Shown: in pieces, positions 1 through 64,000 of the stretch
Numbering within the stretch: the stretch's first letter is position 1
Layout of the letters: every line of letters begins with the position of its first letter
From: an uncultured Candidatus Saccharibacteria bacterium
GTDB lineage: Bacteria > Patescibacteriota > Minisyncoccia > Phycocordibacterales > UBA2100
Direction: 5' to 3'
NCBI GenBank assembly: GCA_964399865.1
Contig: CAYNRJ010000001.1
Location: 67,727-131,726 of the forward strand
Length of the DNA: 64,000 bases
Translations under genes and position numbers: made by a program
Notes under the pieces: generated by a model
What the model was told of the DNA's origin: nothing
Databases searched by the model: none
The model's input: the letters and a program-made list of their open reading frames with translations, nothing else

Positions 1-118
1 GGTCGCTCAGGGCGTCACCTCTTTCGGGTCCCTGTCTGCGCCTGCTGGCGCAGCGCTCGGTGTCGGCACCGTCGTGCCTGCGAAGACCCTCAAGAGATGA
101 CGCCCTTCGCTTAGGGTT
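1..118 (+). repeat. GC-rich structured repeat element, copy 1 (candidate ncRNA / structured mobile element)
   Basis: Shares conserved core TCGGGTC..CTGTCTGCGCC-TGCT-GGCGCAG-CGCTC..TCGGCAC-CGTC-GTGCC-TGCGA-AGACCCTCA with copies at 4497-4616 and 10512-10633. Outer arms AGGGCGTCACCTCTT (9-23) and AAGAGATGACGCCCT (92-106) are complementary with one mismatch. Lies in the 3' flank of trxB; may be truncated at the window edge. Confidence 0.6.
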
Positions 119-141
119 AAGAAAATATGCTCGATTACGCT

Positions 142-1065
142 CTACGCAAGACGTAATGCCATGTAGATATCCTCAAGCGCTTTTACTGCGTCGCCCGCGG
201 CGATGTTGTTCTGGTGGTAGGTGCCGTCAGTCACGTCTCCAGCAGCCCACACACGTGGGTGCGAGGTTCTTTGAGTACGAGGATCTACTTTAATTTGTTT
301 TATTGGACTCATCTCGAGCGCATTACCGAGCCACTCAGTATTTGGCAAAAGTCCTATCTCTACGAAAACGCCTTCTACGGGGAGCGTCTCTTCTTTCCCG
401 GTTTTTGTGTCCACCCAAGTAAAACCGTTCACAAATTTTTCTCCTACGACTGCTTTAGGCTGTGCGTTCATTACGAATCGCATATTTGGATGTTTTCTGG
501 CAGCCTCGACACTGATTTCGTCGGCTTTAAATGTTTCTGTGCGATTGAAAAGAGTTACGGTCTTGCAATATGCAAGAAGCTGCAGCGCAGTCTCGAGTCC
601 TGCGTTCCCACCTCCGATCACTGCAACGTCCTTGCCTTCAAAGAGAGGGCCATCGCAGGATGCGCAGTAGGTGAGGCCTTTTTGGTCGTATTCTTTGGCT
701 CCGGGCACCTCCAACATTCTTCTGCGAGCGCCGGATGCAATGAGGACAGCGCGTGCCTCAATTGAAGTACCATCTTTCAGCCCCACCGTTACGGAATCAT
801 TCTTTGGTTCAAGGCTTACGGCGCGAGCGGGATGCTTAATATCGAGGAAAGGCCCCTTGTAGCCTTCCACGTGCTTTTTGAGGCTGTCCGCGAGGTCGGC
901 ACCAGAAATCGCAGGAGTGCCTATCCAGTTTTGGACTTCGGAAGAAACACCGCTCTGACCACCCCACTCGTCTACGACAAGCGCTGTTTTTAATTGCTTA
1001 CGAGCTGCATATACAGCGGCAGCGGACCCAGCAGGTCCACCTCCGATAATTATAAGATCGTACAT
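142..1065 (-). CDS. trxB: thioredoxin-disulfide reductase
   Basis: N-terminal GGGPAG FAD motif, redox-active CASCDG, second GGGNAG NADPH motif; 307 aa typical of TrxB. Confidence 0.9.
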   Translation of the reverse strand: MYDLIIIGGGPAGSAAAVYAARKQLKTALVVDEWGGQSGVSSEVQNWIGTPAISGADLADSLKKHVEGYKGPFLDIKHPARAVSLEPKNDSVTVGLKDGTSIEARAVLIASGARRRMLEVPGAKEYDQKGLTYCASCDGPLFEGKDVAVIGGGNAGLETALQLLAYCKTVTLFNRTETFKADEISVEAARKHPNMRFVMNAQPKAVVGEKFVNGFTWVDTKTGKEETLPVEGVFVEIGLLPNTEWLGNALEMSPIKQIKVDPRTQRTSHPRVWAAGDVTDGTYHQNNIAAGDAVKALEDIYMALRLA

Positions 1066-1123
1066 AGAAGAAATAGGGACTAGTCGTCTATTTTACTACA
1101 TCCTCTAGGAGGATGACCAGTGT

Positions 1124-2356
1124 TTATCTTCGGCGGAGGAACGATGGAAGCCCGCCCCACGTGTCGTCGTCATCTTCCTTAGGTTTTGGTGTTTCCGCTG
1201 GCTTAATTGTCTCCTTGATGATCATTGGCTTCTCGTTTCTCTCTACCGGAGTAGGAGGGGTCGGGATATCGTCGTTTCGCTTGAACTCAGTTCGTCCTAC
1301 GCGTATTGAAGCAGGTGGAACATCCTGATCTTTTTTAGCCGCTATGCGCTGTGAAGTAGCAAAGACTGTCGTAGGGCGTACTGGAGAGCCACCGCTCGAT
1401 TCTGGAAAGCCTGTAGCGATGACCGTAACGCGCACGTAACCTTTCTTGAGAGAGTGATCGACAACAGTACCGAAGATGACCTTTGCATCTGGGTCGATAG
1501 ACTCGGTGATGACATTTGCTGCTTCCTGTATCTCGAGCATGCCGAGGTCCTCGCCGCCTGCAATAGAGAAGAGAATGCCTTTTGCGCCATGTACAGAGAC
1601 ATCGAGGAGAGGGGAATTTATAGCAGCACGAGCTGCAATCTCTGCTCGCTTCTCGCCGGAGGCTGTTCCGATACCCATGAGAGCAGACCCGGCGTTCTGC
1701 ATGACAGCGCGCACATCGGCGAAGTCTACGTTGATGATGCCTGTTTGAGTGATGAGGTCCGAGATACCTTCGACGGCCTGTTTCAGTATGTCATCGCACA
1801 TTGCGAACGCATTCTTTATTCCAGTATCACGCGAGACGATGGCGAGAAGTTTGTCGTTTGGAATAACGATTAGGGCGTCAACAGCTTTGCGAAGTTCTGC
1901 GAGACCCTGTTCTGCGAGTCTACCGCGTTGAGCGCCCTCAAATCCGAATGGCTTAGTGACGACACCTACAGTGAGAGCGCCGAGTTCGCGAGCAATTTTT
2001 GCAACAACTGGAGCCGCACCTGTGCCCGTGCCTCCTCCCATACCGCAGGTGATGAACACCATGTCCGAGCCTTTGATCGCTTCCTGCACTTCTTCTCTTG
2101 TCTCATCGGCCGCTTGCTTACCGAGGTCGGCATTCATGCCAGTACCTAAGCCACGAGTAAGAGCTTTTCCTATATGAATCTTTCTTTTAGCCTTAGATTT
2201 GTGAAGATCTTGGCCATCCGTGTTAACAGCAATGAAGTCCACACCTTCTACGTGCGAACTTACCATGTGGTTGACAGCGTTGCCACCAGATCCGCCTACG
2301 CCTATCACTCGAATTCGAGCGAATGACTCAACATCAGATTTCACTTGTTTAGTCAT
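1124..2356 (-). CDS. ftsZ: cell division GTPase FtsZ
   Basis: Tubulin signature GGGTGTG and the conserved FtsZ core, followed by a long Pro/Asp-rich C-terminal linker. Confidence 0.92.
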   Translation of the reverse strand: MTKQVKSDVESFARIRVIGVGGSGGNAVNHMVSSHVEGVDFIAVNTDGQDLHKSKAKRKIHIGKALTRGLGTGMNADLGKQAADETREEVQEAIKGSDMVFITCGMGGGTGTGAAPVVAKIARELGALTVGVVTKPFGFEGAQRGRLAEQGLAELRKAVDALIVIPNDKLLAIVSRDTGIKNAFAMCDDILKQAVEGISDLITQTGIINVDFADVRAVMQNAGSALMGIGTASGEKRAEIAARAAINSPLLDVSVHGAKGILFSIAGGEDLGMLEIQEAANVITESIDPDAKVIFGTVVDHSLKKGYVRVTVIATGFPESSGGSPVRPTTVFATSQRIAAKKDQDVPPASIRVGRTEFKRNDDIPTPPTPVERNEKPMIIKETIKPAETPKPKEDDDDTWGGLPSFLRRR

Positions 2357-2478
2357 GTTCCCGACATCATATCACTTTCAAGGCGAGGTCAAACTTGACC
2401 CCCTATAGCATGCATGTTTCAGTTTTCTTCGAGAAATCAGACGAAAACTGCACTTAGATTCGAACGGGTATGTATTCC

Positions 2479-3651
2479 TTATGGAAGAAGTGAACGAATC
2501 GCACGACGAACTGCTTCTCCTGCGCGTCTCAGTACTTCGCTAAATGAATATCTGCTATCAGTGTTGTCCTCCATATATGCCCAGCGGCAAAGTCCGTAGG
2601 CAGTGGACCACGTGGCATCTACACCCGAGGATCTTGGCAGATATCCTATCTGAGCAACTTGAGCCGGCAATTTAAGAGTCATGCGCGCTACATCAACAAC
2701 CGGAGGAAGTCCGCTACCTCCTCCAGTGAGAACAATTCCCGCTGGAAGAAGTCCTTGTCTGCCCATTGTTTTTAAATACACATTTACCTGCGTGAATATT
2801 TGTTTCAGTTTTGTTGCGATCACCGTATTCATTCTCTGAGGAGTGATTGTGCTACCTGTCACAGCACCTCGCTTCATTTGCTCAGCTTCAGTAAGAGGGA
2901 TGCGGAAAGCGAGCGCGATCGCGTTCGTGATCTCGCTTGAGCCGGTTGGAAATACTTTGATCGCAACAGGGAGGTCGTTATCAAAAATTATCGTCGAAAG
3001 GGTGTCCGCACCGATGTTTGCGAGGATAACGCCAGCAGTTTTCTGAGCCTTGGAAAGAGTCACGAAACTGGCAGCAAGTGGGGCAGCCATGACACCCTCT
3101 ACTTCTACGCCCGCCGCCTCAACCGTATCGATGATGTCGTCATGGTGCTTCGCGAGTACTGTAATGAAAAGGACCTCTACCGACAGTTTCGTTCCCTGTA
3201 GACCATTTGGCCTGCCAAAAACCTTTTGCCCGTCGACCCGGTACTCTATTGGGATGCTGTGAATAATGAATCGATTCAATAGTTTAGGACCACCGCGTTT
3301 TTCGCTTTCGCTGATAGCACGCTCTACATCGCGGTCGGTGACGACACCACCTGATTGCGTTAATGTAACCTCTCCTACGGAACGAATGTCTTCAAGACTC
3401 ATGCCTCCGAGCGCTACTCGAGCGCTTCGCACCGGCACTTTAGTAGAAGATCGAGCGCGTGCGAGAGCTTCCTGCAGACTTCGTGCCGCTTCCTTAATGT
3501 CTACTATGTATCCTTGGCGGATACCTTTCGAAACAGCTGTCCCTGTTCCGAGTACATGCATCGGGAGTTCTGGATTTTCTGCCGGTGTCGCAATAACCAC
3601 TTTAACGTGAGAAGAGCCGATATCGACACCGGTATACACGCTACGAGCCAT
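2479..3651 (-). CDS. ftsA: cell division protein FtsA (actin-like ATPase)
   Basis: N-terminal VDIGSSHVKVVIA phosphate-1 motif and LTGGGS adenosine motif; sits immediately upstream of ftsZ in the classic ftsA-ftsZ order. Confidence 0.85.
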   Translation of the reverse strand: MARSVYTGVDIGSSHVKVVIATPAENPELPMHVLGTGTAVSKGIRQGYIVDIKEAARSLQEALARARSSTKVPVRSARVALGGMSLEDIRSVGEVTLTQSGGVVTDRDVERAISESEKRGGPKLLNRFIIHSIPIEYRVDGQKVFGRPNGLQGTKLSVEVLFITVLAKHHDDIIDTVEAAGVEVEGVMAAPLAASFVTLSKAQKTAGVILANIGADTLSTIIFDNDLPVAIKVFPTGSSEITNAIALAFRIPLTEAEQMKRGAVTGSTITPQRMNTVIATKLKQIFTQVNVYLKTMGRQGLLPAGIVLTGGGSGLPPVVDVARMTLKLPAQVAQIGYLPRSSGVDATWSTAYGLCRWAYMEDNTDSRYSFSEVLRRAGEAVRRAIRSLLP

Positions 3652-3734
3652 CTAGCTATTGTAACGCTATTATGTGCAGCCGTAAAAACCTTATATAAGG
3701 GGATATTTAAGAAAAACCAAAAGCCGCGCGGAGA

Positions 3735-4124
3735 TTACTTAAAGCCGAATTTTCTCAGGACTTTCACCTCGAGTGCATCCATTTTTTCTCCGTGGTCATA
3801 GCCGAGCAGGTGAAAGCATCCATGCACAAATAGATGGGCGGTTCGATCGATCGTCTTCATGCCGAATGTCTTTGCCTCACGCTCCGCTTTACGAATGTTC
3901 AGAAAGATTTCCCCCTCAATTTTTCCGATAGGGAAGGAAAGCACGTTTGGAGCGTATGTCTTCTTTCGATATTCGCGGTTCATACGACGCGAAAGATTGT
4001 CGCCGCATACAACTATGGAGAGGGAATAGGTCTTCGGTAAGATTGCCTTAGCAATTTTCTCAAATGGAATACGCGGAGTGTTGCTCCGCGTTGTGTTCCG
4101 TATATCTACGCTACCCGTAGGCAT
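3735..4124 (-). CDS. ybeY: rRNA maturation endoribonuclease YbeY
   Basis: H-x3-H-x5-H metal-binding motif (HLFVHGCFHLLGYDH); ~129 aa. Confidence 0.8.
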   Translation of the reverse strand: MPTGSVDIRNTTRSNTPRIPFEKIAKAILPKTYSLSIVVCGDNLSRRMNREYRKKTYAPNVLSFPIGKIEGEIFLNIRKAEREAKTFGMKTIDRTAHLFVHGCFHLLGYDHGEKMDALEVKVLRKFGFK

Positions 4125-4450
4125 TAGTGGGCGATAGGAGCTCCTTCAGGAGCGGTAGGAGTAGCAGACTGCGTTGGAGCGTCTGACTGACCTTGGCGAG
4201 AGTATGGGGAACGGCGAGCTGGGGCTTCAATTACCTTGCCTTCTTTTACAAGTTGGCGGTATTCAGCACGGCGCTTCAAGAGTTTGAGAGCGTGCTTTTT
4301 CTTAACTGTTTTCGATGCACTTCGAGCGTAATAGCGCTGTTTTCGGACAGTTTTTACAAGGCCTGTGCCCTGCACCTTCCTGCTGAATTTGCGAATAGTC
4401 GCAAGGGCGGTTTCGCTGCCTGTTTTCGATACCTCTACGTTTATGGACAT
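4124..4450 (-). CDS. rpsU: 30S ribosomal protein S21-like
   Basis: Basic small protein with an S21-like core (RKFSRKV...KKKHALKLLKRRAEY) and a C-terminal extension. Start placed at the internal ATG (MSINVEV). Overlaps the ybeY start by 1 nt. Confidence 0.5.
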   Translation of the reverse strand: MSINVEVSKTGSETALATIRKFSRKVQGTGLVKTVRKQRYYARSASKTVKKKHALKLLKRRAEYRQLVKEGKVIEAPARRSPYSRQGQSDAPTQSATPTAPEGAPIAH

Positions 4451-4496
4451 GAGAGGGAACTTTAGCATATAAGCCAAAAAACGCAAAGAAGACCCA

Positions 4497-4616
4497 CCAC
4501 TAGGAAGTGAGGGGATTACGTGCTTCGAGGGTGTCTCGCAGGCTGACGAGCCGAGAGGCAGCGCTCCGCCAGCAGGCGGAGACAGCGACCCGAGAAGTAC
4601 GTAATCCCTGAACGCC
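4497..4616 (-). repeat. GC-rich structured repeat element, copy 3 (candidate ncRNA)
   Basis: Reverse complement aligns to copies 1 and 2. Outer arms GGGATTACGTACTTC / GAAGCACGTAATCCC; inner hairpins CUCCGCC-UGCU-GGCGGAG and GGCU-CGUC-AGCC. Begins 5 nt after the stop of the surface-protein gene. Its 3' hairpin plus a U-run forms a terminator before rpsU. Confidence 0.6.
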
Positions 4617-4621
4617 GACCC

Positions 4622-6739
4622 CTACACCTCCTGGAACGTCGGCACAATCCTCACCTTCGACGTCCTCGTCACCGTATCTCCATCAAGCCCAAGACAGGAA
4701 AGAGTGTAGATGGTCTCTTCCTGTATCAGATCAGTACGATTTCCAGAGGCGCCACTCCACGAGCTGCCATTTGTCCTCGTCACGGAGCACGAGCTGACAT
4801 TTCGCACCTCCCAGGTCACAGAGACCGAGCTGCCACGCTGCACTAGAAGAGGACTCACAGTCCAAGTCACCACCTCAGCAGGAGGAGGAGGGGTACATAT
4901 ACCAAGGTTGCACTGATAGCTGCAGGTTGTCACGACTTCTCCGTCGCAGCTGTTCACGACATCTGCTCCTGAACACTCATTGAAACAATTCTGTTCGCAT
5001 ACACCATTTCGTAGGATTTGTCCTGCAGGACACGTAGTGATTGTGGTCTCAGGACACTCAAACGTTCCGGTCCAAGTGACGCGGACTTCTCCACGAGCAC
5101 CATTGCCACCATCTCGCCATCCATTGCCCCCTGCGCCCCCACTTCCAACAGTGACAGGTACTGAGGCTCCAACGGTGAGCGCACCCACAGCATATGTCTT
5201 GGTTGCTCGCCCTCCGCCACCACCGCCACCACCTTCTTGATCAAACCAGACCCATGCACCACTTCCACCTCCTCCAGGAGCACTGCCTGCGTTCCCTGGA
5301 GCTCCTCGAGATGCTGCGGCAACTCCGCCAGCGCCGCCTCCAGTTGGAGCACCTGCACCACCTGTTCCACCTGCGAAGTTTTGCCCAGAGCCTGCGATAC
5401 CATTTCCTCCATTTGCACCTGAGTCACCGCCAGAATACGTTCCCCCTTGAGAAGGAGAGGTGCCGTATATACCAGCACCTCCTCCACGACCGATCAACGT
5501 TGTATTGAAAGAAGAATCACCACCCCTCGTGCCGTTACTGTGTCCGATTCCATCTCCCGCACCTCCACCACCTGCGCCATATACGTCGACACTGAGAGTT
5601 GTGTACGTTGGTACGGTGAACGAAGAAGAGCTGGTGAATACTCGAGTGTTGGATGCTGTATATGATTCACCTGGATCAACTCCTGCAGGGCAGTACCCTG
5701 GAGGGCACTGACTCGCGCTCGCCTGTACTCCTGTGATGTTGGGGCACATGTCAGGGCCACCTCCTCCGCCCCCACCTCCTCCTCCTCCTGGGCACTGAGA
5801 TGCTGAGGTTTGTACTCCTGACATGTTTGGACATGCGTCCTGCACACACTGGCCATTCTGCAGAACGTATCCAGAAGGAACACTGGATTGGTTGCCATTA
5901 ATGTTTGGACAAACGTCAGGTCCACCAGTTGAACACTGTGACGTACTAGTCTGCACTCCTGGCATGTTTGGGCACTTGTCTTCGCATTGATCTGCGAGGT
6001 TGTCCCAATAGTCGGCCTGGCTGTCGTTGCCGATGGATGCGTAGTAGTTGGCGGCGGTGCGGTATTCGGAGCAGGTGGATGGGTCGTCTTTTGGTCCCGG
6101 ATCATTATCACCCGTGTCGGTATCACACTCATTTGGATACACATCGTAATGCGGCTGACCATTTTTTCCTGTGGAGTATACGGAATAGGTGCCACACGGC
6201 GCACTCACGTATGAGAAATCATGGTACGTGTAAGTAGGATCAGAGTCGGCAGTTTTTCCGTCGCCAATCGGAAATGAGTTGACTGTCTCATAATTGTCAT
6301 ACTGCGTAAGATATGTACAATCGTCCCCCACACTTGAGGCCGAGTTTTGCGTCACTACACAATCTTCACCTTCAAAGGCTCCAGAATAATCACCGCCACT
6401 TAGTCCTCCGCCGCTGCTAGAGCAATATTGATCATAGCCGGCATTACACATATCGTCTTCCGAAAAGCAGTAACCACCTTGCTCTATTGGCCGATTCGAA
6501 GGGCAATCCGCATCCTCGCAATAACTTTGATATCCTGCATTGCATAGATCTTCAGGCGGCCAATAACTTGGGTCATGGCAGGCTCCATTTATATCTGCGA
6601 TTTGGTTACCAGAACAAGATCCCGCAGCTTGCAGCTGATATGGAAGGAGAGTGGCAAGGAGGAGCGCAATGAAAGTGAGGAGTATTGTAAGCACTGATGC
6701 GCTCGAGCTTTGAAAATGGGTCAAGGAAGACATATGCAT
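4622..6739 (-). CDS. large secreted/cell-surface protein: signal peptide, Cys-rich N-domain, tandem CPNxxGxQxSxSQC repeats, Gly-rich fibre-like domain, C-terminal Ig-like domain
   Basis: N-terminal hydrophobic signal (LTILLTFIALLLATLL). About four tandem Cys-bounded repeats. Long GGxGG-rich segment resembling phage-fibre/adhesin glycine-rich domains. Clean 705-aa ORF. Confidence 0.65.
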   Translation of the reverse strand: MHMSSLTHFQSSSASVLTILLTFIALLLATLLPYQLQAAGSCSGNQIADINGACHDPSYWPPEDLCNAGYQSYCEDADCPSNRPIEQGGYCFSEDDMCNAGYDQYCSSSGGGLSGGDYSGAFEGEDCVVTQNSASSVGDDCTYLTQYDNYETVNSFPIGDGKTADSDPTYTYHDFSYVSAPCGTYSVYSTGKNGQPHYDVYPNECDTDTGDNDPGPKDDPSTCSEYRTAANYYASIGNDSQADYWDNLADQCEDKCPNMPGVQTSTSQCSTGGPDVCPNINGNQSSVPSGYVLQNGQCVQDACPNMSGVQTSASQCPGGGGGGGGGGGPDMCPNITGVQASASQCPPGYCPAGVDPGESYTASNTRVFTSSSSFTVPTYTTLSVDVYGAGGGGAGDGIGHSNGTRGGDSSFNTTLIGRGGGAGIYGTSPSQGGTYSGGDSGANGGNGIAGSGQNFAGGTGGAGAPTGGGAGGVAAASRGAPGNAGSAPGGGGSGAWVWFDQEGGGGGGGGRATKTYAVGALTVGASVPVTVGSGGAGGNGWRDGGNGARGEVRVTWTGTFECPETTITTCPAGQILRNGVCEQNCFNECSGADVVNSCDGEVVTTCSYQCNLGICTPPPPAEVVTWTVSPLLVQRGSSVSVTWEVRNVSSCSVTRTNGSSWSGASGNRTDLIQEETIYTLSCLGLDGDTVTRTSKVRIVPTFQEV
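5759..5791 (-). repeat. (GGN)11 microsatellite encoding an 11-residue poly-Gly tract inside the surface-protein gene
   Basis: CCTCCTCCGCCCCCACCTCCTCCTCCTCCT on the + strand corresponds to GGGGGGGGGGG in the protein; in-frame length variation is possible. Confidence 0.7.
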
Positions 6740-6978
6740 TATTGAGTAGGAGGGGCGGAAGGTTGCACTGGGAAGGGTGGCATTAAGAGATCAGAAGATC
6801 TGATATTACTTTCCTCCGCCGCGGGAGTATTTGAGTATGCAAAATAGCCAGTCAAAACCGTGAGGAGAATAAATATTAAGATCAAAAAAAGAAGAGCCTT
6901 CAGTAACGTCAGATGATGAACATTCTTCTGCTGCTCTTGCGGTTGAATAGGGGAAGCGAATTGCGACTGTGGAGGCAT
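6739..6978 (-). CDS. small single-pass membrane protein, translationally coupled to the surface-protein gene
   Basis: 78 aa with one TM helix (LLKALLFLILIFILLTVLTGYFAY). Its TAA stop overlaps the ATG of the downstream gene (TAATG). Confidence 0.5.
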   Translation of the reverse strand: MPPQSQFASPIQPQEQQKNVHHLTLLKALLFLILIFILLTVLTGYFAYSNTPAAEESNIRSSDLLMPPFPVQPSAPPTQ

Positions 6979-7040
6979 TCAAAAAGTGTACGATATAAAA
7001 GCAAGAAAATCCGCGAGGAAATAGTGAATTGGGGAAAACT

Positions 7041-7082
7041 AAAAAGCAAAGAGGGTCGCCCGGACGTGGGGCGACCCTCTTG
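7041..7082 (-). terminator. intrinsic terminator of the GC-rich secreted-protein gene
   Basis: Perfect 12-bp stem AGAGGGTCGCCC / GGGCGACCCTCT with a 7-nt loop, followed on the - strand by UGCUUUUUAGUUUU. Confidence 0.7.
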
Positions 7083-7109
7083 ATGAAGGCATTCACGCGG
7101 TGTGAACGC

Positions 7110-7559
7110 CTACATGAGGCCGAGCGCGATCAGCGTTGCGGCGGTCGCCGGTTCGGCATCGTCGTACGGCCCGCAACGGCCGGCCACGACGAAGCGTGCA
7201 CCGCCCTCGTTGTAGGACGAAGAGCCGCAGGCTTCGATCTGGGCATCAGGCCCCCATTGCACGATTGCAGAAGGACCGAAGCCGGTGCCCTGACGCAGCC
7301 ATACGGACACGCCGTTGTTGGGGTTGACGTACGCCGACCAGGTGACGCCACGGTCGTCCGTGACCTCGGCCGTGAAGTACTTCGAGCTCTGGGCGATATC
7401 CGCGAGGATGTCGCCGAACGGCGGCGGAGACGGCGCCATGACGACCACGAACGCCGTCGCTGCCGGCTTCGTATCGTCGACAGAGGCAGCAAGCGCATTC
7501 GGGATGGCCGCGGCAAGCATAAGAGCGGCCGAAGCCGCGATTGCGATACGCTTCATCAT
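7110..7559 (-). CDS. small secreted protein (signal peptide), carried on a GC-rich island
   Basis: Start at MMKRIAIAASAALMLAAAIPNALA preceded by AAAGGAGGG. Region 7029-7700 is visibly much GC-richer than its flanks. Has its own strong terminator. No recognisable domain. Confidence 0.55.
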   Translation of the reverse strand: MMKRIAIAASAALMLAAAIPNALAASVDDTKPAATAFVVVMAPSPPPFGDILADIAQSSKYFTAEVTDDRGVTWSAYVNPNNGVSVWLRQGTGFGPSAIVQWGPDAQIEACGSSSYNEGGARFVVAGRCGPYDDAEPATAATLIALGLM

Positions 7560-7728
7560 CTGATTTGGCCCTCCTTTCAGGCCATGTAAAGTGAAGATCA
7601 GTAGAACCCTGCTCGCCAGAGTGGCGTAGCTAGGTGGTCGCATTCTACCACTCCTTACGGCTCCGTCAAGAGCCGTATGGGCCTCGGAGAGGAGTCAATG
7701 TACCTATTTAGCATGATGACTACTGATG

Positions 7729-7748
7729 CGAAAAAGGCAATAAGCCTT
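7729..7748 (-). terminator. candidate hisS terminator
   Basis: AAGGC-UUAUU-GCCUU hairpin followed by UUUUCGC on the - strand, 16 nt after the hisS stop. Confidence 0.4.
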
Positions 7749-7763
7749 ATGGGATAACTTATT

Positions 7764-8993
7764 TTATCCAGCCACAGCGCTCTTCCACACTCCCATCCGA
7801 TGTCTTTTAAGGTAATTCGTTAATTCAGGAACCGGAACTGCCTCTTGAGAGTTTGTTGCGACCTCACGAACTAGTATCGTGCCCTCAACAGCCTCCTTAT
7901 GTCCCATAATCAGAATGTACGGAGTTGCGTGATGTCTTGCTGCAGCCATCTGTTCGCCAATTCTTTCATGAAGAAGTCCTTGGTGGACCGGAATACTGTC
8001 CTTTCGTAAGGTCTCAAGAATCGAAAGTGATCTACGACGTGCTTCTGCCCCTAGGTGAGCGAAATAAATCGCTGGCAATCCGGCGTTGTCTCTTTTTTGT
8101 CTTGTTGGAACACGTCCGCGGAGTTCACACGTGATACTGATCATCGCAGACGGCATTGATCGACGTGCAAATCTTGCTGCAAGAGGATCGTAGCGGCCTC
8201 CGAAGGCGAGCGAGATGCGTCCTCCTGTTTCTTGATCGAGTGTTGATATCTCAAATAGGGAATGTGACCAGCAATCACGACTTCCAAGTACCTGTGGAGA
8301 GAGTTCGTACGGCAACCCGAACACTTCTAGGTACTCAAGTAGCTCCCAGAATCGTCTTCGCTCTTCTTCTGTAAGATATTCCATCGCCTGAGGCGCGCGC
8401 GGGACAGCAGGGTGTCCTCGTTCGATGAGTTGGACGAGCGCGCCTAGTGGATCTGTAGCTGCGCGAGGGCGAAGTGTCGGCGTAATTGACTCAATATGTT
8501 TTCGTAGATAGGCAGAAACGTCTCGCACGAAGCGATTTGATGACTCCATCGATCCAATGTTGTTCACGGAGAGTACTCGCTTGGAAATTCCCGCTTCCTG
8601 CGCGATTGCATCAGCTACAACTATGAGAAGCGCCTCGGCAATTGCAGAAGAATTTCCCACAACATGCAATTCAAGACCTACACTCGGTATTCCATCGCGC
8701 TCTTTTGCAGAATTTTCGCTCATTCGCCATACAAGCACCGGTTTTTCCGGGGTTTGTGCGCAAGAAATACACTTTCGAGCGGAAACAGCGAGTGGTCGCT
8801 CCTCGCGGCGTGCGAACATGATTTCCGATGGATCGCGCTTCGACTGAACTGGCTTTGGTTCGCCGCTTCTTGCTTGGCGAGAAGTTTTCATTGACTCTTC
8901 GAGCGATGAAAATCCGTAATATTCTGCGATACGGATAGCCGATGAAAGAAATCCGGCGGTATTTTGATGCTGAGTATCTTTTAGACGGATCAT
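7764..8993 (-). CDS. hisS: class IIa aminoacyl-tRNA synthetase, histidyl-tRNA synthetase-like
   Basis: GGRYD motif-3 region and C-terminal class II anticodon-binding domain (ILIMGHKE...). N-terminal motif 1/2 region is divergent. Confidence 0.6.
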   Translation of the reverse strand: MIRLKDTQHQNTAGFLSSAIRIAEYYGFSSLEESMKTSRQARSGEPKPVQSKRDPSEIMFARREERPLAVSARKCISCAQTPEKPVLVWRMSENSAKERDGIPSVGLELHVVGNSSAIAEALLIVVADAIAQEAGISKRVLSVNNIGSMESSNRFVRDVSAYLRKHIESITPTLRPRAATDPLGALVQLIERGHPAVPRAPQAMEYLTEEERRRFWELLEYLEVFGLPYELSPQVLGSRDCWSHSLFEISTLDQETGGRISLAFGGRYDPLAARFARRSMPSAMISITCELRGRVPTRQKRDNAGLPAIYFAHLGAEARRRSLSILETLRKDSIPVHQGLLHERIGEQMAAARHHATPYILIMGHKEAVEGTILVREVATNSQEAVPVPELTNYLKRHRMGVWKSAVAG

Positions 8994-9071
8994 GAAAGGT
9001 TTTTAGTAGTAAGTTTGTAGTATTCACCCACGTGACAAACGACTATTGTCTTATCGACTACCTGCTAATAA

Positions 9072-9692
9072 CTACTCTTCAAATTTCGCTTCTCCGGGAA
9101 GTACACCAATGCGATCAAAAGGGAATAAACGAAGGAATGCGCGGCCAACAATGTTCTCTCGAGGGAGTGGTCCCCAAATGCGGGAGTCAGAAGATACGTG
9201 ACGATTGTCTCCCATCACGAAATATTCGTCTGCACCAAGCGTAATTTGCATATCATTTCTGCCGCCAAGGTTTGTCGGGTCAAGATACGGCTCATCGAGT
9301 AGGAATCCATCGGGATTTGCGGCGTTTTCTATAGTAATTCCCTCAGGAGTGATGATTACTTTCTCATTTGGGAGGCCAATGACGCGCTTTATGAGTGATT
9401 TACTCGGTGTTCCTGGCAATCCAAACACAATAACGTCTCCTCTTGAGGGGTTTTCAAGCGTGTAGGTGATGCGATCGACGACGAGGTAGTTACCGTCGTG
9501 GAATGTTGGGTCCATAGATGCTCCGTCGACGAGATATGGCGCTGCAACGAAGAATCGAATGATGAGTGCGAAGCCAAGTGCGAGGATAAAATAGAAAAAG
9601 AGGGAGCGAGAAGACGTTTTTGGAGTCGGCGCAGGAGAAATTGTATCCAGTGATAAATCTTTTTCGATCACAGGAACATTCATGCGCGGCAT
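9072..9692 (-). CDS. lepB: signal peptidase I
   Basis: N-terminal TM anchor; boxes B (GASMDPTF) and E (GDNRHVSSDSRIWG) of SPase I. Confidence 0.85.
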   Translation of the reverse strand: MPRMNVPVIEKDLSLDTISPAPTPKTSSRSLFFYFILALGFALIIRFFVAAPYLVDGASMDPTFHDGNYLVVDRITYTLENPSRGDVIVFGLPGTPSKSLIKRVIGLPNEKVIITPEGITIENAANPDGFLLDEPYLDPTNLGGRNDMQITLGADEYFVMGDNRHVSSDSRIWGPLPRENIVGRAFLRLFPFDRIGVLPGEAKFEE

Positions 9693-9920
9693 TGTACTAC
9701 TTTTATGGCGTTGACACCAAGTTGTTGTAGTGTTGCTCCGCTCGAAGCGCTATATATTTTTCGTACACGAATATTTTTCTGCTGAAAAATTCCTCGAGTT
9801 CGCGCCGTCGCGCTCACTGGGTACTCAAAACATATAGCGCTCCTCACTACGCGTGTTTTTTTTCGTGTCGTACCTTAAGAGTACCTGGCTTTTCTCGTTT
9901 TTCTGCTAGAATGCCGCCAT

Positions 9921-10511
9921 ATGACATGGGTAATCGTTGGCCTAGGCAATCCAGGAGAGAAATACGAGGCATCTAGGCATAATGCTGGCCGTATCGCAGT
10001 ACAATTTTTTGCAAAAGTTTCTAAGTTGAAGGATTGGACTGAGCACAAGACGTCAAATTCGCTTACAGCGGCTGGAATGGTGGGGAAAGTGGCTGTTGCG
10101 GCGATTTTGCCCAACACATTTATGAATAAATCCGGTTCTGCAGTGGTGAAGTTCGTAAAATCTGCAAAGGCGGCTGAACATTTGGTCGTTGTTTACGATG
10201 ATCTCGATCTTCCGCTTGGAAAATTTAAGATTTCCTTCGATCGAGGGAGCGGTGGTCATAAAGGACTCGAATCAATCATGCGTGCCGTGAAGACAAAGAA
10301 GTTTGTGCGGGTACGAATTGGTGTTTCTCCGGAGACCGCGGGAGGTTCTCTTAGAAAACCTGATGGCGAGAAGGCTGTTCTCGATTTTATTTTGACGAAA
10401 TTCAAGCCTAGTGAGGTGGATACGCTCAAAAAAGTATTCAAACAAGTAGCAGAAGTATTAAGCGTGATCGTGCTGGAAGGAAGAGAAATTGCGATGAATA
10501 GGTTTAATTGA
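9921..10511 (+). CDS. pth: peptidyl-tRNA hydrolase
   Basis: VGLGNPGEKYEASRHNAG N-terminal signature; 196 aa. An extended -10 (TGCTAGAAT) sits 6 nt upstream of the ATG, suggesting a leaderless mRNA. Confidence 0.9.
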   Translation: MTWVIVGLGNPGEKYEASRHNAGRIAVQFFAKVSKLKDWTEHKTSNSLTAAGMVGKVAVAAILPNTFMNKSGSAVVKFVKSAKAAEHLVVVYDDLDLPLGKFKISFDRGSGGHKGLESIMRAVKTKKFVRVRIGVSPETAGGSLRKPDGEKAVLDFILTKFKPSEVDTLKKVFKQVAEVLSVIVLEGREIAMNRFN

Positions 10512-10633
10512 GGTCGTTCGCGGGTGTTGTGTTGTTCGGGTCGCTGTCTGCCGCTGCTGCGGCAGCGCTCACTCTCGGCCCGACGGCCTGCGAGAGACCC
10601 TCACAACACAACACCCTCTCACTAAGGAGAGGG
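10512..10633 (+). repeat. GC-rich structured repeat element, copy 2 (candidate ncRNA)
   Basis: Starts immediately after the pth stop. Perfect 14-bp outer stem GGGTGTTGTGTTGT / ACAACACAACACCC. Inner hairpins CTGCCGC-TGCT-GCGGCAG and GGCC-CGAC-GGCC. 3' hairpin CCCTCTC-ACTAAG-GAGAGGG. Confidence 0.65.
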
Positions 10634-10661
10634 TGTGTGGAGGAGTGTGAAGAAACGGAGG

Positions 10662-11783
10662 TTAGTTCACCGGCTTCAATGTCATTCGACGATCTTTTGG
10701 CTCGAAGAATGTAATTGTGAACGGATATACTTTGCCGAGCTCGAGTTTTGCACGGAGTTCCTGTTCGTTTGCAAACTCTGACACGTGTACAAGACCTGCG
10801 ACACCTTCTTCTATTGATGCGAGAGCACCATGCTTGTTGTACTTGATGATGACAGCGTCCACTTTCTGGTCTTTCTTGTATTTTCCAGCAGCTGTTGTCC
10901 ATGGGTCCTCAACAAGAGCTTTGATCGATAGAGATACTTTGCCATCTTTAATTTCGATGACCTTAACCTTTATCTTTTCGCCGGTCTTGTAGCGAGTCTT
11001 AGGATTTTCAACGAGTGCCCAGTCCATTTCAGAGATGTGTACCAAGCCTTCTAGACCTTCTTCAATCTTCACGAAGATGCCGAACTCAGTTGCGCCTGTC
11101 ACAACGCCATCGAGGGCGTCGCCAACATGGTATTTCTCAACGAGAGATGCGCGCTCGGAAGGAGCAGCACCCTTTTCAGAGAATATGAGCTTATTTTCTT
11201 TAGGGCTTGCGGTGATAACCATGACTTCGATCTTTGTGCCGACGAGTTTCTTGAGTTCACCGAAGATCTTTTCCTTGTCCCCATCCGGTACGCGTGGGTA
11301 ATGGGCAGCTGCGAGTTGAGAAGCTGGCAAAAAGCCCTGGAGTCCGTTCCAACTGATGATAAGACCGCCCTTGTTTGCTTCCGTAATAGGGAGTTCGAAG
11401 ACTGTCTTCTTTTGCATAGCGACTTCAGCCTCGTTCCAGATGAGTGCCTGACGAGCTTCGCGGAGCGAGAGCTCAATGTATCCGTCCTCATTATCGGAGC
11501 CTACGACTTTCGCCGTAATGGTGTCGCCAATGTTGACGTTCTTAAGTGCTTCACGAGCCGATAGGTATTCGCGGCCGTAAATAATGCCTGTACCGTATGG
11601 ATTGAGATCGACGAAAACCCGAGCACGCCCAACGGCGATGACCGGACCTTCTACGACATCATCTATAACAGGCGGTTTGCCGCTTGTGCGGAGAATTTCC
11701 GCCATTGGCCCCGTCTTTTCTGCTACCACCTCAGTATCGTTATCATCACTAACAACTACCTTCTTAGCCTCTTTTTCTACCAT
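10662..11783 (-). CDS. rpsA: 30S ribosomal protein S1-like (four S1 RNA-binding domains)
   Basis: Repeated S1-domain motifs (G.V.G.V..I...G.FV); 373 aa, short form. Confidence 0.8.
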   Translation of the reverse strand: MVEKEAKKVVVSDDNDTEVVAEKTGPMAEILRTSGKPPVIDDVVEGPVIAVGRARVFVDLNPYGTGIIYGREYLSAREALKNVNIGDTITAKVVGSDNEDGYIELSLREARQALIWNEAEVAMQKKTVFELPITEANKGGLIISWNGLQGFLPASQLAAAHYPRVPDGDKEKIFGELKKLVGTKIEVMVITASPKENKLIFSEKGAAPSERASLVEKYHVGDALDGVVTGATEFGIFVKIEEGLEGLVHISEMDWALVENPKTRYKTGEKIKVKVIEIKDGKVSLSIKALVEDPWTTAAGKYKKDQKVDAVIIKYNKHGALASIEEGVAGLVHVSEFANEQELRAKLELGKVYPFTITFFEPKDRRMTLKPVN

Positions 11784-12284
11784 TGTAATAATTCGTCCGG
11801 GCTATCCTGCTTGCTCTACCGTATCAGTCTGCAGGGAAGCGTTAACCGAACAACTAACTAATAAATAAGCCCCTTACGGGGACGCTCAATATATATGAAG
11901 TCTGGCTTTTATACAAGCCATTAAATGAGTGGGGGCGCTGCTTCGAAAAGCGCGCCCCCTTCGGTCCAACTCCATAGGACCGATGATCCGCTATTAAAAG
12001 CGGTTACGAGCTTATGTACAAAGATCACTTTACGAGTCCTTAAGAAGACTTCGAGGATCATCTTCTCAAAGGATGTTCCGTACCTACCTCCATCAGCTTA
12101 GGGTTTCGAGTTATTCATCGCCCTCAGCGATGTGGACGATCATCTCGTCCTCCCAACTTGCGTTGATAGGGACTCTCCTCGCACATGACAAGAGAGCCAC
12201 TCTCCCCGGTATTGCACCAGAACGTGCTCACGGGTCACCGCAACGCTACTCCTGTCGAACTAAGGCGTCAATGTATACATGTGA

Positions 12285-12932
12285 ATGAAGATTTTAGGTT
12301 ATACTACCGGCATGATTCTGACGTACCACACCGGAGGATGTATTCGTGCACAGGCAGGGGACACTACACTTGTCTTTGGTCCTATTTCAAAACAGTCAAA
12401 GGACTTTAAGTCGACAAACTTTGGAGTCGACGTTGCATTCATCCCGCTCAATCATCCTGATATGAACGGTGTTGAAGAAGCAGGGCGAGGAGAGAAACAG
12501 CCGTTCGTTATTTCTGGTCCTGGTGAATACGAATTGAAAGACATCACTGCTTCTGGATTTCCTTCTGGCTCAACATGGGGAAATGAGCCCCGCACGAATA
12601 CTATTTACTCAGTCCTTTTCGACGGGCTTAGTGTTTTGTATTTGGGAGCTCTCGGAGATCTAGATCTTCCAAAAGAAGTTTTGGAAATGGATTCTCCGGA
12701 CATTTTGATACTCCCAATTGGGGGGAATGGCGCACTCGCTCCTGCGGAAGCGCAGAAACTCGCGGTGAAGCTCGAGGCGAAAATTGTAATTCCAATTTTG
12801 TACGATGATAAAAGTCTCAAACAGTTCTTGAAAGAATCTGGTGATGATGGAGTAAAACCGGTCGAGAAACTTACGCTGAAGCCGAAGGATGTCGTAGGTA
12901 AGGAAACCGAAGTTGTGGCTCTTAGTTCGTAA
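12285..12932 (+). CDS. hypothetical protein, possibly a degenerate metallo-beta-lactamase-fold hydrolase
   Basis: Overall layout resembles small MBL-fold proteins, but the HxHxDH motif is not evident. Confidence 0.35.
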   Translation: MKILGYTTGMILTYHTGGCIRAQAGDTTLVFGPISKQSKDFKSTNFGVDVAFIPLNHPDMNGVEEAGRGEKQPFVISGPGEYELKDITASGFPSGSTWGNEPRTNTIYSVLFDGLSVLYLGALGDLDLPKEVLEMDSPDILILPIGGNGALAPAEAQKLAVKLEAKIVIPILYDDKSLKQFLKESGDDGVKPVEKLTLKPKDVVGKETEVVALSS

Positions 12933-12934
12933 CT

Positions 12935-13168
12935 ATGGTCCTTGAAAATACTGTTAACAATTTGCGTGAGCGTCCTCGCGATCAGCGGAAAAAAATAGCC
13001 GCGATCGCAGCTCTTGCGGTGATTGTTATACTGTTCCTCGGTTGGGCGATACTTTTCTTCAAGAAGATCCAAAATACTGAGCCGATTCAACTTGACGCTG
13101 TACGAGAGGATTTTGAAGAGAGTTTTCCAGGTACTGAAACGGGCGCGAGTGGAGAAGTCACACAATAA
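12935..13168 (+). CDS. small membrane protein
   Basis: 77 aa with one TM helix (IAAIAALAVIVILFLGWAILFF); tightly packed between neighbouring genes. Confidence 0.4.
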   Translation: MVLENTVNNLRERPRDQRKKIAAIAALAVIVILFLGWAILFFKKIQNTEPIQLDAVREDFEESFPGTETGASGEVTQ

Positions 13169-13170
13169 TC

Positions 13171-14628
13171 ATGGCAGAAAGCGATATACGTGCAGAACGA
13201 TTAAAAAAACTTGAGATCCTCAAGGCGGCAGGAATGGAAGCGTATCCAGCTCGCACTGCACGAGACACTTCTTGTGTAGACTTCATAGCTAATTTTGAAA
13301 AAAACGAAGCAGGCGGAAAGGTGAGCGTTCTTGCTGGGCGCCTCATGTCACTCCGTGGACAAGGTGGGATTATTTTCGGAGATATTTTTGATGGCACCGG
13401 TCGTACGCAGGTTGTTTTACAGGAGGCTGACATGGACAAAGCATCTTTTGAGCTTTTTACTGCCGCAGTCGACTCAGGGGACTTCATTGAAGTGAAGGGG
13501 TTGGCATTCAAAACAAAGCGCGGTCAGCAGTCCCTCAAAGTTGCTTCGTGGAAAATGCTTTCCAAATCGCTCCTTCCTATCCCTGACGAATGGTTTGGGC
13601 TTAAGGACGAGGAAAAGCGATTACGAGAGCGCGAAATAGACATTCTGACTAACCCTGAGCTTCGCGCGATGTTCGAGCGTCGCTCAAAATTCTGGCAAGC
13701 AGCTCGAGATTTTTATCTGAAGGAAGGATTTACAGAAGTAGATACTCCAGTTCTCGAGACCACGCCGGGAGGCGCCGATGCGCGTCCATTCGTTACGCAT
13801 CACAACGCGCTTGATATTGAAGTCTTCTTACGAATTTCGTGCGGCGAGTTATGGCAAAAGAGACTTCTCATAGCCGGATTTCCAAAAGTGTTTGAGATCG
13901 GAAGGATTTTCAGGAACGAAGGTCAGTCACGCGAACATTTGCAGGATTACACACAGCTCGAGTCATACGAGGCGTTCGGTGATATGAAAAGCGGTATGAA
14001 GTTCGTGCAGGAACTGTATCGCCACATCGCAAAAGAGACGTACGGAAAATATACGTTCAAGATCGGAGATCATGAGGTAGATCTTGCCGATGAATGGAAG
14101 GTCATAGACTTCTCCGCATCACTCAAAGAAAAATTTGGGATTGATCCGATTTTGTCGACGGAAAAGGAAATTATTCAAGCCGTGCGAGATGCAAAGATTC
14201 AATATGGCGAGGCGCTCAATAGATCACGAGCAGTCGACCATCTCTGGAAGAGTATTAGAAAGTCTATTACGGGCCCAGCATTCCTCACAGGCGTTCCTGT
14301 ATTTCTGGAACCGCTCGCAAAACGCTCAGATGAAAATCCAAATATCGTAGAACGAATCCAGATTCTTATCGCCGGGTCAGAGGTAGGGAAAGGCTACAGT
14401 GAGCTGAATGATCCACAGGATCAACGCGCTCGATTTGAGGAGCAACAGAAATTACGTGAGGCGGGCGATCCAGAGGCTCAAAGATTGGATCTTGAATATG
14501 TCCGCGCGATGGAATATGGAATGCCGCCAGCTTTTGGGTTTGGTGTGTCCGAGCGATTCTTCGCGTTTCTCGAGAATAAACCTGCGCACGAGGCGCAATT
14601 CTTCCCACTCCTGCGCCCTAAACAATGA
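13171..14628 (+). CDS. lysS: lysyl-tRNA synthetase (class II)
   Basis: N-terminal OB-fold region, class II motifs (FRNEG, GxGxDR-like C-terminus); 485 aa. Confidence 0.9.
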   Translation: MAESDIRAERLKKLEILKAAGMEAYPARTARDTSCVDFIANFEKNEAGGKVSVLAGRLMSLRGQGGIIFGDIFDGTGRTQVVLQEADMDKASFELFTAAVDSGDFIEVKGLAFKTKRGQQSLKVASWKMLSKSLLPIPDEWFGLKDEEKRLREREIDILTNPELRAMFERRSKFWQAARDFYLKEGFTEVDTPVLETTPGGADARPFVTHHNALDIEVFLRISCGELWQKRLLIAGFPKVFEIGRIFRNEGQSREHLQDYTQLESYEAFGDMKSGMKFVQELYRHIAKETYGKYTFKIGDHEVDLADEWKVIDFSASLKEKFGIDPILSTEKEIIQAVRDAKIQYGEALNRSRAVDHLWKSIRKSITGPAFLTGVPVFLEPLAKRSDENPNIVERIQILIAGSEVGKGYSELNDPQDQRARFEEQQKLREAGDPEAQRLDLEYVRAMEYGMPPAFGFGVSERFFAFLENKPAHEAQFFPLLRPKQ

Positions 14629-15167
14629 AAACTACGGTTTTCGGAGGAGGATGTTTTTGGTGCACAGAGGCGGTATTCCAGATGCTTAAGGGTGTCTCAA
14701 AGGTTGAATCAGGGTATGCGGGCGGAACTATTGAAAATCCTTCTTACGAACGAGTGAGCGAAGGCGACACAGGGCACGCTGAGGTTATTCGTGTTACCTA
14801 CGATCCTGAAATCATCTCCTACGAGGACCTCTTAACTGTTTTCTTTGGTTCCCACGATCCGACCACTCCTAATAAACAGGGTAATGATATCGGTGAGCAA
14901 TATCGCTCTGTGATCTTCTATGACTCAGAAGAAGAAAAGAGTGTGGCGGAGAGAATAATTAAGGAAGTGGACGAATCGCTTCACGACGGTACACGGGTCG
15001 TGACGCAAGTTCTTCCTCTCGGAAAATTCTTTCCGGCAGAGGGATATCATCAGAATTATTTCAAACAAAATAAAAGTGCTCCGTACTGTCAATTAATTAT
15101 CGAGCCGAAGGTGGAGAAAGTACGGAAGAGGTTTGCCGAACTCGTAAATCAAAATGCCGAAGGATGA
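14625..15167 (+). CDS. msrA: peptide methionine sulfoxide reductase MsrA
   Basis: GGGCFWCTEAVF active-site motif; overlaps the lysS stop by 4 nt. Confidence 0.9.
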   Translation: MKTTVFGGGCFWCTEAVFQMLKGVSKVESGYAGGTIENPSYERVSEGDTGHAEVIRVTYDPEIISYEDLLTVFFGSHDPTTPNKQGNDIGEQYRSVIFYDSEEEKSVAERIIKEVDESLHDGTRVVTQVLPLGKFFPAEGYHQNYFKQNKSAPYCQLIIEPKVEKVRKRFAELVNQNAEG

Positions 15168-15555
15168 ATTTGAAAAACTCGTGGCCAAAGGTTTTGAAAA
15201 GCTTCCCGAATGGGTGCGAGAAAAAATTAAGAACGTCGCTCTATTAATAGATGACGAGCCGTCGGAGGAAGATCGTGAGCGAGAGGGGCTCGCTGATGAT
15301 GAAAGTCTGCTCGGGCTCTACAAGGGAATACCGTTATCTGAACGAGGCGAGCAGTACGGTGTTGGAGTAACGATGCCGGATACTATTACTCTATACCAGC
15401 TACCTATTGAAGAGGCAGCTCTTGAGGATGGTATTGAGGTTCAGCAAGTAGTGGCGGACACCATTTGGCACGAGTTTGCACACCATTTTGGGATGGATGA
15501 ACACGAGGTGCGCCAGAGAGAAATTTCGCGCAGTATTGATGAGAAAGCGAAATAA
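15154..15555 (+). CDS. small HExxH metallopeptidase-family protein
   Basis: WHEFAHHFG zinc-binding motif; ~130 aa with an acidic N-terminal half. Confidence 0.55.
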   Translation: MPKDEFEKLVAKGFEKLPEWVREKIKNVALLIDDEPSEEDREREGLADDESLLGLYKGIPLSERGEQYGVGVTMPDTITLYQLPIEEAALEDGIEVQQVVADTIWHEFAHHFGMDEHEVRQREISRSIDEKAK

Positions 15556-15574
15556 GTTTATTATCGCGGTCGCG

Positions 15575-15718
15575 TAGTACGGCCGCGCGGAACCGTCTCT
15601 CCACTTGAGGTGGCCTCTCGTGTCTCATCCCGCCCCGAGCACGAAAGACGTCTCAAATGACTGGCGGCTGGTCGTACCGGCTGCCCTCGGATCTCGAGGG
15701 CAGCCGTATTTTTTTATG
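15575..15718 (+). promoter_or_regulatory. tyrS leader: candidate T-box-like / termination-control element
   Basis: GC-rich structured 5' leader. Contains UAC (GUAGUACGG) in a predicted loop. Segment GGUCGUACCGG resembles the T-box core GGUGGUACCGCG and abuts the 5' arm of a strong terminator only 17 nt before the tyrS ATG. Confidence 0.35.
15679..15715 (+). terminator. intrinsic terminator in the tyrS leader
   Basis: 11-bp stem GGCTGCCCTCG / CGAGGGCAGCC with loop GATCT, followed by GTATTTTTTT. Confidence 0.65.
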
Positions 15719-15731
15719 ATATATTTCCGCC

Positions 15732-16985
15732 ATGGTGAAGCTCTCAGAAATCCTCCACGAACGTGGGTATGTCGGTCAGTTTTCTTCCGGAAAATTGGAG
15801 GAAATTACAGACGGACCGAAGCGTACCCTCTACCTCGGTATCGATCCCTCTGCCGACTCGCTTCAGGTGGGGCAGTTACAGGCATTTCTCGTCCTCAGGC
15901 GCTTTCTGGAAGACGGTCACAAAATAATTCTTCTTATTGGTGGGGGCACGGGAATGATTGGCGATCCGGGTGGTAAGAATGCTGAGCGGCCCCTTCTCGA
16001 CGAGAAAACTGTTCGATCGAATGCAAAGGCAATCGCGTCGCAGGCGAAAGTTCTATTTGGCTCGGGGGATTTCACTCTCGTTGATAATGCAGACTGGCTC
16101 GCGAAATTAAATCTCATCGAATTTCTCCGTGATACAGGCAAGCATTTCTCCGTGAATGCGATGATTCAGCGTGAATTTATAAAGGAACGTCTCACGAACG
16201 TAGACGAAGGTATTTCATACACGGAATTTTCATATGCGCTTCTTCAAGCATATGACTTTTTCCACCTTCATAATGAATACAAGGCGGACGTGCAGGTAGG
16301 CGGCTCTGATCAATGGGGAAACATCATTTCGGGCGTTGATTTCATTCGTCGCAAGAATGGTGACACAGTATACGCGCTTACGTGGCCGCTCCTTATCAAT
16401 AAAGCGACGGGAAAGAAATTCGGGAAAAGTGAGGCGGGCACCGTGTGGCTCGACCCAGCAAAGACGACGCCATTCCAGTTCTACCAATTCTGGCTCAATG
16501 TTGAAGATGAAAACATTGAAGAGTACCTCCTTAAGATGACCACGTTATCAAAAGAGGAGATCGACGCTGCGCTTACTGAGCACAAGCAAAATCCTGGAGC
16601 GCGCTCGGGGCAGCTTCTCCTTGCTCATAAAGTCACTTCTCTTGTACACGGTGAAAAAGAAGCAATGAAAGCGGAGAAGGTGTCTGCTGTTCTCTTCGGA
16701 CAAGGAGGTCTTACTCCTCTTTCTTCCGATGAAGTTAAAACACTTCTTTCAAGTGCTCCATCACATGAAATCAAAGCAGGAGATACGCTATTAGATGTAC
16801 TAGTTGGAGCAAAGCTCGCTACGTCGAAAAGAGAGGCAAGACAATTCTTGGAAGAGAAGGCGGTTAATCTAAATGGAGAAATTGTCACTGATGAGAAACG
16901 AATTTTATCTGAAGCAGATTTCCAAAGCGGCCTTGCGCTACTGAAACGGGGTAAACGGAATGTGTGCGTACTCGTACTTTCTTGA
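15732..16985 (+). CDS. tyrS: tyrosyl-tRNA synthetase
   Basis: Class I Rossmann core with KFGKS (KMSKS-type) motif and C-terminal S4-like domain; 417 aa. Confidence 0.9.
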   Translation: MVKLSEILHERGYVGQFSSGKLEEITDGPKRTLYLGIDPSADSLQVGQLQAFLVLRRFLEDGHKIILLIGGGTGMIGDPGGKNAERPLLDEKTVRSNAKAIASQAKVLFGSGDFTLVDNADWLAKLNLIEFLRDTGKHFSVNAMIQREFIKERLTNVDEGISYTEFSYALLQAYDFFHLHNEYKADVQVGGSDQWGNIISGVDFIRRKNGDTVYALTWPLLINKATGKKFGKSEAGTVWLDPAKTTPFQFYQFWLNVEDENIEEYLLKMTTLSKEEIDAALTEHKQNPGARSGQLLLAHKVTSLVHGEKEAMKAEKVSAVLFGQGGLTPLSSDEVKTLLSSAPSHEIKAGDTLLDVLVGAKLATSKREARQFLEEKAVNLNGEIVTDEKRILSEADFQSGLALLKRGKRNVCVLVLS

Positions 16986-16997
16986 TACAGTATTCCG

Positions 16998-19016
16998 ATG
17001 AGTGGTTTCAAGCTGGTGAGCGACTATAAACCGGCAGGCGATCAGCCTGTCGCTATAGACACACTCGTGAAGGGTTTAAAAGCCGGAAAGCGCGACCAAA
17101 CCCTTCTTGGGGTCACAGGTTCAGGAAAGACTTTTACGATGGCAAATGTCATTGCAAAATGGGGGAAACCAACGCTTGTCATCGCGCATAACAAAACACT
17201 CGCAGCGCAACTCGCAGCAGAGTATCGTGAATTTTTTCCGGATCACGCAGTACACTATTTCGTCTCCTACTACGACTTCTATCAGCCAGAGGCGTATATG
17301 CCCGTTTCCGACACATACATAGAGAAGGAAGCGCAGATTAACGAAGATATCGAACGACTTCGACACGCATCCGCTCAAGCGCTCCTCACCCGCAAAGATG
17401 TCATCGTTGTTGCGTCGGTGTCCTGCATCTATGGTCTTGGAAGCCCGACAGAATACGAAAAATATATTCTCAAGTTAGAGAAGAACGAGAAATATACTCG
17501 GGCAACACTCACTCGCAAACTTACATCGATGTATTTCGAACGAACCACAGCCGACCTCTCTCCGGGGACATTTCGCGCGCTCGGGAGCCGAGTTGAAATA
17601 ATGCCCGCGAGCGAACGCGTGCTCTACCGACTTGATCTCACGGGCGGTGAGATAGCGAAAATAGAAATTCTCGATCCAATCACTCGCGTTATTACAGGAG
17701 AACAGGATTCGGTGCTCATCTTTCCAGCACGTCATTACGTGACCCCTAAAGATGTCGTTGAGGCGGCGGTTAAAGATATCGAAGCAGAACTGAAGGAGCA
17801 GCTGAAGAAGTTTGATGCCGAAGGGAAAATCCTGGAAGCTGAGAGATTAAAACGTCGAACGAGGCAGGACATCGCAATGATCCGTGAATTCGGGTACTGC
17901 AATGGTATAGAGAACTACTCTCGTCATTTTGATCGCCGTCAGCCGGGCGAACCCTCATTCACTCTCCTCTCTTATTTTCCCAAAAAGGCGGACGGTTCAC
18001 CGGATTTTCTTACCGTCATAGATGAATCGCACGTCACCGTGCCTCAGATAGGCGCAATGTACGCGGGAGATCGTGCACGAAAACTTACTCTTATTGAGCA
18101 TGGATTCCGCTTACCGAGCGCCGTCGATAATCGCCCGCTCAAATTTGACGAATTTCTAAAAAGTACCGCTGAGACTATATATACTTCTGCTACTCCGGCT
18201 GAGTATGAACTAGCCAAAAGTGGTACCCCTGCGTCTCAGATCATTCGTCCAACAGGTTTGGTTGATCCAGAGATTATCGTACGCCCTATCGTTAGCTCGG
18301 GTGAATATCAAGGTCAGGTGAAAGATTTTATTGCGGAGGCCGAGGCTGTGACCAAGAAAGGCGCCCGATCGATAGTCACTGTTCTCACAAAGAAAATGGC
18401 AGAGGATCTTTCGCAATTTCTTGTGGAGAAGGGAATTAAATCTCGCTACGTGCACAGCGATATTCTTACAATTGAGCGTATTGAAATTCTTACCGATTTT
18501 CGAAAGGGAAAATTCGACGTGCTTGTCGGAGTGAACCTCCTGCGCGAAGGACTCGACCTTCCAGAAGTCGAATTCATTGGTATCCTCGACGCAGACAAGG
18601 AGGGATTCCTCAGAAGTGATACATCTCTCATACAGACGATAGGTCGCGCGGCTCGAAACGTGAACGGCCGGGTCATTCTATATGCCGATCGCATGACAGG
18701 TTCGATGGAGCGAGCGATCGGAGAGACAAATCGTCGCCGAGAGATCCAGATCGCCTATAACAAGAAGAACAAGATCACACCGAAGACAATTGAGAAACGC
18801 ATTCACGACATCGTGGGAGATATTGAACGTACACGAAAACGAGCGATCGATGAGCTTACGCAAATAGACATGTCAGCATTCGGTGGGGACAAAAAGAAAC
18901 TCATCAAGGAGAAACGTCGCCAGATGCATGAAGCAGCCGATAGACTCGATTTCGAGACAGCAGCGCTTATTCGTGATGAAGTGAGAAAACTGGAAGAAGC
19001 GAAAAATAAATCATGA
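16998..19016 (+). CDS. uvrB: excinuclease ABC subunit B
   Basis: Helicase motifs (GVTGSGKT, DESH), UvrB beta-hairpin region and C-terminal UVR domain. Confidence 0.95.
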   Translation: MSGFKLVSDYKPAGDQPVAIDTLVKGLKAGKRDQTLLGVTGSGKTFTMANVIAKWGKPTLVIAHNKTLAAQLAAEYREFFPDHAVHYFVSYYDFYQPEAYMPVSDTYIEKEAQINEDIERLRHASAQALLTRKDVIVVASVSCIYGLGSPTEYEKYILKLEKNEKYTRATLTRKLTSMYFERTTADLSPGTFRALGSRVEIMPASERVLYRLDLTGGEIAKIEILDPITRVITGEQDSVLIFPARHYVTPKDVVEAAVKDIEAELKEQLKKFDAEGKILEAERLKRRTRQDIAMIREFGYCNGIENYSRHFDRRQPGEPSFTLLSYFPKKADGSPDFLTVIDESHVTVPQIGAMYAGDRARKLTLIEHGFRLPSAVDNRPLKFDEFLKSTAETIYTSATPAEYELAKSGTPASQIIRPTGLVDPEIIVRPIVSSGEYQGQVKDFIAEAEAVTKKGARSIVTVLTKKMAEDLSQFLVEKGIKSRYVHSDILTIERIEILTDFRKGKFDVLVGVNLLREGLDLPEVEFIGILDADKEGFLRSDTSLIQTIGRAARNVNGRVILYADRMTGSMERAIGETNRRREIQIAYNKKNKITPKTIEKRIHDIVGDIERTRKRAIDELTQIDMSAFGGDKKKLIKEKRRQMHEAADRLDFETAALIRDEVRKLEEAKNKS

Positions 19017-19939
19017 TCAACGTACAAGAAAATGTACCGCTTTCGCCTCTCACCACATTTGAAATTGGTGGCGCAGCTAAATATTTTGCCGAAATTCGAA
19101 ATGAAGCGGAATTACGAGAGGCAGCTACATGGGCTAATGAGCGAGGCGTTTCCCTCGTTGTTATTTCAGGAGGAAGTAATGTACTTATTCCGGATAATGG
19201 CCTTGATGCATTGGTTATTCAAATTGTGGGAGATGAGCTATCGATTAGCGGCATGACGCTCGATGTTCATCCAGGGCATAATCTTCTCGCTCTAATTCGA
19301 CTCGCGGGAGAGAAGGGGCTCGGAGGATGGGAAAAGCTTGCGGGTATTCCTGGAACTTTGGGAGGAGCGGTCCGTGGGAATGCAGGAGCATTCGGACCTG
19401 AAATAAAGGATTTTGTAGCGTCTGTTCGCGCAATCAATATTGAATCTGGAGAGATCAAGGATTTTGAGAATACTGCATGCGATTTTTCATATCGGCACAG
19501 TTATTTTAAAGATAATCCAGAGTGGGTGATACTTCACGTTCGACTTACCCTCATGCCCATCGATCCTTCTTTGAACAAGAAACTTGTCGAGGAGACGATT
19601 GCAGAGCGTGAAAAACGACATCTCCAGAACGTGCGCGCTGCCGGTTCTTACTTTATGAATCCCGTTGCTCCTCAAAACATCATAGATATGTTCGAAAGGG
19701 AAAAGCAGGTCAAATCTCGAGGGGGGCGTGTGCCCGCAGGATGGCTGATTGAAAAGGCTGGTATGAAGGGAGCTAAGGTAGGGAATGCCATCGCTTCACT
19801 CCAGCACCCGAACTATATCGTGAACCAAGGTGAAGCTACCGCGAAAGATGTACGCGAACTCGCTGAAAAAGTGAAGGATGCCGTAAAAAAAGGATTCGGA
19901 GTACGGCTCACTGAAGAAGCGGCAATTCTTGGCGACTAA
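19013..19939 (+). CDS. murB: UDP-N-acetylenolpyruvoylglucosamine reductase
   Basis: FAD-binding domain (FEIGGAAKYF... VISGGSNVL) and MurB C-terminal domain; start overlaps the uvrB stop by 4 nt. Confidence 0.85.
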   Translation: MINVQENVPLSPLTTFEIGGAAKYFAEIRNEAELREAATWANERGVSLVVISGGSNVLIPDNGLDALVIQIVGDELSISGMTLDVHPGHNLLALIRLAGEKGLGGWEKLAGIPGTLGGAVRGNAGAFGPEIKDFVASVRAINIESGEIKDFENTACDFSYRHSYFKDNPEWVILHVRLTLMPIDPSLNKKLVEETIAEREKRHLQNVRAAGSYFMNPVAPQNIIDMFEREKQVKSRGGRVPAGWLIEKAGMKGAKVGNAIASLQHPNYIVNQGEATAKDVRELAEKVKDAVKKGFGVRLTEEAAILGD

Positions 19940-20267
19940 GACGGGGGTTGTGTGAAGAGTAGAGTGCCTTTTGGAGAAATATTATCGCTACGGCGGTCTT
20001 AGGAGCGACGCCGGCATTCTCCAAAATAGCTAGAAGACGGTCGTTCGGCTCACTTCGTCCAAACGCTGCTTCGAGCTCTCCGAGTGCCGCGGCTAGTCGC
20101 TCCTCAGGATCGCTGTTTGGATCAGTAGCACGCAGCTGCTCCGCTGCGTCTTTCTTGCAGACGTTCAGCTGTTCTAACAACTCACTCATCTCTTCGACGG
20201 AGTATTCCTTAGAAGGTTGACTCTGTATGAATTCCTTCATGTGCTCATTGTATCCCATTTGGTACAA
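19908..20267 (-). CDS. hypothetical acidic helical protein
   Basis: Only ORF filling the 330-bp gap. No clear RBS. Overlaps the murB 3' end by 32 nt. Confidence 0.3.
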   Translation of the reverse strand: MYQMGYNEHMKEFIQSQPSKEYSVEEMSELLEQLNVCKKDAAEQLRATDPNSDPEERLAAALGELEAAFGRSEPNDRLLAILENAGVAPKTAVAIIFLQKALYSSHNPRLSRQELPLLQ

Positions 20268-20274
20268 TGGAAAT

Positions 20275-20865
20275 ATGACATTTGAACCGTACGCAGCACG
20301 AACCCACGAGAAGATGAAGGAAGTCCTGATGGACCCGAGTGCCTCCGGTCCTGCTATTCACTATTACATGATCCGAGGGGGATCGAAGAAACGGAATATT
20401 ACGGTTTGGGAAAGTGGAACCGTGGGAAGCGAATACATAAAAACATATGGTCATTATCACGTCGGAAATAATCTGCCGGAAATATACTGGATTCTCGCAG
20501 GGGAAGGAGCAGTAATCCTCCAAAAACTTGTTCAAGAAAACGGCGCCATGCAAGCTGATCGAGTTGCGGATTTTAAGGTTGTCCCTGTTAAAAGTGGGGA
20601 CAAGGTGGAAATACCGGGCGATTATGGCCATCTGGCGCTCAATTGGGGTAAACAATGGTTTGTGACTGAAGACGATTCTCCTGTCGCGACAGGCGGCGAT
20701 TCCGCATCTATGCCGGTCCATGCCAATTACGAACTCGTCAAGCAAATGCAAGGATTTGCATATTATGCTGTTGAAAAAGACGGCAAGCCCGCGCTTGTAA
20801 GAAATCCTAAATATAAAGAAATACAAAAAGAGGACCTCGGAGGATTACAGGTCATAAGTGTATGA
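20275..20865 (+). CDS. pgiA: cupin-type (archaeal-type) glucose-6-phosphate isomerase
   Basis: Diagnostic cPGI motifs GSEYIKTYGHYHVGNNLPEIY (TxGHxHx6-11ExY) and the cupin fold; start taken at MTFEPYA. Confidence 0.7.
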   Translation: MTFEPYAARTHEKMKEVLMDPSASGPAIHYYMIRGGSKKRNITVWESGTVGSEYIKTYGHYHVGNNLPEIYWILAGEGAVILQKLVQENGAMQADRVADFKVVPVKSGDKVEIPGDYGHLALNWGKQWFVTEDDSPVATGGDSASMPVHANYELVKQMQGFAYYAVEKDGKPALVRNPKYKEIQKEDLGGLQVISV

Positions 20866-20889
20866 AATATTTGTAGTAGAATAGTCCGA

Positions 20890-22200
20890 ATGACTCGCTC
20901 AAAAATATTTTGGATTGTTGCACTTTTCATTCTGATTGGAGGAAGTGGCGTCGGAGGTTACGCATATTCCACGTATCCGTCCGAAAATAGTTCTCCCACC
21001 TACCTCACTCCGGAAGAGGAGGACATATACGTGCGATTTGGAATGGAGGTGTTCGATAAGGTGAATGCTAATTATTGGGAAAAGCTTGATGAGGCGCAAT
21101 TCTCTGAATTATTCCGCGCTGCGACCGAAAAGGCTGTAAACGCTCCAATTTCTCTAGCGACATCTACCCGTGCAGGAGTGGCGTCGATGCTCGCTGCAGC
21201 CGTAAACGCTCAAACTTCAACTTCGACGAAGGCAGAATTGATCAAGAATGTCTCAATTGTAGTCCTCGCGAATCTTCCTCCAGCTGGTCGCCTAGGTCTT
21301 ATGTCACAGAAGCAGGAGACTGAGCTTCGTCAGAACGTGAGCAATATAAATCCAGAGAAGGATCTGTACGCAGACCTCGGTCTCACAAAAGGTGCCTCAG
21401 TAGCTGCTGTTACGGCTGCGTTTGAGGAAAAAGTGGAGACGCTGGCGGATGCAACAACCACGGAAGCTAAAGCGGAATTGGCAAAAGCAGAATACGCGCA
21501 CGAAGTTCTCACAAAGGAGAGTAGTAAGACCCTCTACGATGGTGCTGGAATAGAACCTACGCTATATACGCGCAAATTTGGAAAGACTTTGTACATGAAC
21601 CTAACGAAAATTTCGCCAACAACTTTCCAGGAATTTGGGTTAGCGATAGATGCAGCATCAACGACTCCGGGAATGGATAGTCTCATCTTGGACGTCCGAG
21701 GGAATGTTGGCGGCTCCCTTGATTTCGCCCAGGCGTTCCTCGGTTTATTTATTGGTCAGAATCAATATGCGTTCGACCTGTATCATCAGGGTGATTTTGA
21801 TGTGATGCGTACAACTTTCGGAAACTATCCGCTTTTGGAGAGATACAAGGAAATCGCCATTCTCACAGACAACATGACGCAGTCGACGGCAGAAGTAATG
21901 ACCGCTTCGCTTAAACGAATGAATCTTGCCCACGTTGTCGGAGGGACAACGAGGGGGTGGGGAACTGTCGAGAACACGTTCCCAATCGATACTATGCTCA
22001 CCCCTGATGAAAAGTTCGTTCTATTCCTTGTCCATTCCATAACGCTCCGTGAAGATAATCAGCCGATAGAGGGAAGAGGCATCACTCCTGATGTAGATAT
22101 TGCAAATCCGCTCTGGAAACAAAAGTTAACTGAATACTTTAAATCACCAAATCTAATTCAAGCTCTCAAAGAGACTGCTGCAGGCGCTCCTTTGCACTAA
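20890..22200 (+). CDS. membrane-anchored S41-family (C-terminal processing) peptidase
   Basis: N-terminal TM, then S41 core with LILDVRGNVGGSL and TASAAE-like motifs. The central stretch DLYADLGL...YDGAG resembles a degenerate J-domain lacking HPD. Confidence 0.65.
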   Translation: MTRSKIFWIVALFILIGGSGVGGYAYSTYPSENSSPTYLTPEEEDIYVRFGMEVFDKVNANYWEKLDEAQFSELFRAATEKAVNAPISLATSTRAGVASMLAAAVNAQTSTSTKAELIKNVSIVVLANLPPAGRLGLMSQKQETELRQNVSNINPEKDLYADLGLTKGASVAAVTAAFEEKVETLADATTTEAKAELAKAEYAHEVLTKESSKTLYDGAGIEPTLYTRKFGKTLYMNLTKISPTTFQEFGLAIDAASTTPGMDSLILDVRGNVGGSLDFAQAFLGLFIGQNQYAFDLYHQGDFDVMRTTFGNYPLLERYKEIAILTDNMTQSTAEVMTASLKRMNLAHVVGGTTRGWGTVENTFPIDTMLTPDEKFVLFLVHSITLREDNQPIEGRGITPDVDIANPLWKQKLTEYFKSPNLIQALKETAAGAPLH

Positions 22201-22285
22201 ATTTCTCCGGGAAAGCCCACTCGCACTCTGAGATATTTTATGTAACTATTTCGGCGGGTTCGTTGTGAACCTGGAGGACTGAAGT

Positions 22286-22621
22286 ATGCGGGTCGCTGTT
22301 ATTGACGGTGACGAGGGTGTACGTGAGGAATTTCGTGTAGCTCTTGCTCCTCATGGGGAGTACGATGTGCGGACGTTCGAGACCCCCGAGGTGGCGATCG
22401 AGCACATCAGGAGGATTCCCTACGACGTCCTTATTGTCGGTGAAGTAGGTCTGTTTCTTACCCTGGCACCAAACGCTTGTTTCGACGAGCTGATCCTGGT
22501 TCTCGGTAACGATCGCGACTTGCGTCGCCTTCTGCCTGATCTGCACACACGGATCTCCATACTGGCTGATGCACGCCATACTCTTGGCGCGTATCGTTGG
22601 TATAGAGGGACTCATCCCTAG
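22286..22621 (+). CDS. orphan pseudo-receiver (CheY-like REC) domain protein on a GC-rich island
   Basis: GGAGGA RBS 8 nt upstream. MRVAVIDGDEG...YDVLIVGEVG has REC topology, but the phospho-acceptor Asp is replaced (LIVGEV). Region is GC-richer than its flanks. Followed by hairpin GGCTCCGGGAG-AACTA-CTCCCGGGGCC. Confidence 0.45.
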   Translation: MRVAVIDGDEGVREEFRVALAPHGEYDVRTFETPEVAIEHIRRIPYDVLIVGEVGLFLTLAPNACFDELILVLGNDRDLRRLLPDLHTRISILADARHTLGAYRWYRGTHP

Positions 22622-22745
22622 GCTCGTCCGCTCTGGTGGCTCCGGGAGAACTACTCCCGGGGCCTCCGAATTTCCATTGAGATTTTGTACTGTGGTATAG
22701 TGCTCATACCTAACCCCTATCTCCAGATGGGGGCGGATTTACGTT

Positions 22746-25424
22746 ATGTCAGAATCAAAAAATAGCGGGAAAGACACAAATTCTTCCGTAGGAGCGGATA
22801 AAATCGTCATAAAAGGTGCACGAACTCACAACTTGAAGAACGTGAGTGTTGAAATTCCACGCAACAAAATGGTGGTGTTTACAGGCCTCTCTGGAAGCGG
22901 CAAATCGTCACTCGCGTTCGATACGATATTTGCGGAAGGTCAGCGCAAGTATGTTGAATCTCTTTCCGCGTACGCACGACAATTCTTAAGACAGATGCAG
23001 AAACCTGATGTTGATGAAATTACAGGACTCTCGCCGGCTATTTCCATCGACCAAAAATCTCGTTCCAACAACCCTCGTTCGACGGTCGCAACAATTACCG
23101 AGATTTATGACTACCTTCGCGTGCTGTATGCACGTATTGGAAAGGCACACTGTCTCGAATGTGGTCGAGAAGTACGGAAGCTTTCGAATGAAGAAATATT
23201 GGAGACTGTCTTTGGAATGGTGGAGGAGGCTCGCAAACAGAAAAAGGAAATTTCTCCAAAAGCGAAACTCACAAAAGGGGTTTCTGCAGACAGGATTCGT
23301 ATAAGCTCGCCCGTTGTTGTGGGAAGAAAGGGTGAATACTATCAATTACTTTACGACCTTTTGAATAAAGGGTACGAAAAAGTCATTATCGATGGTGAGG
23401 AGAAGTCTCTACGTACTCGTATTGAGCTTAAAAAGCATTTTAAACACAATATCGACGTGGTCGTGGATGAGATCTTCGTTTCGGAGTTTACTGATGATCT
23501 AAAGGGAACGCGTGAGCGTGCAGCTGAGGCTATTGAAAAGGCTCTGTCGGAATCCGATGGACTTGCCCGTATCACAGATCCAAATGGAGGCGAAAAAGTT
23601 GTATCTGCCAAATTTATGTGTCCGTATGACGGTTTCTCGTTCCCAGAAGTAGAGCCACGTCTTTTCTCGTTTAATTCACCGTACGGTGCGTGTCCTGAAT
23701 GTAAAGGTCTTGGTACCAAATATTTCTTTGGTGATGAGCCATGTGATGTGTGCAAAGGTGCACGACTCCGACCTGAGGCGCTCAACGTCTTTATCGGCAA
23801 GAAATACGAGCCTGAAGAAGGAAGAGATAAAAACAAAACGACTAATATCGTTGAACTTGCCGCCCTTTCGATTCAGGACGCGAAGGATTTCTTCGACGGA
23901 CTTAAGCTCACGAAAAAGGAGGAAGATATTTCTCGCGTTGTGATTAAAGAGATCATGAGCCGCCTTCAGTTCATGCTGAACGTCGGTATCGAATATTTAA
24001 CGCTTGATCGAAAGGCGAACACGCTTTCTGGAGGCGAAGCACAGCGTATTCGCCTTGCGTCTCAGCTCGGCAGCGGGCTTGTAGGTGCTCTGTATGTACT
24101 AGATGAACCAACAATTGGACTTCACCAAAGGGACAATGATCGTCTCATTAACACGCTCAAGCACCTGCGCGACCTCGGAAACACTGTTCTCGTTGTTGAG
24201 CACGATGAAGATACAATTTACGCGTCAGATTATATTGTCGATATTGGTCCTGGGGCCGGCGTACACGGAGGAAACATTGTCGCATCTGGTTGGCTCGATG
24301 AACTCCTCACTGCAAAGACAAATAAATCAGGCTCACGCACGCTCTCATATCTGCGCGAAGAATCCGCAATAGAATTACCCGAGCAAAGGAGAACCGCGGA
24401 CCGTGGGAAGCTGAAAATTCGTGGTGCATCAAAGTTCAATCTTGAGAATGTGAACGCGGACATTCCCCTCGCGAAACTCGTTCTCATTACGGGTGTTTCC
24501 GGTTCTGGGAAATCAACATTCCTCTATGAAATATTGCACCGAAACCTCCTCGCAAAATTCGATAAACGCTATCGGACGGCCAAAATATACAATGTGAAGG
24601 AATTTAGCGGCACAGACTACCTTGGGCGCTCAATATTGATTGATCAGTCTCCGATAGGAAGAACGCCACGATCGAACCCCGCGACCTATACAGGGGCTTG
24701 GACGCATATACGCGACCTCTTTGCCATGTCAGAGGAGTCAAAGACGCGTGGATGGGGGCCGGGACGCTTCTCGTTCAACGTAAAAGGAGGACGATGCGAA
24801 GCATGCCAAGGGAACGGTCTTGTCGCTGTTGAAATGCACTTCTTGCCGACTGTGTACGTGACCTGCGACGTGTGTATGGGAAAGCGATTCATGAAAGAAA
24901 CACTTGAAGTTAAATACAAGAAAAAAAGCATTCATGATGTGCTCTCAATGACCGTTGAGGAGGCACTTAAATTCTTCGAAGATATTCCTGCGATTTCTGA
25001 TCGTTTGCAAACTCTTTCAGATGTCGGTCTTGAGTATCTCGAGCTTGGCCAAAGCGCAACAACTCTCTCAGGTGGAGAAGCGCAGCGTGTGAAAATCGCA
25101 TCTGAGCTCTACCGTCCTCTTCAAACAAAGACGATGTACCTTCTAGATGAGCCAACAGTAGGACTCCACTATGACGATGTCGCTAAATTGATTTCTATTC
25201 TTCAGAAGCTAGTCGAGAGAGGGAATTCGGTCGTCGTAATCGAACACAATCTCGACATGCTGAAATGCGCTGATTACATTCTTGACCTTGGTCCTGAAGG
25301 TGGTGGAGGAGGAGGTAAGATCGTAGCTAAAGGAACTCCAGAAGAAGTTGCAAATACGGATGGCTCACACACGGGGTATTACCTAAAGAAGGTACTCAAA
25401 AAGCATAAAAATCATAAGAATTGA
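22746..25424 (+). CDS. uvrA: excinuclease ABC subunit A
   Basis: Two ABC ATPase modules (GLSGSGKSS / GVSGSGKST Walker A motifs, LSGGE signatures) and zinc-finger cysteines; 892 aa. Confidence 0.95.
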
Positions 25425-25485
25425 CCCCTCTGCGTGAATGATGTGCGACATCGTGTTATAGTCTTGCCCGGGTCGGATCAGACCT

Positions 25486-25509
25486 TAGACAAACGACACG
25501 AGAGTGTCG
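25486..25509 (+). terminator. uvrA intrinsic terminator
   Basis: CGACAC-GAGA-GTGTCG hairpin followed by TTTTTGCGG, about 60 nt after the uvrA stop. Confidence 0.5.
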
Positions 25510-25563
25510 TTTTTGCGGCAACAACGAGGGAACGGAATAGTGACTCAACCTAAGATAATTCCG

Positions 25564-25848
25564 ATGAGCCACGTGGATAGGCTCAGGAAGAGGCTGGGAG
25601 GACGGAGGCTCACCTTCGTCCGAGGGGATCTCATCAGGCACGGACATGTCCGTGAAGTTGAGATACGGCATGACGGCAAACTCGTCGTACGCTGTTCGTG
25701 GACCGATCCGTCTCCCGACGGAAGCGTCCACGATGAACTCGTGACAACAACTGGGCACAAAGATCCGGTCGAGGATGCAGAGGGGACAATCACAATACCC
25801 TTTCATCCCCATGGCGAGCTCCGGCTTATTCCTGCGGCCAGACTCTAG
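25564..25848 (+). CDS. hypothetical small protein on a GC-rich island (strand uncertain)
   Basis: 94-aa ORF with high GC3, followed by a + strand terminator. No SD. An alternative Cys-rich ORF exists on the - strand (25456..25860). Confidence 0.3.
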   Translation: MSHVDRLRKRLGGRRLTFVRGDLIRHGHVREVEIRHDGKLVVRCSWTDPSPDGSVHDELVTTTGHKDPVEDAEGTITIPFHPHGELRLIPAARL

Positions 25849-25909
25849 GGCCTTGATCACCGGCTAGATAGACGTAGCGCAGCGCTCGTTGAACTAGTCG
25901 ATCGCAACT

Positions 25910-25946
25910 ACTCCGGGCGCCACGCGTGCCCGGAGTTGATTTTTTT
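25910..25946 (+). terminator. GC-rich intrinsic terminator
   Basis: ACTCCGGGC-(9-nt loop)-GCCCGGAGT stem followed by TGATTTTTTT; abuts the carB stop. Confidence 0.55.
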
Positions 25947-28900
25947 ATACGCCTCGATACTCACTCCAGGTTTTCGCTATCATTCCACCTGCTTTAAGTT
26001 CGTGTAGAGCTGTAATGAAGCCCTCAGCTAATTGGCGGTTCGATATGAGTGGAATATTCATGTCTATTGCCTTACGACGGATCACAAAGCCATCGGTATT
26101 TTCTTGTCCAAATGCGTGTGTAGGGATGTTAATTATGAGATCCACTTTTCCATTCTCGATGAGAGATTGAACCCCCGGCTCCTTATTGGTACTTATCTTG
26201 TAGACTTTTTCGCATGGAATATTGTTCCCCTGCAGAAAATCTGCAGTTGTTTCGGTTGCCCACAAATCGAATCCCATTTCTTTAAGTAGATGCATCGACG
26301 GGAGAAGCTTCAATTTGTTCTCCTCCTTTCCGAGGGACACGAGAATGTTCTTCTTTGGAAGCCTGAAGCCAGCCGCCATCATTGATTTGATCAGCGCCTC
26401 GCCGTATGAGTCGCCAAAGCATGCTACTTCACCCGTAGAGGCCATTTCGACGAACGAGCGAGGGTCTACGCCCTTAATGCGGCTGTATGAGAACTGTGGA
26501 GATTTTACTGCCACATAATCGAGCTCAAGTGTTTGATAGTGCTGTTTATTCTTTTCGCCGAGCATTGCGCGTACCGCGATGTCTATGAAATTGTGTCCCG
26601 TTACCTTGGACACGAATGGGAATGAGCGTGAAGAGCGCACATTACATTCGATCACTTGGAGATGGTTATCCTTTGCGATGAACTGGATATTGAATGGCCC
26701 CGTGATCTTTAGTTCCTTGATGACGTCCTTTGTGATGTGCTTGGCACGGCGAATCGTCTCAAGGTACGTGCGCTGCGGTGGGAGAACGACCGTAGCATCA
26801 CCTGAATGCGTGCCTGCGTTCTCAACGTGCTCTGTTATTGCGTATATGACTAGCTTTCCATTCTGCGCTACGCCGTCAATCTCAATCTCGCGCGCATTCT
26901 CAATGAATTTCGATATGACAACAGGGTGGTCGGGGGAGACATCGGTCGCTTTTTTCAGGAATTTGAGAAGCGACTCTTCGTCAAGCGCGACTTTCATCGC
27001 CGATCCTGAGAGCACGTACGAAGGCCGGATGAGAACTGGATATCCAAACCCTGCAGCAGTTTTTGCGGCCTCGTCCATTGTCTTTAGTTCTGCCCACATT
27101 GGCTGATCGACGCCCAGTTTGTCGAGGAGCTTTGAGAATGTATGTCTATCCTCAGCGCGATCTATATCCCGCGGATCAGTTCCAAGAATTTTTGCACCAT
27201 TTTTCTTAAGTGGAAGCGCGAGGTTATTTGGGATTTGACCACCGGTCGAGACAACGACGCCCTTTGGTTTTTCGAAATCAATAATGTCGAGTACTCGTTC
27301 GAGCGTAAGTTCCTCAAAGTAGAGACGATCGGACATGTCATAGTCAGTCGATACAGTTTCAGGATTCGAGTTGATCATGATGGTCCTGTAACCAGCTGTA
27401 CCCATTGTCTTAAGGACCTGGACTGAAGACCAATCGAACTCAACTGAAGAGCCAATGCAGTATGGACCGCTTCCAATCACCGCTACGCTTTTATTGTCGC
27501 GTGCTACGTCATTTTCAGTGCCATGATAGGAGAGATAGAGGTAGTTAGTTTGCGCTGGGAATTCACCCGCGAGCGTATCGATCTGTTTTATAACAGGAAG
27601 TACCTTAAGCTTCTTACGTATGGTGCGAATTTTATCTTCAGTTGTGCCGCTAATCGTGGCGAGTTGCTTATCAGAGAAACCATACTGCTTGGCCTGTCGT
27701 ATAAGAGTTGCATCAAATTTTTGAGAGGCCAGTGTCTTCTCGAGCGAAATTATATTTTTCATCTTCTCGAGAAACCATGGGGTGATATGAGACATTCCGT
27801 GGATCTCTTCGACCGATACTCCTGCGCGAAGCGCTTCAGCAAGTGCGAAAATTCGGCGCGGTGTCGGATTTTCTATCTCCTTTCGATAATCCGCCATCCC
27901 AAAGTTGCCGTTTTTCTGTGCCGTAAATCCGTCAGCGCCGATGTTGAGCATGCGGATCGCTTTTTGGAGAACTTCTTCAAATGAACGTCCTATCGCCATC
28001 ACTTCGCCAACGCTCTTCATTTCTGTACCAATAGTTTCGGTAACATTTTCAAATTTCGTAAGGTCCCAACGTGGCATCTTGAGAACAAGGTAATCGAGTG
28101 CCGGCTCGAAGCAGGCGATTGTTGTTTTTGTAACTGAGTTTTTCAATTCTGGCAGCGTATAACCGAGTGCGAGTTTTGCGGCTACGAACGCTAGTGGATA
28201 TCCAGTCGCCTTTGAGGCAAGTGCCGATGATCGTGAGAGTCGAGCATTGACTTCGATCACTCGATAATCGCCCGTTTGAGGATTAAGCGCATATTGAATG
28301 TTGCACTCGCCAACAATGCCGAGGTGACGGATTGTCTTTATTGCCACTTCGCGAAGGCGATGATACTCCTCGTTCGTTAATGTTTGAGAGGGAGCAACGA
28401 CGATAGACTCACCCGTGTGGATTCCCATTGGATCGATGTTTTCCATGTTGCATACCGTGATGCAGTTGTCTGCACGATCACGCACAACTTCGTACTCAAC
28501 TTCTTTCCATCCGCCTAAATATTCCTCCACTAGAACTTGTGACACAGAACGAAAGACCTCGGTAAGCTTCTTTGAAAGAGCCTCTGGATTTCGAACGACG
28601 CCGGATCCTTCTCCGCCAAGTGCGAATCCAGACCGCACCATAACAGGGTAGGAGATCTTCTCGGCCGCCTGCAGCGCTTCTTCAACACTCTTCGTCGCAA
28701 TGCTTCGTGCAGTTTTTACATTGATCTCATTCAATCTATCTACGAACAGTTCGCGATCTTCTGTGTCACGAATCGCGGAGACCGGCGTCCCGAGGACGCG
28801 CGCACTGTACTTCTTAAAAACCCCATTCTTCTCGAGTGCAAGGCCAAGATTCAGTGCTGTTTGTCCGCCGAAAGAGAGCAGGATCGCATCAGGTCGCTCC

Positions 28901-29133
28901 TTTTCGATTACTTTAATAGCGAATTCCTCCGTAAGAGGTAAAAAATAGACAGTATCTGCCAATTTCTCATCAGTTTGCACAGTCGCGATGTTTGGATTCA
29001 TCAAAACGACACGGACCCCCTCTTCCTTAAGTGCCTTGATCGCCTGTGAGCCTGAGTAATCGAATTCTCCAGCCTGACCGATCTTGAGGCCGCCGCTTCC
29101 GAACAAAAGCACTTTTTTAGGTTTCTTTTCCAT
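25945..29133 (-). CDS. carB: carbamoyl-phosphate synthase large subunit
   Basis: Two ATP-grasp halves, oligomerisation domain and MGS-like C-terminus; 1062 aa. Confidence 0.95.
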   Translation of the reverse strand: MEKKPKKVLLFGSGGLKIGQAGEFDYSGSQAIKALKEEGVRVVLMNPNIATVQTDEKLADTVYFLPLTEEFAIKVIEKERPDAILLSFGGQTALNLGLALEKNGVFKKYSARVLGTPVSAIRDTEDRELFVDRLNEINVKTARSIATKSVEEALQAAEKISYPVMVRSGFALGGEGSGVVRNPEALSKKLTEVFRSVSQVLVEEYLGGWKEVEYEVVRDRADNCITVCNMENIDPMGIHTGESIVVAPSQTLTNEEYHRLREVAIKTIRHLGIVGECNIQYALNPQTGDYRVIEVNARLSRSSALASKATGYPLAFVAAKLALGYTLPELKNSVTKTTIACFEPALDYLVLKMPRWDLTKFENVTETIGTEMKSVGEVMAIGRSFEEVLQKAIRMLNIGADGFTAQKNGNFGMADYRKEIENPTPRRIFALAEALRAGVSVEEIHGMSHITPWFLEKMKNIISLEKTLASQKFDATLIRQAKQYGFSDKQLATISGTTEDKIRTIRKKLKVLPVIKQIDTLAGEFPAQTNYLYLSYHGTENDVARDNKSVAVIGSGPYCIGSSVEFDWSSVQVLKTMGTAGYRTIMINSNPETVSTDYDMSDRLYFEELTLERVLDIIDFEKPKGVVVSTGGQIPNNLALPLKKNGAKILGTDPRDIDRAEDRHTFSKLLDKLGVDQPMWAELKTMDEAAKTAAGFGYPVLIRPSYVLSGSAMKVALDEESLLKFLKKATDVSPDHPVVISKFIENAREIEIDGVAQNGKLVIYAITEHVENAGTHSGDATVVLPPQRTYLETIRRAKHITKDVIKELKITGPFNIQFIAKDNHLQVIECNVRSSRSFPFVSKVTGHNFIDIAVRAMLGEKNKQHYQTLELDYVAVKSPQFSYSRIKGVDPRSFVEMASTGEVACFGDSYGEALIKSMMAAGFRLPKKNILVSLGKEENKLKLLPSMHLLKEMGFDLWATETTADFLQGNNIPCEKVYKISTNKEPGVQSLIENGKVDLIINIPTHAFGQENTDGFVIRRKAIDMNIPLISNRQLAEGFITALHELKAGGMIAKTWSEYRGV

Positions 29134-29134
29134 A

Positions 29135-30169
29135 TTATTTCTTCAATGAGTTAAGAAACTCCTCGAATATCCAGGTTGTGTCAGTCGGTCCAGGGGTTGC
29201 TTCTGGATGGAACTGCACTGATCTCCATGGCTTTGTTTTATGCCGTATACCCTCATTTGAGCCGTCGTTTGCGTTCGTGAACCACTCTTCCCATCCAGGT
29301 GGAAGAGTTTTTGCGTCAACGGCGTATCCATGGTTCTGAGATGTGATGTAGCAGCGACCGGTTTTACTTTCTATGCACGGTTGATTTTGTGAACGGTGTC
29401 CATACTTCAGTTTTTTTGTGCGCGCTCCGACCGCAAGAGCCAGAAGTTGATTCCCAAGACAAATTCCAAGTATTGGTTTACCAGTTTTCAATGTTTTCTT
29501 TATGTTTGCTATCGTTTCCGTGCACTGAGTCGGATCTCCTGGTCCGTTTCCGAGTAGAACCGCGTCATATTTTTCGTTCGAGAAGTCGTAATTCCATGGA
29601 ACTCGGATAACTGTAGTTTCTGGGCGTACCAAACTGCGGATTATGTTCTCCTTCATTCCGCAATCTACAGCAATGATGCGTATCTGACCGTTCCCGTACT
29701 CCTTTTTTTTAGTAGGTGAGACTTTAGCAACGAGATTCTCCTTGTTTGGGTCGACAAATTTTCCTCCAGCACCCGATTCAACGAGTTGTCCAAGCATGAC
29801 ACCTTGTTCGCGCAGACGTTTGGTGAGAGCGCGTGCATCCACGCCGGTAATTGCAGGTACGCCGGATTCCTTTAGCCAATTGCCTAGGGATTTTATAGCG
29901 CCACTGTGAGAGTAATGTTCAGAATATTCGGAAACAACGAGTCCTGCCACCTGAATCTTGTTTGACTCAAAAAATCTTGCGTCTGGCACGCCGTAGTTAC
30001 CCACGAGAGGGTAGGTGCACACAAGAATCTGTCCTGCGAATGACGGATCAGTAAGACTTTCAACGTATCCAACCATTCCTGTGCCGAAAACCACTTCACC
30101 CGTTGCATTTACCGGCGCGCCGAAGCTTTTTCCCTCTACTTTTGTACCGTCTTTGAGAATTAATTTCAT
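29135..30169 (-). CDS. carA: carbamoyl-phosphate synthase small subunit (glutamine amidotransferase)
   Basis: CPSase small N-domain plus class I GATase catalytic triad region (GICLGNQLL). Confidence 0.92.
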   Translation of the reverse strand: MKLILKDGTKVEGKSFGAPVNATGEVVFGTGMVGYVESLTDPSFAGQILVCTYPLVGNYGVPDARFFESNKIQVAGLVVSEYSEHYSHSGAIKSLGNWLKESGVPAITGVDARALTKRLREQGVMLGQLVESGAGGKFVDPNKENLVAKVSPTKKKEYGNGQIRIIAVDCGMKENIIRSLVRPETTVIRVPWNYDFSNEKYDAVLLGNGPGDPTQCTETIANIKKTLKTGKPILGICLGNQLLALAVGARTKKLKYGHRSQNQPCIESKTGRCYITSQNHGYAVDAKTLPPGWEEWFTNANDGSNEGIRHKTKPWRSVQFHPEATPGPTDTTWIFEEFLNSLKK

Positions 30170-30204
30170 ATTCGTGTAGACCCTGCTTCGCTAAAGCTTC
30201 GAAG

Positions 30205-30334
30205 GGTAAGAAAAAACCCGCTAACGGCGGGTGAAAGTGACGAGTATAAAAATACACCCGGGCGGGTGTTCTTCTGATTACGCTTTCGGAGGGACATTAA
30301 AAATAAAGTATAGCGGTTTTAGAACTTCTGTCAA
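30205..30334 (-). promoter_or_regulatory. carAB promoter plus leader with two tandem hairpin-U-tract units (candidate transcription attenuator)
   Basis: - strand TTGACA-16-TATACT at 30334-30307. Leader hairpins ACACCCGCCCGGGUGU+AUUUUUAUA and ACCCGCCGUUAGCGGGU+UUUUUUCUU. The 3' arm of hairpin 2 (CGGGUG) can alternatively pair with the 5' arm of hairpin 1 (CACCCG). Confidence 0.45.
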
Positions 30335-30340
30335 GTTTCT

Positions 30341-31591
30341 GTGGATAATTGTATACTCGGAAACATGATTCGTGAGGAATTGAAACAATACGATCTTCCT
30401 GACAGCCCCGGCGTCTACCTATTTAAGGGTGGGCGAAAGATTTTGTATATCGGAAAAGCAGCGTCTCTTCGTGATCGTGTGCGCAGTTATTTTGCATCCG
30501 ACCTTGCAGATACACGGAGTCCTGCTGTTGCGGGAATGGTAGAGAAGGCCACATCGCTTTCATGGCAAGAAGCTGGTTCAGTTCTTGAGGCACTGATCCT
30601 AGAAGCAAACCTTATAAAGAAGCATCAGCCACCATACAACACCGACGAAAAGGATAATAAGAGTTTTAACTACGTCGTAATTACAAAAGAAGACTTTCCG
30701 CGTGTTCTTCTCATTCGCGGACGCGAACTTGCTCAAGGATGGAGTGATGGAGACATCAAACACTTGTTTGGACCATATCCCCACGGAGGGCAACTTAGGG
30801 AAGCGCTGAAAATGATACGGCGGATATTCCCATTTAGAGATACATGCGACCCGATCACCGGAAAACCATGTTTTAACAGACAGATCGGACTTTGTCCGGG
30901 AGTTTGTTCAGGAGAAATGAGCAAAACAGAGTATGCGAAGACGATCCGAAACCTTAAAGAGCTGCTTTCCGGAAATTTTAAGGGTCTGAAGCGTCAGCTT
31001 GCTCGCGACATGAAATATGCCTCGGAAAATGAAGATTTCGAAGCTGCTTCGGAGCTCAGAAGGCAAGTGGGAGCGCTTGAACACATACGAGACGTATCGC
31101 TCATTAAAGATGAGAAGAGAATTGCATTCGGGGGACCCTCCACTCTTCGCAGCTCTCGAATCGAAGCGTATGACGTGGCTCACACTGCCGGCTCTGAGAC
31201 TGTTGCAGTCATGACGGTCGTAGAAGACGGCGAAGCCTCGAAAAACGAATACAGGAAGTTTAAGATCCGTTCAGTTAAAAATGACGATGTAGCGGCACTC
31301 AAGGAGGCTCTCTCGAGGCGCCTTAATCACCCTGAGTGGCCTCTTCCTCGTATATTTGTAGTTGACGGCGGAAAAGGGCAGGTGCGAGCCGCAGAAGGTA
31401 TTCTCGAGGGCGCTGGCGTTGTTATTCCGGTTGTTGGTGTAGTGAAAAATGAATTTCACAAACCGGAACGCCTAATCGGAGATCAAAAACTGATCGAGGT
31501 CCACGAGAAAGATATCGTTCTCGCGAATTCCGAGGCTCATAGGTACGGGATCGGTTGGCATCGAACGAGATTGCGCCGGGCGATGATATAA
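30341..31591 (+). CDS. uvrC: excinuclease ABC subunit C, short form lacking the C-terminal HhH domain
   Basis: GIY-YIG (GVYLFKG...ILYIGKA), UvrB-interacting UVR domain, and RNase H-like endonuclease domain with VVDGGKGQV. Only ~416 aa. Confidence 0.8.
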   Translation: MDNCILGNMIREELKQYDLPDSPGVYLFKGGRKILYIGKAASLRDRVRSYFASDLADTRSPAVAGMVEKATSLSWQEAGSVLEALILEANLIKKHQPPYNTDEKDNKSFNYVVITKEDFPRVLLIRGRELAQGWSDGDIKHLFGPYPHGGQLREALKMIRRIFPFRDTCDPITGKPCFNRQIGLCPGVCSGEMSKTEYAKTIRNLKELLSGNFKGLKRQLARDMKYASENEDFEAASELRRQVGALEHIRDVSLIKDEKRIAFGGPSTLRSSRIEAYDVAHTAGSETVAVMTVVEDGEASKNEYRKFKIRSVKNDDVAALKEALSRRLNHPEWPLPRIFVVDGGKGQVRAAEGILEGAGVVIPVVGVVKNEFHKPERLIGDQKLIEVHEKDIVLANSEAHRYGIGWHRTRLRRAMI

Positions 31592-31598
31592 TCTTGGG

Positions 31599-32567
31599 AT
31601 GGCACGTACGACTGTTGGCGTACTCCGCGGTGGAACTTCGAGCGAATACAATCTCTCGCTCAAAACTGGTGCGAGAATGCTCTCTGAATTGCCTGAAGAG
31701 AAATACGATACACGGGATATTTTCATAGATAAGAGTGGAACGTGGCATTTACGCGGTGTTCCTACAGATCCAGGCCGCGCCCTCTCTCAAATAGATGTCG
31801 TGTTGAACGCACTCCATGGCGGATCCGGTGAAGACGGCACTGTGCAAAGAATTCTCCATCGTTTTGGTATACCGTATGCTGGTTCAACACCGCATGCGTC
31901 TGCTGTTTCTCACAATAAGGTGCTGGCGCGTGATGCCATGCGCAAGGCGGGTATTCGCATTCCGCGTGGAGTGGCATTTTCTGTGAACGATGATCTCAAT
32001 ACTGCGGAAATGGCGCGTGCTGTGCATGCGCAGTTTGCCCCACCGTATGTCGTAAAGCCTCCACAGGAAGGTTCTGGATATGGTATTCGCATTGCCCCAA
32101 CAGTAATTGAGCTTGCGCATGTGATCGGGGACATTCTCGATGCGTACGGTGCCGCTCTGGTTGAAGAATTCATGATAGGTGAGCAGGCGACCGCGTTTAT
32201 TCTAGAAGGATATCGTAAGGAAGACCTCTACGCCTTTCCCCCAGTTCACACAATCCTTCCTGAGGGTGAAAAATGGATACACTCACGTATCCATGAAGAG
32301 AATCTCGCGCGTCATATCGCGCCAAGTAACTTCACCTTTGAAGATAAGCAGGCGATTGCAGAGTTAGCTCGTCAGGTTCACAAGGCGCTCCAGCTGTCAC
32401 ATTTTTCGGTTGTTGGACTTATCCTGACATCCCGGGGGCCATTCGTTATTGAGGTCGATTTGGTGCCACCTTTACACCATTCATCGCCACTCCATGCGGC
32501 CTTGGAGTCAGTCGGCTCCTCGGTACGAGAATTCCTTGAGCACGCTATTTATCTTGCGAGAAGGTGA
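31599..32567 (+). CDS. ddl: D-alanine--D-alanine ligase
   Basis: N-terminal VGVLRGGTSSEY and ATP-grasp domain; 322 aa. Confidence 0.85.
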   Translation: MARTTVGVLRGGTSSEYNLSLKTGARMLSELPEEKYDTRDIFIDKSGTWHLRGVPTDPGRALSQIDVVLNALHGGSGEDGTVQRILHRFGIPYAGSTPHASAVSHNKVLARDAMRKAGIRIPRGVAFSVNDDLNTAEMARAVHAQFAPPYVVKPPQEGSGYGIRIAPTVIELAHVIGDILDAYGAALVEEFMIGEQATAFILEGYRKEDLYAFPPVHTILPEGEKWIHSRIHEENLARHIAPSNFTFEDKQAIAELARQVHKALQLSHFSVVGLILTSRGPFVIEVDLVPPLHHSSPLHAALESVGSSVREFLEHAIYLARR

Positions 32568-32591
32568 GAAAATGCTAGATTTCTAGCTACA

Positions 32592-32663
32592 GGGCCAGTA
32601 GTTCAGTGGTAGAACGTCTCATTTGCAATGAGAAAGTCGGGGGTTCGATTCCTCTCTGGTCCA
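32592..32663 (+). tRNA. tRNA-Ala (anticodon UGC)
   Basis: Cloverleaf: acceptor GGGCCAG/CTGGTCC with the G3:U70 Ala identity pair. D-arm GTTC-AGTGGTA-GAAC. Anticodon stem TCTCA/TGAGA with loop TTTGCAA. T-loop GGTTCGATT. No encoded CCA. Confidence 0.7.
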
Positions 32664-32672
32664 CACATTTAT

Positions 32673-33884
32673 ATGTTCACTCAAAACAACGTAAAGGCAC
32701 TGACTATAGATCTCAAGAAAGACGGCTGGGATAAAAGCCGTGGCTTTATTTTACGAGAAGTTCCTATGCCGATATTGGATGAAAAAAATAATCCAGACGA
32801 CGCTCTTTCCGTCATTTTGAAGATTAAATACGCAGGTGTATGCGGCTCCGATCGAGGGCTTTGGTATCGTCGCGCATTCAAGGACATGGTGCATGAATCA
32901 CTGAAGAAGGAGGGGAAAAGCATGCGTATCACTGGGCATGAATTCGTGGGAGAAGTAGTCCAAGTCGGCTCAATGGTATCGCGCTTGTATCACGACCCTG
33001 ACGAGAAGAATCCCGTGAAGATTGAAAAGGGAAGCCTCGTTTCTGGGGACTCGCATGTGACTTGCGGCAGATGCTACCAGTGTCGTATCGGAGAAGAACA
33101 TGTCTGCATGAACGAAGCAATTCTTGGAATTTCAATAGACGGAATCTTCTCTGAATATGTAAAAGTGCCTGCGAGAAACCTTTGGGCAGTAGACGAAAGA
33201 CGAATCCGCCCTGAAATCGCTGCAATTCTTGATCCGTTTGGTAATGCCGTGCATGCGACCACTGTTACCGATTTCCGTGGACAGCGTGTCGCGGTCTTTG
33301 GAGCAGGAGCGATCGGCATGTTTGCAATTCTTCTCTTACAGAGATTCGGCGCAGCAAAAATTATTGCGATAGATGTCAACGACGCGAATCTGAAAATTGC
33401 GAAAGAGCTTGGGGCACACGAGACAATTTTGGTTAAGAAATCGAATAAGAAGAATGAATGGGATGTTGATCAAGAGGCAGTGGATAAGATAATGGAGCTT
33501 ACGTACGGCAAAGGAGTGGATGTTTCTATGGAAATGGCAGGTGCTCCTGCTTCTTTCAATAACTGTGTTCAGGCAACTCGTCGCGGTGGCCATGTCGTAG
33601 CATTTGGTATTAAGGACGGAGATATGACTATTCCTAATTTCTCTCGCATGATAGTCGTACGCGGCCTCACCATTCACGGCATTATCGGACGTGAAATATT
33701 CAAGACATGGCAAATCGCACAACGCATGCTTTCAGATAAGACCAATGGCATCCAAGACAAGATTTGGAATGTAATTTTAAAGGGCGGTAAGGGAACGGTC
33801 CTCGATTTCAAGAAATTTTCTCCCGAAACATTCGAAAAGGCTATGGACGGAAATCCTAAAATAATGTTCAAAATTAACGGCTAA
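32673..33884 (+). CDS. tdh: L-threonine 3-dehydrogenase (zinc-dependent MDR family)
   Basis: GHEFVGEV catalytic-zinc motif, structural-zinc Cys cluster CGRCYQC, GAGAIG NAD-binding motif; start set at MFTQ so it does not overlap the tRNA. Confidence 0.8.
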   Translation: MFTQNNVKALTIDLKKDGWDKSRGFILREVPMPILDEKNNPDDALSVILKIKYAGVCGSDRGLWYRRAFKDMVHESLKKEGKSMRITGHEFVGEVVQVGSMVSRLYHDPDEKNPVKIEKGSLVSGDSHVTCGRCYQCRIGEEHVCMNEAILGISIDGIFSEYVKVPARNLWAVDERRIRPEIAAILDPFGNAVHATTVTDFRGQRVAVFGAGAIGMFAILLLQRFGAAKIIAIDVNDANLKIAKELGAHETILVKKSNKKNEWDVDQEAVDKIMELTYGKGVDVSMEMAGAPASFNNCVQATRRGGHVVAFGIKDGDMTIPNFSRMIVVRGLTIHGIIGREIFKTWQIAQRMLSDKTNGIQDKIWNVILKGGKGTVLDFKKFSPETFEKAMDGNPKIMFKING

Positions 33885-33890
33885 GCCGCT

Positions 33891-35075
33891 ATGTATAAAA
33901 GCTTAAAACCAATTCTAGAGCAGGAATTAGCGGCAGCGAAGGAGAATGGAACCTACAAGACCGAGCGAGTTTTAGAGTCGGCACAGGGTCGTGAGATAAC
34001 TGTTGGCGGTAAAAAGTATCTCAATTTTTGTGCAAATAACTATCTTGGTTTCTCCGGCACTGAATTAATGGAGAAAGCTTCCGAAGAGGCAGTAAAGAAA
34101 TGGGGCTATGGACTCGCGTCAGTTCGATTCATTTGTGGGACGCAAACGATTCATAAGGATCTTGAAAAATCTGTCGCATCACTTGTTGGGACGGAAGACG
34201 CGGTGATCTACTCGTCATGCTTTATGGCGAACGTGGGACTGTTCCAAACGTTCTTTGGCGAGCAAGACGCAATCATAAGTGATGAACTCAACCACGCCTC
34301 AATTATTGATGCGGTTCGTCTTACTAAATCCGAACGCCACGTCTTTAAGCACATGGATATGGCGGATTTGGAGGAGAAATTGAAGGCAACAGCTGGAAAA
34401 AGGTTGCGCATAATCGCAACCGACGGTGTTTTCAGTATGGACGGTGACATTGCTCCGCTTAAGGCGATCTGTGACTTAGCGGACAAATATGAAGCACTTG
34501 TAATGGTGGATGATGCACACGCAGTCGGTGTCATGGGTAAGAATGGCGGCGGAACGCCTGAGGAATGCGGTGTTCAAGACCGAGTGGATTTCGTTACAGG
34601 GACATTCGGGAAGGCGCTCGGCGGCGCTGGCGGCGCGTTTACTGCAACTCATAAGGAAGCAGCGGATTATCTTCGCAATCGATCTCGTTCCTATCTATTC
34701 TCAAACTCACTTGATACCGCAGTCACAGGCGCATCACTTTTCCTCATCGACTACCTCAAGTCGCATCCAGAATATAGAGAAAGATTGTGGAGCAACGTGA
34801 AGTTGTTCCGTGCGAAAATGAAAGAAAATGGTTTCTCGGTGTCTGATGCGCAGCATCCAATAACTCCAATTATGCTCGGCGACGAGAAGAAGGCGCTTGA
34901 GATGGCAAAGGCACTCTTCGATGTCGGAATTTATGTTATCGGGTTCGCGTTTCCAGTTGTGCCGAAGGGGAAGGCACGTATCCGTGTCCAAGTTTCCGCG
35001 GCGCACACGCCAGAAGATATCGAGACAGCTGTCGAGAAATTCACTGAAGTTGGGAAAAAATTCGGCGTGATCTAG
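33891..35075 (+). CDS. kbl: 2-amino-3-ketobutyrate CoA ligase (glycine C-acetyltransferase)
   Basis: PLP-dependent alpha-oxoamine synthase fold; forms the classic tdh-kbl pair. Confidence 0.9.
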   Translation: MYKSLKPILEQELAAAKENGTYKTERVLESAQGREITVGGKKYLNFCANNYLGFSGTELMEKASEEAVKKWGYGLASVRFICGTQTIHKDLEKSVASLVGTEDAVIYSSCFMANVGLFQTFFGEQDAIISDELNHASIIDAVRLTKSERHVFKHMDMADLEEKLKATAGKRLRIIATDGVFSMDGDIAPLKAICDLADKYEALVMVDDAHAVGVMGKNGGGTPEECGVQDRVDFVTGTFGKALGGAGGAFTATHKEAADYLRNRSRSYLFSNSLDTAVTGASLFLIDYLKSHPEYRERLWSNVKLFRAKMKENGFSVSDAQHPITPIMLGDEKKALEMAKALFDVGIYVIGFAFPVVPKGKARIRVQVSAAHTPEDIETAVEKFTEVGKKFGVI

Positions 35076-36106
35076 TAGGGGCGCTGTTTCTCCATCTCCT
35101 CGGAATACTTTCCCTGAGCAGCGAGGGAGTTCATCTTTGAGCGGAAGAGGAACGCTTCTTGTGCCTCGCCGACATTACCTTTGATGTCCTTTGACCAGAT
35201 GTTGAGGACCGGATTTTGAATGGCGCGGGCATAGGAGAATGAAAGCGGCCACGGAAGCTTTCCCTGACCCATTTGCACCATTTTGTTGAGGTGTGCTGTT
35301 GATTGCTCATCGCCTTGGCCACCAGAGAGGAACACGACGCCGGCTAGATTTGGTGGAACTTCTTCCTTAAGTACGCGAAGTGTCTGATCAGCAACTTCGT
35401 CCACTGAGGACTGTTTCGCAGCTTTCTTTCCCGCGATCACCATACTCGTCTTTAAAATCACCCCTTCAAGAGCAACATGTTGTCGCTCGAGCTCCTCGAA
35501 AAGCTCCTCGTGGGTTTCCTCCGTTACCTCAAAACATCTCTCAATCGAATGATCGCCGTCAATGAGTACTTCAGGTTCTACCATTGGAACGATGTCAGCC
35601 TCCTGACAAAGAGCTGCGTAGCGAGCGAGCGCATGCGCATTCGAGTGAATGCACGCCTCAGTCGGCATGTCCTTTCCGATGGTGATGACTGCACGCCATT
35701 TAGCGAATTTCGCACCGAGCGCACTGTATTCAGCAAGACGATCACGAAGGCCATCTAATCCCTCAGTGATCTTTTCTCCAGGGTGAAGCGCCATATCCTT
35801 TGCGCCTGTGTCCACCTTAATTCCAGGGAGAATACCTTTGGATGCAAGATATGCGGGAATGGAAGTGCCGTCGTCTAATTTCTGACGAAGTGTCTCATCG
35901 TACAGAATCACACCACTTATGTACTGTTCTATACCAGGCGAGGTGAGCATTGTCTGACGGTATAAGCGGCGATTCTCCTCGTTGCATTCCACGCCCACGG
36001 ACTCAAATCGTTTCTGACATGTTGAAGCGCTTTCATCAGCGGCAAGAACTCCTTTTCCCGGGGCAACCATTTTCTTCGCAGTGTCTTTAAGTAAATTTAT
36101 ATCCAT
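35072..36106 (-). CDS. fba: fructose-bisphosphate aldolase, class I
   Basis: GKGVLAADESASTCQKRF motif characteristic of class I (Schiff-base) FBA; 344 aa. Confidence 0.85.
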   Translation of the reverse strand: MDINLLKDTAKKMVAPGKGVLAADESASTCQKRFESVGVECNEENRRLYRQTMLTSPGIEQYISGVILYDETLRQKLDDGTSIPAYLASKGILPGIKVDTGAKDMALHPGEKITEGLDGLRDRLAEYSALGAKFAKWRAVITIGKDMPTEACIHSNAHALARYAALCQEADIVPMVEPEVLIDGDHSIERCFEVTEETHEELFEELERQHVALEGVILKTSMVIAGKKAAKQSSVDEVADQTLRVLKEEVPPNLAGVVFLSGGQGDEQSTAHLNKMVQMGQGKLPWPLSFSYARAIQNPVLNIWSKDIKGNVGEAQEAFLFRSKMNSLAAQGKYSEEMEKQRPY

Positions 36107-36111
36107 ACGAT

Positions 36112-37092
36112 TTATTTATTAATATGACGCGTCTTTATAAAGCGAACAGTCTTTGGCTCTGTGCTCATAACGAGCGAGTGTGTGGTAATTGCTTCCGGGA
36201 TAAAGGTAACGCCTTCTGCGAGGGGGCCGGTGATCACGCCTGTCGCTATAAAGCTGATGTTGTTACCTTTTGCGAGGTCATTTGTCCTGAATATTGGTGT
36301 GAAATCAGTAATACCTGCCTTATTAAGACGCGCAATATGCTTTTCGTCCTTCGGCTGCCAACGACAAATGAGTTCGCCATTTAATGCTCGGAGTGCGGCA
36401 GCGGAAATGACCGCCTCTGCACTGCCTCCAACGCCCATAAGAATATCGATAGGGGAATCTCGCAGGCATGTTGCAATAGCCATCGAGACATCTCCGTCGG
36501 TGAAGAGTTGCACTCGCGCACCAGCAGCACGGATCTCTTCGACGAGACCTTCGTGACGCGGTCTATCGAGAACAGCAACAGTTATCTCGCCAACGTCCTT
36601 TCCAAGAGCTTTTGCAACCTTCGTCACGTTGTCTTTTGCAGGAGCATCGATGTCTATGACAGAAGCAGCTGCGCGGCCCACAGCGATCTTCTGCATGTAC
36701 GAGTCTGCGGCTCGATAGAGGGATCCTTCCGGGCCGATTGCTATCACAGAAACTGCGTTTGGTCGTCCGTATGCAACGGAGCTTGTGCATTCCAGTGGAT
36801 CAATCGCGATCTCTACAAGAGGACCCTTTCCACTCCCAAGTTTTTCGCCGATGTAGAGCTCCGCAGCCTCATCTTTTGCGCCCTCACCGATCACGATCTC
36901 GCCGTTGAAATCCATCGAGTTAAATTGTGCACGGATCGCATCAACTGCAGCTTGATCGGCGGCATGACTATCACCTTTCCCGATCCAACGGGCTGAGGCG
37001 ATAGCGCCGAGTTCAGTCGCGCGCACCAAATCTAGAGCGAGGTTGGCGAAGGTGGAGTTTTTGATTTCCGCCATATATATAAGTGCCCGCAT
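36112..37092 (-). CDS. glpX: fructose-1,6-bisphosphatase class II (GlpX-type)
   Basis: GlpX family signature over the full length; 326 aa. Confidence 0.85.
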   Translation of the reverse strand: MRALIYMAEIKNSTFANLALDLVRATELGAIASARWIGKGDSHAADQAAVDAIRAQFNSMDFNGEIVIGEGAKDEAAELYIGEKLGSGKGPLVEIAIDPLECTSSVAYGRPNAVSVIAIGPEGSLYRAADSYMQKIAVGRAAASVIDIDAPAKDNVTKVAKALGKDVGEITVAVLDRPRHEGLVEEIRAAGARVQLFTDGDVSMAIATCLRDSPIDILMGVGGSAEAVISAAALRALNGELICRWQPKDEKHIARLNKAGITDFTPIFRTNDLAKGNNISFIATGVITGPLAEGVTFIPEAITTHSLVMSTEPKTVRFIKTRHINK

Positions 37093-37274
37093 TATACTCC
37101 CCGGCCTATAAAAATCGCAATGATTTAGCCTGTGGATGCAAGATTGACTATTTTTCGCCCGGCGGTACGATTGCCTCGAATGTATGGTTTCCAGTGCGCC
37201 GACGGTTGTGTAAACCTAGAGGAGCAGAGGAAAAGGCGATCTACATCATTAAAGGAATACACAACCAAAATACA

Positions 37275-37628
37275 ATGGCTAAGAAGTTATATGTCGGTGG
37301 GTTGCCTTACAGCACGACCGACGCTGAGCTCAAGGACGCCTTTTCTCAGGCTGGAACTGTGGAGTCAGCTGTCATCATCATGGACAAGATGAGCGGCCGA
37401 TCCAAGGGTTTCGGTTTCGTTGAAATGTCTTCCGACGAGGAAGCACAGAAGGCAATTGAGATGTGGAATGGTAAGGACTTCGGCGGTCGCTCACTCACAG
37501 TGAACGAAGCTCGTCCTATGGAGGAACGTCCTCGTGGAGGTGGTTTCCGTGGCGGTTCAAGTGACCGTGGCGGATACAGCGGCGGTGGACGCGGTGGAGG
37601 AAATGGAGGTGGAGGCAGAAGCTGGTAA
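37275..37628 (+). CDS. RRM-type RNA-binding protein with Gly/Arg-rich tail
   Basis: RNP-2 (LYVGGL) and RNP-1 (KGFGFVEM) motifs plus C-terminal RGG/GGY repeats; start at MAKKLYV. Confidence 0.8.
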   Translation: MAKKLYVGGLPYSTTDAELKDAFSQAGTVESAVIIMDKMSGRSKGFGFVEMSSDEEAQKAIEMWNGKDFGGRSLTVNEARPMEERPRGGGFRGGSSDRGGYSGGGRGGGNGGGGRSW

Positions 37629-37732
37629 CACAGCTTTTAGCTGAAACATGGCTACGGCCCGCACTCTTTTGGGTGTCGGGCCGTTGCTATGAGGTATACT
37701 GTAATTAAGCGCATATATACACGTCATTAACT

Positions 37733-38269
37733 ATGGAGCCGGGAGATACAGCACAACAAAAAGAGAAAGAGTTCCTTGCGGCATATGAACAAAATGCCGA
37801 TGCTCTTTTTAGGCACTGCTATGCCCGGGTCCGCGATCGCGAGCTTGCGAAAGACATTGTGCAAGAGGCTTTTACCCGAACGTGGGTCTATATAGCGAGT
37901 GGTAAGCAGGTGGACCATATTCGCGCGTTCCTCTATCGCACTCTTCACAACGCGATAGTGGATACGATGCGAAAGAAACGTTCTGTTTCTCTTGACGTAT
38001 TGACCGAAGAGGATGGATTTGAGCCCGTGGACGAGCCGACAGAGTTACCTGCGGAAATCCGCGAAGAGATAACTGAGGCTTTGAAACTGCTCAAATCTCT
38101 CGACGAAATGTATTCGACGGTCATAACAATGCGATATATTGATCAGCTGACGCCCGGAGAGATCGCGCACGCGCTCAATATCTCTGAAAACGTTGTCTCT
38201 GTCCGTATACACCGAGGGGTAAAGCAGCTGCGAGAATTGTGGAACGAGAGACAACAGACAGAAGTATGA
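37733..38269 (+). CDS. ECF-type RNA polymerase sigma factor (sigma-70 regions 2 and 4)
   Basis: Region 2 (IVQEAFTRTW...) and region 4 HTH (LTPGEIAHALNISENVVSVRIHRG). Confidence 0.8.
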   Translation: MEPGDTAQQKEKEFLAAYEQNADALFRHCYARVRDRELAKDIVQEAFTRTWVYIASGKQVDHIRAFLYRTLHNAIVDTMRKKRSVSLDVLTEEDGFEPVDEPTELPAEIREEITEALKLLKSLDEMYSTVITMRYIDQLTPGEIAHALNISENVVSVRIHRGVKQLRELWNERQQTEV

Positions 38270-39366
38270 ATACAAATAATGACATGAATGATTTTGAACA
38301 AAAACTGGGGTCTCTTCAGGGGGTATCTCTTTCGCATGAAGAGAAAGAGGAGATGAGGCAAAATATACGCGCCTTTATAGCGGAGCATCCTGTACGCGCC
38401 TCGTTTTTTGCTCGATACTTTTCAAGCAGGAATGCAAATACTACTCCGGCGTTCATGCGACCGGCTCTCGCTGGACTCATGATTGTATTTGTCGTAGGTA
38501 GCGGCACCTCACTCGTTGCTGCCGACGCGCTACCAGGCGATTTTCTATATCCATACAAGATTCACGTTACTGAAAACGTAGAGAAAGCGCTGGCACTTAG
38601 TGCCGAGGCCAAGATCAATCAAAGTGCTGCTCTCGCAGTCCGTCGCATTGAAGAGGCTGAAAATTTGGCAGCACAGGGACGTCTTACTGCTGAGGCTAAA
38701 GCCGAGATTGAGGCGCGATTTAACATGCATGTTGAGCAATTTTCAGTAAAAACAGCCGCGGTGCACGATGATGAGGATGAAGTTGAAGTAATTGCTGATG
38801 CACAATCGGACTTGGAGGCTTCTCTTCGAGCTCATGCTGCCGTTCTCTCGGACCTCTCCCTTGCGGTTGCAGATGCAGATGGACACGTCTCCGAGATAGC
38901 GAGATTTGTATCAGATCGCGTACGCTCCGTTGAGATGGCGCGCGTAGCGACTGAAGAGAGAATTTCAGGAAAGGTGGGCGAGGGGATTCGCACTGCCGTT
39001 GCGGCTAAGCGACGTGCAGTTGAGAGAGAGTTAAGCGGTAATCGCACTCCCGCACCAGAGGCAGCTCCTGCGGCTGATAGTGCGGTAATGATGATGAGTG
39101 CGAAAGCTGTTATGAGCGCTCCTGCTCCTACGACAACAGCAGATACGGTAGAAGAGGCACTGCATGAAGGCGCAGCCCGTATCGATGAAGGTCAATATGG
39201 AGAAGCGTTCAAGACACTTCAAGGAGCAGTTCGTGCAATAAAGCAGGAAAAACTAGAACTCGATGTTCGCGAGAGATTAAATCTTGACGTGCACGTAGAT
39301 ACTTCTGTCTCAGTGGAAGCTGACTCGGAGAACATAGAAGTGATTCCAGGGGTGTTAGGTAATTAA
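38266..39366 (+). CDS. putative anti-sigma factor / single-pass membrane protein with a long Ala/Glu-rich coiled-coil ectodomain
   Basis: Translationally coupled (ATGA) to the ECF sigma gene; one TM (LAGLMIVFVVGSG), then a DFLYPYK-type domain and helical repeats. Confidence 0.45.
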   Translation: MNTNNDMNDFEQKLGSLQGVSLSHEEKEEMRQNIRAFIAEHPVRASFFARYFSSRNANTTPAFMRPALAGLMIVFVVGSGTSLVAADALPGDFLYPYKIHVTENVEKALALSAEAKINQSAALAVRRIEEAENLAAQGRLTAEAKAEIEARFNMHVEQFSVKTAAVHDDEDEVEVIADAQSDLEASLRAHAAVLSDLSLAVADADGHVSEIARFVSDRVRSVEMARVATEERISGKVGEGIRTAVAAKRRAVERELSGNRTPAPEAAPAADSAVMMMSAKAVMSAPAPTTTADTVEEALHEGAARIDEGQYGEAFKTLQGAVRAIKQEKLELDVRERLNLDVHVDTSVSVEADSENIEVIPGVLGN

Positions 39367-39392
39367 TTTCTACGAGGCGTTGATCTGAAAGA

Positions 39393-39424
39393 AAGGCCGA
39401 TATCCACAAGGAGATCGGCCTTTT
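39393..39424 (+). terminator. candidate intrinsic terminator after the anti-sigma gene
   Basis: AAAGGCCGAT-(12-nt loop)-ATCGGCCTTT stem; the T-run is partly within the stem. Confidence 0.4.
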
Positions 39425-39450
39425 AAGCGTCGAGGGCTCATAATGGAGAT

Positions 39451-39834
39451 ATGAAAATTGGAGCGCTCTTTGGGTGGGGTATTGCAATATATTCAGTAAT
39501 GTTTCTTCTGTGGTCAGCATTTGTCACGTATGGCTTTGTAGATGGAATGGCACCAAGAATTATAAGTCTATTGGTCCTCATCGGAATCGCTATACTTGCA
39601 GGGCAATCACTTCACTTCCACGCATGGTTAGATGTTCTGCCGTATTCGATTTTCTGGGTGGTCATAATGGCGATTCTCGATGGAATTCTTGGAGTGCCAT
39701 ATTCAGGATTCGCCCTGTACATGGATCCGAATCTTTGGTTTGGGTACGCAATCGTCTTACTTGTACCTCTTATAGCTCACCGTTTTTACATCAATCATTC
39801 GCATTCTGATCATGCTTCCGCGTCCTCGCTCTAG
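39451..39834 (+). CDS. small polytopic membrane protein (about 4 TM)
   Basis: Four hydrophobic helices; 127 aa; no recognisable motif. Confidence 0.45.
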   Translation: MKIGALFGWGIAIYSVMFLLWSAFVTYGFVDGMAPRIISLLVLIGIAILAGQSLHFHAWLDVLPYSIFWVVIMAILDGILGVPYSGFALYMDPNLWFGYAIVLLVPLIAHRFYINHSHSDHASASSL

Positions 39835-39840
39835 GAACGT

Positions 39841-41055
39841 ATGTTTGGGATCCATGACAGTAGTGTATCTATGAAGACGAGCGAGAACGCCCTCCACGGT
39901 CACCGATTTCTCTTACGCGCAGGTCTTGCAATAGGAAACGTATTTACATGGGTGTTCGTTTTCGAATATTTTCTACTTTTTTCGGGTTCTATCCCACGAT
40001 CTGTCGCGGGAGTCGCTTTAATCTACGCGCTTTCACAGTTGATCACGTTTGCTTTAACTCCGATCGCTGCGAGTCATTTACGTCGCGGTACGAGGCCGTC
40101 TCTTATTTGGGCGGCAGTGTGCGCAGGTTCCGCTTTCATAATTCTTGGCGCAACGCTTGGAGGATATTTTTCTGAGTATCCAGTTGCGTGGGGAGTAGCT
40201 GCGTTTGCAGTCCTCCTTGGAGCGTATCGTGCACTGTATTTCGCGCCCTTCGAGATAAATCAAAAAGCTCTAGAAGGAGGTCCGCAGGATCGACTGTTAT
40301 ACGAATTTCTTCTCGCACTTATTCCGGCGTTCGTTGGGGCAACGCTTGTCTATGAAGCTTATGCTCCGCTTAAGCTTCTCTTTGGTGCGGGCGCACTCGC
40401 CATTCTTTCCGCGCTACCCCTCTATCTATTGCCAAATATTCATGAACGTTTCTCTTTTTCGTACGTCGAGACTTTCAAGGAACTATTCTCACCAAAAAAT
40501 TCACGGCTACTAGGGCTTTCGTTCTTAGAGGGAATTCAAGGCGCGGCACTTTTCCTTGTATGGCCGCTTATGATTTTCATTATTGTCGGGTGGTCGTATG
40601 CGATCCTCGGCGTCATATTTAGTCTTACACTTCTGATCGTAATCATGTGCAGAAGTTTGTTTCGTAAATTTATATCAACCTCAACCATAGTTCGTTCGCT
40701 ACCGGTCCATGTCACACTCGCTATAACAGGATGGGTACTGAGATCAGTCGCGGGTACTCCAGTAGCAGTAATTGTGGCCGACGCATACGAACACACGCTC
40801 CGGCCAACCCGCGGGACCGTGACTGATCCTTTTGCATTTGAGCAGGTTGCAGACGGAGGCTCTTACATCGATGAATACACTGCGCTTAAAGAAATGGGGC
40901 TGGCACTCGGTAGGATTGCGCTTGCAATCGGTTTATATGTATTACTTTTTTTCATATCTCCTGGAATTGTATTTACAATCGTATTAGTAGTCGCTGCCAT
41001 TGCAGCCGGCTGTACCGTCATACTGTCGCGACTTAAGAAAGCAGTAGCTATATAA
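39841..41055 (+). CDS. polytopic membrane protein, MFS-like transporter
   Basis: About 12 predicted TM helices in 404 aa with a 6+6 arrangement. Confidence 0.45.
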   Translation: MFGIHDSSVSMKTSENALHGHRFLLRAGLAIGNVFTWVFVFEYFLLFSGSIPRSVAGVALIYALSQLITFALTPIAASHLRRGTRPSLIWAAVCAGSAFIILGATLGGYFSEYPVAWGVAAFAVLLGAYRALYFAPFEINQKALEGGPQDRLLYEFLLALIPAFVGATLVYEAYAPLKLLFGAGALAILSALPLYLLPNIHERFSFSYVETFKELFSPKNSRLLGLSFLEGIQGAALFLVWPLMIFIIVGWSYAILGVIFSLTLLIVIMCRSLFRKFISTSTIVRSLPVHVTLAITGWVLRSVAGTPVAVIVADAYEHTLRPTRGTVTDPFAFEQVADGGSYIDEYTALKEMGLALGRIALAIGLYVLLFFISPGIVFTIVLVVAAIAAGCTVILSRLKKAVAI

Positions 41056-41088
41056 AAAGCGCACTTCTCGACGATCGTCGGATACTAT

Positions 41089-41682
41089 GTGCGTATGAGA
41101 GGGCGTACTATAAAAGTAGGAAAACACTTCTTTGAGCGGCCGACTCTTACAGTTGCGCGAGAACTGCTTGGAAAATATTTGGTTAAAAAATCGAAAGGGA
41201 AAACGATTGCGCGCATGATCACTGAAACCGAAGCGTATGACGGTCCGCTGGATCTCGCGAGTCATGCATCCAAAGGTCGCACAGCCCGCACAGATGTCAT
41301 GTTTGGCGAAGCGGGAATTTGGTATGTGTATTTAATTTACGGAATGTACGAGATGCTCAATATAGTTACAGGCCCCACGGACTATCCGGCCGCAGTGCTT
41401 ATTCGAGGAGTTGAAGGGATCGATGGCCCGGGAAAACTTACACGTGAATTTGGAATCACTCGCTCGGTAAATCTAAAGGCAGTAGGGGATGACAGTGGCG
41501 TATGGATCGAGGACCGCGGAGTAAGGGTAAGACCGAGTGATATAGAGCGAACTCCTCGGATAGGGGTCGCGTACGCAGGAGAATGGGCGAAGAAACCTAT
41601 GCGTTTCGTGCTCAGGAAAGAAGCGCTGCAACCACAGCCTTCACGTCGTTCCCGTCAGCGCGGCCGGCCATCTCTTTCATAA
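41089..41682 (+). CDS. mpg: DNA-3-methyladenine glycosylase (MPG/AAG family)
   Basis: AAG-family core (ETEAYDGPLD...SHA..GRT.R..VMFG..G..YVY..YGM..MLN); 197 aa. Confidence 0.8.
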   Translation: MRMRGRTIKVGKHFFERPTLTVARELLGKYLVKKSKGKTIARMITETEAYDGPLDLASHASKGRTARTDVMFGEAGIWYVYLIYGMYEMLNIVTGPTDYPAAVLIRGVEGIDGPGKLTREFGITRSVNLKAVGDDSGVWIEDRGVRVRPSDIERTPRIGVAYAGEWAKKPMRFVLRKEALQPQPSRRSRQRGRPSLS

Positions 41683-42064
41683 CAGCGCCAGTGAGTTTTC
41701 CAGCACCAGAAGCATCAGTAACACCGAGCTCCTGTTTCTTTGCGGTTGCAACCCTCTCAATCTCCTCGCGACTCGCACCTTGAGGCAAGTACTCCTCAAT
41801 AATTTTCAATTCTGCGGTTTCTTTTGCTGCCAGTTCGGCTCGACCACCTCTTTCATACTCTGCTGCAGCTTCTTTGCGCTGCTTGGCAAGCCTTTTTAAC
41901 ACGGTAACGGCGTCAGCATCAGAGAGCTCCTCGGTAGGTTTTCTGCTTTTTGCGACGAGCTCATTAATGAAAGCGGCCATTGCACCTCGAAGTGTTTGGA
42001 CGCGAAGGTCATCTTTCGCCTTCATTGCTGCGGTCATGTCTGTACGAATCTTTGCAGTAAGCAT
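41612..42064 (-). CDS. GatB/YqeY domain protein
   Basis: YqeY-like helical domain (LKKLAKQRKEAAAEYERGGRAELAAKETAELKIIEEYLP); start at MLTAKI. 3' end overlaps mpg convergently by ~70 nt. Confidence 0.6.
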   Translation of the reverse strand: MLTAKIRTDMTAAMKAKDDLRVQTLRGAMAAFINELVAKSRKPTEELSDADAVTVLKRLAKQRKEAAAEYERGGRAELAAKETAELKIIEEYLPQGASREEIERVATAKKQELGVTDASGAGKLTGAVMKEMAGRADGNDVKAVVAALLS

Positions 42065-42101
42065 ATGAATCCAGAGTATAGCAGATAGTATACTGCTCTG
42101 C

Positions 42102-42992
42102 ATGACCGACCCGCTGTTCTTTCTATTCATAGGAATATCTGTACTCGCATTCGGCGTACACAGTGCTCTCATGGCGTCCCTTGCTCGACGCTTTGACGCA
42201 CTTACGGTGTCGACTTACCGCAGCGTCTCCCTCGTGTTTACGATGGCGCCGATTCTACTATTTGCATCCTGGGAACAAATACTTTCAGCAAGGGAACATG
42301 CGTTGACGCTTCTTTTATCAGGCGCAATCGGTGCAGCTGCATTTACCGTGAGTATGATGGGGTCGCGGTACCTACCGATAGGCGTTGCGAGCTCAATTCG
42401 GCAATCTACAACGCTGCCTGCAGCAATGCTTATCGGAATACTTTTCCTAGAGGAGTATCTGACTCTTGTACAAGCTATTCTCTTTGCTGGAGTTGCGCTT
42501 TGCGTGATAGCGCTTACATGGCTTCGCTCCGATCACGCTCATCTTGATCCAGCTATGGCGTTACGAGGAGTGTTACTGTCCGCTATTGCAGGTTCCGGTG
42601 GCGCGCTCTCATGGTATTTCTTCAGCCTATCGGCGCGAGAGATCCATCCGTTTGTCGCCGCATATTTTGTAGAGGCGGCGGTCGGTTTTTTCACGCTGCT
42701 TTATTTTGTAATTTTGAGAAGCTCCCGACTACATGCGGCAGAAGTCAGACTACCAGCGAACGTAATCTCGAAGGTCGTGCTTGTGGGTGCACTTACAATT
42801 TTCGCTACCGCAAGTTATGCGGTTGGTATAAATCATGGCCCATATCCACTTGCGACGGGTCTCATGATGTCGGGGACGCTTATCTCTACAGTTATCGCGT
42901 GGCTTTTCTTCAAGGAGCACTTAAAACGCATTCAAATCGTCCTCATTATCATCGCAGTCATATTGATGGCGCTTGTCAAAATGAACTCCTAG
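42102..42992 (+). CDS. EamA/DMT-family transporter
   Basis: Ten TM helices in two EamA-like repeats; 296 aa. Confidence 0.7.
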   Translation: MTDPLFFLFIGISVLAFGVHSALMASLARRFDALTVSTYRSVSLVFTMAPILLFASWEQILSAREHALTLLLSGAIGAAAFTVSMMGSRYLPIGVASSIRQSTTLPAAMLIGILFLEEYLTLVQAILFAGVALCVIALTWLRSDHAHLDPAMALRGVLLSAIAGSGGALSWYFFSLSAREIHPFVAAYFVEAAVGFFTLLYFVILRSSRLHAAEVRLPANVISKVVLVGALTIFATASYAVGINHGPYPLATGLMMSGTLISTVIAWLFFKEHLKRIQIVLIIIAVILMALVKMNS

Positions 42993-43014
42993 GCCTGCCT
43001 GATATACTTCATCT

Positions 43015-44088
43015 ATGGAATGGGTCATCGTCATACTTCTCGTTGCTAACCTTGTGCTCGTAGCGCTCTTTTTCATGCGAAGTCGGAGTAAAAAAGACGA
43101 CTCACAGGGATTAATGCTCCTGCAGAATCAGATGCAGGAACTATCGCGCGCCATGGAATCTAAACTGGGAGAGGGGACGACGCGGATGTTCGATTCAATG
43201 AAAACACAGTTCGGTGAATCGCAGCGACTTGCGAGCGATATTCGTGATCTCGTAGCTAAGCAACTGACAGAAGTACGTGTAGAACAGACTAAGACGAACG
43301 AATCCACTACACGCTTTATGGTAATCGCCGAACAACTCGCCAATCTTGAGAAGGTACTCAAGCACCAGAAACAGCGTGGAAACTTAGGGGAGGCTTCGCT
43401 TGAGCTCATTCTCTCGAACATTCTTCCTCCGGGGTCATTCAAGATGCAGTACGAATTTCCGGGAGGTGAGACCGTGGATGCCGTTGTCATAACCAAAGAG
43501 GGAGTGATACCGATAGATGCAAAGTTCTCGCTAGACAACTATCAGCGACTGGTTGAGGCAGTTGACGACACGCAGCGCGCAGAACTTGAGAAGCAATTCA
43601 AGAACGATCTTAAAATGCGTATCGATGAAACCTCAAAATATGTGCGTCCAAAGGACGGAACACTTCCATTCGCGTTCATGTACATTCCGGCAGAAGCAAT
43701 TTATTACGATCTTCTCGTAAACGAAGTGGGCTCGGTAAAGGTAAATACGCGCAATCTTATAGATTACGCATACAATGATAAAAAAGTGATCATTGTGTCA
43801 CCAACAACTTTTGCAGCCTACCTACAATCCGTTCTCTATGGCTTTAAGGCGTTTAAAATTGAGGAAACAGCTAAAGATATAGCAAAGAACGTGGAGAGTC
43901 TCTCACGACACCTCAAGGCTTATGAGGACTATTACAAGAAGGTGGGTACTGCGCTTTCGACAACGGTAAATCACTACAACGCTGGCTCGAAGGAGCTTGG
44001 AAAGATAGATAAGGATGTCCTCCGAATAACGGGGGATTCGGCAGGTCTTGAGGTCCCTCTTTTGGAGAAACCTCTCTCGAATGAATAG
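43015..44088 (+). CDS. rmuC: DNA recombination protein RmuC
   Basis: N-terminal TM, coiled-coil region and RmuC C-terminal nuclease-like domain. Confidence 0.75.
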   Translation: MEWVIVILLVANLVLVALFFMRSRSKKDDSQGLMLLQNQMQELSRAMESKLGEGTTRMFDSMKTQFGESQRLASDIRDLVAKQLTEVRVEQTKTNESTTRFMVIAEQLANLEKVLKHQKQRGNLGEASLELILSNILPPGSFKMQYEFPGGETVDAVVITKEGVIPIDAKFSLDNYQRLVEAVDDTQRAELEKQFKNDLKMRIDETSKYVRPKDGTLPFAFMYIPAEAIYYDLLVNEVGSVKVNTRNLIDYAYNDKKVIIVSPTTFAAYLQSVLYGFKAFKIEETAKDIAKNVESLSRHLKAYEDYYKKVGTALSTTVNHYNAGSKELGKIDKDVLRITGDSAGLEVPLLEKPLSNE

Positions 44089-44153
44089 CCGCGCTATAGC
44101 GCCATATTGCTCGATAAAGGGCGATATGGTATGGTTTGCCGACTAGAGATATG

Positions 44154-44462
44154 GCCAAAATAGCTATTATAGAAACAGGCGGAAAGCAGTACCTCGTTAC
44201 GCAGGACACCGTTTTGGATGTTGAGAAACTTGAGTCCGCAAAGGACGGGAAAATCACCTTTGATAAGGTTCTCCTTACTGACGATGGCAGTTCAACGAAA
44301 GTAGGCGCTCCATATATTACTGGTGCAAAAGTATCCGCTGAAGTCGTTCAGGAAGGTCGCGCAAAGAAAGTCGTCGTCATCCGCTACCGCGAAAAGAGCC
44401 GTTACTTCAAGAAACGAGGCCACCGTCAGCCTTACACAAAAGTCCGAATCACTGCCCTCTAG
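44154..44462 (+). CDS. rplU: 50S ribosomal protein L21
   Basis: MAKIAIIETGGKQY... L21 signature; no rpmA follows. Confidence 0.9.
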   Translation, partial: AKIAIIETGGKQYLVTQDTVLDVEKLESAKDGKITFDKVLLTDDGSSTKVGAPYITGAKVSAEVVQEGRAKKVVVIRYREKSRYFKKRGHRQPYTKVRITAL

Positions 44463-44476
44463 AGGGCAGTTTTCGC
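44452..44476 (+). terminator. rplU intrinsic terminator
   Basis: Palindrome CTGCCCTCTAGAGGGCAG overlapping the rplU stop, followed by TTTTCGC. Confidence 0.55.
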
Positions 44477-44555
44477 ACGTCCTTGACGAAGGATGCTAGG
44501 GATTGCTAAATTTCCCCGGGTTCAATGTCGGGCCTGAATTCACATGGAGGCGGAT

Positions 44556-45038
44556 ATGTCCGCGTATTGGGAGCTCAGAATCAGGACGGGAAGTCGGTCA
44601 GTTGAGGATATGTTGCGTGAGATGGGCGCAACAAGGCATGTCGACTGGGAGGTGGGGGAGATCATCAGGGAGTCAGGTGTCACCCAAATCGACGCCGGTG
44701 AGTATTCGTTTGCTGCGCTGTTCGGCTACGAATTCGATGACGGCTGGAGAAGGACTGGTGACATCACAAGCCAAGCCCGTCGTCTCTCGTATCACCACCC
44801 GAGAGTGGAGCACGCGATCTTGCTGGGCTTGCAGCCGCAGGCGCTGTTACCGGCGCACATGAGCGTGGTCTTCCATCCTCCCGTAACTGTCAGGTCGGTT
44901 TCGAGTGATGCTCTTCGACCGCGCATGATTGCGTTTGGGGAGAGTTCGGGGAGCCGGTGCTACGCGAGTGCTCCAAGATCGGATGCTTCCGGCGAATGGT
45001 ACCCGGACAGAGCGTTCGTCTTCCTGAATCCGAGATAG
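44556..45038 (+). CDS. hypothetical protein on a GC-rich island, in the position usually occupied by rpmA
   Basis: GGAGGC RBS 5 nt upstream. Putative promoter TTGACG-18-TAAATT. High GC3. Own terminator at 45044-45078. No recognisable domain. Confidence 0.45.
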   Translation: MSAYWELRIRTGSRSVEDMLREMGATRHVDWEVGEIIRESGVTQIDAGEYSFAALFGYEFDDGWRRTGDITSQARRLSYHHPRVEHAILLGLQPQALLPAHMSVVFHPPVTVRSVSSDALRPRMIAFGESSGSRCYASAPRSDASGEWYPDRAFVFLNPR

Positions 45039-45043
45039 AGCAA

Positions 45044-45078
45044 TTCTCGGACGGGTGCCCCGGATTTATTCGGGGCAC
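45044..45078 (+). terminator. GC-rich intrinsic terminator
   Basis: GTGCCCCG-GATTTATT-CGGGGCAC followed by TGTTCTATTTTCGG. Confidence 0.5.
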
Positions 45079-45082
45079 TGTT

Positions 45083-45685
45083 CTATTTTCGGCTTTCGAG
45101 AGCGCTTTTTATGGTCTCAGGATCGGCGTATTCAAGTTCGCTTCCAGTTGAAAGTCCACGACCAAGAGTCGTCACTTTAAGTGAGATGTTCGGGAGATCC
45201 ATTAAATCCTCACGTACACGAACAGCAGTCGCATCCCCCTCCGGGTTTGCGGGGAAGGCCAATATAACTTCTGAGAGCCCATTTTCTACGCGCCTTGGAA
45301 TGCCTGCGAGTAATTCTCTGATACGAAGTCCCGTGGTTTTGTCCGAGGCAAGGGATATCGTTCCTCCAAGCACAAAATACAGTCCGCGATATGTTCCGCT
45401 ATGCTCTAGGGCTGCTAGATCAGCATCGGAGGCTACGACAGCCAGATACTGTGAATCGCGCTCATGATTGGTACAGATACCACACACCTTTTCCTTTCCC
45501 GTAAAATAGCGCATGCATTCCGCACATTGATGCACTGCTCCACCGAGGGATTGAACAGATTCAACGAGCTCGCGGCGCAAAGTAGGGGACGAGCGAAGCA
45601 GATATTGCACGAACCTCTGCGCCTGACGCGGCCCTATGCCAGGGAATCGTTGGAACAGGTTGATCAGCCGCTCGATAGGGTCCAT
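45083..45685 (-). CDS. recR: recombination protein RecR
   Basis: HhH, C4 zinc finger (CAEC...CGIC) and Toprim domain; 200 aa. Confidence 0.9.
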   Translation of the reverse strand: MDPIERLINLFQRFPGIGPRQAQRFVQYLLRSSPTLRRELVESVQSLGGAVHQCAECMRYFTGKEKVCGICTNHERDSQYLAVVASDADLAALEHSGTYRGLYFVLGGTISLASDKTTGLRIRELLAGIPRRVENGLSEVILAFPANPEGDATAVRVREDLMDLPNISLKVTTLGRGLSTGSELEYADPETIKSALESRK

Positions 45686-45688
45686 GGT

Positions 45689-47074
45689 TTAAAAAGGTTT
45701 TTCTTCATCTAACTGAGCTTCAGGAGTGAAATCACCAAAGTCACTTTTCTCGATCGGAATAAAGGTGGTCTTCTCCTCATCGAATCGAAGATCAATCTTT
45801 CCAACGGGACCATTTCTGTGTTTTTCGATGAGAATTTCAGCGACGCCGGTCTTTTCCGCTCCTTCAGTCATTTTGTCCTCACGGTGGATGAACATAACCA
45901 CGTCGGCATCCTGCTCTAGAGATCCGGAATCACGAAGATCTGAAAGACGAGGTCGACCGCGACGCTGCTCGACCGCGCGGGAGAGCTGAGAAAGTGCAAG
46001 AACTGGCACATCAAGTTCACGAGCCATTGATTTGAGAGCGCGGGAGATCTCAGTGACCTGCTGGACCATAGAGTCACCGCCCTTGGTGTGGGTTGGGGTA
46101 ATTAGCTGTAAGTAGTCGATGATTATCAATTTAAGATCCTTTTCCATTTTCAAACGTCGTGCAACTGAACGCATCTGGAGAACGGTCGAGGATGCTTTGT
46201 CATCGATATAAATAGGGGCTTCAGAGAGAGCACTCATACCTTGCTGAAGACGCTCAAACTCCTCTTCGCTCTTAATTTTACCGGTGCGCAATTTCCATGA
46301 ATTGACTCCCGACTGAGCGGCAAGCATACGGTCGACTAATTGCTGCGAACTCATTTCGAGAGAGAACATTCCTACTGCTGTTCCGTATTTTGTTGCGGAC
46401 AAACGCGCAATATCGAGCGCGAGAGCTGTTTTACCCATAGAAGGTCGTGCAGCGAGGAGGATGAGATCTGACTTTTGGAAGCCTGCGAGCATGTTATCGA
46501 GCTGTGCAAATCCAGACGGCACGCCGCGAAGAGTGCCTTCATGCTTCTGCAGGTTTTCGAGGCGCTCCCACGCTTCTGTAAGCTCATCTTTGATCGAGCT
46601 GAATGATCGTAGCATCGGGGCCTGAGACACAGAGAAGACCGCCTGCTGTGCTTCATCAAGCACTTCTTCAATTTCGCGGTCTTCTTCGAATCCAAGCTCT
46701 CCAATCTTCGCTGCCGCATCGAGAAGTGAGCGCAATACGAATTTTGTCTGTACTCCTTCTGCATAGTGGCGCGCACTCCCTGGACTTGCTGCAGCTGCAG
46801 TGAGTTCGGAGAGGTAACTCGCACCTCCCACATCGGCGAGTAACTTGCGTTCCTTTAACTTACTGGAAAGAGTAACAACATCGATTGGCTCGCCCTTCGA
46901 ATGAAGTCCGAGCATTGCATCGAAAATGGTGCGATGTTTACCGACGTAGAAAGAATCGACACCAACTTGATCTGCGACTTCATACATCGCATTTTGGCTC
47001 AGCATAAGAGCCCCTAGGAGGGCTCGCTCCATCTCTATGTCCTGTGGGGGTACGCGCACGGCCTTTTCTGCCAT
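45689..47074 (-). CDS. dnaB: replicative DNA helicase DnaB
   Basis: DnaB N-terminal domain plus RecA-like core (Walker A GARPSMGKTA, Walker B); start placed at the ATG (MAEKAV) rather than the upstream TTG. Confidence 0.9.
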   Translation of the reverse strand: MAEKAVRVPPQDIEMERALLGALMLSQNAMYEVADQVGVDSFYVGKHRTIFDAMLGLHSKGEPIDVVTLSSKLKERKLLADVGGASYLSELTAAAASPGSARHYAEGVQTKFVLRSLLDAAAKIGELGFEEDREIEEVLDEAQQAVFSVSQAPMLRSFSSIKDELTEAWERLENLQKHEGTLRGVPSGFAQLDNMLAGFQKSDLILLAARPSMGKTALALDIARLSATKYGTAVGMFSLEMSSQQLVDRMLAAQSGVNSWKLRTGKIKSEEEFERLQQGMSALSEAPIYIDDKASSTVLQMRSVARRLKMEKDLKLIIIDYLQLITPTHTKGGDSMVQQVTEISRALKSMARELDVPVLALSQLSRAVEQRRGRPRLSDLRDSGSLEQDADVVMFIHREDKMTEGAEKTGVAEILIEKHRNGPVGKIDLRFDEEKTTFIPIEKSDFGDFTPEAQLDEEKPF

Positions 47075-47193
47075 AATTCGATGATAGCACGGTGCGATTT
47101 CCTCCACTGAGGAGAGTTTTCGCAATTATTGTTCGTTACGTGTGGACATCTATATGCCAAGATGAAGAAATACGCTATCTGCAACCTACCCAA

Positions 47194-47222
47194 TTGACAG
47201 GTTGCCGCCGGCTTGATATAAG
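47194..47222 (+). promoter_or_regulatory. sigma-70-type promoter for the downstream gene
   Basis: TTGACA-17-TATAAG, 40 nt upstream of the ATG. Confidence 0.4.
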
Positions 47223-47264
47223 GTAAGAACACGGTACATGGCACTAGTCAAATATCGTTGATTT

Positions 47265-48287
47265 ATGCTTAGTTTTTCACCAAAATCAGTCACAAAGGAC
47301 CTCCTCGCAGGCCTCCCAGAGCGCTCTAGAAAGGTGCTCACCGACCGTTTCGGACTCTCCCCAAAAGGGGAGCTTCGTACATTGGACGCTATCGGAAAGG
47401 AGTATGGCATTACCCGTGAGCGTATCCGCCAGATCGAGAACCACGGCATCACTGCAGTTCGCGAATCCGAGGCCTACACAGCTCACGCTGCAACGATGGA
47501 AGAGCTGAAGCGCGAACTCCAGGCGCTCGGCGGGATAGTTTCTGAAGAGACGGTGCTTAAAGAAATTCCTAAAAATGAAGCGGATCGCAATCACGTTCTC
47601 TTCCTCCTAACGGTAGGCCATCATTTCGGCGACAAGCGCGAGGACGCTCATTTCAAAACTCGTTGGCACGCAGATAAGGAGCTCGCAGAGTCCGTCGAAC
47701 GTGCGCTCGCAAATCTCCATGAATCCACTGAGGTCACTCGACTGACACCGGAAGAAGAGTTTCTAGAGTTGTTCACGAAGGCATTAAAACAGGAAGGTGT
47801 TAAGCCACGCACACCTGACGTACATCTCCGCTGGCTACATATGTCGAAGCGTGTCGGTAAAAATCCGCTCGGCGAATGGGGAAGAGTGGAATCTCCTCAC
47901 GTGAGAATCAAAAACACGCGTGATTTTGCATACCTCGCTCTTAAACGCCATGGCTCCCCGATGCACTTTTTTGAAGTAGCAAAGAGTATTGAAAAACTCT
48001 TCGGAAGAAAGGCACACCCAGCAACGACCCACAATGAACTCATTAAGGACAACCGATTCGTTCTTGTCGGCCGCGGTCTATACGCGCTGAAGGAGTGGGG
48101 ATATGAACCAGGAGTTGTACGTGAGGTCATAAAGAACATCATCAGTCGCGAGGGCCCTCTCACACGTGAAGAAATCATCGATCGAGTGAAGCGCGAACGC
48201 TACGTCAAAGATGCGACAATAGCGGTCAACCTTCAGAGCGGTATGTTTACACGCCTCCCAGACGGCAAGTACACTCTCTCCAAATAA
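47265..48287 (+). CDS. fusion protein: sigma-70 region-4-like HTH (N-terminus) plus HARE-HTH winged helix (C-terminus)
   Basis: N-terminus LTDRFGL...TLDAIGKEYGITRERIRQIE matches RpoD region 4.2. C-terminus MHFFEVAKSI...RFVLVGRGLYALKEWGY matches the HARE-HTH of RNAP delta / ASXL proteins. Confidence 0.55.
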   Translation: MLSFSPKSVTKDLLAGLPERSRKVLTDRFGLSPKGELRTLDAIGKEYGITRERIRQIENHGITAVRESEAYTAHAATMEELKRELQALGGIVSEETVLKEIPKNEADRNHVLFLLTVGHHFGDKREDAHFKTRWHADKELAESVERALANLHESTEVTRLTPEEEFLELFTKALKQEGVKPRTPDVHLRWLHMSKRVGKNPLGEWGRVESPHVRIKNTRDFAYLALKRHGSPMHFFEVAKSIEKLFGRKAHPATTHNELIKDNRFVLVGRGLYALKEWGYEPGVVREVIKNIISREGPLTREEIIDRVKRERYVKDATIAVNLQSGMFTRLPDGKYTLSK

Positions 48288-48305
48288 TAAATATCTGTTT
48301 TCACA

Positions 48306-48330
48306 AAAAGGGCCTATCTGGGCCCTTTTT
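48306..48330 (+). terminator. candidate bidirectional intrinsic terminator
   Basis: AAAAGGGCC-TATCTG-GGCCCTTTTT. Confidence 0.4.
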
Positions 48331-48359
48331 GCTATCGGTGACGTGTTACAATTTTCCTA

Positions 48360-49772
48360 ATGATCCATTCCTATGATCAGGAGGGAATAATAACGACAGA
48401 CCAAATTCGAGAACAGCTCGGAGCTCTAAAAAAACTTGATTTCCATTCACTTGTCGATCAAACCTTCGGCAATGAGTGGGGAATTTCACGCGCACTCCTT
48501 CTTAGTCTTCTGTTTACAGGACTTCTTCTCATTTTGAATGAGATGGTCCCGAACCTTCCACTGTTTGCGTTTGAATGGGTTCTCGGCACGCTACCTCTAT
48601 GGCTCCCTGTCGTCGCAGTAGTTGGTGGATGGAGGTCCTGGATGTGGTGGGCGCGTGCTCACTATCTCTCAAAACAGAAAGCGATTTTACTTGAGGTGAA
48701 ATTTCCTCGCGAGATAACGAAATCTCCCCGAGCGATGGAGGCGGTACTCACACAAATGTGGACAGATTCTGGCGAGACAACATTTTTTAACCGTGTGTAT
48801 CAGGGTCAGGTTCGTCCCTACTTTTCCTTAGAGATCGTATCGTTCGGTGGGGAGGTGCATTTTTATATCTGGGCTCGTAAGGCATGGAAACACGTTGTCG
48901 AAGCCGCGATGTATGGGCAATATCCAGAAGTGGAACTTGTCGAGGTAGAAGATTACGCATCAAAATTTGCGTATGACCCTTCGAAGCATGAGTGCTTCTG
49001 TACTGACTGGCGACTCGAGCCTAGAAATGATGCATACATGATCAAGACCTACGTTGATTTTGAGCTCGATAAAGACCCGAAGGAGGAATATAAGATGGAT
49101 CCATTTGCCTCGGTGATCGAGCGCATGAGTCATCTCAAACCATCGGAACAGATGTGGATCCAAATAATCATCACAATGTCCCGTGACCAAACCTCAAGTC
49201 ATCACACCTGGTTTGAATCTGAGGACAGATATAAGACGCTCCTGCAGAACGAGGTTGATAATATTCGCAAAAGCTCGATGGGCGACATCAACAATCCTGC
49301 TGACAAATGGCGCTCGTATGTTCGTATCCCTCAGCAAAGGCAGGCGGATCAAATTCGCGCTATAGACCGTAATCTTACAAAATTACCGTTTAACGTGGGT
49401 TCGCGCGGTGTGTACATTGCAAATTCTCACGATTTCAACTCTGGCTCATACACGGGACTTCGCTGGATATGGAGACCTATGGCTAACCCTGTATCAGGTA
49501 ACCAAATGCGCCCTCGAAGATGGCATAACCCTATCGACTACCCATGGCAGGATCTATGGGGAATGCGAGACCGACTCATCACCAAACGATTCTTCGATGT
49601 GTATCGTCGTCGCTCGCATTTCTATACGCCATGGATATTCCCGCACAACATGATGTCGACAGAACCCCTCGCTACCCTTTGGCACCCACCATCAGCAACG
49701 GTCACGGCTCCTGGACTTGAACGTATTCCCGCGAAGAAGGCAGAGCCGCCGCCAAATTTGCCGCGACAATAA
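48360..49772 (+). CDS. hypothetical Trp-rich membrane-anchored protein
   Basis: Two N-terminal TM helices then a ~380-aa domain with many W/Y/R residues; clean 470-aa ORF; no recognisable motif. Confidence 0.5.
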   Translation: MIHSYDQEGIITTDQIREQLGALKKLDFHSLVDQTFGNEWGISRALLLSLLFTGLLLILNEMVPNLPLFAFEWVLGTLPLWLPVVAVVGGWRSWMWWARAHYLSKQKAILLEVKFPREITKSPRAMEAVLTQMWTDSGETTFFNRVYQGQVRPYFSLEIVSFGGEVHFYIWARKAWKHVVEAAMYGQYPEVELVEVEDYASKFAYDPSKHECFCTDWRLEPRNDAYMIKTYVDFELDKDPKEEYKMDPFASVIERMSHLKPSEQMWIQIIITMSRDQTSSHHTWFESEDRYKTLLQNEVDNIRKSSMGDINNPADKWRSYVRIPQQRQADQIRAIDRNLTKLPFNVGSRGVYIANSHDFNSGSYTGLRWIWRPMANPVSGNQMRPRRWHNPIDYPWQDLWGMRDRLITKRFFDVYRRRSHFYTPWIFPHNMMSTEPLATLWHPPSATVTAPGLERIPAKKAEPPPNLPRQ

Positions 49773-49824
49773 TGGGATACGCGTGCTATCGACTCTCAAA
49801 ATACAGTCTCTATAATTACCTAAT

Positions 49825-50865
49825 ATGTCGACTATTAAAGATTTTTTTGCGCGCTGGTTTTTGACTGGTAAAACATATGCGCAAATAATTCTTGAGCGAT
49901 TTAGGACAAACCCCAATCAGCGCACGATAACGATCGTTGTAGTGGTATGTCTCATTTTTTTACTTTCGTACGTTTTCTTTATTCGTGCACCGAGAAATTT
50001 TCCGGCTGATCAGCTGGTGGAGATACCGGAGGGAATGTCGCTCTCACAGATAGCGACCCATTTAAAAGACGCTGAGGTCGTACGCTCAGCGCTAATTCTC
50101 CGCATTGCTGTTGTTGTTCTTGGCGATGAGCGCAACGTACAGTTTGGAGATTACCTTTTTGATACTCCAAAGAATGTATTTGTGGTCGCAAGAGCAATAG
50201 CAAGAGGTGCTCACGGACTTGAGCCTACTCGAGTGAGAGTTCCTGAGGGTGCTACCGTTGAAGAAATTACTGCTCTTTTTGAGCCGCACTTCCAGCGCTT
50301 TAACGCCTCCAGATTTATAGAAGAAGCAAAGCCACTAGAGGGATATCTTTTTCCTGACACGTATTTCTTTCTACCAAATGCTGATGACGAACTAATTCTT
50401 AGAACGCTTCGGGAGAGCTTTGATTCTCATTTGGCTGAACTTGCGAGCGAGATTATCGACTTTGAGAAACCAGTCAAAGATATAATTATCATGGCCTCAA
50501 TTTTGGAGCGCGAGGCTCACAACATGACTGACAGGCAAAAAATAGCGGGAGTTTTATGGGAGAGACTAGATCGTGGAATGCTGTTACAGGTAGACGCAAC
50601 CTTCTTATATTCAATCGGAAGGACGACGTTTGACCTCACAACAGCAGATCTGACGAGCAAGAACGATCCCTACAATACCTATGTAAATAGGGGACTTCCG
50701 CCAACACCGATTGGTAGTCCGTCGCTTAGCTCTATACGAGCGGCGGTGACGCCACTCAATCAAGGAGACTATCTCTTCTATCTGGCCGACCACAGTAACG
50801 TGACGCACTACAGTAAAACGTACGAAGAGCATCTGCGATTGAAACGTTTGTACCTAGATAGTTAG
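49825..50865 (+). CDS. mltG: endolytic murein transglycosylase MltG (YceG-like)
   Basis: N-terminal TM and YceG domain (EGYLFPDTYFF, ASIIEKE-like motifs). Confidence 0.85.
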   Translation: MSTIKDFFARWFLTGKTYAQIILERFRTNPNQRTITIVVVVCLIFLLSYVFFIRAPRNFPADQLVEIPEGMSLSQIATHLKDAEVVRSALILRIAVVVLGDERNVQFGDYLFDTPKNVFVVARAIARGAHGLEPTRVRVPEGATVEEITALFEPHFQRFNASRFIEEAKPLEGYLFPDTYFFLPNADDELILRTLRESFDSHLAELASEIIDFEKPVKDIIIMASILEREAHNMTDRQKIAGVLWERLDRGMLLQVDATFLYSIGRTTFDLTTADLTSKNDPYNTYVNRGLPPTPIGSPSLSSIRAAVTPLNQGDYLFYLADHSNVTHYSKTYEEHLRLKRLYLDS

Positions 50866-50888
50866 CGCGAGTGGTGCTTCCTCGCTAG

Positions 50889-51980
50889 TTGCTGTACAAC
50901 TTACATATGCAAACGGTTTTTGTCGGACTTTCTGGTGGGGTTGATTCCGCCGTTTCCGCTGCGCTTCTTAAGGGGCAGGGATATAACGTCGTGGGAGCGT
51001 TTATAAAAATATGGCAACCAGAATTTACTGAGTGCACGTGGAAAGAAGATAGACTCGACGCGATGCGTGTTTGTGTAGCACTCGGAATACCTTTCAAGGA
51101 GATTGATCTTTCCGATGAATACAAGAAAAACGTTGTCGAGGAGATGATTACCGGGTACGCGAAAGGGATTACACCAAATCCTGACGTACTTTGTAATCGT
51201 CACATTAAATTCGGGCCCCTTTGGAAGTGGGCAAAGGAAAACGGGGCGGACATGCTCGCAACAGGTCACTACGCACAGGTAGGAGTACAGGGCGACTCAA
51301 AAAATCTTCTACGCAGTCGCGACTTGGCTAAAGATCAATCCTATTTTCTATATCAACTAAATGAATCTGATCTTACGCACGTATTTTTTCCTGTCGGACA
51401 CATGACCAAACTTGAGGTGCGAGCGAAAGCTGCATCTTTAGACCTGCCTGTTGCAAGAAAAGGAGATAGCCAAGGTCTGTGTTTCGTTGGTGAGGTGAGC
51501 ATAAAAGATTTCCTGAAGCGTTTTATTTCAGTCGAATCCGGCCCTGTTGTGGACATGGACGGAAAAGTAATAGGCGAACATGAGGGAGCCGCGTTATACA
51601 CAGTGGGGCAGCGTCACGGATTCTCTGCGAACTCTGGTACAAGTGGCTCTCAGTATTTCATTGTTGGAATTGATGTGCCAAAAAATACACTGCAAGTATC
51701 GACGTCTCGCGAGGATGCGGCTGTAAAAGAAATTACGCTCAATGACGTGCATTGGATTAGCAAGAAGCCCATTTTTCCCCTTCGTGCACGGGTACAGGCT
51801 CGCTATCATGAGTCTCCAGTTGAAGCTGAAATATCAGAGAAAAACAGCACCGTGTTCGTGAAATTTGATTCCAAACATATCGCCGCACCGGGCCAATCTC
51901 TTGTGATGTATGTTTCGAATGAAGGAGGTGTCGGCGAAAAATGTCTAGGGGGCGGGGTAATTAACAGTCCCCAGAGCTAG
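50889..51980 (+). CDS. mnmA: tRNA-specific 2-thiouridylase MnmA
   Basis: PP-loop SGGVDS, catalytic Cys residues and C-terminal barrel. Confidence 0.9.
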   Translation: MLYNLHMQTVFVGLSGGVDSAVSAALLKGQGYNVVGAFIKIWQPEFTECTWKEDRLDAMRVCVALGIPFKEIDLSDEYKKNVVEEMITGYAKGITPNPDVLCNRHIKFGPLWKWAKENGADMLATGHYAQVGVQGDSKNLLRSRDLAKDQSYFLYQLNESDLTHVFFPVGHMTKLEVRAKAASLDLPVARKGDSQGLCFVGEVSIKDFLKRFISVESGPVVDMDGKVIGEHEGAALYTVGQRHGFSANSGTSGSQYFIVGIDVPKNTLQVSTSREDAAVKEITLNDVHWISKKPIFPLRARVQARYHESPVEAEISEKNSTVFVKFDSKHIAAPGQSLVMYVSNEGGVGEKCLGGGVINSPQS

Positions 51981-52009
51981 ACTCGCTTTCGAGAGGCTAT
52001 ACTGACTAT

Positions 52010-52411
52010 ATGCCGGATTTGGTGCGGCGATTGTTTGAGTTTGCGATCTTCGCAACCTGCGCGGCATTCTTCGCGTTCTTTCTTGCGGAGAAGGGGATGT
52101 CAGTGTTTGCAGATGAAAGTAACACGCTGGTGCACGTGAGGGATGTGGTCGGCCCAGGAGTGCACGAACTTTCAGGGATGATTATGCTCGATTCCATTTG
52201 CGAGCAACTGCGAGTAGATAGTGAGAAACGGACACCAACTCACTACCATCTACGGATCAAGACCTGGACTGAACCGTATCGAGACTGTGTAAGCGAAGAA
52301 ACTCCACGGAAATTTCAAACAACCGTCTTTGCTCCCGCGTACGGCGTGATGTTTACCGCAGAACTCGACGGATCACCTCTCGAAATAGCTGTAATCCCAA
52401 TACTGCAATAA
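52010..52411 (+). CDS. hypothetical membrane-anchored protein
   Basis: One N-terminal TM (FAIFATCAAFFAFFLA); 133 aa. Confidence 0.4.
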   Translation: MPDLVRRLFEFAIFATCAAFFAFFLAEKGMSVFADESNTLVHVRDVVGPGVHELSGMIMLDSICEQLRVDSEKRTPTHYHLRIKTWTEPYRDCVSEETPRKFQTTVFAPAYGVMFTAELDGSPLEIAVIPILQ

Positions 52412-52416
52412 TTTTT

Positions 52417-53292
52417 ATGACGATCACACAAAACAGAATTCCCTCAGCCCCAGTCGTATCAGTGCCGCATTCCGCTGTATTAATTACAAAGGCAGACGGT
52501 GAACAGGAACCTTTTGATGCGGGGAAGCTCGAACAATCGCTCGAGCACGCTGGCGCAAGCTCTACCGTGCGTGCGCGCGTTACAGCAAAAGTCCTCCATG
52601 AACTCCGACCAGGGATTACGACCGAGGAAATCTATAGACACGCCTTCGAGATGCTCCAGATGGAAGAGAATACGCCCGTAGCAGCACGCTATTCGGTAAA
52701 GCGGGCAGTGTTTGATCTGGGGCCATCAGGATTTCCATTTGAGCAATTTCTTGCGGAAGTATTTCGAGCTCATGGATGGACCGCGCGAACTGGAGCTGCA
52801 TTAACAGGCCGCTGCGCTCCGCATGAGGTGGATGTACTACTCGAGAAAAAGGGGAAGCGTGTCGGTATTGAAGCAAAGTTCCACAACGAGCCAGGCGGAA
52901 AGACCGACATTAAGGATGCACTATATGTGTATGCAAGATACGAGGATCTGAAGCGCGCTCCTGATGCATCTTCGCGCGTGGACGAGGGCTGGCTTGTCAC
53001 TAATACACGCTTTACGCGAAATGCCGTGCGATATGCACAGTGCTCAAATTTAACGTTACTTGGCTGGGATTACCCTCGCGGGCGAAATCTGATGACTCTT
53101 ATCGAGGAAGCGCGCGTTCATCCACTCACGTGCCTTACAACTCTCTCGCAGGGTGAAAAAAAGCAATTACTCGATAGTAATATTGTTCTCTGTAAAAGTG
53201 TTTCGACGAAGCATCTTCTTGAGGAATATGGCGTAAAGCCAGCCCGTATCGGCGCAGTCTTAGATGAAGCTAAGCAGCTGTGCGGAATTTAA
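52417..53292 (+). CDS. ATP-cone domain fused to restriction-endonuclease-like (Mrr-cat, PD-(D/E)XK) domain protein
   Basis: N-terminus VLITKADGEQEPFDAGKLEQSLEHAG matches the ATP-cone. Middle EVDVLLEKKGKRVGIEAKF matches the Mrr-type D-x(n)-E-x-K motif. Confidence 0.55.
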   Translation: MTITQNRIPSAPVVSVPHSAVLITKADGEQEPFDAGKLEQSLEHAGASSTVRARVTAKVLHELRPGITTEEIYRHAFEMLQMEENTPVAARYSVKRAVFDLGPSGFPFEQFLAEVFRAHGWTARTGAALTGRCAPHEVDVLLEKKGKRVGIEAKFHNEPGGKTDIKDALYVYARYEDLKRAPDASSRVDEGWLVTNTRFTRNAVRYAQCSNLTLLGWDYPRGRNLMTLIEEARVHPLTCLTTLSQGEKKQLLDSNIVLCKSVSTKHLLEEYGVKPARIGAVLDEAKQLCGI

Positions 53293-53311
53293 TTAGTGAT
53301 ACAATCGCGTT

Positions 53312-53803
53312 ATGCCATCAGTCGAAACCTTCATGGATCCGAACGCAGTACTCTTTGCGAAGCTTTTTATTGCAATGATACTTGGCGGACTTATTGGTAC
53401 TGAGCGAGCGATCTTGGCTAGGCAAGCAGCAGGGACTCGCACATTTGGACTTGTAGCCCTCGGCGCGTGTCTTTTTATAGTGATTGGCAACTATGTCGAT
53501 TCCGCATACATAGGAATACTGAATTTTGATCCTATGCGCACAGCTGCAGCGATAATCATGGGGATTGGTTTTCTTGCAGGAGGACTCATTATCTTCCGCG
53601 GAGACGCTCTCCATGGCGTTACAACAGCTGCTGGACTCTGGATAGTCACGGGTGTGGGAATGGCGGTCGGGTTTGGCATGTACGCGATAGCAATTTTCAG
53701 CACAATTCTGAGCCTAATCATGTTTACAGGTATGTGGTACGTGGAAAATCGTTTCAAGCATTGGTTCGAGCAGCACGAAGGAAATGGTGGAGCGCACGTA
53801 TAA
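53312..53803 (+). CDS. mgtC: MgtC/SapB-family membrane protein
   Basis: MgtC N-terminal membrane domain (LGGLIGTERA, 4-5 TM helices); 163 aa. Confidence 0.7.
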   Translation: MPSVETFMDPNAVLFAKLFIAMILGGLIGTERAILARQAAGTRTFGLVALGACLFIVIGNYVDSAYIGILNFDPMRTAAAIIMGIGFLAGGLIIFRGDALHGVTTAAGLWIVTGVGMAVGFGMYAIAIFSTILSLIMFTGMWYVENRFKHWFEQHEGNGGAHV

Positions 53804-53844
53804 CGATTTGCGCTACCCAAAAATGAGTGCTGTATACTATCGCC

Positions 53845-54648
53845 ATGGCGGAGTATACGAAGAAATATAATCCCGACCGCAGTCCCGGCTGGAATTACGG
53901 GGGCCCGAAATGGCGCCTTTCTCGTTCCAAAATTGAAGCGTATACAGAATGTCCACGCTGCTTTTATCTTGATAACAAGCTCGGCACTGCTCGTCCACGT
54001 GGCCCTGCGTTCACACTAAACGTTGCAGTCGACGCGCTTTTCAAGAAAGAGTTCGATATTCACCGCGCGAATGGCACAACGCACCCACTTATGGAGAAAT
54101 ACGGTGTTGATGCAGTACCATATCAGCACAAAGATATCGATATTTGGAGAGAAAATTTCAAAGGACTCGAAGTTCTTCATAAGCCGACTGGATTTACAGT
54201 TTCCGGCGCAGTCGATGATATTTGGCAGGATCCTTCAGGACAACTTATGGTCGTCGACTACAAGGCGACTTCTAAAGCCGGCACTATTGAATCGCTCGCT
54301 GACTCGAGCTGGGAAGAGCAATACAAGCGTCAAATGGGAATCTATCAGTGGCTCTTGCGTCAAAAAGGTTTTCCTGTGTCTAAAACTGGATACTTTGTGT
54401 ACGCGAACGCAACGACGGACAAAGAGGCGTTTGATGCGCAGCTCGAATTCGAAGTTACATTGATCGCAGTCGAGGGACAGTCCGATTGGATTGATGATCT
54501 TCTGCCCGAGATAAAGAAATGCCTCGACAGCGATAATATTCCACCGATAGGAGAATTTTGCGAATTCTGTCCGTACCGTGAAGCTGCAGGGAAGAAGCTC
54601 GCGGGTATGTTGAAGGCAAAGAAAGGTAACGGCACACTAGGGATATGA
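53845..54648 (+). CDS. PD-(D/E)XK nuclease superfamily protein, Cas4/RecB-like with Fe-S cysteines
   Basis: N-terminal CPRCFY and C-terminal CEFCPY cysteine pairs; central VVDYKATSK (D-x-K) nuclease motif. Confidence 0.6.
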   Translation: MAEYTKKYNPDRSPGWNYGGPKWRLSRSKIEAYTECPRCFYLDNKLGTARPRGPAFTLNVAVDALFKKEFDIHRANGTTHPLMEKYGVDAVPYQHKDIDIWRENFKGLEVLHKPTGFTVSGAVDDIWQDPSGQLMVVDYKATSKAGTIESLADSSWEEQYKRQMGIYQWLLRQKGFPVSKTGYFVYANATTDKEAFDAQLEFEVTLIAVEGQSDWIDDLLPEIKKCLDSDNIPPIGEFCEFCPYREAAGKKLAGMLKAKKGNGTLGI

Positions 54649-54899
54649 CGTTTGCCGACAAAGTTCGACAAATCGTTAAGAAAATTCCAAAAGGGAAGAC
54701 GATGACGTATGCCGAAGTGGCTCGAAAAGCCGGGAACGCGAAAGCCGCTCGAGCAGTAGGTGCCGTCATGCGAGCAAATTATGACGAAAGCATTCCATGT
54801 CACCGCGTTGTTAAATCCGATGGCTCACTCGGAAACTACAACAGGGGCGGATCTCTTAAGAAGCAATTTATCTTAAGAGAAGAGGGTGCGCTTAGTTAA
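54645..54899 (+). CDS. ogt: methylated-DNA--protein-cysteine methyltransferase, catalytic domain only
   Basis: PCHRVV active-site motif and HTH of the MGMT C-domain; 84 aa. Confidence 0.8.
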   Translation: MTFADKVRQIVKKIPKGKTMTYAEVARKAGNAKAARAVGAVMRANYDESIPCHRVVKSDGSLGNYNRGGSLKKQFILREEGALS

Positions 54900-56352
54900 A
54901 CTGAATGTTCTTGAACTGCCAAGGATCAGTTTTATCTATATCCTCTGGAAAGTATGGCTCACGGCCTTTGATCGGGTTCCAGTCTGTGTATGCGCCGGTC
55001 ATTTTGCCCATGTACGGTTCGATTATTTCCATCACACGCTCGAAATCCATCTCATCCGCCTCAACAACCCCCGCGCGAGGATTTTCCATCGCCCAGATCA
55101 TGCCGCCCAGGACTCCTGCTGTCACCTGAAGACCCGTCGCATTTTGATATGGCGCGAGCTTTCTCGTCTCGTCAATCGTAAGTTGTGAACCGTACCAATA
55201 GGCGTTTTTCTTATGACCCATGACGAGGACTCCGAGCTCGTCCATACCACTTACAATGTCGTCCATGAGGATGAGCTGCTCCTTCTGTAATTCAAAATTA
55301 TTTCCGAAACATTCTTCGATCGAAAGAATTGACGCATCACATGATCGGTATGCGTAGTGGACAGTTGGTCGATACGTCGCCTTTCCTTTCGCATCTTTGA
55401 TGCTGTAGTAATCAGCAATGGATACAGATTCGTTATGAGTCACCGCGCGCCCGAGGAAGGGACCATGCTTAGGCGTCCAGGTACGCACCAGTGTCTTTGC
55501 GCCCGGTTGGTCGAGATAGATGGAAGCGCCAGAGCCATATGGATGCTGATGTCCGCCACGGGGAAGTTGTTTTTCATGGGTACCCCAACCAAGTTCGCAT
55601 GGCTGGCAGACACCCTCTGAATGAAATCCGAACACTGACCAAGTATTCTCGAATCTCCCGACTTTTTTTGGCTTGTCGGTTACCTGGGAGTCATACTCCG
55701 CGATGTGCACTGCCTTGACGCCGAGGTGTTGCATGAGCGCTGCCCATTCCTCGCGCTCCTTTGGTGGTTTGATAGGGAAGTGGACGTCACGTGCAATCTG
55801 AAGGAGCGCCGCTTTCAAAAAGTGCGACACGATCCCTGGGTTGGCTCCGTGAGTTGATACAGCTGTTGGTCCTCCTGCGAATTTCTTCTTAAGAGGGAGC
55901 ATCGCTTCTCGAAGTCCATAATTTGAACGCTCCGTAATGGAAAGTTTCGGATCTGTGTAGCCACCAAGCCACGGCTCCACAACGGTATCCAAGTAAAGAA
56001 TGTCTCGCTTATTGCAATACTCCATCAAATCGATAGAAGAAACGTCCACCGAGAGATTCAGGAGGAAATCGCCCGGTGCAAGATACTTATCCAAAACCTG
56101 CTTGTAGTTATCTTTTCGAAGTGGATCAATAGTAAATTTAACGCCCTCTTCTCTTGCTACCGCTTTTCCAAGATTATCTGCCGCGATGACGGATATTCTT
56201 TTCTTATCAATACCAATATGTCTTAAAATAAGCGGCAAAACTCCCTGACCAATTGATCCGAGACCCACGATAAGGATCTTCCCTGGGAAAGTTACGTGCA
56301 CTTTATATTTCTTCTCTGCCTTGACGGACTTCTTCTGCCACATTTTTTGCAT
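54892..56352 (-). CDS. hss: homospermidine synthase / saccharopine-dehydrogenase-family NAD enzyme
   Basis: N-terminal Rossmann ILIVGLGSIGQG; ~480-aa length and overall layout typical of bacterial homospermidine synthase. Confidence 0.5.
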   Translation of the reverse strand: MQKMWQKKSVKAEKKYKVHVTFPGKILIVGLGSIGQGVLPLILRHIGIDKKRISVIAADNLGKAVAREEGVKFTIDPLRKDNYKQVLDKYLAPGDFLLNLSVDVSSIDLMEYCNKRDILYLDTVVEPWLGGYTDPKLSITERSNYGLREAMLPLKKKFAGGPTAVSTHGANPGIVSHFLKAALLQIARDVHFPIKPPKEREEWAALMQHLGVKAVHIAEYDSQVTDKPKKVGRFENTWSVFGFHSEGVCQPCELGWGTHEKQLPRGGHQHPYGSGASIYLDQPGAKTLVRTWTPKHGPFLGRAVTHNESVSIADYYSIKDAKGKATYRPTVHYAYRSCDASILSIEECFGNNFELQKEQLILMDDIVSGMDELGVLVMGHKKNAYWYGSQLTIDETRKLAPYQNATGLQVTAGVLGGMIWAMENPRAGVVEADEMDFERVMEIIEPYMGKMTGAYTDWNPIKGREPYFPEDIDKTDPWQFKNIQFN

Positions 56353-56429
56353 TACTTAGTGATGTAAATAAGTTGTACTCACAAATCTCTATCCGCCTTT
56401 ATAACATGCTCACCGCAAAATACACGGGG

Positions 56430-57470
56430 TTATCCCTGTTTTTGCTCCCCAGTGATTCGAGAGTAGTAAAACTTCCACGTTAGGGACGCAATCCAGTCGT
56501 ACATTTCGACGATCAAATTTTTTCCTTCAGGGCCGCGAGCGGCTATCGCTGGGCATCCGATACGTGAACGATCTTCAGTAGGTAGAGATAGCTCGTTTTT
56601 AACAGCACTCGTAATGGCCGTGAGATAGTCTGGTTTCAGATCCAAGTAGTACGAGCCGTTTTTTTCTCGAATATCAAGGCCATGCATCCTTGAGGTTTCT
56701 TCTCGCGCATCACCCTTAATGATCCGCTCCTGAATCGTACTAAAAGCACTCGCTTCGAGGGACGCGAGGTACAACACAAATTCGCGACCAGCCTCGGTGA
56801 GCTTTCGGAGCTCGTCATTCGAGGGCATACGGCCAAACTTTTCATTAAACGTCCTAGGTATCGCTTCAAGAAGTGTGAAAGAGAGCTCAGTCGCAGTATC
56901 GAGCCCACCCCATACGTGTTTCTCAGGCGTAGACATATCATTTTCTATAGCGCGGCCCGAGAGAAGCAGTAGATCGCTATATCTTGCGAATGCTCTCGCC
57001 TCGTACGAGGGTTTTCCGTTTACCTCAATGGGGGCATCGTGTGTTTTCTCAAAAAATTCTTCTGCCTGGGCATACAAAGTATCGAAGCAAAGCTTCCGCA
57101 TATATTGCAATCCCCGACTCGGATCCTTTTCGAACATTCGCTCGACCTCTTCGTACGGAACAGGAACAAATGTGCTGTTGATAAAACGGCCCGATCCAAG
57201 CGTAAGCGGGTTCTCCTTCATCCAGTTCGTTGCATTCTTCCAAATATGTTCTGCAAAATGAGCCGCCATCGCGTTTATCTCTGCATAATTAGAGAGTTTT
57301 CTCGCTTCGGTAAGAGAGTCGTCGCTGTGAGTAGCTAAAGTATCCACTGTGCTGCGAATATTTTCTTTCGGTATTGCGTCCATCAGTGCCTTCATAGACG
57401 CGCGTAGACCTACATCAACTTCAGAATCCCTCTTCTCGATAGTAGAAGCAGTCACGCGTTCGAAGTTCAT
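56430..57470 (-). CDS. hypothetical protein
   Basis: 346-aa ORF (start at MNFERV so it does not overlap ung); no recognisable motif. Confidence 0.45.
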   Translation of the reverse strand: MNFERVTASTIEKRDSEVDVGLRASMKALMDAIPKENIRSTVDTLATHSDDSLTEARKLSNYAEINAMAAHFAEHIWKNATNWMKENPLTLGSGRFINSTFVPVPYEEVERMFEKDPSRGLQYMRKLCFDTLYAQAEEFFEKTHDAPIEVNGKPSYEARAFARYSDLLLLSGRAIENDMSTPEKHVWGGLDTATELSFTLLEAIPRTFNEKFGRMPSNDELRKLTEAGREFVLYLASLEASAFSTIQERIIKGDAREETSRMHGLDIREKNGSYYLDLKPDYLTAITSAVKNELSLPTEDRSRIGCPAIAARGPEGKNLIVEMYDWIASLTWKFYYSRITGEQKQG

Positions 57471-57516
57471 GGTGCAATAGTACGGCCCGCAGGGGATTCT
57501 GTATATACTGGTATCA

Positions 57517-58197
57517 ATGAATACCGGTACAGATGTGAAAATCGAGCCGTCCTGGAAGGAAGCTCTCAAAGATGAGTTCGGCAAAGAGTACTGGACGAAG
57601 CTGACGGAATTTGTGAAAGGGGAATACAGCCATGCGATCGTATATCCTCCGCCGAGAAACATATTTCGTGCGTTTGAGCTCTGTCCATTCGACAAAGTAG
57701 AGGTAGTAATCCTTGGGCAAGATCCATATCACGGAGCGAATCAAGCAAATGGGCTCTGTTTTGCGGTGAGCGAGGGTGTACCACTGCCTCCGTCGCTTCA
57801 AAATATATTTAAGGAGATTGAAAGTGACCTCGGAAAACCACTCGAACACCGAACAGGGGATTTGGAACGCTGGGCGAAACAAGGTGTCCTTCTTTTAAAT
57901 GCCACGCTCACTGTAAAGGCGCGCGCAGCAGGCTCTCATCAAGGAAAAGGCTGGGAAGAATTCACCGATGCCGTGATTCGTGTCCTCTCGGAAAAGAAAA
58001 AGAATCTCGTATTCATTCTGTGGGGTAACTACGCCAAATCTAAGGGCGCTCACATTGATCGCACTAAGCACTGTGTCATCGAATCACCGCACCCTTCGCC
58101 ATTCTCCGCTTACAACGGCTTTTTTGGATCAAAGCCATTCAGCAAGACGAACGAGTATCTGGCGGCAAACAACAAAAAACCCATCGATTGGCTCTAA
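57517..58197 (+). CDS. ung: uracil-DNA glycosylase (family 1)
   Basis: GQDPYHG water-activating loop, HPSPLS motif. Confidence 0.9.
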   Translation: MNTGTDVKIEPSWKEALKDEFGKEYWTKLTEFVKGEYSHAIVYPPPRNIFRAFELCPFDKVEVVILGQDPYHGANQANGLCFAVSEGVPLPPSLQNIFKEIESDLGKPLEHRTGDLERWAKQGVLLLNATLTVKARAAGSHQGKGWEEFTDAVIRVLSEKKKNLVFILWGNYAKSKGAHIDRTKHCVIESPHPSPFSAYNGFFGSKPFSKTNEYLAANNKKPIDWL

Positions 58198-58232
58198 GAT
58201 TACGTCGATGAGATGTCATCTCATCCCGTTTT

Positions 58233-59504
58233 TTATGAACGCAAAAGTGCGAGAAGCGCAGCGGAATTTGTATGCGGACCGATAACCGCGAGATTTAGAG
58301 TTTTCGTTTTAAAGATATCCTTCGCGACACGCTGCACATCAGAAGCTGTCACTTTATCAATACCCTCCAAGATTTCCTCGAGCGTGCGAACTTTTCCGAC
58401 GTTTATGAGTGAAGTTGCTGCATTTTCGGCGATGGCATCACTTGTTTCAAGCGCAAGCGTAAATGTGCCTCGCATGTAGGCCTTAATTTTCTTTAGCTCT
58501 GCGGCAGGAACTGGCGCGCGCTTCATTTTCTTCAGCTCATTTAGGATGGTTTCTACCGCTTTCTCCAATTTCCCATGTTCCACGCCCGCCTGCACAACAA
58601 AATAGCCAGTGTCAGGGTATTTATCAGTCCAGGCGCGCACAGAATAGGCGAGTCCACGCTTCTCGCGTACTTCCATAAAGAGACGGCTCGACATACCCGC
58701 GCCAAGGATGGCCGTGAGCACTTCGAGTGCGTATTCGTCCTTGTGTAAATACGGATACGCAGGCATTCCAAGCATCAGCTGCGTCTGATCTGTTTTCTTT
58801 TCTTTAATGAGAATACGAGGGGAGTCTTGTTCGGGCGAGAAACGAATGTAATCCGGTGGATTTCCGTGCTTCAAGCCCCCGAATTCTCTATTGATCTTCG
58901 CAAGCACTGATTTCTCATTAAATCCGCCAGCTACACAGACGACGGTATTTAACGGTGTGTAGTTACGTTTTAGATACGCAGCAAAATCTTTGCGTTTGAA
59001 AGTCCTAATATTTTCTTTGGGACCGAGAATATTTCGTCCCAGTGGATGTTCTTTGCCGAAAATAAGTACATCAAACACATCTCCGATAGTGCGCATTGGC
59101 ATATCTTCGTACATGTCGATTTCCTGGATGACCGCACCTCGCTCCTTCGTAATTTCTTTTACCGGAAGCGTAGAATTTAGAAAAATATCACTTATGACAT
59201 CGAGTGCTGTATCGAGATAACGGCTACTGACCTTTGCGTAGTACGCAGTCCTCTCCTTTGATGTGAAAGCGTTGTACACGCTACCGATTGAATCGAGTTC
59301 TTCACTGATAGCACGTGCACTGGGACGTTTTTTTGTACCCTTGAAAAACATGTGCTCCAGAAAGTGAGCTAGACCGTTCTCTTTCTGATCCTCGTATCTT
59401 GAGCCCGTACCCGTCATCACGATGACAGTTGCAGTCTTTCCGTCCTTTACGGGAACCAGAACGACTCGTAGGCCATTTTTAAGAGTATGGATGTAGTGCT
59501 TCAT
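58233..59504 (-). CDS. M16-family zinc peptidase (insulinase-like)
   Basis: HFLEHMFFKGT inverted zinc-binding motif (HxxEH); start at MKHYIHTL. Confidence 0.8.
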   Translation of the reverse strand: MKHYIHTLKNGLRVVLVPVKDGKTATVIVMTGTGSRYEDQKENGLAHFLEHMFFKGTKKRPSARAISEELDSIGSVYNAFTSKERTAYYAKVSSRYLDTALDVISDIFLNSTLPVKEITKERGAVIQEIDMYEDMPMRTIGDVFDVLIFGKEHPLGRNILGPKENIRTFKRKDFAAYLKRNYTPLNTVVCVAGGFNEKSVLAKINREFGGLKHGNPPDYIRFSPEQDSPRILIKEKKTDQTQLMLGMPAYPYLHKDEYALEVLTAILGAGMSSRLFMEVREKRGLAYSVRAWTDKYPDTGYFVVQAGVEHGKLEKAVETILNELKKMKRAPVPAAELKKIKAYMRGTFTLALETSDAIAENAATSLINVGKVRTLEEILEGIDKVTASDVQRVAKDIFKTKTLNLAVIGPHTNSAALLALLRS

Positions 59505-59609
59505 GTGGGCGCATAGTATCCTTTCTATGAGAGTCAGGCAAAGTAGATTGACAATAGGTATATGCTCTATAGCGTGTATGTAGTGCAACCTTAGCAGGAA
59601 GGATAAACG

Positions 59610-60170
59610 ATGGCCCCGCCGTTCTTGGTGCTGCGCGAAACCAAGCGCATTGTGCTCGCGAGACCGTTCGATCCTCGTGAGTTCTTCGGCCGGAAGAGGA
59701 AGGCGCCGCATTTCTTCTTACTCAATGATGTTTTGTCTTTGGCTCGACCTGTGGATGCTGGCACGGAATTCGACGTCCACATTTTCGAGGTCGGTAGTCG
59801 CGAGGTGTCACTCGACGCACTAGCAACACGCGGGATTAATACAACCGAGGAGTTTGTTGCGTCTTTGGATAAGCTGATGCCCACTATTCAGAATATCCGA
59901 GCAGCATTGCCGACCCCGAGATACTTTGAACCAACGGCATTGTGTGCGGTCCTTGGCGCCATACTCGATCCGCAGCTTAACGGCTCCGAAGGCGACTTGA
60001 GTACACAGCATGACAATCTGTTCTTTGCGGAATCGTGCTGGGTCTTCGCTAGGTGCGTCGAGTGGAGCGAACCTGGAGAAGAGCTGAAACTATGGACAGT
60101 CAACAGCATGCCGCTGTCCCATCAGACGAGCTACAGTCGGGGGCCTTATGTGTTTGCGCCCGCGCTATGA
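59610..60170 (+). CDS. hypothetical protein
   Basis: AGGAAGGA RBS; 186 aa; followed by a terminator; no recognisable motif. Confidence 0.45.
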   Translation: MAPPFLVLRETKRIVLARPFDPREFFGRKRKAPHFFLLNDVLSLARPVDAGTEFDVHIFEVGSREVSLDALATRGINTTEEFVASLDKLMPTIQNIRAALPTPRYFEPTALCAVLGAILDPQLNGSEGDLSTQHDNLFFAESCWVFARCVEWSEPGEELKLWTVNSMPLSHQTSYSRGPYVFAPAL

Positions 60171-60176
60171 CGCTCA

Positions 60177-60210
60177 AGGGGTCGCGTTCGCGCGGCCTCT
60201 TTGCTTTTTT
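60177..60210 (+). terminator. intrinsic terminator upstream of alaS
   Basis: AGGGGTCGCG-TTCG-CGCGGCCTCT stem (two wobble pairs) followed by TTGCTTTTTT. Confidence 0.5.
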
Positions 60211-60235
60211 AGCTAGAAACGGTACTCTTTTCGGA

Positions 60236-62158
60236 ATGACTCTTAACGAAGTAAGGTCTAAATACCTAGCTTTCTTAGAGAAGCACGGCCACGTCATAAT
60301 ACCGAGTGCCCCAATCGTGCCTCAGAATGACCCGACGACCCTTTTTACTGGAAGCGGCATGCAGCCGCTTGTTCCATACCTCCTCGGAAAACCACATCCA
60401 AAAGGTAGCCGCCTTGTAAATAGCCAAAAATCTTTCCGTGCGGAAGATATCGAGGAGATCGGCGATAATCGTCACACCACATTTTTCGAGATGCTCGGTA
60501 ACTGGTCGCTCGGAGATTATTTCAAAAAAGAACAGTTGCCATTTTTCTTTGGATTTCTTACAGATGAAATTAAACTCGATCCGAAACGTTTGTACGTAAC
60601 GGTCTTCATCGGTGATGAAAAAAATAATGTGCCTCGAGATACTGAATCTGCAGGAATTTGGAAGGAGCAGTTTGCGAAGAAGGGCATTGATGCAAAAGAG
60701 GTCGTGATCGGATCAGAAGAGGACGGCTATCGTCTTGGCATGCAGGGCGGCCGCATCTTTTACTACAACGCGAAGAAGAATTGGTGGAGTCGCGCAGGAG
60801 TTCCTGAAAATATGCCTGCAGGTGAGCCGGGAGGACCGGATTCCGAGGTGTTTTATGACTTTGGAACGCCCCACGATGCAAAATTCGGTAATGAGTGCCA
60901 TCCAAACTGCGACTGCGGACGATTCCTTGAGATAGGGAACTCGGTTTTCATGCAGTACATCAAGAAAGAGGATGGCACATTTGCCCTTCTTCCTAAGCAA
61001 AATGTCGATTTCGGAGGCGGCCTAGAGCGTATTACAGCAGCATCAAATGGAGATCCGGATGTCTTTGGCACCGATGCATTTCAAGATGTAATTGGGCTAC
61101 TCGAGAAATTCTCAGACAAACTTTACACCGACAGCCGCTATCAGAGATCGTTCCGCATCGTCGCGGACCATGTCCGCGCAGCAGTCTTTATGATCGGAGA
61201 TGGGGTCATTCCATCAAACACCGAGCGCGGATACGTCCTCCGTCGCCTTATTCGTCGTGCAGCTCAGCATACGGCAAAGCTAGGTACATCTGACAAGGAT
61301 GAAGATGACAGCATGCTCGTGCGCGCGGCGATCATGTTCATCGAAAAGTACAAACATGCGTATTCAGAGCTCGACGGCGAGGCTACATACGAAAAAATTA
61401 AAGAGGAGATTTGGAAGGAGGAGAAGCAATTCGCAAAAACTCTCACAAACGGTCTCCGAGAGTTTGAAAAGATCGCACTACAAGGAAAAATCTCCGGTGA
61501 AGAAGGTTTTGTACTATTTTCGACGTACGGATTCCCCTTTGAAATGACTCGAGAACTCGCAAAGGAGCGCGGAATCGCAGTCGACGACGAAGGATTTAAG
61601 CTAAAGATGAAAGAACACAGCGAATTATCGCGCGCAGGAGGGGAAAAGAAATTCAAGGGAGGTCTTGCGGATTCATCCGAAGCAACAACACGCCTCCACA
61701 CCACACACCACCTTCTTCTTCGCGCACTTCAGATCGTCCTTGGTCCTCACGTGAAGCAGCGCGGCTCAAATATCACACAAGAGCGTCTCCGAATAGACTT
61801 TTCACACGGTGACAAAATGACTCCTGAGCAAATCCTGGAGGTAGAACGCATAGTGAACGAAAAAATCCGCGAAAAATTGCCCGTAACTCACTCAACTCTT
61901 CCAAAAGAAGAGGCGGAAAAGCTCGGCGCAGAGCACGAGTTCGGTGCAAAGTATCCAGATGTGGTTTCCGTCTATTCCGTGGGACCATCCGGCGCATCGC
62001 TCGCAAATCCACAATTCGACAAAGCATTTTCAATAGAATTTTGCGGTGGTCCGCACGTAACCAACACTGAAGAGATTGCAAAGGCAGGAACTTTCAAGAT
62101 AAAGAAGGAGGAGGCAGTCGCAATGGGTATTCGCCGCATCAAAGGCGTGTTGGTATAG
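60236..62158 (+). CDS. alaS: alanyl-tRNA synthetase, short form lacking the C-Ala domain
   Basis: Class II catalytic core, tRNA-recognition and editing domain (HTTHHLL...H motif); 640 aa from MTLNEV. Confidence 0.9.
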   Translation: MTLNEVRSKYLAFLEKHGHVIIPSAPIVPQNDPTTLFTGSGMQPLVPYLLGKPHPKGSRLVNSQKSFRAEDIEEIGDNRHTTFFEMLGNWSLGDYFKKEQLPFFFGFLTDEIKLDPKRLYVTVFIGDEKNNVPRDTESAGIWKEQFAKKGIDAKEVVIGSEEDGYRLGMQGGRIFYYNAKKNWWSRAGVPENMPAGEPGGPDSEVFYDFGTPHDAKFGNECHPNCDCGRFLEIGNSVFMQYIKKEDGTFALLPKQNVDFGGGLERITAASNGDPDVFGTDAFQDVIGLLEKFSDKLYTDSRYQRSFRIVADHVRAAVFMIGDGVIPSNTERGYVLRRLIRRAAQHTAKLGTSDKDEDDSMLVRAAIMFIEKYKHAYSELDGEATYEKIKEEIWKEEKQFAKTLTNGLREFEKIALQGKISGEEGFVLFSTYGFPFEMTRELAKERGIAVDDEGFKLKMKEHSELSRAGGEKKFKGGLADSSEATTRLHTTHHLLLRALQIVLGPHVKQRGSNITQERLRIDFSHGDKMTPEQILEVERIVNEKIREKLPVTHSTLPKEEAEKLGAEHEFGAKYPDVVSVYSVGPSGASLANPQFDKAFSIEFCGGPHVTNTEEIAKAGTFKIKKEEAVAMGIRRIKGVLV

Positions 62159-62205
62159 TAATCATAGACAGACGGTCACGTCTGTTGATCAGATAGGAGG
62201 TCGTG

Positions 62206-62397
62206 ATGAACGATGAGGACATGTACCGTCCCTTGACCGGTGAGGAGGTCAGGGAAGGCGCGAGGGTCTCCCGTCACGGAAACGAAAACGTGCTTTCGCG
62301 GGCATGCTATTCGCTGACCTTCACGCTTATCGAGCCATTCCTGATGCTCGGTATTCTGATGGTCGCTACGCTGATCAAGGATGCACGCTCCTGGTGA
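62206..62397 (+). CDS. small membrane protein on a GC-rich island
   Basis: AGGAGG 6 nt upstream; 63 aa with hydrophobic C-terminus (LIEPFLMLGILMVATLI); followed by a GC-rich hairpin. Confidence 0.4.
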   Translation: MNDEDMYRPLTGEEVREGARVSRHGNENVLSRACYSLTFTLIEPFLMLGILMVATLIKDARSW

Positions 62398-62417
62398 CTG
62401 CATCGCCTTGGGCTGCA

Positions 62418-62456
62418 GAGGCGGCGGAGATTACGATCCCGCCGCCTCAACAGTTT
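62418..62456 (+). terminator. GC-rich terminator-like hairpin
   Basis: GAGGCGGCGG-(11-nt loop)-CCGCCGCCTC followed by AACAGTTTTAAT (weak U-tract). Confidence 0.35.
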
Positions 62457-62508
62457 TAATACACACGATAGGACAGAGAAAAAAAATACAGGAGGTATAC
62501 TAGTAGGT

Positions 62509-63654
62509 ATGTTAGGTATGGGAACCAGCAGCCCTCACGGGAAGATTTTTGCCGTTGCAGATATAGGAAGCGGTAGCGCGAGTGTCGCTATTTGCGCTGC
62601 GAGCCACGGCAGACCGGCTCGCATAATTTCCGCCCAATCGACAGTTCTCCCGATCGGCGATCGAAAAGGGGACGCGACGATGACTGGAGTTATTGCAGCG
62701 CTTTCTGAAAGTGCCAATAAAGCATTGACCGCCGCACAAGCTACGAAAATTGGTCACATTCAAAACGTATACGCAATCATTCGCGCACCATGGACCACCT
62801 CAAAGGCAATACGTGCAACTAAAAAATTCCCTACAGACGAAAAAATTAACGATGCTGTCATAAATGCCCTTGCTAAGGAAGCCCTCGGAGCAGAAAAGGA
62901 CCTCGATATCTCAAAACTTCTCGAGGCAAGCGTTGTGAGAGTCGAATTGAACGGTTATCCGACCGCAAATCCAATAGGTAAGCACGCCCACGCGGTTGTC
63001 GTTGCCGCTATCGCGAGCGAATGCGATCCGAGAATGAAAATGGCCGTTGAGGATACACTTTCAAAGGTATTCTCATCAAAACCAGCACTTCGCTCAGGAA
63101 CTCGAACACTTCTCACCGTACTTCGAGAGCGCTCGTCAGCGTATGCGGACTACCTTATTGTCGATATGACAAGTGAGGCGACGAGCATCATCTCAGTCCA
63201 TAAAGGAACCCCGATGGGACATGTGGTAGTAGCGGAGGGAACTCGAACGATCCTTAAAAGAGTGGCGGGTAAGGGGCTGCCAGAAGAAACTCTGACCCTT
63301 ATTCGAATGCTCGCGCAGGATCACTGTGAAGATTCAGCGTGCGAAGCGGTAAAAGAGGGGATGGCACGTGCAGAACAAGATCTTATAAAGACTTTCGGAG
63401 AAGCGATGGCAAAATTAGTCACCGTCCGCCGACTTCCGAGAAATCTCGTTCTGTCAGCCGAGCTTCCTATGGCGGAATGGCTCTCCCACTTCTTTTCTCG
63501 AATAGATTTCACCCAATTCACGATTACAGCCCAGCCTTTCAGTGTCGAAATCTTAAGCGCTGAAGACCTTTCAACCCTCGTTGCTACGCAGAGTAAGACG
63601 CCAGACATCGGACTTATGAGCGCTGTAGCGCTTGTCAACAGCGATCTTCGGTAA
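62509..63654 (+). CDS. ASKHA-superfamily (actin / Ppx-GppA-like) protein, function unknown
   Basis: N-terminal phosphate-1 motif IFAVADIGSGSASVAI; second motif region degenerate (LIVDMTSEATSII). Confidence 0.4.
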   Translation: MLGMGTSSPHGKIFAVADIGSGSASVAICAASHGRPARIISAQSTVLPIGDRKGDATMTGVIAALSESANKALTAAQATKIGHIQNVYAIIRAPWTTSKAIRATKKFPTDEKINDAVINALAKEALGAEKDLDISKLLEASVVRVELNGYPTANPIGKHAHAVVVAAIASECDPRMKMAVEDTLSKVFSSKPALRSGTRTLLTVLRERSSAYADYLIVDMTSEATSIISVHKGTPMGHVVVAEGTRTILKRVAGKGLPEETLTLIRMLAQDHCEDSACEAVKEGMARAEQDLIKTFGEAMAKLVTVRRLPRNLVLSAELPMAEWLSHFFSRIDFTQFTITAQPFSVEILSAEDLSTLVATQSKTPDIGLMSAVALVNSDLR

Positions 63655-63683
63655 TAGCCAAACCGCAGTGGTACAATTGCCAA

Positions 63684-64000
63684 ATGGTTAAAGATTATTT
63701 CCAGGATATTTTGCCCCCACAAGGTTCCTCAAACTCTTCCGCGGGGAAGACGCCTTCGTCACCCACCTCAATTCCGATTAACACTTCCGATTCCTCCGAG
63801 GAGGAGCCAGCTTTTGTGCCACCCGAGCCGGCCGCACGATCAATACGCAATATTTCTGTCGTATCCAGACCCCCTCGTCGTCCAGCATTTTCAGACAATC
63901 GTGGCGGAGGAATGGGTGGACCTGACTCGCGTAAAAAGGGAGGTAAGAAATGGTTGATGATGATCGTCGTCGCTGTCGTTCTGGCGCTGTTACTAGCACT
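63684..64000 (+). CDS. hypothetical Ser/Pro-rich protein with a TM segment; partial, runs off the window
   Basis: Open frame from ATG 63684 to the window end; ends in WLMMIVVAVVLALLLA. Confidence 0.35.
   Translation, partial: MVKDYFQDILPPQGSSNSSAGKTPSSPTSIPINTSDSSEEEPAFVPPEPAARSIRNISVVSRPPRRPAFSDNRGGGMGGPDSRKKGGKKWLMMIVVAVVLALLLA

Follow-up and report, generated by a model that had tools for sequence, protein, structure and literature searches.

A dispersed, GC-rich palindromic repeat with a conserved three-way junction, located after stop codons and in-frame within genes of Patescibacteria

The structured elements in the 64,000-nt window (the whole stretch of DNA analysed here) belong to a large family of GC-rich palindromic repeats native to ultra-small CPR bacteria of the Paceibacteria type (Nomurabacteria, Kaiserbacteria and their relatives). 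We consider it probable, at roughly 60%, that this is a non-autonomous family of the REP/REPIN/RPE-like type, the fold of which is recognised as single-stranded DNA by a structure-specific trans-acting protein that mobilises or maintains the copies. The elements are copies of a widespread repeat found after stop codons or in-frame in essential genes, and therefore do not represent a stand-alone RNA gene. No description of the family was found in the searchable literature.

Written on the strand used in the preliminary description, a unit consists of a short leader, a 13-30-nt arm, a core of ~62 nt comprising helix P2, hairpin H1 (loop TGCT) and hairpin H2 (loop CGTC), a complementary arm and, in many cases, a short tail containing a small hairpin. 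That description had placed three such elements in the window, and all three were found where it put them with the core, arms and hairpins it gave, including the complementarity of the arms, the covariation of H1 and H2, the GGGTC/GACCC helix, the short 3' hairpins sharing the CCC and a GC content of 0.63-0.66 against 0.489 for the window. The neighbouring genes are also as named (TrxB-like, Pth and S1 by Pfam, rpsU by eye). The count of three was too low: a search of the window with our covariance model returned four copies, the fourth being a diverged one that had been missed.

Copy 1 (1-116, minus strand; match at 1-115, 70.5 bits) is located 24 nt downstream of the stop of a TrxB-like gene (142-1065, minus strand). 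Read on the plus strand, its leader GGTCGCTCA occupies 1-9, the 5' arm 9-23, P2 26-30/85-89, H1 36-53 (loop TGCT), H2 65-78 (loop CGTC), the 3' arm 92-106 and the small 3' hairpin 103-116; because position 1 of the window falls within the leader, this copy may be truncated at the edge of the window or contig. Copy 2 (4493-4620, plus strand; match at 4503-4617, 109 bits) follows at once upon the TAG stop (4624-4622) of a 705-aa ORF, with an rpsU-like ORF downstream, and its better-folding plus strand is antisense to both. In the minus orientation its leader GGTCGGCGTTCA spans 4620-4609, the 5' arm 4608-4594, the first strand of P2 4591-4587, the 3' arm 4526-4512 and the small hairpin about 4514-4493. 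Copy 3 (minus strand; match at 10512-10626, 107 bits) fills the space between the pth stop (TGA, 10509-10511) and the rpsA/S1 stop (10662-10664), such that the inserted block (10512-10661) is ~150 nt of leader, palindrome and tail, and not ~120 nt. On the plus strand its leader lies at 10512-10521, the arms at 10522-10535 and 10603-10616, P2 at 10538-10542/10596-10600, H1 at 10548-10565, H2 at 10577-10588 and the small hairpin at 10614-10633, with the tail running up to 10661. The diverged copy 4 (9737-9850, minus strand; 47.7 bits, E 8e-13, GC 0.47), in the divergent lepB/pth spacer, keeps the architecture with altered sequence (P2 GUAC/GUAC, H2 GCGC-GACG-GCGC, H1 AUUUUUC-AGCA-GAAAAAU and 15-bp arms); its orthologue is present in the related genome L125, degenerate in L123 and absent from L126, L124 and L122. 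The spacing of the copies is irregular, with four in 10.6 kb and then none in 53 kb of the window.

A long, variable stem closes a three-way junction that is conserved and has two invariant tetraloops, and the proposal that this fold is conserved with abundant compensatory change holds on 96 sequences. Over 36 pairs in these sequences, 93.3% of cells are paired, compared with 72.1% in shuffled and 37-48% in slid alignments, and 729 cells carry double changes against 220 after shuffling; none of 500 shuffles reached the observed values. Pair 34:62 is GC in 49 sequences and CG in 46, P2 covaries (GGCGT/ACGCC in L125 and L126, and the pairing noted above in copy 4), and diverged subfamilies retain arms and junction together with the GACG and AGCA loops. 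G-U pairs occur in 0 of 480 cells of H1. Such perfect Watson-Crick covariation could arise partly from palindrome-specific repair or template switching and not from selection on RNA. The elements stand as described, but the choice of strand required revision: the reverse complement folds better (minus for copies 1 and 3, plus for copy 2), with a lower MFE in 91 of the 96 copies and z-scores of -5.5 to -7.6, and the C-A mismatches in the arms as first written turn into G-U pairs when it is used. Arm mismatches comprise 202 A.C against 81 G.T, and the bias is equal in intergenic copies and in both in-frame classes (S0 and A2, below). This strand bias could be a legacy of master copies and not a sign of selection acting now.

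As had been supposed, the similarity does not stem from a recent duplication confined to the window. An exact-core scan of genome contigs detected the core at at least 118 loci in at least 74 assemblies, all of them Patescibacteria among the matches listed, in a sample that favours intact copies because it was picked by an exact 20-base match; 123 copies are listed among these loci, and viral contigs gave no matches. No Rfam family matches the elements: the sole match at the gathering thresholds of Rfam 15 was a tRNA-Ala elsewhere, and with E values up to 10 the elements gave just chance matches of the miRNA type.

Between 57 and 61 of the 123 listed copies lie in-frame within long housekeeping ORFs, in either orientation. 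By eye, none of the six frames of the core contains a stop, and two of these are used, 28 in-ORF copies being in S0 and 33 in A2, with 12 or fewer in the other four frames, where the spans are mostly short and likely spurious. One frame reads GSLSxxAxxALPLGSSACETP and the other, on the opposite strand, GVSQADGPRGSAxRAxGDSDP; the two are related through inversion of the whole element. Judged from the open frames, the insert peptides are ~25-35 aa long and situated in permissive loops of housekeeping proteins, and the insert is probably read through as peptide (for example, GVSQADGPRGSAPR or GSLSPRARGALPLGSSACETPR). At least 15 distinct insertion sites in at least 13 protein families were found, in hosts that include PcrA, Tgt, TsaD, RecG, UvrB, Def, IleS, MnmA, Fmt, RluD and RsmA, and Pfam domains extend across the inserts. 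The unusual point is that the core is near-invariant at all codon positions despite saturated host synonymous sites: 4-fold sites of the hosts are 0.35-0.42 identical, whereas in non-stem core columns unconstrained by the search pattern conservation is 95-99% at each of the three codon positions, in either frame class. Intergenic copies mostly lie 5-70 nt from stop codons, 9 of them between convergent genes, with no orientation preference relative to the neighbouring genes, and most copies have no T-run on their 3' side.

Copies have spread, inverted, decayed and been lost. At least 9 core matches were counted in the MFVF01 genome, and a CTGTCCGGGGAAAATTC-type arm is common to at least 6 of these; in such bursts the arms travel together with the core. 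Copies at different sites within a genome share variable stems more than copies between genomes (permutation p about 0.0035); variable stems are, however, often site-specific (e.g. CGGCT in RecG in three genomes), so wholesale gene conversion cannot explain everything. The window, L125 and L126 have a filled pth/rpsA spacer, while that of L123 and L124 is an empty 1 nt; the first PcrA site is occupied in 3-5 of 15 sequences, and the second was lost in L078 via an 87-nt in-frame deletion. Contig ends coincide with copies. The same codon position carries both orientations, mostly consistent within clades, and the arm bulge changes side at constant length, which is evidence of inversion; on rare occasions the whole element flips by way of its own inverted arms, which converts one frame into the other. 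Once inserted, copies are passed on vertically. Most relatives keep the Def insert intact, and about 12 of 40 have a degraded one; the MFE of decayed copies is -14 to -18 kcal/mol against -80 for an intact one, and the 54 kb around three decayed loci contain no intact copies. Lineages differ, with the core almost invariant where the family is "alive" and elsewhere decayed or deleted in-frame. At copy boundaries we found no clear target-site duplication: 27 direct repeats 4 nt or longer flank the copies, where about 10 would be expected, but all are one recurring motif partly within the insert, and the CGCTCG and TCTCGCT flanks partly belong to the inserted block. The family behaves as a dispersed, at least formerly mobile repeat, and the contrast drawn earlier between selection on a fold and a transposon copy was a false dichotomy.

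These genomes are compact and retain copies in two places only, right after stop codons or in-frame in permissive protein loops. In the mechanism that we favour, the fold would matter in single-stranded nucleic acid and on one particular strand, that opposite to the strand first described, and ssDNA is most likely the relevant form because the strand bias is independent of host transcription. A structure-specific trans-acting protein, for which a Y1 HUH (RAYT-like) transposase is the leading candidate, would recognise the invariant loops and the junction and mobilise and/or maintain the copies, while palindrome-specific repair would help the stems to stay perfectly paired. Y1_Tnp genes (Pfam, 37-39 bits) flanked by REP hairpins are present in L057 (the burst genome), L017 and L129. 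The palindromes flanking these RAYT-like genes differ from the present element, two such genes among 0.94 Mb of DNA sampled would be expected if each genome carried one, and the window contains no Y1_Tnp gene. The near-invariance of old orthologous copies is not predicted by a purely selfish element.

This conservation at all codon positions would fit if each copy is a host-exapted cis-acting element, kept by purifying selection as part of the DNA or the mRNA, an explanation that we hold to be unlikely. Possible jobs are a site for a chromosomal, topological or repair protein or, behind stop codons, a 3'-end stabiliser or a bidirectional terminator, and copies would then lie in genes because intergenic DNA is nearly absent in these genomes. 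The per-site inheritance of variable stems and arms (RecG, TsaD), the proximity of intergenic copies to stops and their occurrence between convergent genes are consistent with such a role, as are the invariant loops, which imply specific recognition, and the independence of orientation, which suits recognition of duplex or cruciform DNA. Several lineages, however, decay or delete copies while the host gene stays intact, the spacing in the window is irregular, and identical-arm bursts resemble selfish spread. A terminator within essential ORFs would be harmful and the T-run is missing from most copies; the strand asymmetry is not expected of a duplex site.

The preliminary description had offered a novel ncRNA or an attC-like element; the conserved fold stands, but neither a discrete ncRNA gene family nor an attC-like site is supported. 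We consider it improbable that the family consists of small structured non-coding RNA genes, each giving a discrete ~120-nt RNA with a junction that acts in trans or binds a protein. The strong covariation, the invariant loops, the concentration of G-U pairs on one strand and the z-scores of that G-U-rich strand would all fit, but half of the copies lie in ORFs in both orientations with respect to the mRNA, and intergenic ones are sense or antisense to their neighbours without preference. No promoter-like sites were seen adjoining the window copies, the lack of G-U in H1 is unusual for a selected RNA, Rfam gave no match, arms differ from locus to locus, and copies are gained and lost.

Still less credible is an intervening sequence, removed at the RNA level as a mini-intron or bypassed by the ribosome, with the long arms joining the flanks. 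Inserts do interrupt conserved domains of essential enzymes, very stable structures would bring both ends together, and yeast mitochondria are known to have GC-rich palindromic inserts that are bypassed. A removed element, however, needs neither an open frame nor a particular phase, and ~57 copies are stop-free and frame-keeping, in two of six frames only; decayed copies are still open and in-frame, and the family is common outside genes too. On the same ground, that every in-ORF copy is open and in phase and that just two of six frames occur, we did not assign the repeat to the self-splicing introns or bypass elements. A recombination site of the attC type, or another structure-specific one belonging to an integron-like system, would share the conserved structure, variable stem sequence and one better-folding strand, but can be set aside almost entirely, as here the hairpin tip and not the base is conserved, RYYYAAC/GTTRRRY boxes were not seen by eye at the ends of the three window copies first described, and copies occupy housekeeping ORFs and the spaces between core genes, with no cassette array around them.

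Among known systems, integron attC sites likewise conserve stem structure over sequence and have one active strand; the present element has no R/L (R''/R') boxes by eye, core-gene neighbours in place of a cassette context or array, and a conserved tip, and was not assigned to them. Bacterial MITEs (Correia/NEMIS, ERIC, RUP, Nezha) are similarly small, non-autonomous and dispersed, with long hairpins, occasional in-frame fusions and assemblies broken at copies. They have conserved terminal inverted repeats, a variable interior, target-site duplication and a parent IS, whereas here the termini (the locus-variable arms) vary, the interior core is conserved, no clear target-site duplication was found and no parent IS was seen; a MITE was rejected on this basis.

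The closest known kinds are REP/REPIN repeats and Rickettsia palindromic elements (RPEs); RPEs, and intragenic REPs in uvr/rec genes, are already known (PMC10969869, PMC3733652). REP/REPIN/BIME sequences are hairpin repeats found for the most part downstream of genes, in the spacers of tandem or convergent ORFs, with some in uvr/rec and other genes and some forming dimers within longer palindromes, and a single-copy enzyme recognises them as single-stranded DNA in a strand-specific manner (PMC3733652). Related CPR genomes likewise contain RAYT-like genes with flanking REPs, the sequences of which differ from this element. A REP unit measures 20-40 nt and carries a GTAG or CGTC tag at its terminus, whereas the present element is 95-150 nt and branched, with two unlike hairpins; CGTC is here the H2 loop only, and GTAG occurs only where the host TAG stop abuts copy 2. 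RPEs are palindromic repeats, ~100-150 bp long, that occur in many copies in a reduced genome; roughly half are in-frame in unrelated housekeeping ORFs, where they encode a conserved peptide, the rest are intergenic, and no dedicated transposase is known for them (PMC10969869, PMC3733652). The present family differs in that its branched three-way-junction tip is conserved while the arms vary, both orientations are accommodated via two inversion-related frames, and the cores are near-invariant across hosts with saturated synonymous sites. Its CPR host also belongs to a different phylum, and since the host phyla are unrelated we claim RPE membership by kind, not by family.

The three elements of the preliminary description, copies 1-3 at window positions 1-116, 4493-4620 and 10512-10661, were borne out on re-reading, with the core, arms and hairpins it gave. 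On the strand first written (S strand), each runs from a leader through a variable arm into a core of helix P2, hairpin H1 (loop TGCT) and hairpin H2 (loop CGTC), and out through the complementary arm to a tail. Shuffle z-scores range from -2.5 to -4.3 on the S strand and from -5.5 to -7.6 on its reverse complement (A strand), which folds better because C-A mismatches in the S-strand arms turn into G-U; DNA parameters give a common three-way junction for the two strands, the A strand being 2-4 kcal/mol more stable. The GC enrichment also held (0.63-0.66 in the three copies, against a window mean of 0.489), as did the gene neighborhood: Pfam confirms TrxB-like, Pth and S1, and likewise FtsZ, FtsA, YbeY and LepB nearby. 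R1, a covariance model built from the copies of the core scan described below, detected a diverged fourth copy at 9737-9850 (47.7 bits), with new sequence and the architecture kept; a weak match at 63352-63470 (15 bits) was rejected, its fold being unlike the family. The window starts inside an element copy. Upstream of copy 2 is a 705-aa ORF (4622-6739, minus strand; no Pfam domain at E 1e-5), and downstream, in the same frame, a 120-aa ORF (4124-4486, minus strand) that, from its sequence, probably includes a shorter rpsU-like gene with its start near 4452 (MSINVEVSK...), for which Pfam gave no confirmation. A 13-bp hairpin at 7049-7081 (minus strand; AAGAGGGTCGCCC-CACGTCC-GGGCGACCCTCTT, then TGCTTTTTAG) scores only 9-10 bits with R1; it looks like a terminator, yet has GGGTCGC...GCGACCC and AAGAG/CTCTT in common with P2 and the inner arms, and may be a collapsed derivative of the element. 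The sole RNA gene found in the window by Rfam or ARAGORN is a tRNA-Ala (TGC) at 32592-32664 (plus strand).

When one genome per species was scanned for an exact match to 20 core bases, at least 118 loci from 74 assemblies were recovered, and among the matches listed every one was from Patescibacteria, the taxa being Nomurabacteria, Kaiserbacteria, Paceibacterota and Minisyncoccia. TPA bins named 'Saccharibacteria' among these matches encode proteins 70-90% identical to their Nomurabacteria counterparts, and the nearest proteins to the window Pth are from Kaiserbacteria and Paceibacterota; an identical-protein look-up for Pth returned the same species only, with no polymorphism. The exact core had no match in viral contigs, and our literature search found no description of this element family in CPR bacteria. 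The conserved fold with compensatory changes, first proposed from three copies, is upheld across 96 distinct copies: at 36 pairs, 93.3% of cells are paired, versus 72.1% after column shuffling and 37-48% with slid partners, 729 double-change cells were observed versus 220 in shuffled columns, and none of 500 shuffles reached any observed measure. In the same 96 copies, double changes per pair number 24-53 at each of the five variable pairs of H1 and 17-39 in H2, and one junction pair is split between G-C (49 sequences) and C-G (46). R1 also detects AT-richer subfamilies at other loci, in which the long arms, the junction and the loops GACG and AGCA (A strand) are kept.

Several variants of this architecture were seen among the Patescibacteria loci compared (L-numbers). 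Some of L020, L053, L105, L052 and L069 have an extra GC-rich hairpin beside H2 (CCCCGCC...GGCGGG, forming a four-way junction) and some a longer H2, while truncated copies in L033 and L068 retain the H1 half alone. At L110:3709-3945 two copies of different subfamilies lie inverted, 6 nt apart, resembling a REP dimer. Nested or very long palindromes occur in L034 (~480-700) and L017/L032, where a further inverted repeat of ~23-45 nt carries the element at its tip and TCTCGCTC follows each layer.

The preliminary description had offered the element as a candidate novel ncRNA or attC-like structure. Rfam returned no relevant match at gathering thresholds or at E up to 10, in keeping with the proposed novelty, and a hammerhead-like CUGANGA in H2 was judged a coincidence because it is confined to one H2 variant and has no Rfam match. 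The ncRNA/attC reading is upheld only in part: the conserved, covarying fold stands; the discrete ncRNA gene does not, as among the matches listed 61 of 123 instances lie in frame within long ORFs, with a stop-free span of 0.6-3.7 kb through the element in two of the six frames only. The family is thus not an ncRNA gene, and its copies can be mistaken for ncRNA signals, since they covary no less strongly than genuine RNAs. Frame S0 is used by 28 copies (peptide GSLSxxAxxALPLGSSACETP) and frame A2 by 33 (GVSQADGPRGSAxRAxGDSDP), examples of insert peptides read from the open frames being GVSQADGPRGSAPR and ALPLGSSACETPR. The core is stop-free in all six frames. S0 is open in 29/29 A2-class copies and A2 in 27/28 S0-class copies (other frames, 30-75%); near-palindromic arms around an open core keep both frames open, which accounts for the use of these two alone.

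Among the matches listed, the in-ORF copies occupy at least 15 sites in at least 13 host families: PcrA/UvrD, Tgt, TsaD, RecG, UvrB, Def, an IleS-like synthetase, MnmA, Fmt, RluD, RsmA and two surface proteins. The inserts are spanned by host Pfam domains; AlphaFold2 on an insert-bearing Def gave an unusable model (mean pLDDT 39), so their putative placement in surface loops derives from alignment gaps. Two concatenated insert peptides used as a protein query gave three candidates, none significant, the word index limiting such short queries; HMMER with a 33-aa window peptide against 1.84 billion proteins gave two matches at E up to 1e-3, and a 21-aa match is underpowered and silent on prevalence. 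The pcrA genes of L085, L079 and L056 carry a second in-frame palindromic insert (AATCCCGTTAGAGGC-CGCGAGGGCTCGCAGCGACCCTCT-GCCTCTAACGGGAT), near ...DSLMIN..NPVRGREGSQR..SNG..., whose centre (GGGCTCGCAG|CGACCC) resembles the studied core minus both H2 and H1; L030 and L112 have additional long in-frame palindromes adjoining PcrA site 2. Between genes, copies mostly fall at a distance of 5-70 nt from a stop codon. Nine have convergent neighbours, 13 tandem ones (with the A strand as sense strand in 5 and as antisense in 8) and two divergent ones. At L042:1445-2818, asd is flanked by two copies between hom and a proC-like gene, as punctuation of tandem genes; what lies between paired copies is asd or genes for hypothetical secreted proteins, and none encodes a transposase.

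Either orientation of the element can be found at one and the same codon of a gene. On host trees orientation is mostly clade-consistent, with at least five switches overall. S0 and A2 alleles at the TsaD site are equal in length and a single-base arm bulge changes side; the entire element, with its inner arms, was therefore flipped to its reverse complement in situ. An orientation set by replication polarity was rejected, window copies 1-4 being -, +, -, - within 10.6 kb.

In orthologous in-ORF copies, host 4-fold sites are 0.35-0.42 identical (saturation) and cores are 84-91% identical. Conservation of non-stem columns in the core half outside the search pattern is 95-99% at each of the three codon positions, which places the constraint on nucleotides, not on the peptide. 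This nucleotide-level constraint is lineage-dependent: most of 40 Def homologues have an intact peptide and about 12 are decayed or shortened and K/E/N-rich, their DNA having lost GC and structure (MFE -14 to -18 kcal/mol, versus -80 in an intact copy). No intact copy was found in 54 kb around three decayed Def loci. Variable stems are identical in 7.7% of comparisons between copies at different sites of one genome versus 0.6% for copies in different genomes (p ~0.0035), which indicates some core exchange; the stems are nevertheless often site-specific.

Copies are also gained and lost. The pth-rpsA spacer, site of copy 3, is 1 nt in L123 and L124; in the window, L125 and L126 it measures ~150 nt, with an inserted block of leader, palindrome and a 40-nt tail. 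Flanking repeats were enriched in a check for target-site duplications, but they are one motif (CGCTCG/TCTCGCT), at least partly element sequence because the block includes leader and tail. The site of copy 4 is filled, degenerate or empty among relatives, one PcrA site has the element in 3-5 of 15 genomes, and another was lost in L078, where an 87-nt in-frame deletion spared part of an arm. One genome, MFVF01 (which includes L057), holds a burst of at least nine core matches, at least six with a common arm (CTGTCCGGGGAAAATTC...), and therefore arms move together with the core in the burst; possible TA, CTA or TAG duplications flank two of four burst copies. That arms are inverted copies of host flanks, considered for L030, is no general rule, as burst copies share arms and L078 is a deletion scar. 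A contig of the window's species (L119, SRR14271372_7665) begins at copy 2 (~4560), and others end in copies (L035, L013, L109, L067, L057, L045); because assemblies break at the element, copy numbers in MAGs are probably underestimated.

With regard to where the element acts, mismatches in the arms number 202 of the A.C type on the S strand (read as G.U on the A strand) and 81 of the G.T type, and the A strand is the more stable in 91 of 96 copies. The mismatch ratio is equal in S0, A2 and intergenic copies; a role in mRNA is unlikely because the bias ignores host transcription, and single-stranded DNA, or inheritance from master copies, fits it better. Among 480 H1 cells none is G-U, which may point to requirements on both strands or to template-directed repair of the palindromes. 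Y1_Tnp (IS200/RAYT-like) genes, all above the Pfam cut-off, occur at L057:1946-2754, L017:2886-3664 and L129:1-1290, flanked by short palindromic REPs (CCCCGTCAAGGAG-G-CTCCTTGACGGGG; CCCGACAGTC-A-GACTGTCGGG; and, in L129, the GTAG-tagged TCGTGAGGC-AAG-GCCTCACGA) that differ from the studied element; one lies in frame within the L057 transposase gene. The RAYT-like genes themselves span 1999-2748 in L057 (MFVF01) and 2931-3497 in L017 (JAHFMV). Two RAYT-like genes in the sampled DNA are the chance expectation if each genome had one, and such an enzyme is a lead, not a finding. Our literature search found no report of REP-RAYT systems in CPR bacteria.

We give a chance of roughly one in five to the reading that the element is host-maintained, invertible, dual-coding structured DNA specific to Paceibacteria, not merely selfish, with a trans-acting protein and nucleotide-level selection. 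The three-way junction, on one DNA strand, would be the recognition site of a conserved protein, perhaps a domesticated HUH/RAYT-type enzyme; purifying selection on nucleotides would keep copies, including those in essential genes, over times in which host synonymous sites saturate; and a flip would swap the encoded peptide and leave the enzyme unharmed. If true, a replicator and its host would have formed a lasting partnership recorded in protein-coding sequence. Near-invariant third codon positions, inversion in situ and lineage-limited decay make a clean system for asking whether REP-like elements are maintained by selection for host function or as a persistent replicator with its enzyme. 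Streamlined genomes repeatedly take in structured repeats inside essential proteins, and for annotation the inserts make host proteins (PcrA, Tgt, TsaD, Def and others) longer and more variable in length, and assemblies break at the repeats; R1 could be used for masking or tracking them in CPR metagenomes.

The closest known kinds are the Rickettsia palindromic elements and REP/REPIN repeats, whose lifestyle the family shares; precedents include REPs within uvr/rec genes and REP dimers that form part of long palindromes (PMC10969869, PMC3733652). In-frame 'coding palindromes' have hitherto come mainly from Rickettsia, and the CPR family is a second, independent and far larger case. It differs from both kinds in its branched, conserved tip and variable arms, in its use of two frames related by inversion, in deep conservation at the nucleotide level, and in its host phylum.

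What the first reader, a model, noticed from the sequence alone, without database searches (positions are those of the whole stretch)
4622..6978. Surface-protein operon: 705-aa Cys/Gly-rich secreted protein with phage-fibre-like glycine-rich domain, hypervariable poly-Gly microsatellite, and coupled small TM partner
The large ORF has a signal peptide and a Cys-rich N-domain. It carries about four tandem CPNxxGxQxSxSQC repeats. A long GGxGxG-rich segment resembles the glycine-rich receptor-binding regions of phage tail fibres (gp38-type) and bacterial adhesins. A C-terminal beta-rich Ig-like domain follows. One repeat contains an uninterrupted (GGN)11 tract (5759-5791) prone to in-frame slippage. 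The upstream 78-aa single-TM protein is translationally coupled (TAATG). This is a plausible variable adhesin for cell-cell or host attachment. Copy 3 of the structured repeat lies directly 3' of it.
Basis: partly seen in the sequence, partly recalled or inferred. Interest (0 to 1): 0.5.

Follow-up and report, generated by a model that had tools for sequence, protein, structure and literature searches.

The report
Surface protein with phage-fibre-like tip
A tiny-genome (candidate phyla radiation) bacterium encodes a secreted, disulfide-rich modular surface protein that carries the same glycine-lattice domain phages use on their tail fibres to recognise host cells, and it is paired with a small conserved membrane protein. 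It is most likely an attachment protein, and there is no evidence that its poly-glycine tract is hypervariable.

Summary
The sequence features are real. A 79-aa single-pass membrane ORF (6739-6978, -) abuts a 705-aa ORF (4622-6739, -) through TAATG.

The large protein has these parts, in order:
- signal peptide
- two CNAGY Cys repeats
- an orphan middle region
- four CPN disulfide repeats with an 11-Gly spacer
- a 200-aa Gly-rich domain
- a Cys-hairpin module
- a C-terminal Ig-like domain

The C-terminal module was found only in Patescibacteria. It nearly always ends P-x-[FWY]-x-E-x (58 of 66 proteins).

Two relatives (P0170, P0260) share every module except the Gly-rich domain. Both have the same small MPPQ…TM…Pro-rich ORF immediately upstream. 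The partner gene is therefore real, and the phage-like domain is an interchangeable cargo.

The "hypervariable microsatellite" claim is unsupported. The tract uses mixed codons, with at most four perfect GGA units. Assemblies from three sequencing runs are 100% identical over the parts they cover; only one of them, besides the window, spans the tract. No other strain was available.

Verdict: a new variant of a known kind, a modular adhesin with a phage-type receptor-binding domain. Interest is moderate.

The parts
6739..6978 (-). 79-aa small membrane protein gene. Layout: MPPQ start, hydrophilic N-tail, one TM helix, Pro-rich C-tail ending PPTQ.
   Evidence: ORF; hydrophobicity. It is called as a gene on public contigs. 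Matching 71-aa and 69-aa ORFs (MPPQQ...TM...PPPP) lie immediately upstream of P0260 and P0170. The L033 and L034 copies differ at codon positions 1/2/3 by 20/9/43, with 27 synonymous and 21 non-synonymous codon changes.
6838..6909 (-). Transmembrane helix of the small protein (TLLKALLFLILIFILLTVLTGYFA).
   Evidence: Kyte-Doolittle 19-residue maximum of 2.84; translation checked.
4622..6739 (-). 705-aa secreted modular surface protein gene. An alternative start lies at 6733, giving the 703-aa P0153.
6626..6739 (-). Signal peptide (aa 1-38), with an LQA|AG cleavage-type site.
   Evidence: Hydrophobic maximum of 2.57 at aa 14-32. Relatives carry AEA|NHC at the same place. No predictor was available, so cleavage is inferred.
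6413..6625 (-). N-terminal Cys-repeat region: two copies of G-x-C...[DE]-x-C-N-A-G-[YW]-x-x-Y-C.
   Evidence: The same repeat occurs 3-5 times in P0170 and P0260. No Pfam or NCBIfam hit.
5984..6412 (-). Middle region (aa 110-252) of unknown fold.
   Evidence: Only weak similarity to P0170, as part of a 32%-identity alignment over 262 columns. No family hits. Not modelled.
5702..5983 (-). Four CPN disulfide repeats (aa 253-346), probably a stalk.
   Evidence: An exhaustive HMMER search found 281 cluster representatives, nearly all matching through this region. In other proteins the repeat co-occurs with DUF11, VWA, SpaA-like and InlB B-repeat domains and with C-termini that read like sortase signals.
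5756..5788 (-). Gly11 spacer between CPN repeats 3 and 4, encoded by imperfect (GGN)11.
   Evidence: The equivalent linker after repeat 1 is STGGPD. In P0007 the linkers are Pro runs.
5060..5671 (-). TNF-like plus polyglycine-lattice ('brush') domain (aa 357-560).
5210..5233 (-). Gly8 run inside the Gly-rich domain. It is a conserved structural motif (GGGGGGG-[YR]-x-K-x-Y), not a spacer.
   Evidence: Alignments A1 and A2.
4898..5059 (-). Cys-hairpin subdomain (aa 561-614), the first half of the conserved C-terminal module.
   Evidence: Alignments A3 and A7. AF2 shows short beta-hairpins. 63% identity to P0005 over 27 aa.
4646..4897 (-). Ig-like beta-sandwich (aa 615-698) with one conserved Cys pair and a conserved Trp.
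4625..4645 (-). Conserved extreme C-terminal tail VPTFQEV, matching P-x-[FWY]-x-E-x-COOH.
   Evidence: 58 of 66 proteins with this module end in the motif. In the model the tail lies after the last strand.
7049..7081 (-). Terminator-like hairpin (13 pairs plus a T run) that closes the upstream gene. It makes the 79-aa and 705-aa genes their own two-gene unit.
4512..4608 (.). Copy of a dispersed structured repeat, between the stop of the large gene and rpsU.
   Evidence: Two public contigs end at 4562, inside the repeat.

Best explanation
This is a two-gene surface-protein unit in a Patescibacteria (CPR) bacterium.

Shown:
- Gene 1 encodes a 79-aa single-pass membrane protein with a Pro-rich tail on the far side of its helix.
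- Gene 2 starts at or within 5 nt of gene 1's stop. It encodes a 705-aa, 34-Cys modular protein with a signal-peptide-like N-terminus.
- Domain order: two CNAGY Cys repeats, an orphan middle region, four CPN disulfide repeats with a Gly11 spacer, a TNF-like plus polyglycine-lattice domain, a Cys-hairpin, and an Ig-like domain ending P-x-F-x-E-x.
- The glycine-lattice domain has the fold that cyanophage Pam3 gp24 and mycobacteriophage Bxb1 gp33 carry at their tail tips, where it is assigned to receptor recognition.
- The hairpin plus Ig module is the constant C-terminal part of a family found here only in Patescibacteria. The N-terminal cargo of that family varies.
- Two relatives keep the whole scaffold and the small partner gene but lack the glycine-lattice domain.

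Inferred:
- The protein is exported by Sec, and its signal peptide is cleaved.
- It is held at the cell envelope through its constant C-terminal module, possibly by docking on the Pro-rich tail of the co-translated small membrane protein.
- It displays the phage-type binding domain and the Cys-rich head outward, to bind a surface structure on the partner (host) cell or on another substrate.
- The Gly11 run acts as a flexible linker between stalk repeats, not as a switch.
For: - Anatomy.
- Gly-rich domain model: pLDDT 94.3, pTM 0.90.
- Profile against PDB sequences: gp33 E 0.005 and Pam3 fibre E 0.009. RemZ 8gl8_D scores E 2.5e-5.
- A sequence relative, P0033, sits next to two Peptidase_S74 tail-fibre genes, a GH108 lysin and an SU10 adaptor.
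[quoted passage not shown] PMC13243795 calls such 'brush' domains antireceptors.
- C-terminal module: pLDDT 91.7 and Ig-like.
- All 22 genome loci carrying that module are Patescibacteria.
- 58 of 66 module proteins end P-x-[FWYV]-x-E-x.
- P0170 and P0260 share the scaffold but lack the Gly-rich domain.
- The small partner ORF is conserved with stop/start spacing of -4, -1 and +3 nt, and evolves like a coding sequence.
- 14 of the 19 family loci with a complete gene start also have a gene for an N-terminally membrane-anchored protein ending within about 25 nt upstream.
- A terminator-like hairpin upstream isolates the two genes.
- Neighbouring genes are housekeeping (rpsU, ybeY, ftsA-like). 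No phage genes are nearby.
Against: - No binding, localisation or expression data exist.
- The signal peptide has no Lys or Arg in its n-region, and cleavage could not be predicted with a dedicated tool.
- The anchoring role of the C-terminal module and of the small protein rests only on gene position and conservation.
- The window's 79-aa protein shows no significant similarity to the other kinds of upstream membrane proteins in the wider family.
- In phages the domain works in trimeric fibres with a helical shaft and a chaperone. Neither is present here.
- The full-length protein and residues 39-346 were not modelled.
- Pfam Gly_rich_2 is below threshold.
- Foldseek matches are weak (E 0.03, TM 0.14).
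Confidence: 0.6

Rival explanations
1. Phase- or length-variable adhesin. The (GGN)11 tract slips in frame, so spacer length, and with it adhesin reach or antigenicity, varies rapidly within populations.
For: - The tract lies in a linker whose sister linker has only GG (STGGPD against PG11PD), so it has expanded at some time.
- An 11-nt direct repeat, GGAGGAGGTGG, occurs twice 15 nt apart and could mediate a 5-codon deletion.
- One public contig (L024, SRR14271373) starts inside the tract at 5765.
Against: - Codons are mixed, and the longest perfect unit run is (GGA)4. TRF gives 85% matches.
- The one other full-length assembly (SRR14271372) and the public full-length protein P0153 both have 11 Gly. 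Contigs from three runs are 100% identical to the window over the parts they cover.
- The 90% cluster holds no length variant.
- Contigs from the low-coverage runs also break at ordinary positions, such as 6787, so the break at 5765 need not mean heterogeneity.
- In-frame changes would alter only a linker.
Confidence: 0.1
2. Structural envelope protein (S-layer-like or cell-wall matrix). The glycine lattice, Cys repeats and Ig domain build a rigid surface coat and have no specific ligand.
For: - The family is widespread in Patescibacteria, with several tandem paralogues in one genome (L001).
- The protein is Gly-, Ser- and Thr-rich.
Against: - The cargo domains vary strongly between family members, and the Gly-rich domain is present or absent between close relatives. 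That pattern is typical of binding modules rather than lattice-forming proteins.
- The closest solved folds are receptor-binding tips.
Confidence: 0.2
3. Remnant of a prophage, or a phage-derived tail-fibre gene that is still virion-associated.
For: The Gly-rich domain matches phage fibre proteins best. Many sequence relatives are short proteins without signal peptides, and at least one sits in a phage tail module.
Against: - The protein has a signal-peptide-like N-terminus and 34 Cys.
- The flanking genes are rpsU, ybeY, ftsA-like, a HisRS-like gene and signal peptidase.
- The window protein matches no PHROG family.
- GC content in the 2-kb bins covering the gene (0.52-0.55) is only slightly above the window's usual 0.47-0.52.
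- The C-terminal module occurs only in cellular Patescibacteria loci.
- Relatives share the scaffold without the phage-like domain.
Confidence: 0.05
4. Secreted effector or toxin-delivery protein. The phage-type domain targets a neighbouring cell, the Cys-rich N-terminal part is the active (lytic, lectin or toxin) moiety, and the small membrane protein is an immunity or export helper.
For: - A small membrane protein sits directly upstream, an arrangement reminiscent of bacteriocin and immunity gene pairs.
- The orphan N-terminal and middle regions have no assigned fold.
Against: - No toxin, peptidase or lysin family hit.
- The N-terminal repeat is a small disulfide repeat whose copy number varies from 2 to 5 in relatives. 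That is typical of stalk or binding repeats.
- The PADLOC library was not searched.
Confidence: 0.08

Closest known systems
Cyanophage Pam3 tail fibre gp24 (PDB 7YPX/7YFW): TNF-like plus glycine-rich receptor-recognition domains
   Different: gp24 is a trimeric fibre with an N-terminal alpha-helical shaft and a dedicated chaperone, gp25 (PMC9608196). Here the domain is internal to a secreted, disulfide-rich bacterial protein. It is preceded by CPN repeats and followed by an Ig-like module, and no chaperone-like neighbour is present.
Mycobacteriophage Bxb1 gp33 'tail wing brush' (PDB 9D93) and siphovirus polyglycine 'brush' domains
   Different: gp33 is a virion tail-tip component. The match covers only part of the domain.
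Pfam PF21722 Gly_rich_2 and bacterial surface proteins that carry such Gly-rich regions (for example RemZ, PDB 8GL8)
   Same: 12 of 15 family domains hit PF21722 at E below 0.1. Five relatives pass its threshold. RemZ is the best PDB sequence hit of the family profile (E 2.5e-5). From my own knowledge, not checked here, RemZ is a Flavobacterium cell-surface protein secreted by the type 9 system.
   Different: The window protein scores 15-17 bits against a cut-off of 24.3. In most cases only about 70 of the 226 profile positions match, and they align to the C-terminal third of this domain.
ALK/LTK extracellular TNF-like plus glycine-rich (TG) domain
   Same: A glycine-rich polyglycine lattice at a fibre tip. 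The Pam3 paper links gp24 and gp38 structurally (52 Cα, PMC9608196).
Modular Gram-positive-type surface adhesins (LPXTG or DUF11/SpaA-type stalk proteins)
   Same: Signal peptide, repeated small stalk modules and a terminal constant module. The same CPN repeats occur in proteins with DUF11, VWA and SpaA-like domains and with C-termini that read like sortase signals.
   Different: This protein has no LPXTG, no C-terminal TM helix and no basic tail. It ends in an Ig-like domain with P-x-F-x-E-x.

Membership tests
Pfam PF21722 (Gly_rich_2) | Whole-protein score at or above the gathering cut-off of 24.3 bits | tested here: not met
   15.4 bits for the whole protein and 16.7 bits for the isolated domain. 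Relatives P0015, P0026, P0065, P0081 and P0085 pass at 26-31 bits.
Pfam PF21722 (Gly_rich_2) | Match over most of the 226-position profile | tested here: not met
   In the window protein and four of the five passing relatives, only profile positions about 23-93 match. They align to the C-terminal part of the domain.
Phage TNF-like plus glycine-rich receptor-binding domain (Pam3 gp24 type) | Beta-sandwich plus lattice of extended Gly-rich loops, with structural similarity well above background | tested here: met
Phage TNF-like plus glycine-rich receptor-binding domain (Pam3 gp24 type) | Part of a trimeric fibre: N-terminal alpha-helical shaft and an adjacent fibre chaperone gene | tested here: not met
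   The domain is preceded by Cys-rich CPN repeats. The neighbouring genes encode a 79-aa TM protein and a 149/177-aa secreted protein, neither with a significant family hit. Oligomeric state is not testable here.
Phage S16 gp38-type adhesin | Structural match to 6F45 (polyglycine sandwich on a beta-helix) | tested here: not met
ALK/LTK TG domain (Pfam Gly_rich) | Pfam hit or strong fold match | tested here: not met
Sec-exported protein with cleavable signal peptide | n-region, hydrophobic core, and a small-x-small cleavage site | tested here: inconclusive
   The hydrophobic core and LQA|AG are present, and homologues have AEA|N. The n-region lacks Lys and Arg, and no signal-peptide predictor was available.
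Sortase (LPXTG) substrates | C-terminal LPXTG, hydrophobic helix and basic tail | tested here: not met
   The protein ends ...VRIVPTFQEV, with no C-terminal hydrophobic segment.
Type 9 secretion C-terminal domain proteins | Recognised CTD family hit, in an organism with an outer membrane and T9SS | tested here: not met
   No NCBIfam or Pfam CTD hit. The module was found only in Patescibacteria, which from my own knowledge lack an outer membrane. The Ig-like fold alone is generic.
Patescibacteria C-terminal hairpin plus Ig module family (defined here, unnamed) | Five Cys hairpin region, Pro-rich linker, Ig-like domain with conserved W and Cys pair, and extreme C-terminus P-x-[FWY]-x-E-x | tested here: met
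   Alignments A3 and A7. The window ORF scores E 4.6e-36 against the family HMM. The tail motif is present.
Simple-sequence contingency (phase/length-variable) locus | Long perfect repeat tract | tested here: not met
   At most four perfect GGA units. Four different Gly codons are used.
Simple-sequence contingency (phase/length-variable) locus | Tract length differs between strains or reads | not testable with these tools
   Only one strain was available: contigs from three runs are 100% identical to the window. No relatives turned up in genome or metagenome scans.
Translationally coupled gene pair | Stop/start overlap or near-abutment conserved in orthologous loci | tested here: met
   Spacing is -1 nt (window), -4 nt (L033) and +3 nt (L034). 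No Shine-Dalgarno-like motif lies before the large gene. Actual coupling is not testable here.

The most novel reading that the evidence does not exclude
The constant C-terminal module (Cys-hairpin plus Ig-like domain ending P-x-[FWY]-x-E-x-COOH), together with the membrane-anchored protein encoded immediately upstream, would form a previously undescribed Patescibacteria-specific system for retaining or sorting surface proteins. It would be functionally analogous to LPXTG/sortase or to the T9SS C-terminal domain. Interchangeable cargo would be hung on it, including receptor-binding domains exchanged with phages. Ultrasmall episymbiotic bacteria would use these cargoes to recognise the cells they live on.
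Probability: 0.2. Interest if true: 0.75.

Novelty: new variant of a known kind. Interest (0 to 1): 0.45.

Why it matters
Cultivated Patescibacteria live attached to other microbes. Outside type IV pili in Saccharibacteria, the molecules that recognise the partner cell are largely unknown (abstract of bioRxiv 10.1101/2024.11.25.624915).

This locus offers a concrete, testable candidate. It is a secreted protein that displays the glycine-lattice domain phages use for host recognition, mounted on a scaffold and C-terminal module specific to this lineage.

It also shows that this phage 'brush' domain moves as a cassette. Close relatives have the same scaffold without it. It points to three unannotated building blocks that recur in many uncharacterised surface proteins: the CPN repeat, the CNAGY repeat and the C-terminal module.

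If the C-terminal module proves to be an anchoring signal, it would allow Patescibacteria surface proteomes to be predicted from sequence.

Tried and rejected
- NCBIfam and PHROGs gave nothing for the large protein. phmmer against PDB sequences gave only chance hits.
- Genome and metagenome scans with the whole protein found no relative.
A four-sequence alignment, A4, worked.
- The window protein as read from the first ATG is not in the gene index. It was recovered only through a fragment's cluster, as P0153.
- A composite full-length alignment for AlphaFold (A6) was misaligned by MAFFT: Gly-domain rows were stretched onto the C-terminus. I dropped the full-length model and modelled the C-terminal module alone.
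- I tested whether the 79-aa protein is a truncated form of the TM plus cupredoxin-like proteins found upstream in five family loci. There was no significant similarity, so I rejected this.
- The secreted proteins upstream in the window, L033 and L034 are not detectably related.
- Exact and 3-mismatch searches missed the other copies of the 3' repeat. blastn-short found them.
- I considered guessing partial protein sequences to recover the other side of the contig break in the Gly tract. I did not run it. The 90% cluster has only two members, and the low-coverage runs also break at ordinary sites, so success was unlikely.
Full report
**Observation**

The region holds two co-directional ORFs on the minus strand.
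- The first ORF is 79 aa (6739-6978). It has one strongly hydrophobic helix (TLLKALLFLILIFILLTVLTGYFA; KD19 maximum 2.84) and a Pro-rich C-tail.
- The second ORF is 705 aa (4622-6739). Its ATG shares one base with the TAA of the first ORF (TAATG).

A public gene call for the identical protein, P0153 (703 aa), starts at the second ATG, 6 nt downstream. The literal overlap is therefore uncertain, but the abutment is not.

The large protein is 17% Gly and has 34 Cys. Its codons are GGA GGA GGA GGA GGT GGG GGC GGA GGA GGT GGC. TRF scores it at 85% matches. All coordinates in the parts list were checked by translation.

**Domain map**

| Residues | Feature |
|---|---|
| 1-38 | Signal-peptide-like segment (LQA\|AG) |
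| 39-109 | Two CNAGY Cys repeats |
| 110-252 | Orphan middle region |
| 253-346 | Four CPN repeats: three short (CPNxxGVQxSxSQC) and one long (CPNINGNQSSVPSGYVLQNGQCV) |
| 318-328 | Gly11 linker between CPN repeats 3 and 4 |
| 357-560 | Gly-rich domain |
| 561-614 | Cys-hairpin region |
| 615-698 | Beta domain |
| 699-705 | Tail VPTFQEV |

Pfam gives only sub-threshold hits: Gly_rich_2 at 15.4 bits against a cut-off of 24.3, and CBM_4_9. NCBIfam and PHROGs give none.

**The Gly-rich domain**

The first homology search found only 11 proteins. They share this domain at 33-45% identity, plus the C-terminal module.

A profile of 15 domain copies (A1) retrieved 106 more proteins. Most are 200-370 aa with the domain at their C-terminus.

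With a 102-sequence alignment (A2), AlphaFold2 gave pLDDT 94.3 and pTM 0.90. The model has nine beta-strands plus long, confident stretches that are neither helix nor strand.

- Foldseek ranked ALK and LTK TG domains and a Bxb1 tail-tip chain first, but weakly (E 0.03, TM 0.14).
- The A2 profile also detects gp33 (E 0.005) and the Pam3 fibre (E 0.009) by sequence. RemZ (8gl8_D) scores E 2.5e-5.

The Pam3 paper describes exactly this pair of domains, a TNF-like sandwich plus a glycine-rich lattice with GGGGxGG motifs and a variable distal tip. It names them the host-receptor recognition part of gp24. It relates them more distantly to S16 gp38 and to C. elegans ALK (PMC9608196). Another paper calls such polyglycine 'brush' domains siphovirus antireceptors (PMC13243795).

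One sequence relative, P0033, lies directly after two Peptidase_S74 fibre genes and near a GH108 lysin and an SU10 adaptor. That is a phage tail module.

Across the 102 sequences, 26 Gly columns are at least 90% conserved. The internal Gly8 run (aa 503-510) is one of these structural motifs.

The relation to Pfam Gly_rich_2 is partial. Some relatives pass the threshold, at 26-31 bits. In most of them only profile positions about 23-90 match.

**The C-terminal module**

An alignment of the last ~130 residues shows five conserved Cys, a Pro-rich linker, a conserved Trp and Cys pair, and an invariant P...E at the end (A3). It has no Pfam or PDB sequence match.

- A genome scan found 22 loci, all in Patescibacteria MAGs labelled Parcubacteria, Kaiserbacteria, Paceibacterota, Minisyncoccia, or 'Saccharibacteria'.
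- The module sits at the extreme C-terminus in all 22 of those proteins (in two, nine more residues follow it). N-terminal cargo varies, and the 19 complete proteins start with a hydrophobic N-terminal segment.
- 58 of 66 family proteins end P-x-[FWYV]-x-E-x.
- In the model, the tail follows the last strand.

**Scaffold relatives and the CPN repeat**

An exhaustive HMMER search with aa 39-346 found 281 cluster representatives. Nearly all match through the CPN repeats. In those proteins the repeats accompany DUF11, VWA, SpaA-like and InlB B-repeat domains. Reading the sequences, P0155 and P0007 end in what look like sortase-type signals, and P0156 starts with what looks like a prepilin signal. 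The CPN repeat is thus an unannotated stalk-type repeat of cell-surface proteins.

Two hits, P0170 (494 aa) and P0260 (558 aa, starting MMHMSSL), share the full scaffold:
- signal peptide (AEA|NHC)
- 3-5 CNAGY or CNAGW repeats, including the near-identical stretch CPSNRPIEQ-G-C
- CPN repeats
- the C-terminal module, at 50-52% identity

Neither has the Gly-rich domain. In this scaffold the phage-type domain is therefore an inserted or lost cassette.

**The small partner**

Unannotated ORFs of 71 and 69 aa lie immediately upstream of P0260 and P0170. Both have the same layout: an MPPQ(Q) start, an acidic or hydrophilic stretch, L-x-K, a TM helix, Y, and a Pro-rich tail. They end 4 nt inside, or 3 nt before, the start of the large gene.

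The two copies differ at codon positions 1/2/3 by 20/9/43 changes, with 27 synonymous and 21 non-synonymous codon changes. That pattern indicates a protein-coding sequence under constraint. The window copy is called as a gene on public contigs.

In the wider family, 14 of the 19 loci with a complete gene start also have, ending within about 25 nt upstream, a gene for a protein with an N-terminal TM helix. These proteins belong to different families: cupredoxin-like in five loci and TPR-like in three. None is significantly similar to the 79-aa protein.

A 13-pair terminator-like hairpin at 7049-7081 precedes the small gene. I saw no Shine-Dalgarno-like motif before either start.

**Organism and context**

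The flanking genes are housekeeping: rpsU, ybeY, ftsA-like, a HisRS-like gene, signal peptidase and peptidyl-tRNA hydrolase. Within the window, only this ORF carries the Gly-rich, C-terminal or CPN modules.

P0153 is on record on a 613-kb contig. All relatives of the C-terminal module are Patescibacteria. I therefore infer a Patescibacteria (probably Parcubacteria/Paceibacteria-type) genome. This rests on relatives, not on a marker-gene placement.

**The poly-Gly tract**

The tract is the linker between CPN repeats 3 and 4 (QCP-G11-PDMCPN). The linker after repeat 1 is QCSTGGPDVCPN, and in P0007 the linkers are Pro runs. It therefore looks like an expanded flexible spacer.

It has at most four perfect GGA units and one 11-nt internal direct repeat.

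Contigs from three sequencing runs of one study are 100% identical to the window over the parts they cover. Only L025 (SRR14271372) spans the tract, and it has all 11 Gly. The 90% cluster holds no length variant.

One contig starts inside the tract at 5765. Contigs from these low-coverage runs also break at ordinary sites such as 6787.

No other strain was found. Hypervariability is therefore unsupported and could not be properly tested.

**Mechanism**

Shown:
- the domain architecture
- the phage-fibre-type fold of aa 357-560
- the lineage-specific constant C-terminal module with its conserved tail
- the cassette behaviour of the Gly-rich domain
- the conserved, abutting small membrane-protein gene

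Inferred:
- Sec export and disulfide formation
- retention at the envelope through the constant C-terminal module, possibly on the Pro-rich tail of the small protein
- outward display of the phage-type binding domain and Cys-rich head, to bind a partner-cell surface

I put this at 0.6. The main rivals are a structural envelope protein (0.2), a length-variable adhesin (0.1), an effector-delivery protein (0.08) and a prophage remnant (0.05).

**Comparison and novelty**

The protein works like a modular surface adhesin carrying a phage-type receptor-binding domain.
- It meets the fold criterion of the Pam3 gp24-type domain, but not the fibre context (helical shaft, chaperone).
- It fails the Pfam Gly_rich_2 threshold.
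- It is not a gp38, ALK, LPXTG or T9SS-CTD member.

Full-text searches found no paper that mentions polyglycine together with Patescibacteria, and none that mentions PF21722. A broader search returned only work on type IV pili and diversity-generating retroelements. I found no description of the C-terminal module or of the CPN and CNAGY repeats.

I rate it a new variant of a known kind, with moderate interest.

Noticed in passing
window 4512-4608, about 20-95 and about 10530-10610: A dispersed structured repeat with a core of about 75 nt (GAGGGTCTCTCGCAGGC...GCCGAGAG.GAGCGCTGCGCCAGCAGGCGCAGACAGCGACCCGA). Three copies lie in intergenic DNA. RNAalifold predicts 36 pairs, and 15 of them show compensatory changes among the three copies. 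The two G-U pairs favour the + strand of the 4512-4608 copy, which is antisense to the flanking genes. Rfam gives no match. Two independent public contigs end at 4562, inside the repeat.
   Followed up: partly
L002-L023 (genome loci), P0118-P0152: A Patescibacteria-only C-terminal module (Cys-hairpin plus Ig-like domain) is attached to many different cargos. 58 of 66 members end P-x-[FWYV]-x-E-x. No Pfam, NCBIfam or PDB sequence match was found. It could be an unrecognised anchoring or sorting module.
   Followed up: partly
L002, L008, L009, L010, L013 (gene immediately upstream of the C-terminal-module gene): Five family loci have, 3-6 nt upstream or overlapping by 4 nt, a 157-185-aa protein with an N-terminal TM helix and a conserved GF..L[VI]S[YF]TD.GF.P....I..G....FTNNS domain that looks cupredoxin-like by eye. 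Three other loci (L005, L006, L011) have a TM plus TPR-like protein of 260-288 aa instead.
   Followed up: no
P0154-P0302 (hits to window aa about 250-345): The CPN repeat (CPN[IL][DENS]G.Q...P.GY.....G.CV, about 30 aa, with Pro- or Gly-rich linkers) occurs in at least 281 protein clusters. It has no Pfam model. It is found next to DUF11, VWA, SpaA-like and InlB B-repeat domains. Two such proteins (P0155, P0007) end in what read like sortase signals, and one (P0156) starts with what reads like a prepilin signal.
   Followed up: partly
L001 (contig of P0005), 1-8265: Three of four consecutive genes on one strand (L001 1-2378, 3445-5931 and 6001-8265, interrupted by an unannotated 320-aa gene) encode large Gly-rich-domain proteins. 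Two have Gly_rich_2 hits, and one of those also has a PG_binding_1 hit. This suggests a tandem paralogue array in a related genome.
   Followed up: no
P0029, P0033-P0038, P0041-P0044 and others; L029/L030 8001-8825: Many short relatives (about 210-310 aa) have no signal peptide. They share an N-terminus like MATPxSGxISxxxINxxFGRG...YRG..WY followed by the Gly-rich domain. P0033 lies in a phage tail-fibre module, after two Peptidase_S74 genes. This looks like an unannotated phage fibre-tip family.
   Followed up: partly
window 6733-6741; L033 2209-2220: The start region ATGCAYATGTC (Met-His-Met-Ser) is conserved between the window and the diverged locus L033, and public gene calls disagree on which ATG is used. 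The conservation may reflect the coupling signal rather than the protein sequence.
   Followed up: partly
window 7764-8993 (-): The 409-aa HisRS-like protein carries only the HGTP_anticodon Pfam family in the precomputed annotation. No catalytic-core family is listed. It may be a divergent or atypical synthetase paralogue.
   Followed up: no
window 5765 (start of L024) and 6787 (end of L028): One public short-read contig from the same study starts inside the Gly11 tract, and another ends at an ordinary coding position in the 79-aa gene. The break in the tract therefore cannot be taken as evidence of tract heterogeneity.
   Followed up: partly

Follow-up and report, generated by a model that had tools for sequence, protein, structure and literature searches.

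Small GC3-rich orphan reading frames in the long gaps of a Kaiserbacteria-type genome

Gene content of the long gaps

The window, by which we mean the whole 64,000-nt stretch of DNA that was analysed, has a GC content of 48.9% and comes from a tiny, streamlined genome of the Kaiserbacteria type, within the Patescibacteria (CPR). Its core gene order is kept across the family in the relatives that we compared. Gaps of at least 350 bp between genes occur at only seven places: five intervals that a sequence-only reading had described as GC-rich islands, the gap at 59505-60235, and the gap at 11784-12284. The last of these is ordinary in composition, and each of the other six is filled by an orphan gene. 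The neighbours of the islands are housekeeping genes (aaRS, uvrABC, carAB, recR, dnaB, rplU and similar), and the six cassettes are scattered over 55 kb (Table 1).

The sequence-only reading had assigned to each island one small ORF with its own Shine-Dalgarno (SD) motif and/or a -35/-10-like promoter, and had considered the five proteins to be unrelated to one another; the SD motifs are read at those places and the proteins share no similarity. Its claims of promoter-like signals and of a terminator for each ORF hold in part. Both signals were recovered in islands 1 and 4 and a terminator in island 3, while the hairpins of islands 2 and 5 did not pass the rules of the scan. Placement in the 3' gaps of neighbouring genes is likewise correct for all five islands listed, but a sixth cassette of the same kind lies in a divergent 5' gap, between alaS and the gene for an M16 peptidase, whose true starts are near 60236 and 59504, respectively.

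Table 1. Features of the six orphan-gene cassettes and of the accessory genes beside island 1.
Feature	Coordinates	Strand	Description
Island 1 transcription unit	7049..7669	-	promoter-like site, SD, CDS, intrinsic terminator
Island 1 promoter-like site	7669-7642	-	TTGACG-16-TAGAAT (consensus scan)
Island 1 SD	7578-7570	-	AAAGGAGGG
Island 1 CDS	7559-7110	-	149 aa, Sec-type signal peptide MMKRIAIAASAALMLAAAIPNALA/AS
Island 1 intrinsic terminator	7081-7049	-	13-bp stem and T tail
705-aa Gly/Cys-rich secreted protein	4622-6739	-	downstream of island 1, GC3 0.44
79-aa membrane protein	6739-6978	-	downstream of island 1, GC3 0.43
Island 2	22286..22663	+	SD, CDS, hairpin
Island 2 CDS	22286-22621	+	111 aa, receiver-like; SD GGAGGA
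Island 2 GC-rich hairpin	about 22640-22663	+	fails T-run or loop rule of the scan
Island 3	25421..25936	+	conserved TTGACC just past the uvrA stop codon; CDS, terminator
Island 3 CDS	25564-25848	+	94 aa
Island 3 alternative CDS start	GTG 25540	+	102 aa, better SD GAGGGA
Island 3 bidirectional terminator	25910-25936	+	consensus scan
Island 4	44483..45079	+	promoter-like site, SD, CDS, terminator
Island 4 promoter-like site	44483-44512	+	consensus scan
Island 4 CDS	44556-45038	+	160 aa, SD GGAGG; alternative start 44544
Island 4 terminator	45054-45079	+	consensus scan
Sixth cassette	59610..60201	+	absent from earlier list; CDS and terminator
Sixth cassette CDS	59610-60170	+	186 aa, GC3 0.62
Sixth cassette terminator	60176-60201	+	
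Island 5	62206..62448	+	SD, CDS, hairpin
Island 5 CDS	62206-62397	+	63 aa, C-terminal hydrophobic helix; SD AGGAGG
Island 5 hairpin	62418-62448	+	fails T-run or loop rule of the scan

Products could be predicted for four of the islands. The product of island 1 is probably a secreted protein; it has two weak Pfam matches (E about 0.1), both under the curated cutoff, and an alignment-free structure prediction (pLDDT 38.7) was unusable. Island 2 probably encodes a receiver-like signalling or adaptor domain. The Pfam family Response_reg (PF00072) aligns to residues 3-51 only, at 15.6 bits against a cutoff of 30.2, and a PDB profile search returned sub-threshold matches only, to the KaiA pseudo-receiver and to receivers (E 0.13-0.43). 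The Asp of the predicted phospho-acceptor position is replaced, the protein of the window having IVGE where a homologue in a sister genome (L009) reads VIAD. The island 4 product is probably a folded cytoplasmic alpha/beta protein, with a confident AlphaFold model (pLDDT 87.5) for which a C-type-lectin or FGE-like fold is a candidate, and that of island 5 probably a tail-anchored membrane peptide.

Composition of the orphan genes

By bulk GC, the impression that all five islands are richer than their surroundings is clearly borne out for island 1 (6979-7763; 58.3%, z=3.8), island 3 (25425-25944; 56.0%, z=2.4) and island 4 (44463-45082; 57.3%, z=3.0), and marginal for island 2 (22201-22745; 53.6%, z=1.6) and island 5 (62159-62508; 52.9%, z=1.2). 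The core of island 1 (7051-7450) is the richest 400 bp of the window at 66.5%; its ORF has a GC of 0.656, with a GC3 of 0.787 against a GC2 of 0.55, and long ORFs run through the island in several frames.

Codon use separates the orphan ORFs from the core more sharply. GC3 in islands 1 to 5 is 0.787, 0.545, 0.611, 0.673 and 0.719, so that all six orphan ORFs (0.545-0.787) exceed every one of the 58 core genes of the window (0.465 +/- 0.034, maximum 0.528; Mann-Whitney p = 3.8e-5). Synonymous choice is shifted toward CTG, CCG, GTC and ATC, and amino acid use differs as well, with Lys at 1.6% against 6.8% in the core and Arg at 8.7% against 5.7%. A 3-base compositional periodicity is significant in all six ORFs (p = 5e-5 to 0.012). 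The view that these are real, separate small genes, distinct in composition from the core, is in keeping with these measurements. On periodicity, SD sites and, for island 1, the signal peptide, we regard the four singletons (islands 1, 3, 5 and the sixth cassette) as putative coding genes.

The GC3 excess is also found in homologues from other genomes: 0.685 against 0.406 in the neighbouring genes for island 2 (L009), and 0.658 against 0.55-0.57 (L008) and 0.629 against about 0.53 (L090) for island 4. These homologues stay GC3-rich although their synonymous sites are saturated. For this reason the GC-richness cannot simply be read as a measure of how recently a gene was imported; a fading foreign signature does not predict an excess that persists in diverged homologues, which points instead to a gene-specific force. 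Accessory status alone does not make a gene GC-rich, since the genes for the 705-aa and 79-aa proteins beside island 1 (4622..6978) have native-like GC3. Nor are GC-rich variable gaps a rule of the family, an idea that we rejected when 53 of 63 gaps in 25 relatives proved to be at or below core GC; on average, these gaps have a lower GC than the core.

GC-richer relatives do exist in the Kaiserbacteria clade (57-59% GC; 57.4% in L094 and 58.9% in L039), and alaS of L094 has a GC3 of 0.73. Some of the intergenic DNA of this genome is itself GC-rich and structured, with gaps of 58-63% GC and a 3-way-junction element that recurs. One copy lies at the far left of the larger accessory block around island 1. 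The five islands contain none and are not bordered by one, and we therefore rejected the element as a cassette border.

The same sites in related genomes

We compared the cassette sites with those of relatives. In L017 rpsU and ybeY come immediately after the HisRS-like gene, and window positions 4487-7763 are thus extra relative to that genome. Two further relatives (L006 and L007) have unrelated GC-rich ORFs with signal peptides 3' of the HisRS-like gene. The ORFs at this site are alike in the signal peptide only, and the flanking DNA ceases to match precisely at the stop codon of the HisRS-like gene. A second, independent assembly, made from a different run (L003, SRR14271366), is 100% identical to the window through island 1 and the DNA on either side, and a further Logan contig has the same gene calls at islands 2 and 3, both of which support the earlier statement that the islands are not assembly chimeras.

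For island 2, a homologue that is 38% identical lies directly upstream of uvrA in L009, with the 5' leader and the hairpin conserved; the adjacent UvrA N-terminus is 93% identical. The gene is absent at the same site in L005 and L004, and the spacer from the S41 gene to uvrA is 56 bp in L005. Non-synonymous differences are rarer than synonymous ones (pN 0.45, pS 0.74), and by this measure we take island 2 to be a real protein-coding gene. Its syntenic homologue speaks against reading it as a recent insertion.

Island 3 is absent in the same two relatives, where the sequence between uvrA and carB is unrelated to it. In both, a conserved strong promoter 3' of uvrA leads into a GC-rich stretch of 150-190 nt that is closed by a terminator. 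No ORF spans that stretch, and L004 has a 68-aa ORF further downstream. Island 5 is absent in four relatives (L094, L096, L108 and L114), whose spacers between AlaRS and the next gene are only about 60-175 bp. In L140 another ORF, of 130 aa, lies between the M16 gene and alaS; in L093 and L094 little space separates these two genes.

Island 4 has the longest record. Its family is present in the same L21-RecR gap of three relatives (L008, L090 and L092), the most distant of which has a RecR that is only 72% identical; within the family, P0014 is 67% identical and P0016 and P0017 are 27-31% identical. With a dN/dS of about 0.18, island 4 is, as judged from synteny and substitution pattern, ancestral, vertically inherited and under purifying selection, and this ratio together with the confident structure model identifies it as a real protein-coding gene. 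The proposal that the islands are strain-specific insertions fails for this one. Elsewhere the case for strain-specificity is mixed: islands 3 and 5 are absent in relatives, island 2 is absent in some, and the island 1 site holds other genes.

Homology and mobile-element searches

Homologues were sought exhaustively with HMMER against 1.84 billion protein representatives. Islands 1, 3 and 5 matched nothing but themselves in this set, and the island 1 and sixth proteins are singletons among 5.8 billion clusters. Islands 2 and 4 found matches only in small families from sister or family-level Kaiserbacteria contigs, and the description of the set as family-less thus applies to islands 1, 3 and 5 and not to these two. 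The orphan ORFs had no match in PHROG, PADLOC or NCBIfam, and no family-library match above a curated cutoff. A high-GC donor was not found among about 15 billion proteins. We considered a Saccharibacteria genome with genes from high-GC actinobacterial hosts and rejected this, as the genome groups with Kaiserbacteria/Paceibacteria and there were no actinobacterial or other homologues. Rfam gave no island match at the gathering score and nothing in the spacers of relatives; at E<=5 the only island match was sX11 at 25861-25944, whose 24.5 bits fall short of the gathering score of 70.

The sequence-only reading had described the islands as cassettes and had suggested looking for conserved boundary motifs or att-like repeats. 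We found no boundary motif or repeat common to them, the only shared 14-mer being the T-tail of two terminators, and no flanking repeats. Core pairs of the attC-like form RYYYAAC...GTTRRRY number zero in the six islands. Integrases, transposases, recombinases and phage proteins are absent among the annotated ORFs of the window, no viral-contig relatives of the islands were found, and the only tRNA gene of the window (32592-32664) lies far from every island. With no shared ends or attC-like cores, and no recombinase among the annotated ORFs of the window, nothing marks the islands as a common mobile cassette system.

Discussion

The explanation that we prefer, and to which we give about an even chance of being right, is that the islands are lineage-restricted accessory genes, or ORFans (genes without homologues outside a narrow lineage), in permissive gaps of a streamlined Kaiserbacteria-type genome. 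Under a rigid core order, only a handful of gaps between operons would let new small genes survive, as places where a gene with its own promoter and terminator may be harmless. Because such gaps would be re-used, the same place in sister genomes can be empty, or can carry a diverged homologue or some unrelated small gene. The six genes would have been gained at different times. Island 4 would be old, passed on vertically under purifying selection; island 2 would already have been present before at least one sister genome branched off, and would evolve fast and have been lost in some lines; and islands 1, 3 and 5 and the sixth cassette are without a known relative. Given the lack of mobile-element hallmarks, we infer that recombination in the conserved genes on either side brought in the young ones, and their source may be an unsampled GC-richer gene pool. 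As no donor sequence was recovered for any island, import is argued from composition and patchy distribution only. The idea that the genes came recently from a high-GC donor can be no more than partly correct, with the donor not found and the homologues of islands 2 and 4 still GC-rich.

These small genes could instead be native and vertically inherited, but so fast-evolving that their homologues can no longer be recognised. Some force acting on these genes in particular, whether selection on codon use or mRNA or GC-biased gene conversion in gaps prone to recombination, would then keep their GC high, with no donor involved. We see this as possible but lean against it. In its favour are the slow UvrA beside the fast island 2 homologue, with leader and hairpin conserved at the same site, the divergence of the island 4 family to 25-28% identity at a RecR identity of 72%, the GC3 elevation that persists in both, and, in three sister genomes, island 1 sites that are each occupied by a different secreted ORF of much the same size. 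Those three ORFs, however, are dissimilar past the signal peptide, and the flanks stop matching at the HisRS-like stop codon; islands 3, 5 and the sixth cassette face spacers of 56-190 bp, which would require many independent losses; and in bacterial genes that evolve fast, GC is normally driven down by mutation bias (PMC12315717).

De novo birth of the ORFs at their present sites, out of non-coding spacers that were GC-rich, structured and poor in stop codons, is unlikely. It draws on the GC-rich structured gaps and the repeated 3-way-junction element of this genome, the four singletons without any homologue, and the several long frames of island 1. The element is in none of the islands, though, and the corresponding spacers of relatives, far shorter than the islands, have no sequence in common with them, so that there is no ancestral non-coding template and nothing supports birth from the local spacer, as the sequence-only reading had also suggested. 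Strong codon periodicity, a canonical signal peptide and proper SD sites resemble mature genes, and the de novo candidates reported from gut bacteria are lower, not higher, in GC (PMC11293555). It is quite unlikely, too, that the singleton ORFs are chance frames in DNA that is GC-rich but non-coding, for instance a small-RNA gene or a terminator region. Although the singletons have no conservation evidence of coding, and the arrangement 3' of uvrA in L005 and L004 resembles a small-RNA slot, the periodicity of all six ORFs, the correctly spaced SD sequences, the lack of an Rfam match at gathering score and the textbook Sec signal peptide of island 1 all speak for protein. A dedicated mobile system (integron-like, a prophage remnant carrying morons, or a small integrative element) is brought to mind by an anatomy like that of a phage moron or an integron cassette, with one small orphan gene, its own signals and atypical GC. 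In view of the negative searches of ends, core pairs, window ORFs, PHROG, viral contigs and tRNA proximity, we consider it highly improbable, and equally so an assembly chimera, given identical sequence in independent assemblies.

Returning to lineage-restricted accessory genes, we note both likenesses to and differences from known systems. Phage morons are independent promoter-gene-terminator units between conserved genes, often with deviant GC. The cassettes resemble them in being single small genes with their own promoter and terminator, conserved neighbours and atypical composition, but they lie in a cellular chromosome among housekeeping genes, with no phage genes, PHROG matches or viral-contig relatives. 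Integron cassettes are likewise small, mostly orphan, single-ORF units; the window has no attC-like sites, array or intI, and the hairpins here are intrinsic terminators with T runs. Integrative elements and genomic islands differ in tRNA adjacency, flanking direct repeats and an integrase, none of which accompanies the islands of the window. In streamlined genomes such as SAR11 (PMC2217521), integration hot-spots and hypervariable gaps show the same conserved core order and few re-used variable sites, but hold multi-gene islands where we find single genes of 0.35-0.8 kb.

The closest fit is to bacterial ORFans, which are short, lineage-restricted, fast-evolving, mostly rare and without homologues (Daubin & Ochman 2004; PMC11293555; PMC12315717), some bearing signs of purifying selection. 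The genes of the window are short, lineage-restricted and without distant homologues, and no homologue outside the species or genus, the criterion for an ORFan, was found beyond the sister or family-level Kaiserbacteria contigs of islands 2 and 4. They differ in composition: classical ORFans either match their genome in GC or are AT-richer (PMC11293555, PMC12315717), whereas these six are GC3-richer than every core gene. The nearest precedent is the rare 'cloud' orphans, which are higher in GC than other orphans (Vakirlis & Kupczok 2024; PMC11293555). This is the only unusual point, that the orphan genes are GC-richer and not AT-richer than the core; otherwise the case is a tidy description of ordinary accessory genes and involves no new mechanism.

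CPR genomes are tiny, and orphan genes make up a visible fraction of them. The origin of bacterial orphan genes is debated between import, divergence and invention (PMC12315717), and the window offers a clean, small example, with rigid gene order, gaps re-used in sister genomes and a compositional bias opposite to the usual one. We put forward, as a conjecture with rather low chances, that young, fast-evolving orphans of this Kaiserbacteria lineage are systematically GC3-richer than the core, and remain so through saturating divergence. If true, this would reverse the textbook rule that ORFans are AT-rich, and would imply either a compositional force specific to this class of genes, for which GC-biased gene conversion at recombination-prone inter-operon gaps of naturally transformable ultra-small bacteria is a candidate, or a standing GC-rich pool that re-seeds the same few gaps. 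Should the GC3 excess extend genome-wide, it would provide a handle on recombination-linked GC bias versus a hidden donor pool.

Genomic setting

The window has a GC content of 48.9%, and its long housekeeping ORFs are ftsZ/ftsA, ybeY, rpsU, a HisRS-like gene, lepB, pth, aspS, tyrS, uvrB, murB, uvrA, carAB, uvrC, ddl, rplU, recR, dnaB, mnmA and alaS. In a scan of species-representative genomes, its TyrRS had the best matches (73-75% identity) in MAGs carrying the labels Candidatus Kaiserbacteria, Paceibacterota or Patescibacteria, which places the organism in the Kaiserbacteria group of CPR bacteria with small genomes. About 25 relatives share the core order aspS-msrA-zincin-tyrS-uvrB-murB-(gpi)-uvrA-carB. 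A 613-kb NCBI contig and Logan contigs of runs SRR14271372 and SRR14271366 carry the window's exact proteins; finding the sequence unchanged in independent assemblies speaks against assembly chimerism, which the sequence-only reading had also discounted.

Coordinates and composition of features in the window and in relatives (contigs or genomes with prefix L); z is relative to windows of the same length
Feature	Position	Bulk GC (%)	z	ORF GC3
Island 1	6979-7763	58.3	3.8	0.787
Island 2	22201-22745	53.6	1.6	0.545
Island 3	25425-25944	56.0	2.4	0.611
Island 4	44463-45082	57.3	3.0	0.673
Island 5	62159-62508	52.9	1.2	0.719
Sixth cassette, 186-aa ORF	59610-60170(+)			0.62
M16 peptidase-alaS gap	59505-60235
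M16 peptidase ORF, over-extended	58233-59711(-)
alaS ORF, over-extended	60053-62158(+)
Other long gap	11784-12284
Region extra relative to L017	4487-7763
705-aa secreted protein	4622-6739(-)			0.44
HisRS-like protein	7764-8993(-)
S41 peptidase gene	20890-22200
uvrA leader	22693-22745
TTGAC(C/G) box region	25421-25470; L005 4720-4900; L004 3785-3990
rplU (L21)	44136-44462
Structured element, window	1-126(-), 4492-4624(+), 9729-9861(-), 10505-10637(-)
Structured element, relatives	L011 3793-3887(-), L021 1588-1722(-), L098 11350-11444(+)

Composition, signals and positions of the orphan genes

The five islands had been described as visibly GC-richer than their surroundings, and bulk GC upholds this clearly for islands 1, 3 and 4 but only marginally for islands 2 and 5. 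GC at third codon positions gave a cleaner signal, since all five island ORFs exceed the 58 core genes (0.465 +/- 0.034, maximum 0.528). The synonymous shift favors CTG, CCG, GTC, ATC, AAG and AGG, and the orphan proteins are low in Lys and high in Arg, Pro and Ala.

The Shine-Dalgarno motifs quoted in the sequence-only reading are present. A consensus scan called a promoter and terminator for islands 1 and 4 and a terminator for island 3; hairpins exist at islands 2 and 5 but fall short of the scan's criteria. When all inter-gene gaps of the window were listed, those of at least 350 bp comprised the five islands, one gap of ordinary composition and the gap between the M16 peptidase gene and alaS. 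The latter 731-bp gap, with a sixth orphan gene, had been hidden because both flanking ORFs carry spurious upstream extensions; relatives and Pfam coordinates place the true starts at about 59504 (MKHYIHTL...) and 60236 (MTLNEVRSKY...), respectively. The sixth cassette has its own terminator. Because it occupies a divergent 5' gap, location at 3' ends, although true of the five islands, is no rule.

Homologues and loci in relatives

No orphan ORF had a convincing match in Pfam, PHROG, PADLOC or NCBIfam. An exhaustive phmmer search of the five island ORFs against 1.84 billion representatives returned self-matches alone for islands 1, 3 and 5, one match for island 2 (a 107-aa protein, 38% identity) and three for island 4 (67% and about 27-31% identity); the description "family-less" therefore suits the former three and not the latter two. 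Island 1 has no companion among 5.8 billion 90% clusters, and the sixth ORF likewise stands alone in the protein database. Viral contigs were scanned with three queries, namely island 1, the sixth ORF and the family of island 4, and yielded no relatives. The island 2 protein is receiver-like at a sub-threshold level only.

In L009, the island 2 homologue (38%) lies immediately upstream of uvrA with its 5' leader and terminator hairpin recognisably kept, beside a UvrA N-terminus 93% identical to that of the window. Two other close relatives lack island 2: in L005 the S41 peptidase gene and uvrA are 56 bp apart, and in L004 both the island 2 ORF and the S41 gene are missing. The presence of the S41 gene, which lies between gpi and uvrA, varies as well; L005 shares it (74% identity), but L004 and most family-level relatives have none at that position. 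The uvrA leader, TATAGTG followed by AACCCCTATCTCCAGATGGGGGCGGATTT (hairpin CCCC...GGGG) right before the start codon, is retained in these three relatives and the window, even where upstream content differs.

At the island 3 site, immediately 3' of the uvrA stop codon, a TTGAC(C/G) box is common to the window, L005 and L004, followed in the latter two by TATAAT. The sequence beyond it is unrelated between genomes, GC-rich and closed by a terminator; in L005 and L004 it is a 150-190 nt stretch without an ORF, with a 68-aa ORF farther downstream in L004. The site resembles a slot for small RNAs, with contents that are swapped between species.

At the island 5 site, four relatives have about 60-175 bp between alaS and the homologue of a 381-aa gene, versus 350 bp in the window. 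The M16 peptidase-alaS gap holds a different 130-aa ORF in L140, the closest alaS relative, and is short in L093 and L094. In L017 the HisRS-like gene directly precedes rpsU and ybeY, so the window's 705-aa secreted protein, 79-aa membrane protein and island 1 are extra. Two sister genomes, L006 and L007, carry different small signal-peptide ORFs at the island 1 position; these are likewise GC-rich and, outside the signal peptide, resemble neither island 1 nor one another.

Several neighboring genes merit mention. The 705-aa protein, in the accessory block adjoining island 1 yet of native GC3, combines runs of poly-Gly with Cys-rich repeats (CPNMxGVQTSxSQC) and gives weak matches to glycine-rich-domain, CBM and tail-fibre-like proteins. 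The HisRS-like protein matches confidently only the anticodon-binding domain (PF03129; E = 0.05 against the catalytic tRNA-synt_His profile) and may represent either a divergent HisRS or a HisZ-like paralogue. It is conserved: family-level genomes farther away retain it at 71-75% identity, and the copies of the closest genomes share its 90% cluster. In most bacteria rpmA (L27) follows rplU; here, and in L008 and L090, the island 4 gene and a convergent recR come after rplU instead.

A repeated structured element

Outside all islands, a GC-rich element of about 95-133 nt recurs four times in short GC-rich gaps of the window's first 11 kb, oriented independently of adjacent genes. The conserved core, GAGGGTCTCTCGCAGGCCGnCGGGCCGAGAG..AGCGCTGCGCCAGCAGGCGCAGACAGCGACCCGA, forms a three-way junction, and the 14-bp outer stem varies in sequence among copies while pairing is kept. 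Over seven copies, pairing holds in 96% of cells, with compensatory changes at 33 of 36 pairs (covariation score 0.92 versus at most 0.17 for slid controls); owing to G-U pairs, the structure is strand-specific. No Rfam family matches the element, and 1.17 Mb of sequence from more distant relatives contained no copy. It is a candidate for either a new small RNA or a MITE/REP-like element in this Kaiserbacteria sub-clade.

Origin of the orphan genes

Our preferred reading is that all six units are accessory genes, restricted to one lineage, of a streamlined genome in which orphan genes would be tolerated in only a few inter-operon gaps that would turn over between sister species. Import into such re-used gaps has, we judge, an even chance of being correct: GC-richer relatives such as L094 (57% GC, alaS GC3 0.73), together with the shifted codon usage, fit import from GC-richer donors. 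Because ages differ, "repeated recent lateral acquisition" fits only islands 1, 3, 5 and the sixth cassette, partly island 2, and not island 4. The island 2 and 4 homologues are still GC3-rich relative to their neighbors after synonymous saturation, which is not expected of a fading foreign signature and speaks for a gene-specific force maintaining GC in native, fast-evolving genes; we hold this to be less likely than import, but the next most probable explanation.

De novo birth, previously offered beside import, seems improbable to us. Significant three-base periodicity in all orphan ORFs means that they act like coding sequence, and a non-coding reading is very doubtful. Mobile cassettes are similarly hard to credit, as the islands share no boundary sequences or repeats, att-like ones included, and have no attC-like core pairs, and no recombinase, transposase or phage gene was found in the window; there was also no tRNA gene next to an island and no Rfam family match.

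The original observation is thus real if partly overstated, and its interpretation partly right. Bacterial ORFans are usually AT-rich or genome-matching (PMC12315717; PMC11293555), although rare 'cloud' orphans have higher GC (PMC11293555); the GC-richness of the window's orphans is the single feature against expectation. Since variable gaps in the wider family average AT-richer than the core, the GC-rich orphan pattern is specific to this sub-lineage. As a class, accessory orphans in permissive gaps are ordinary, and the unusual twist here is their composition.
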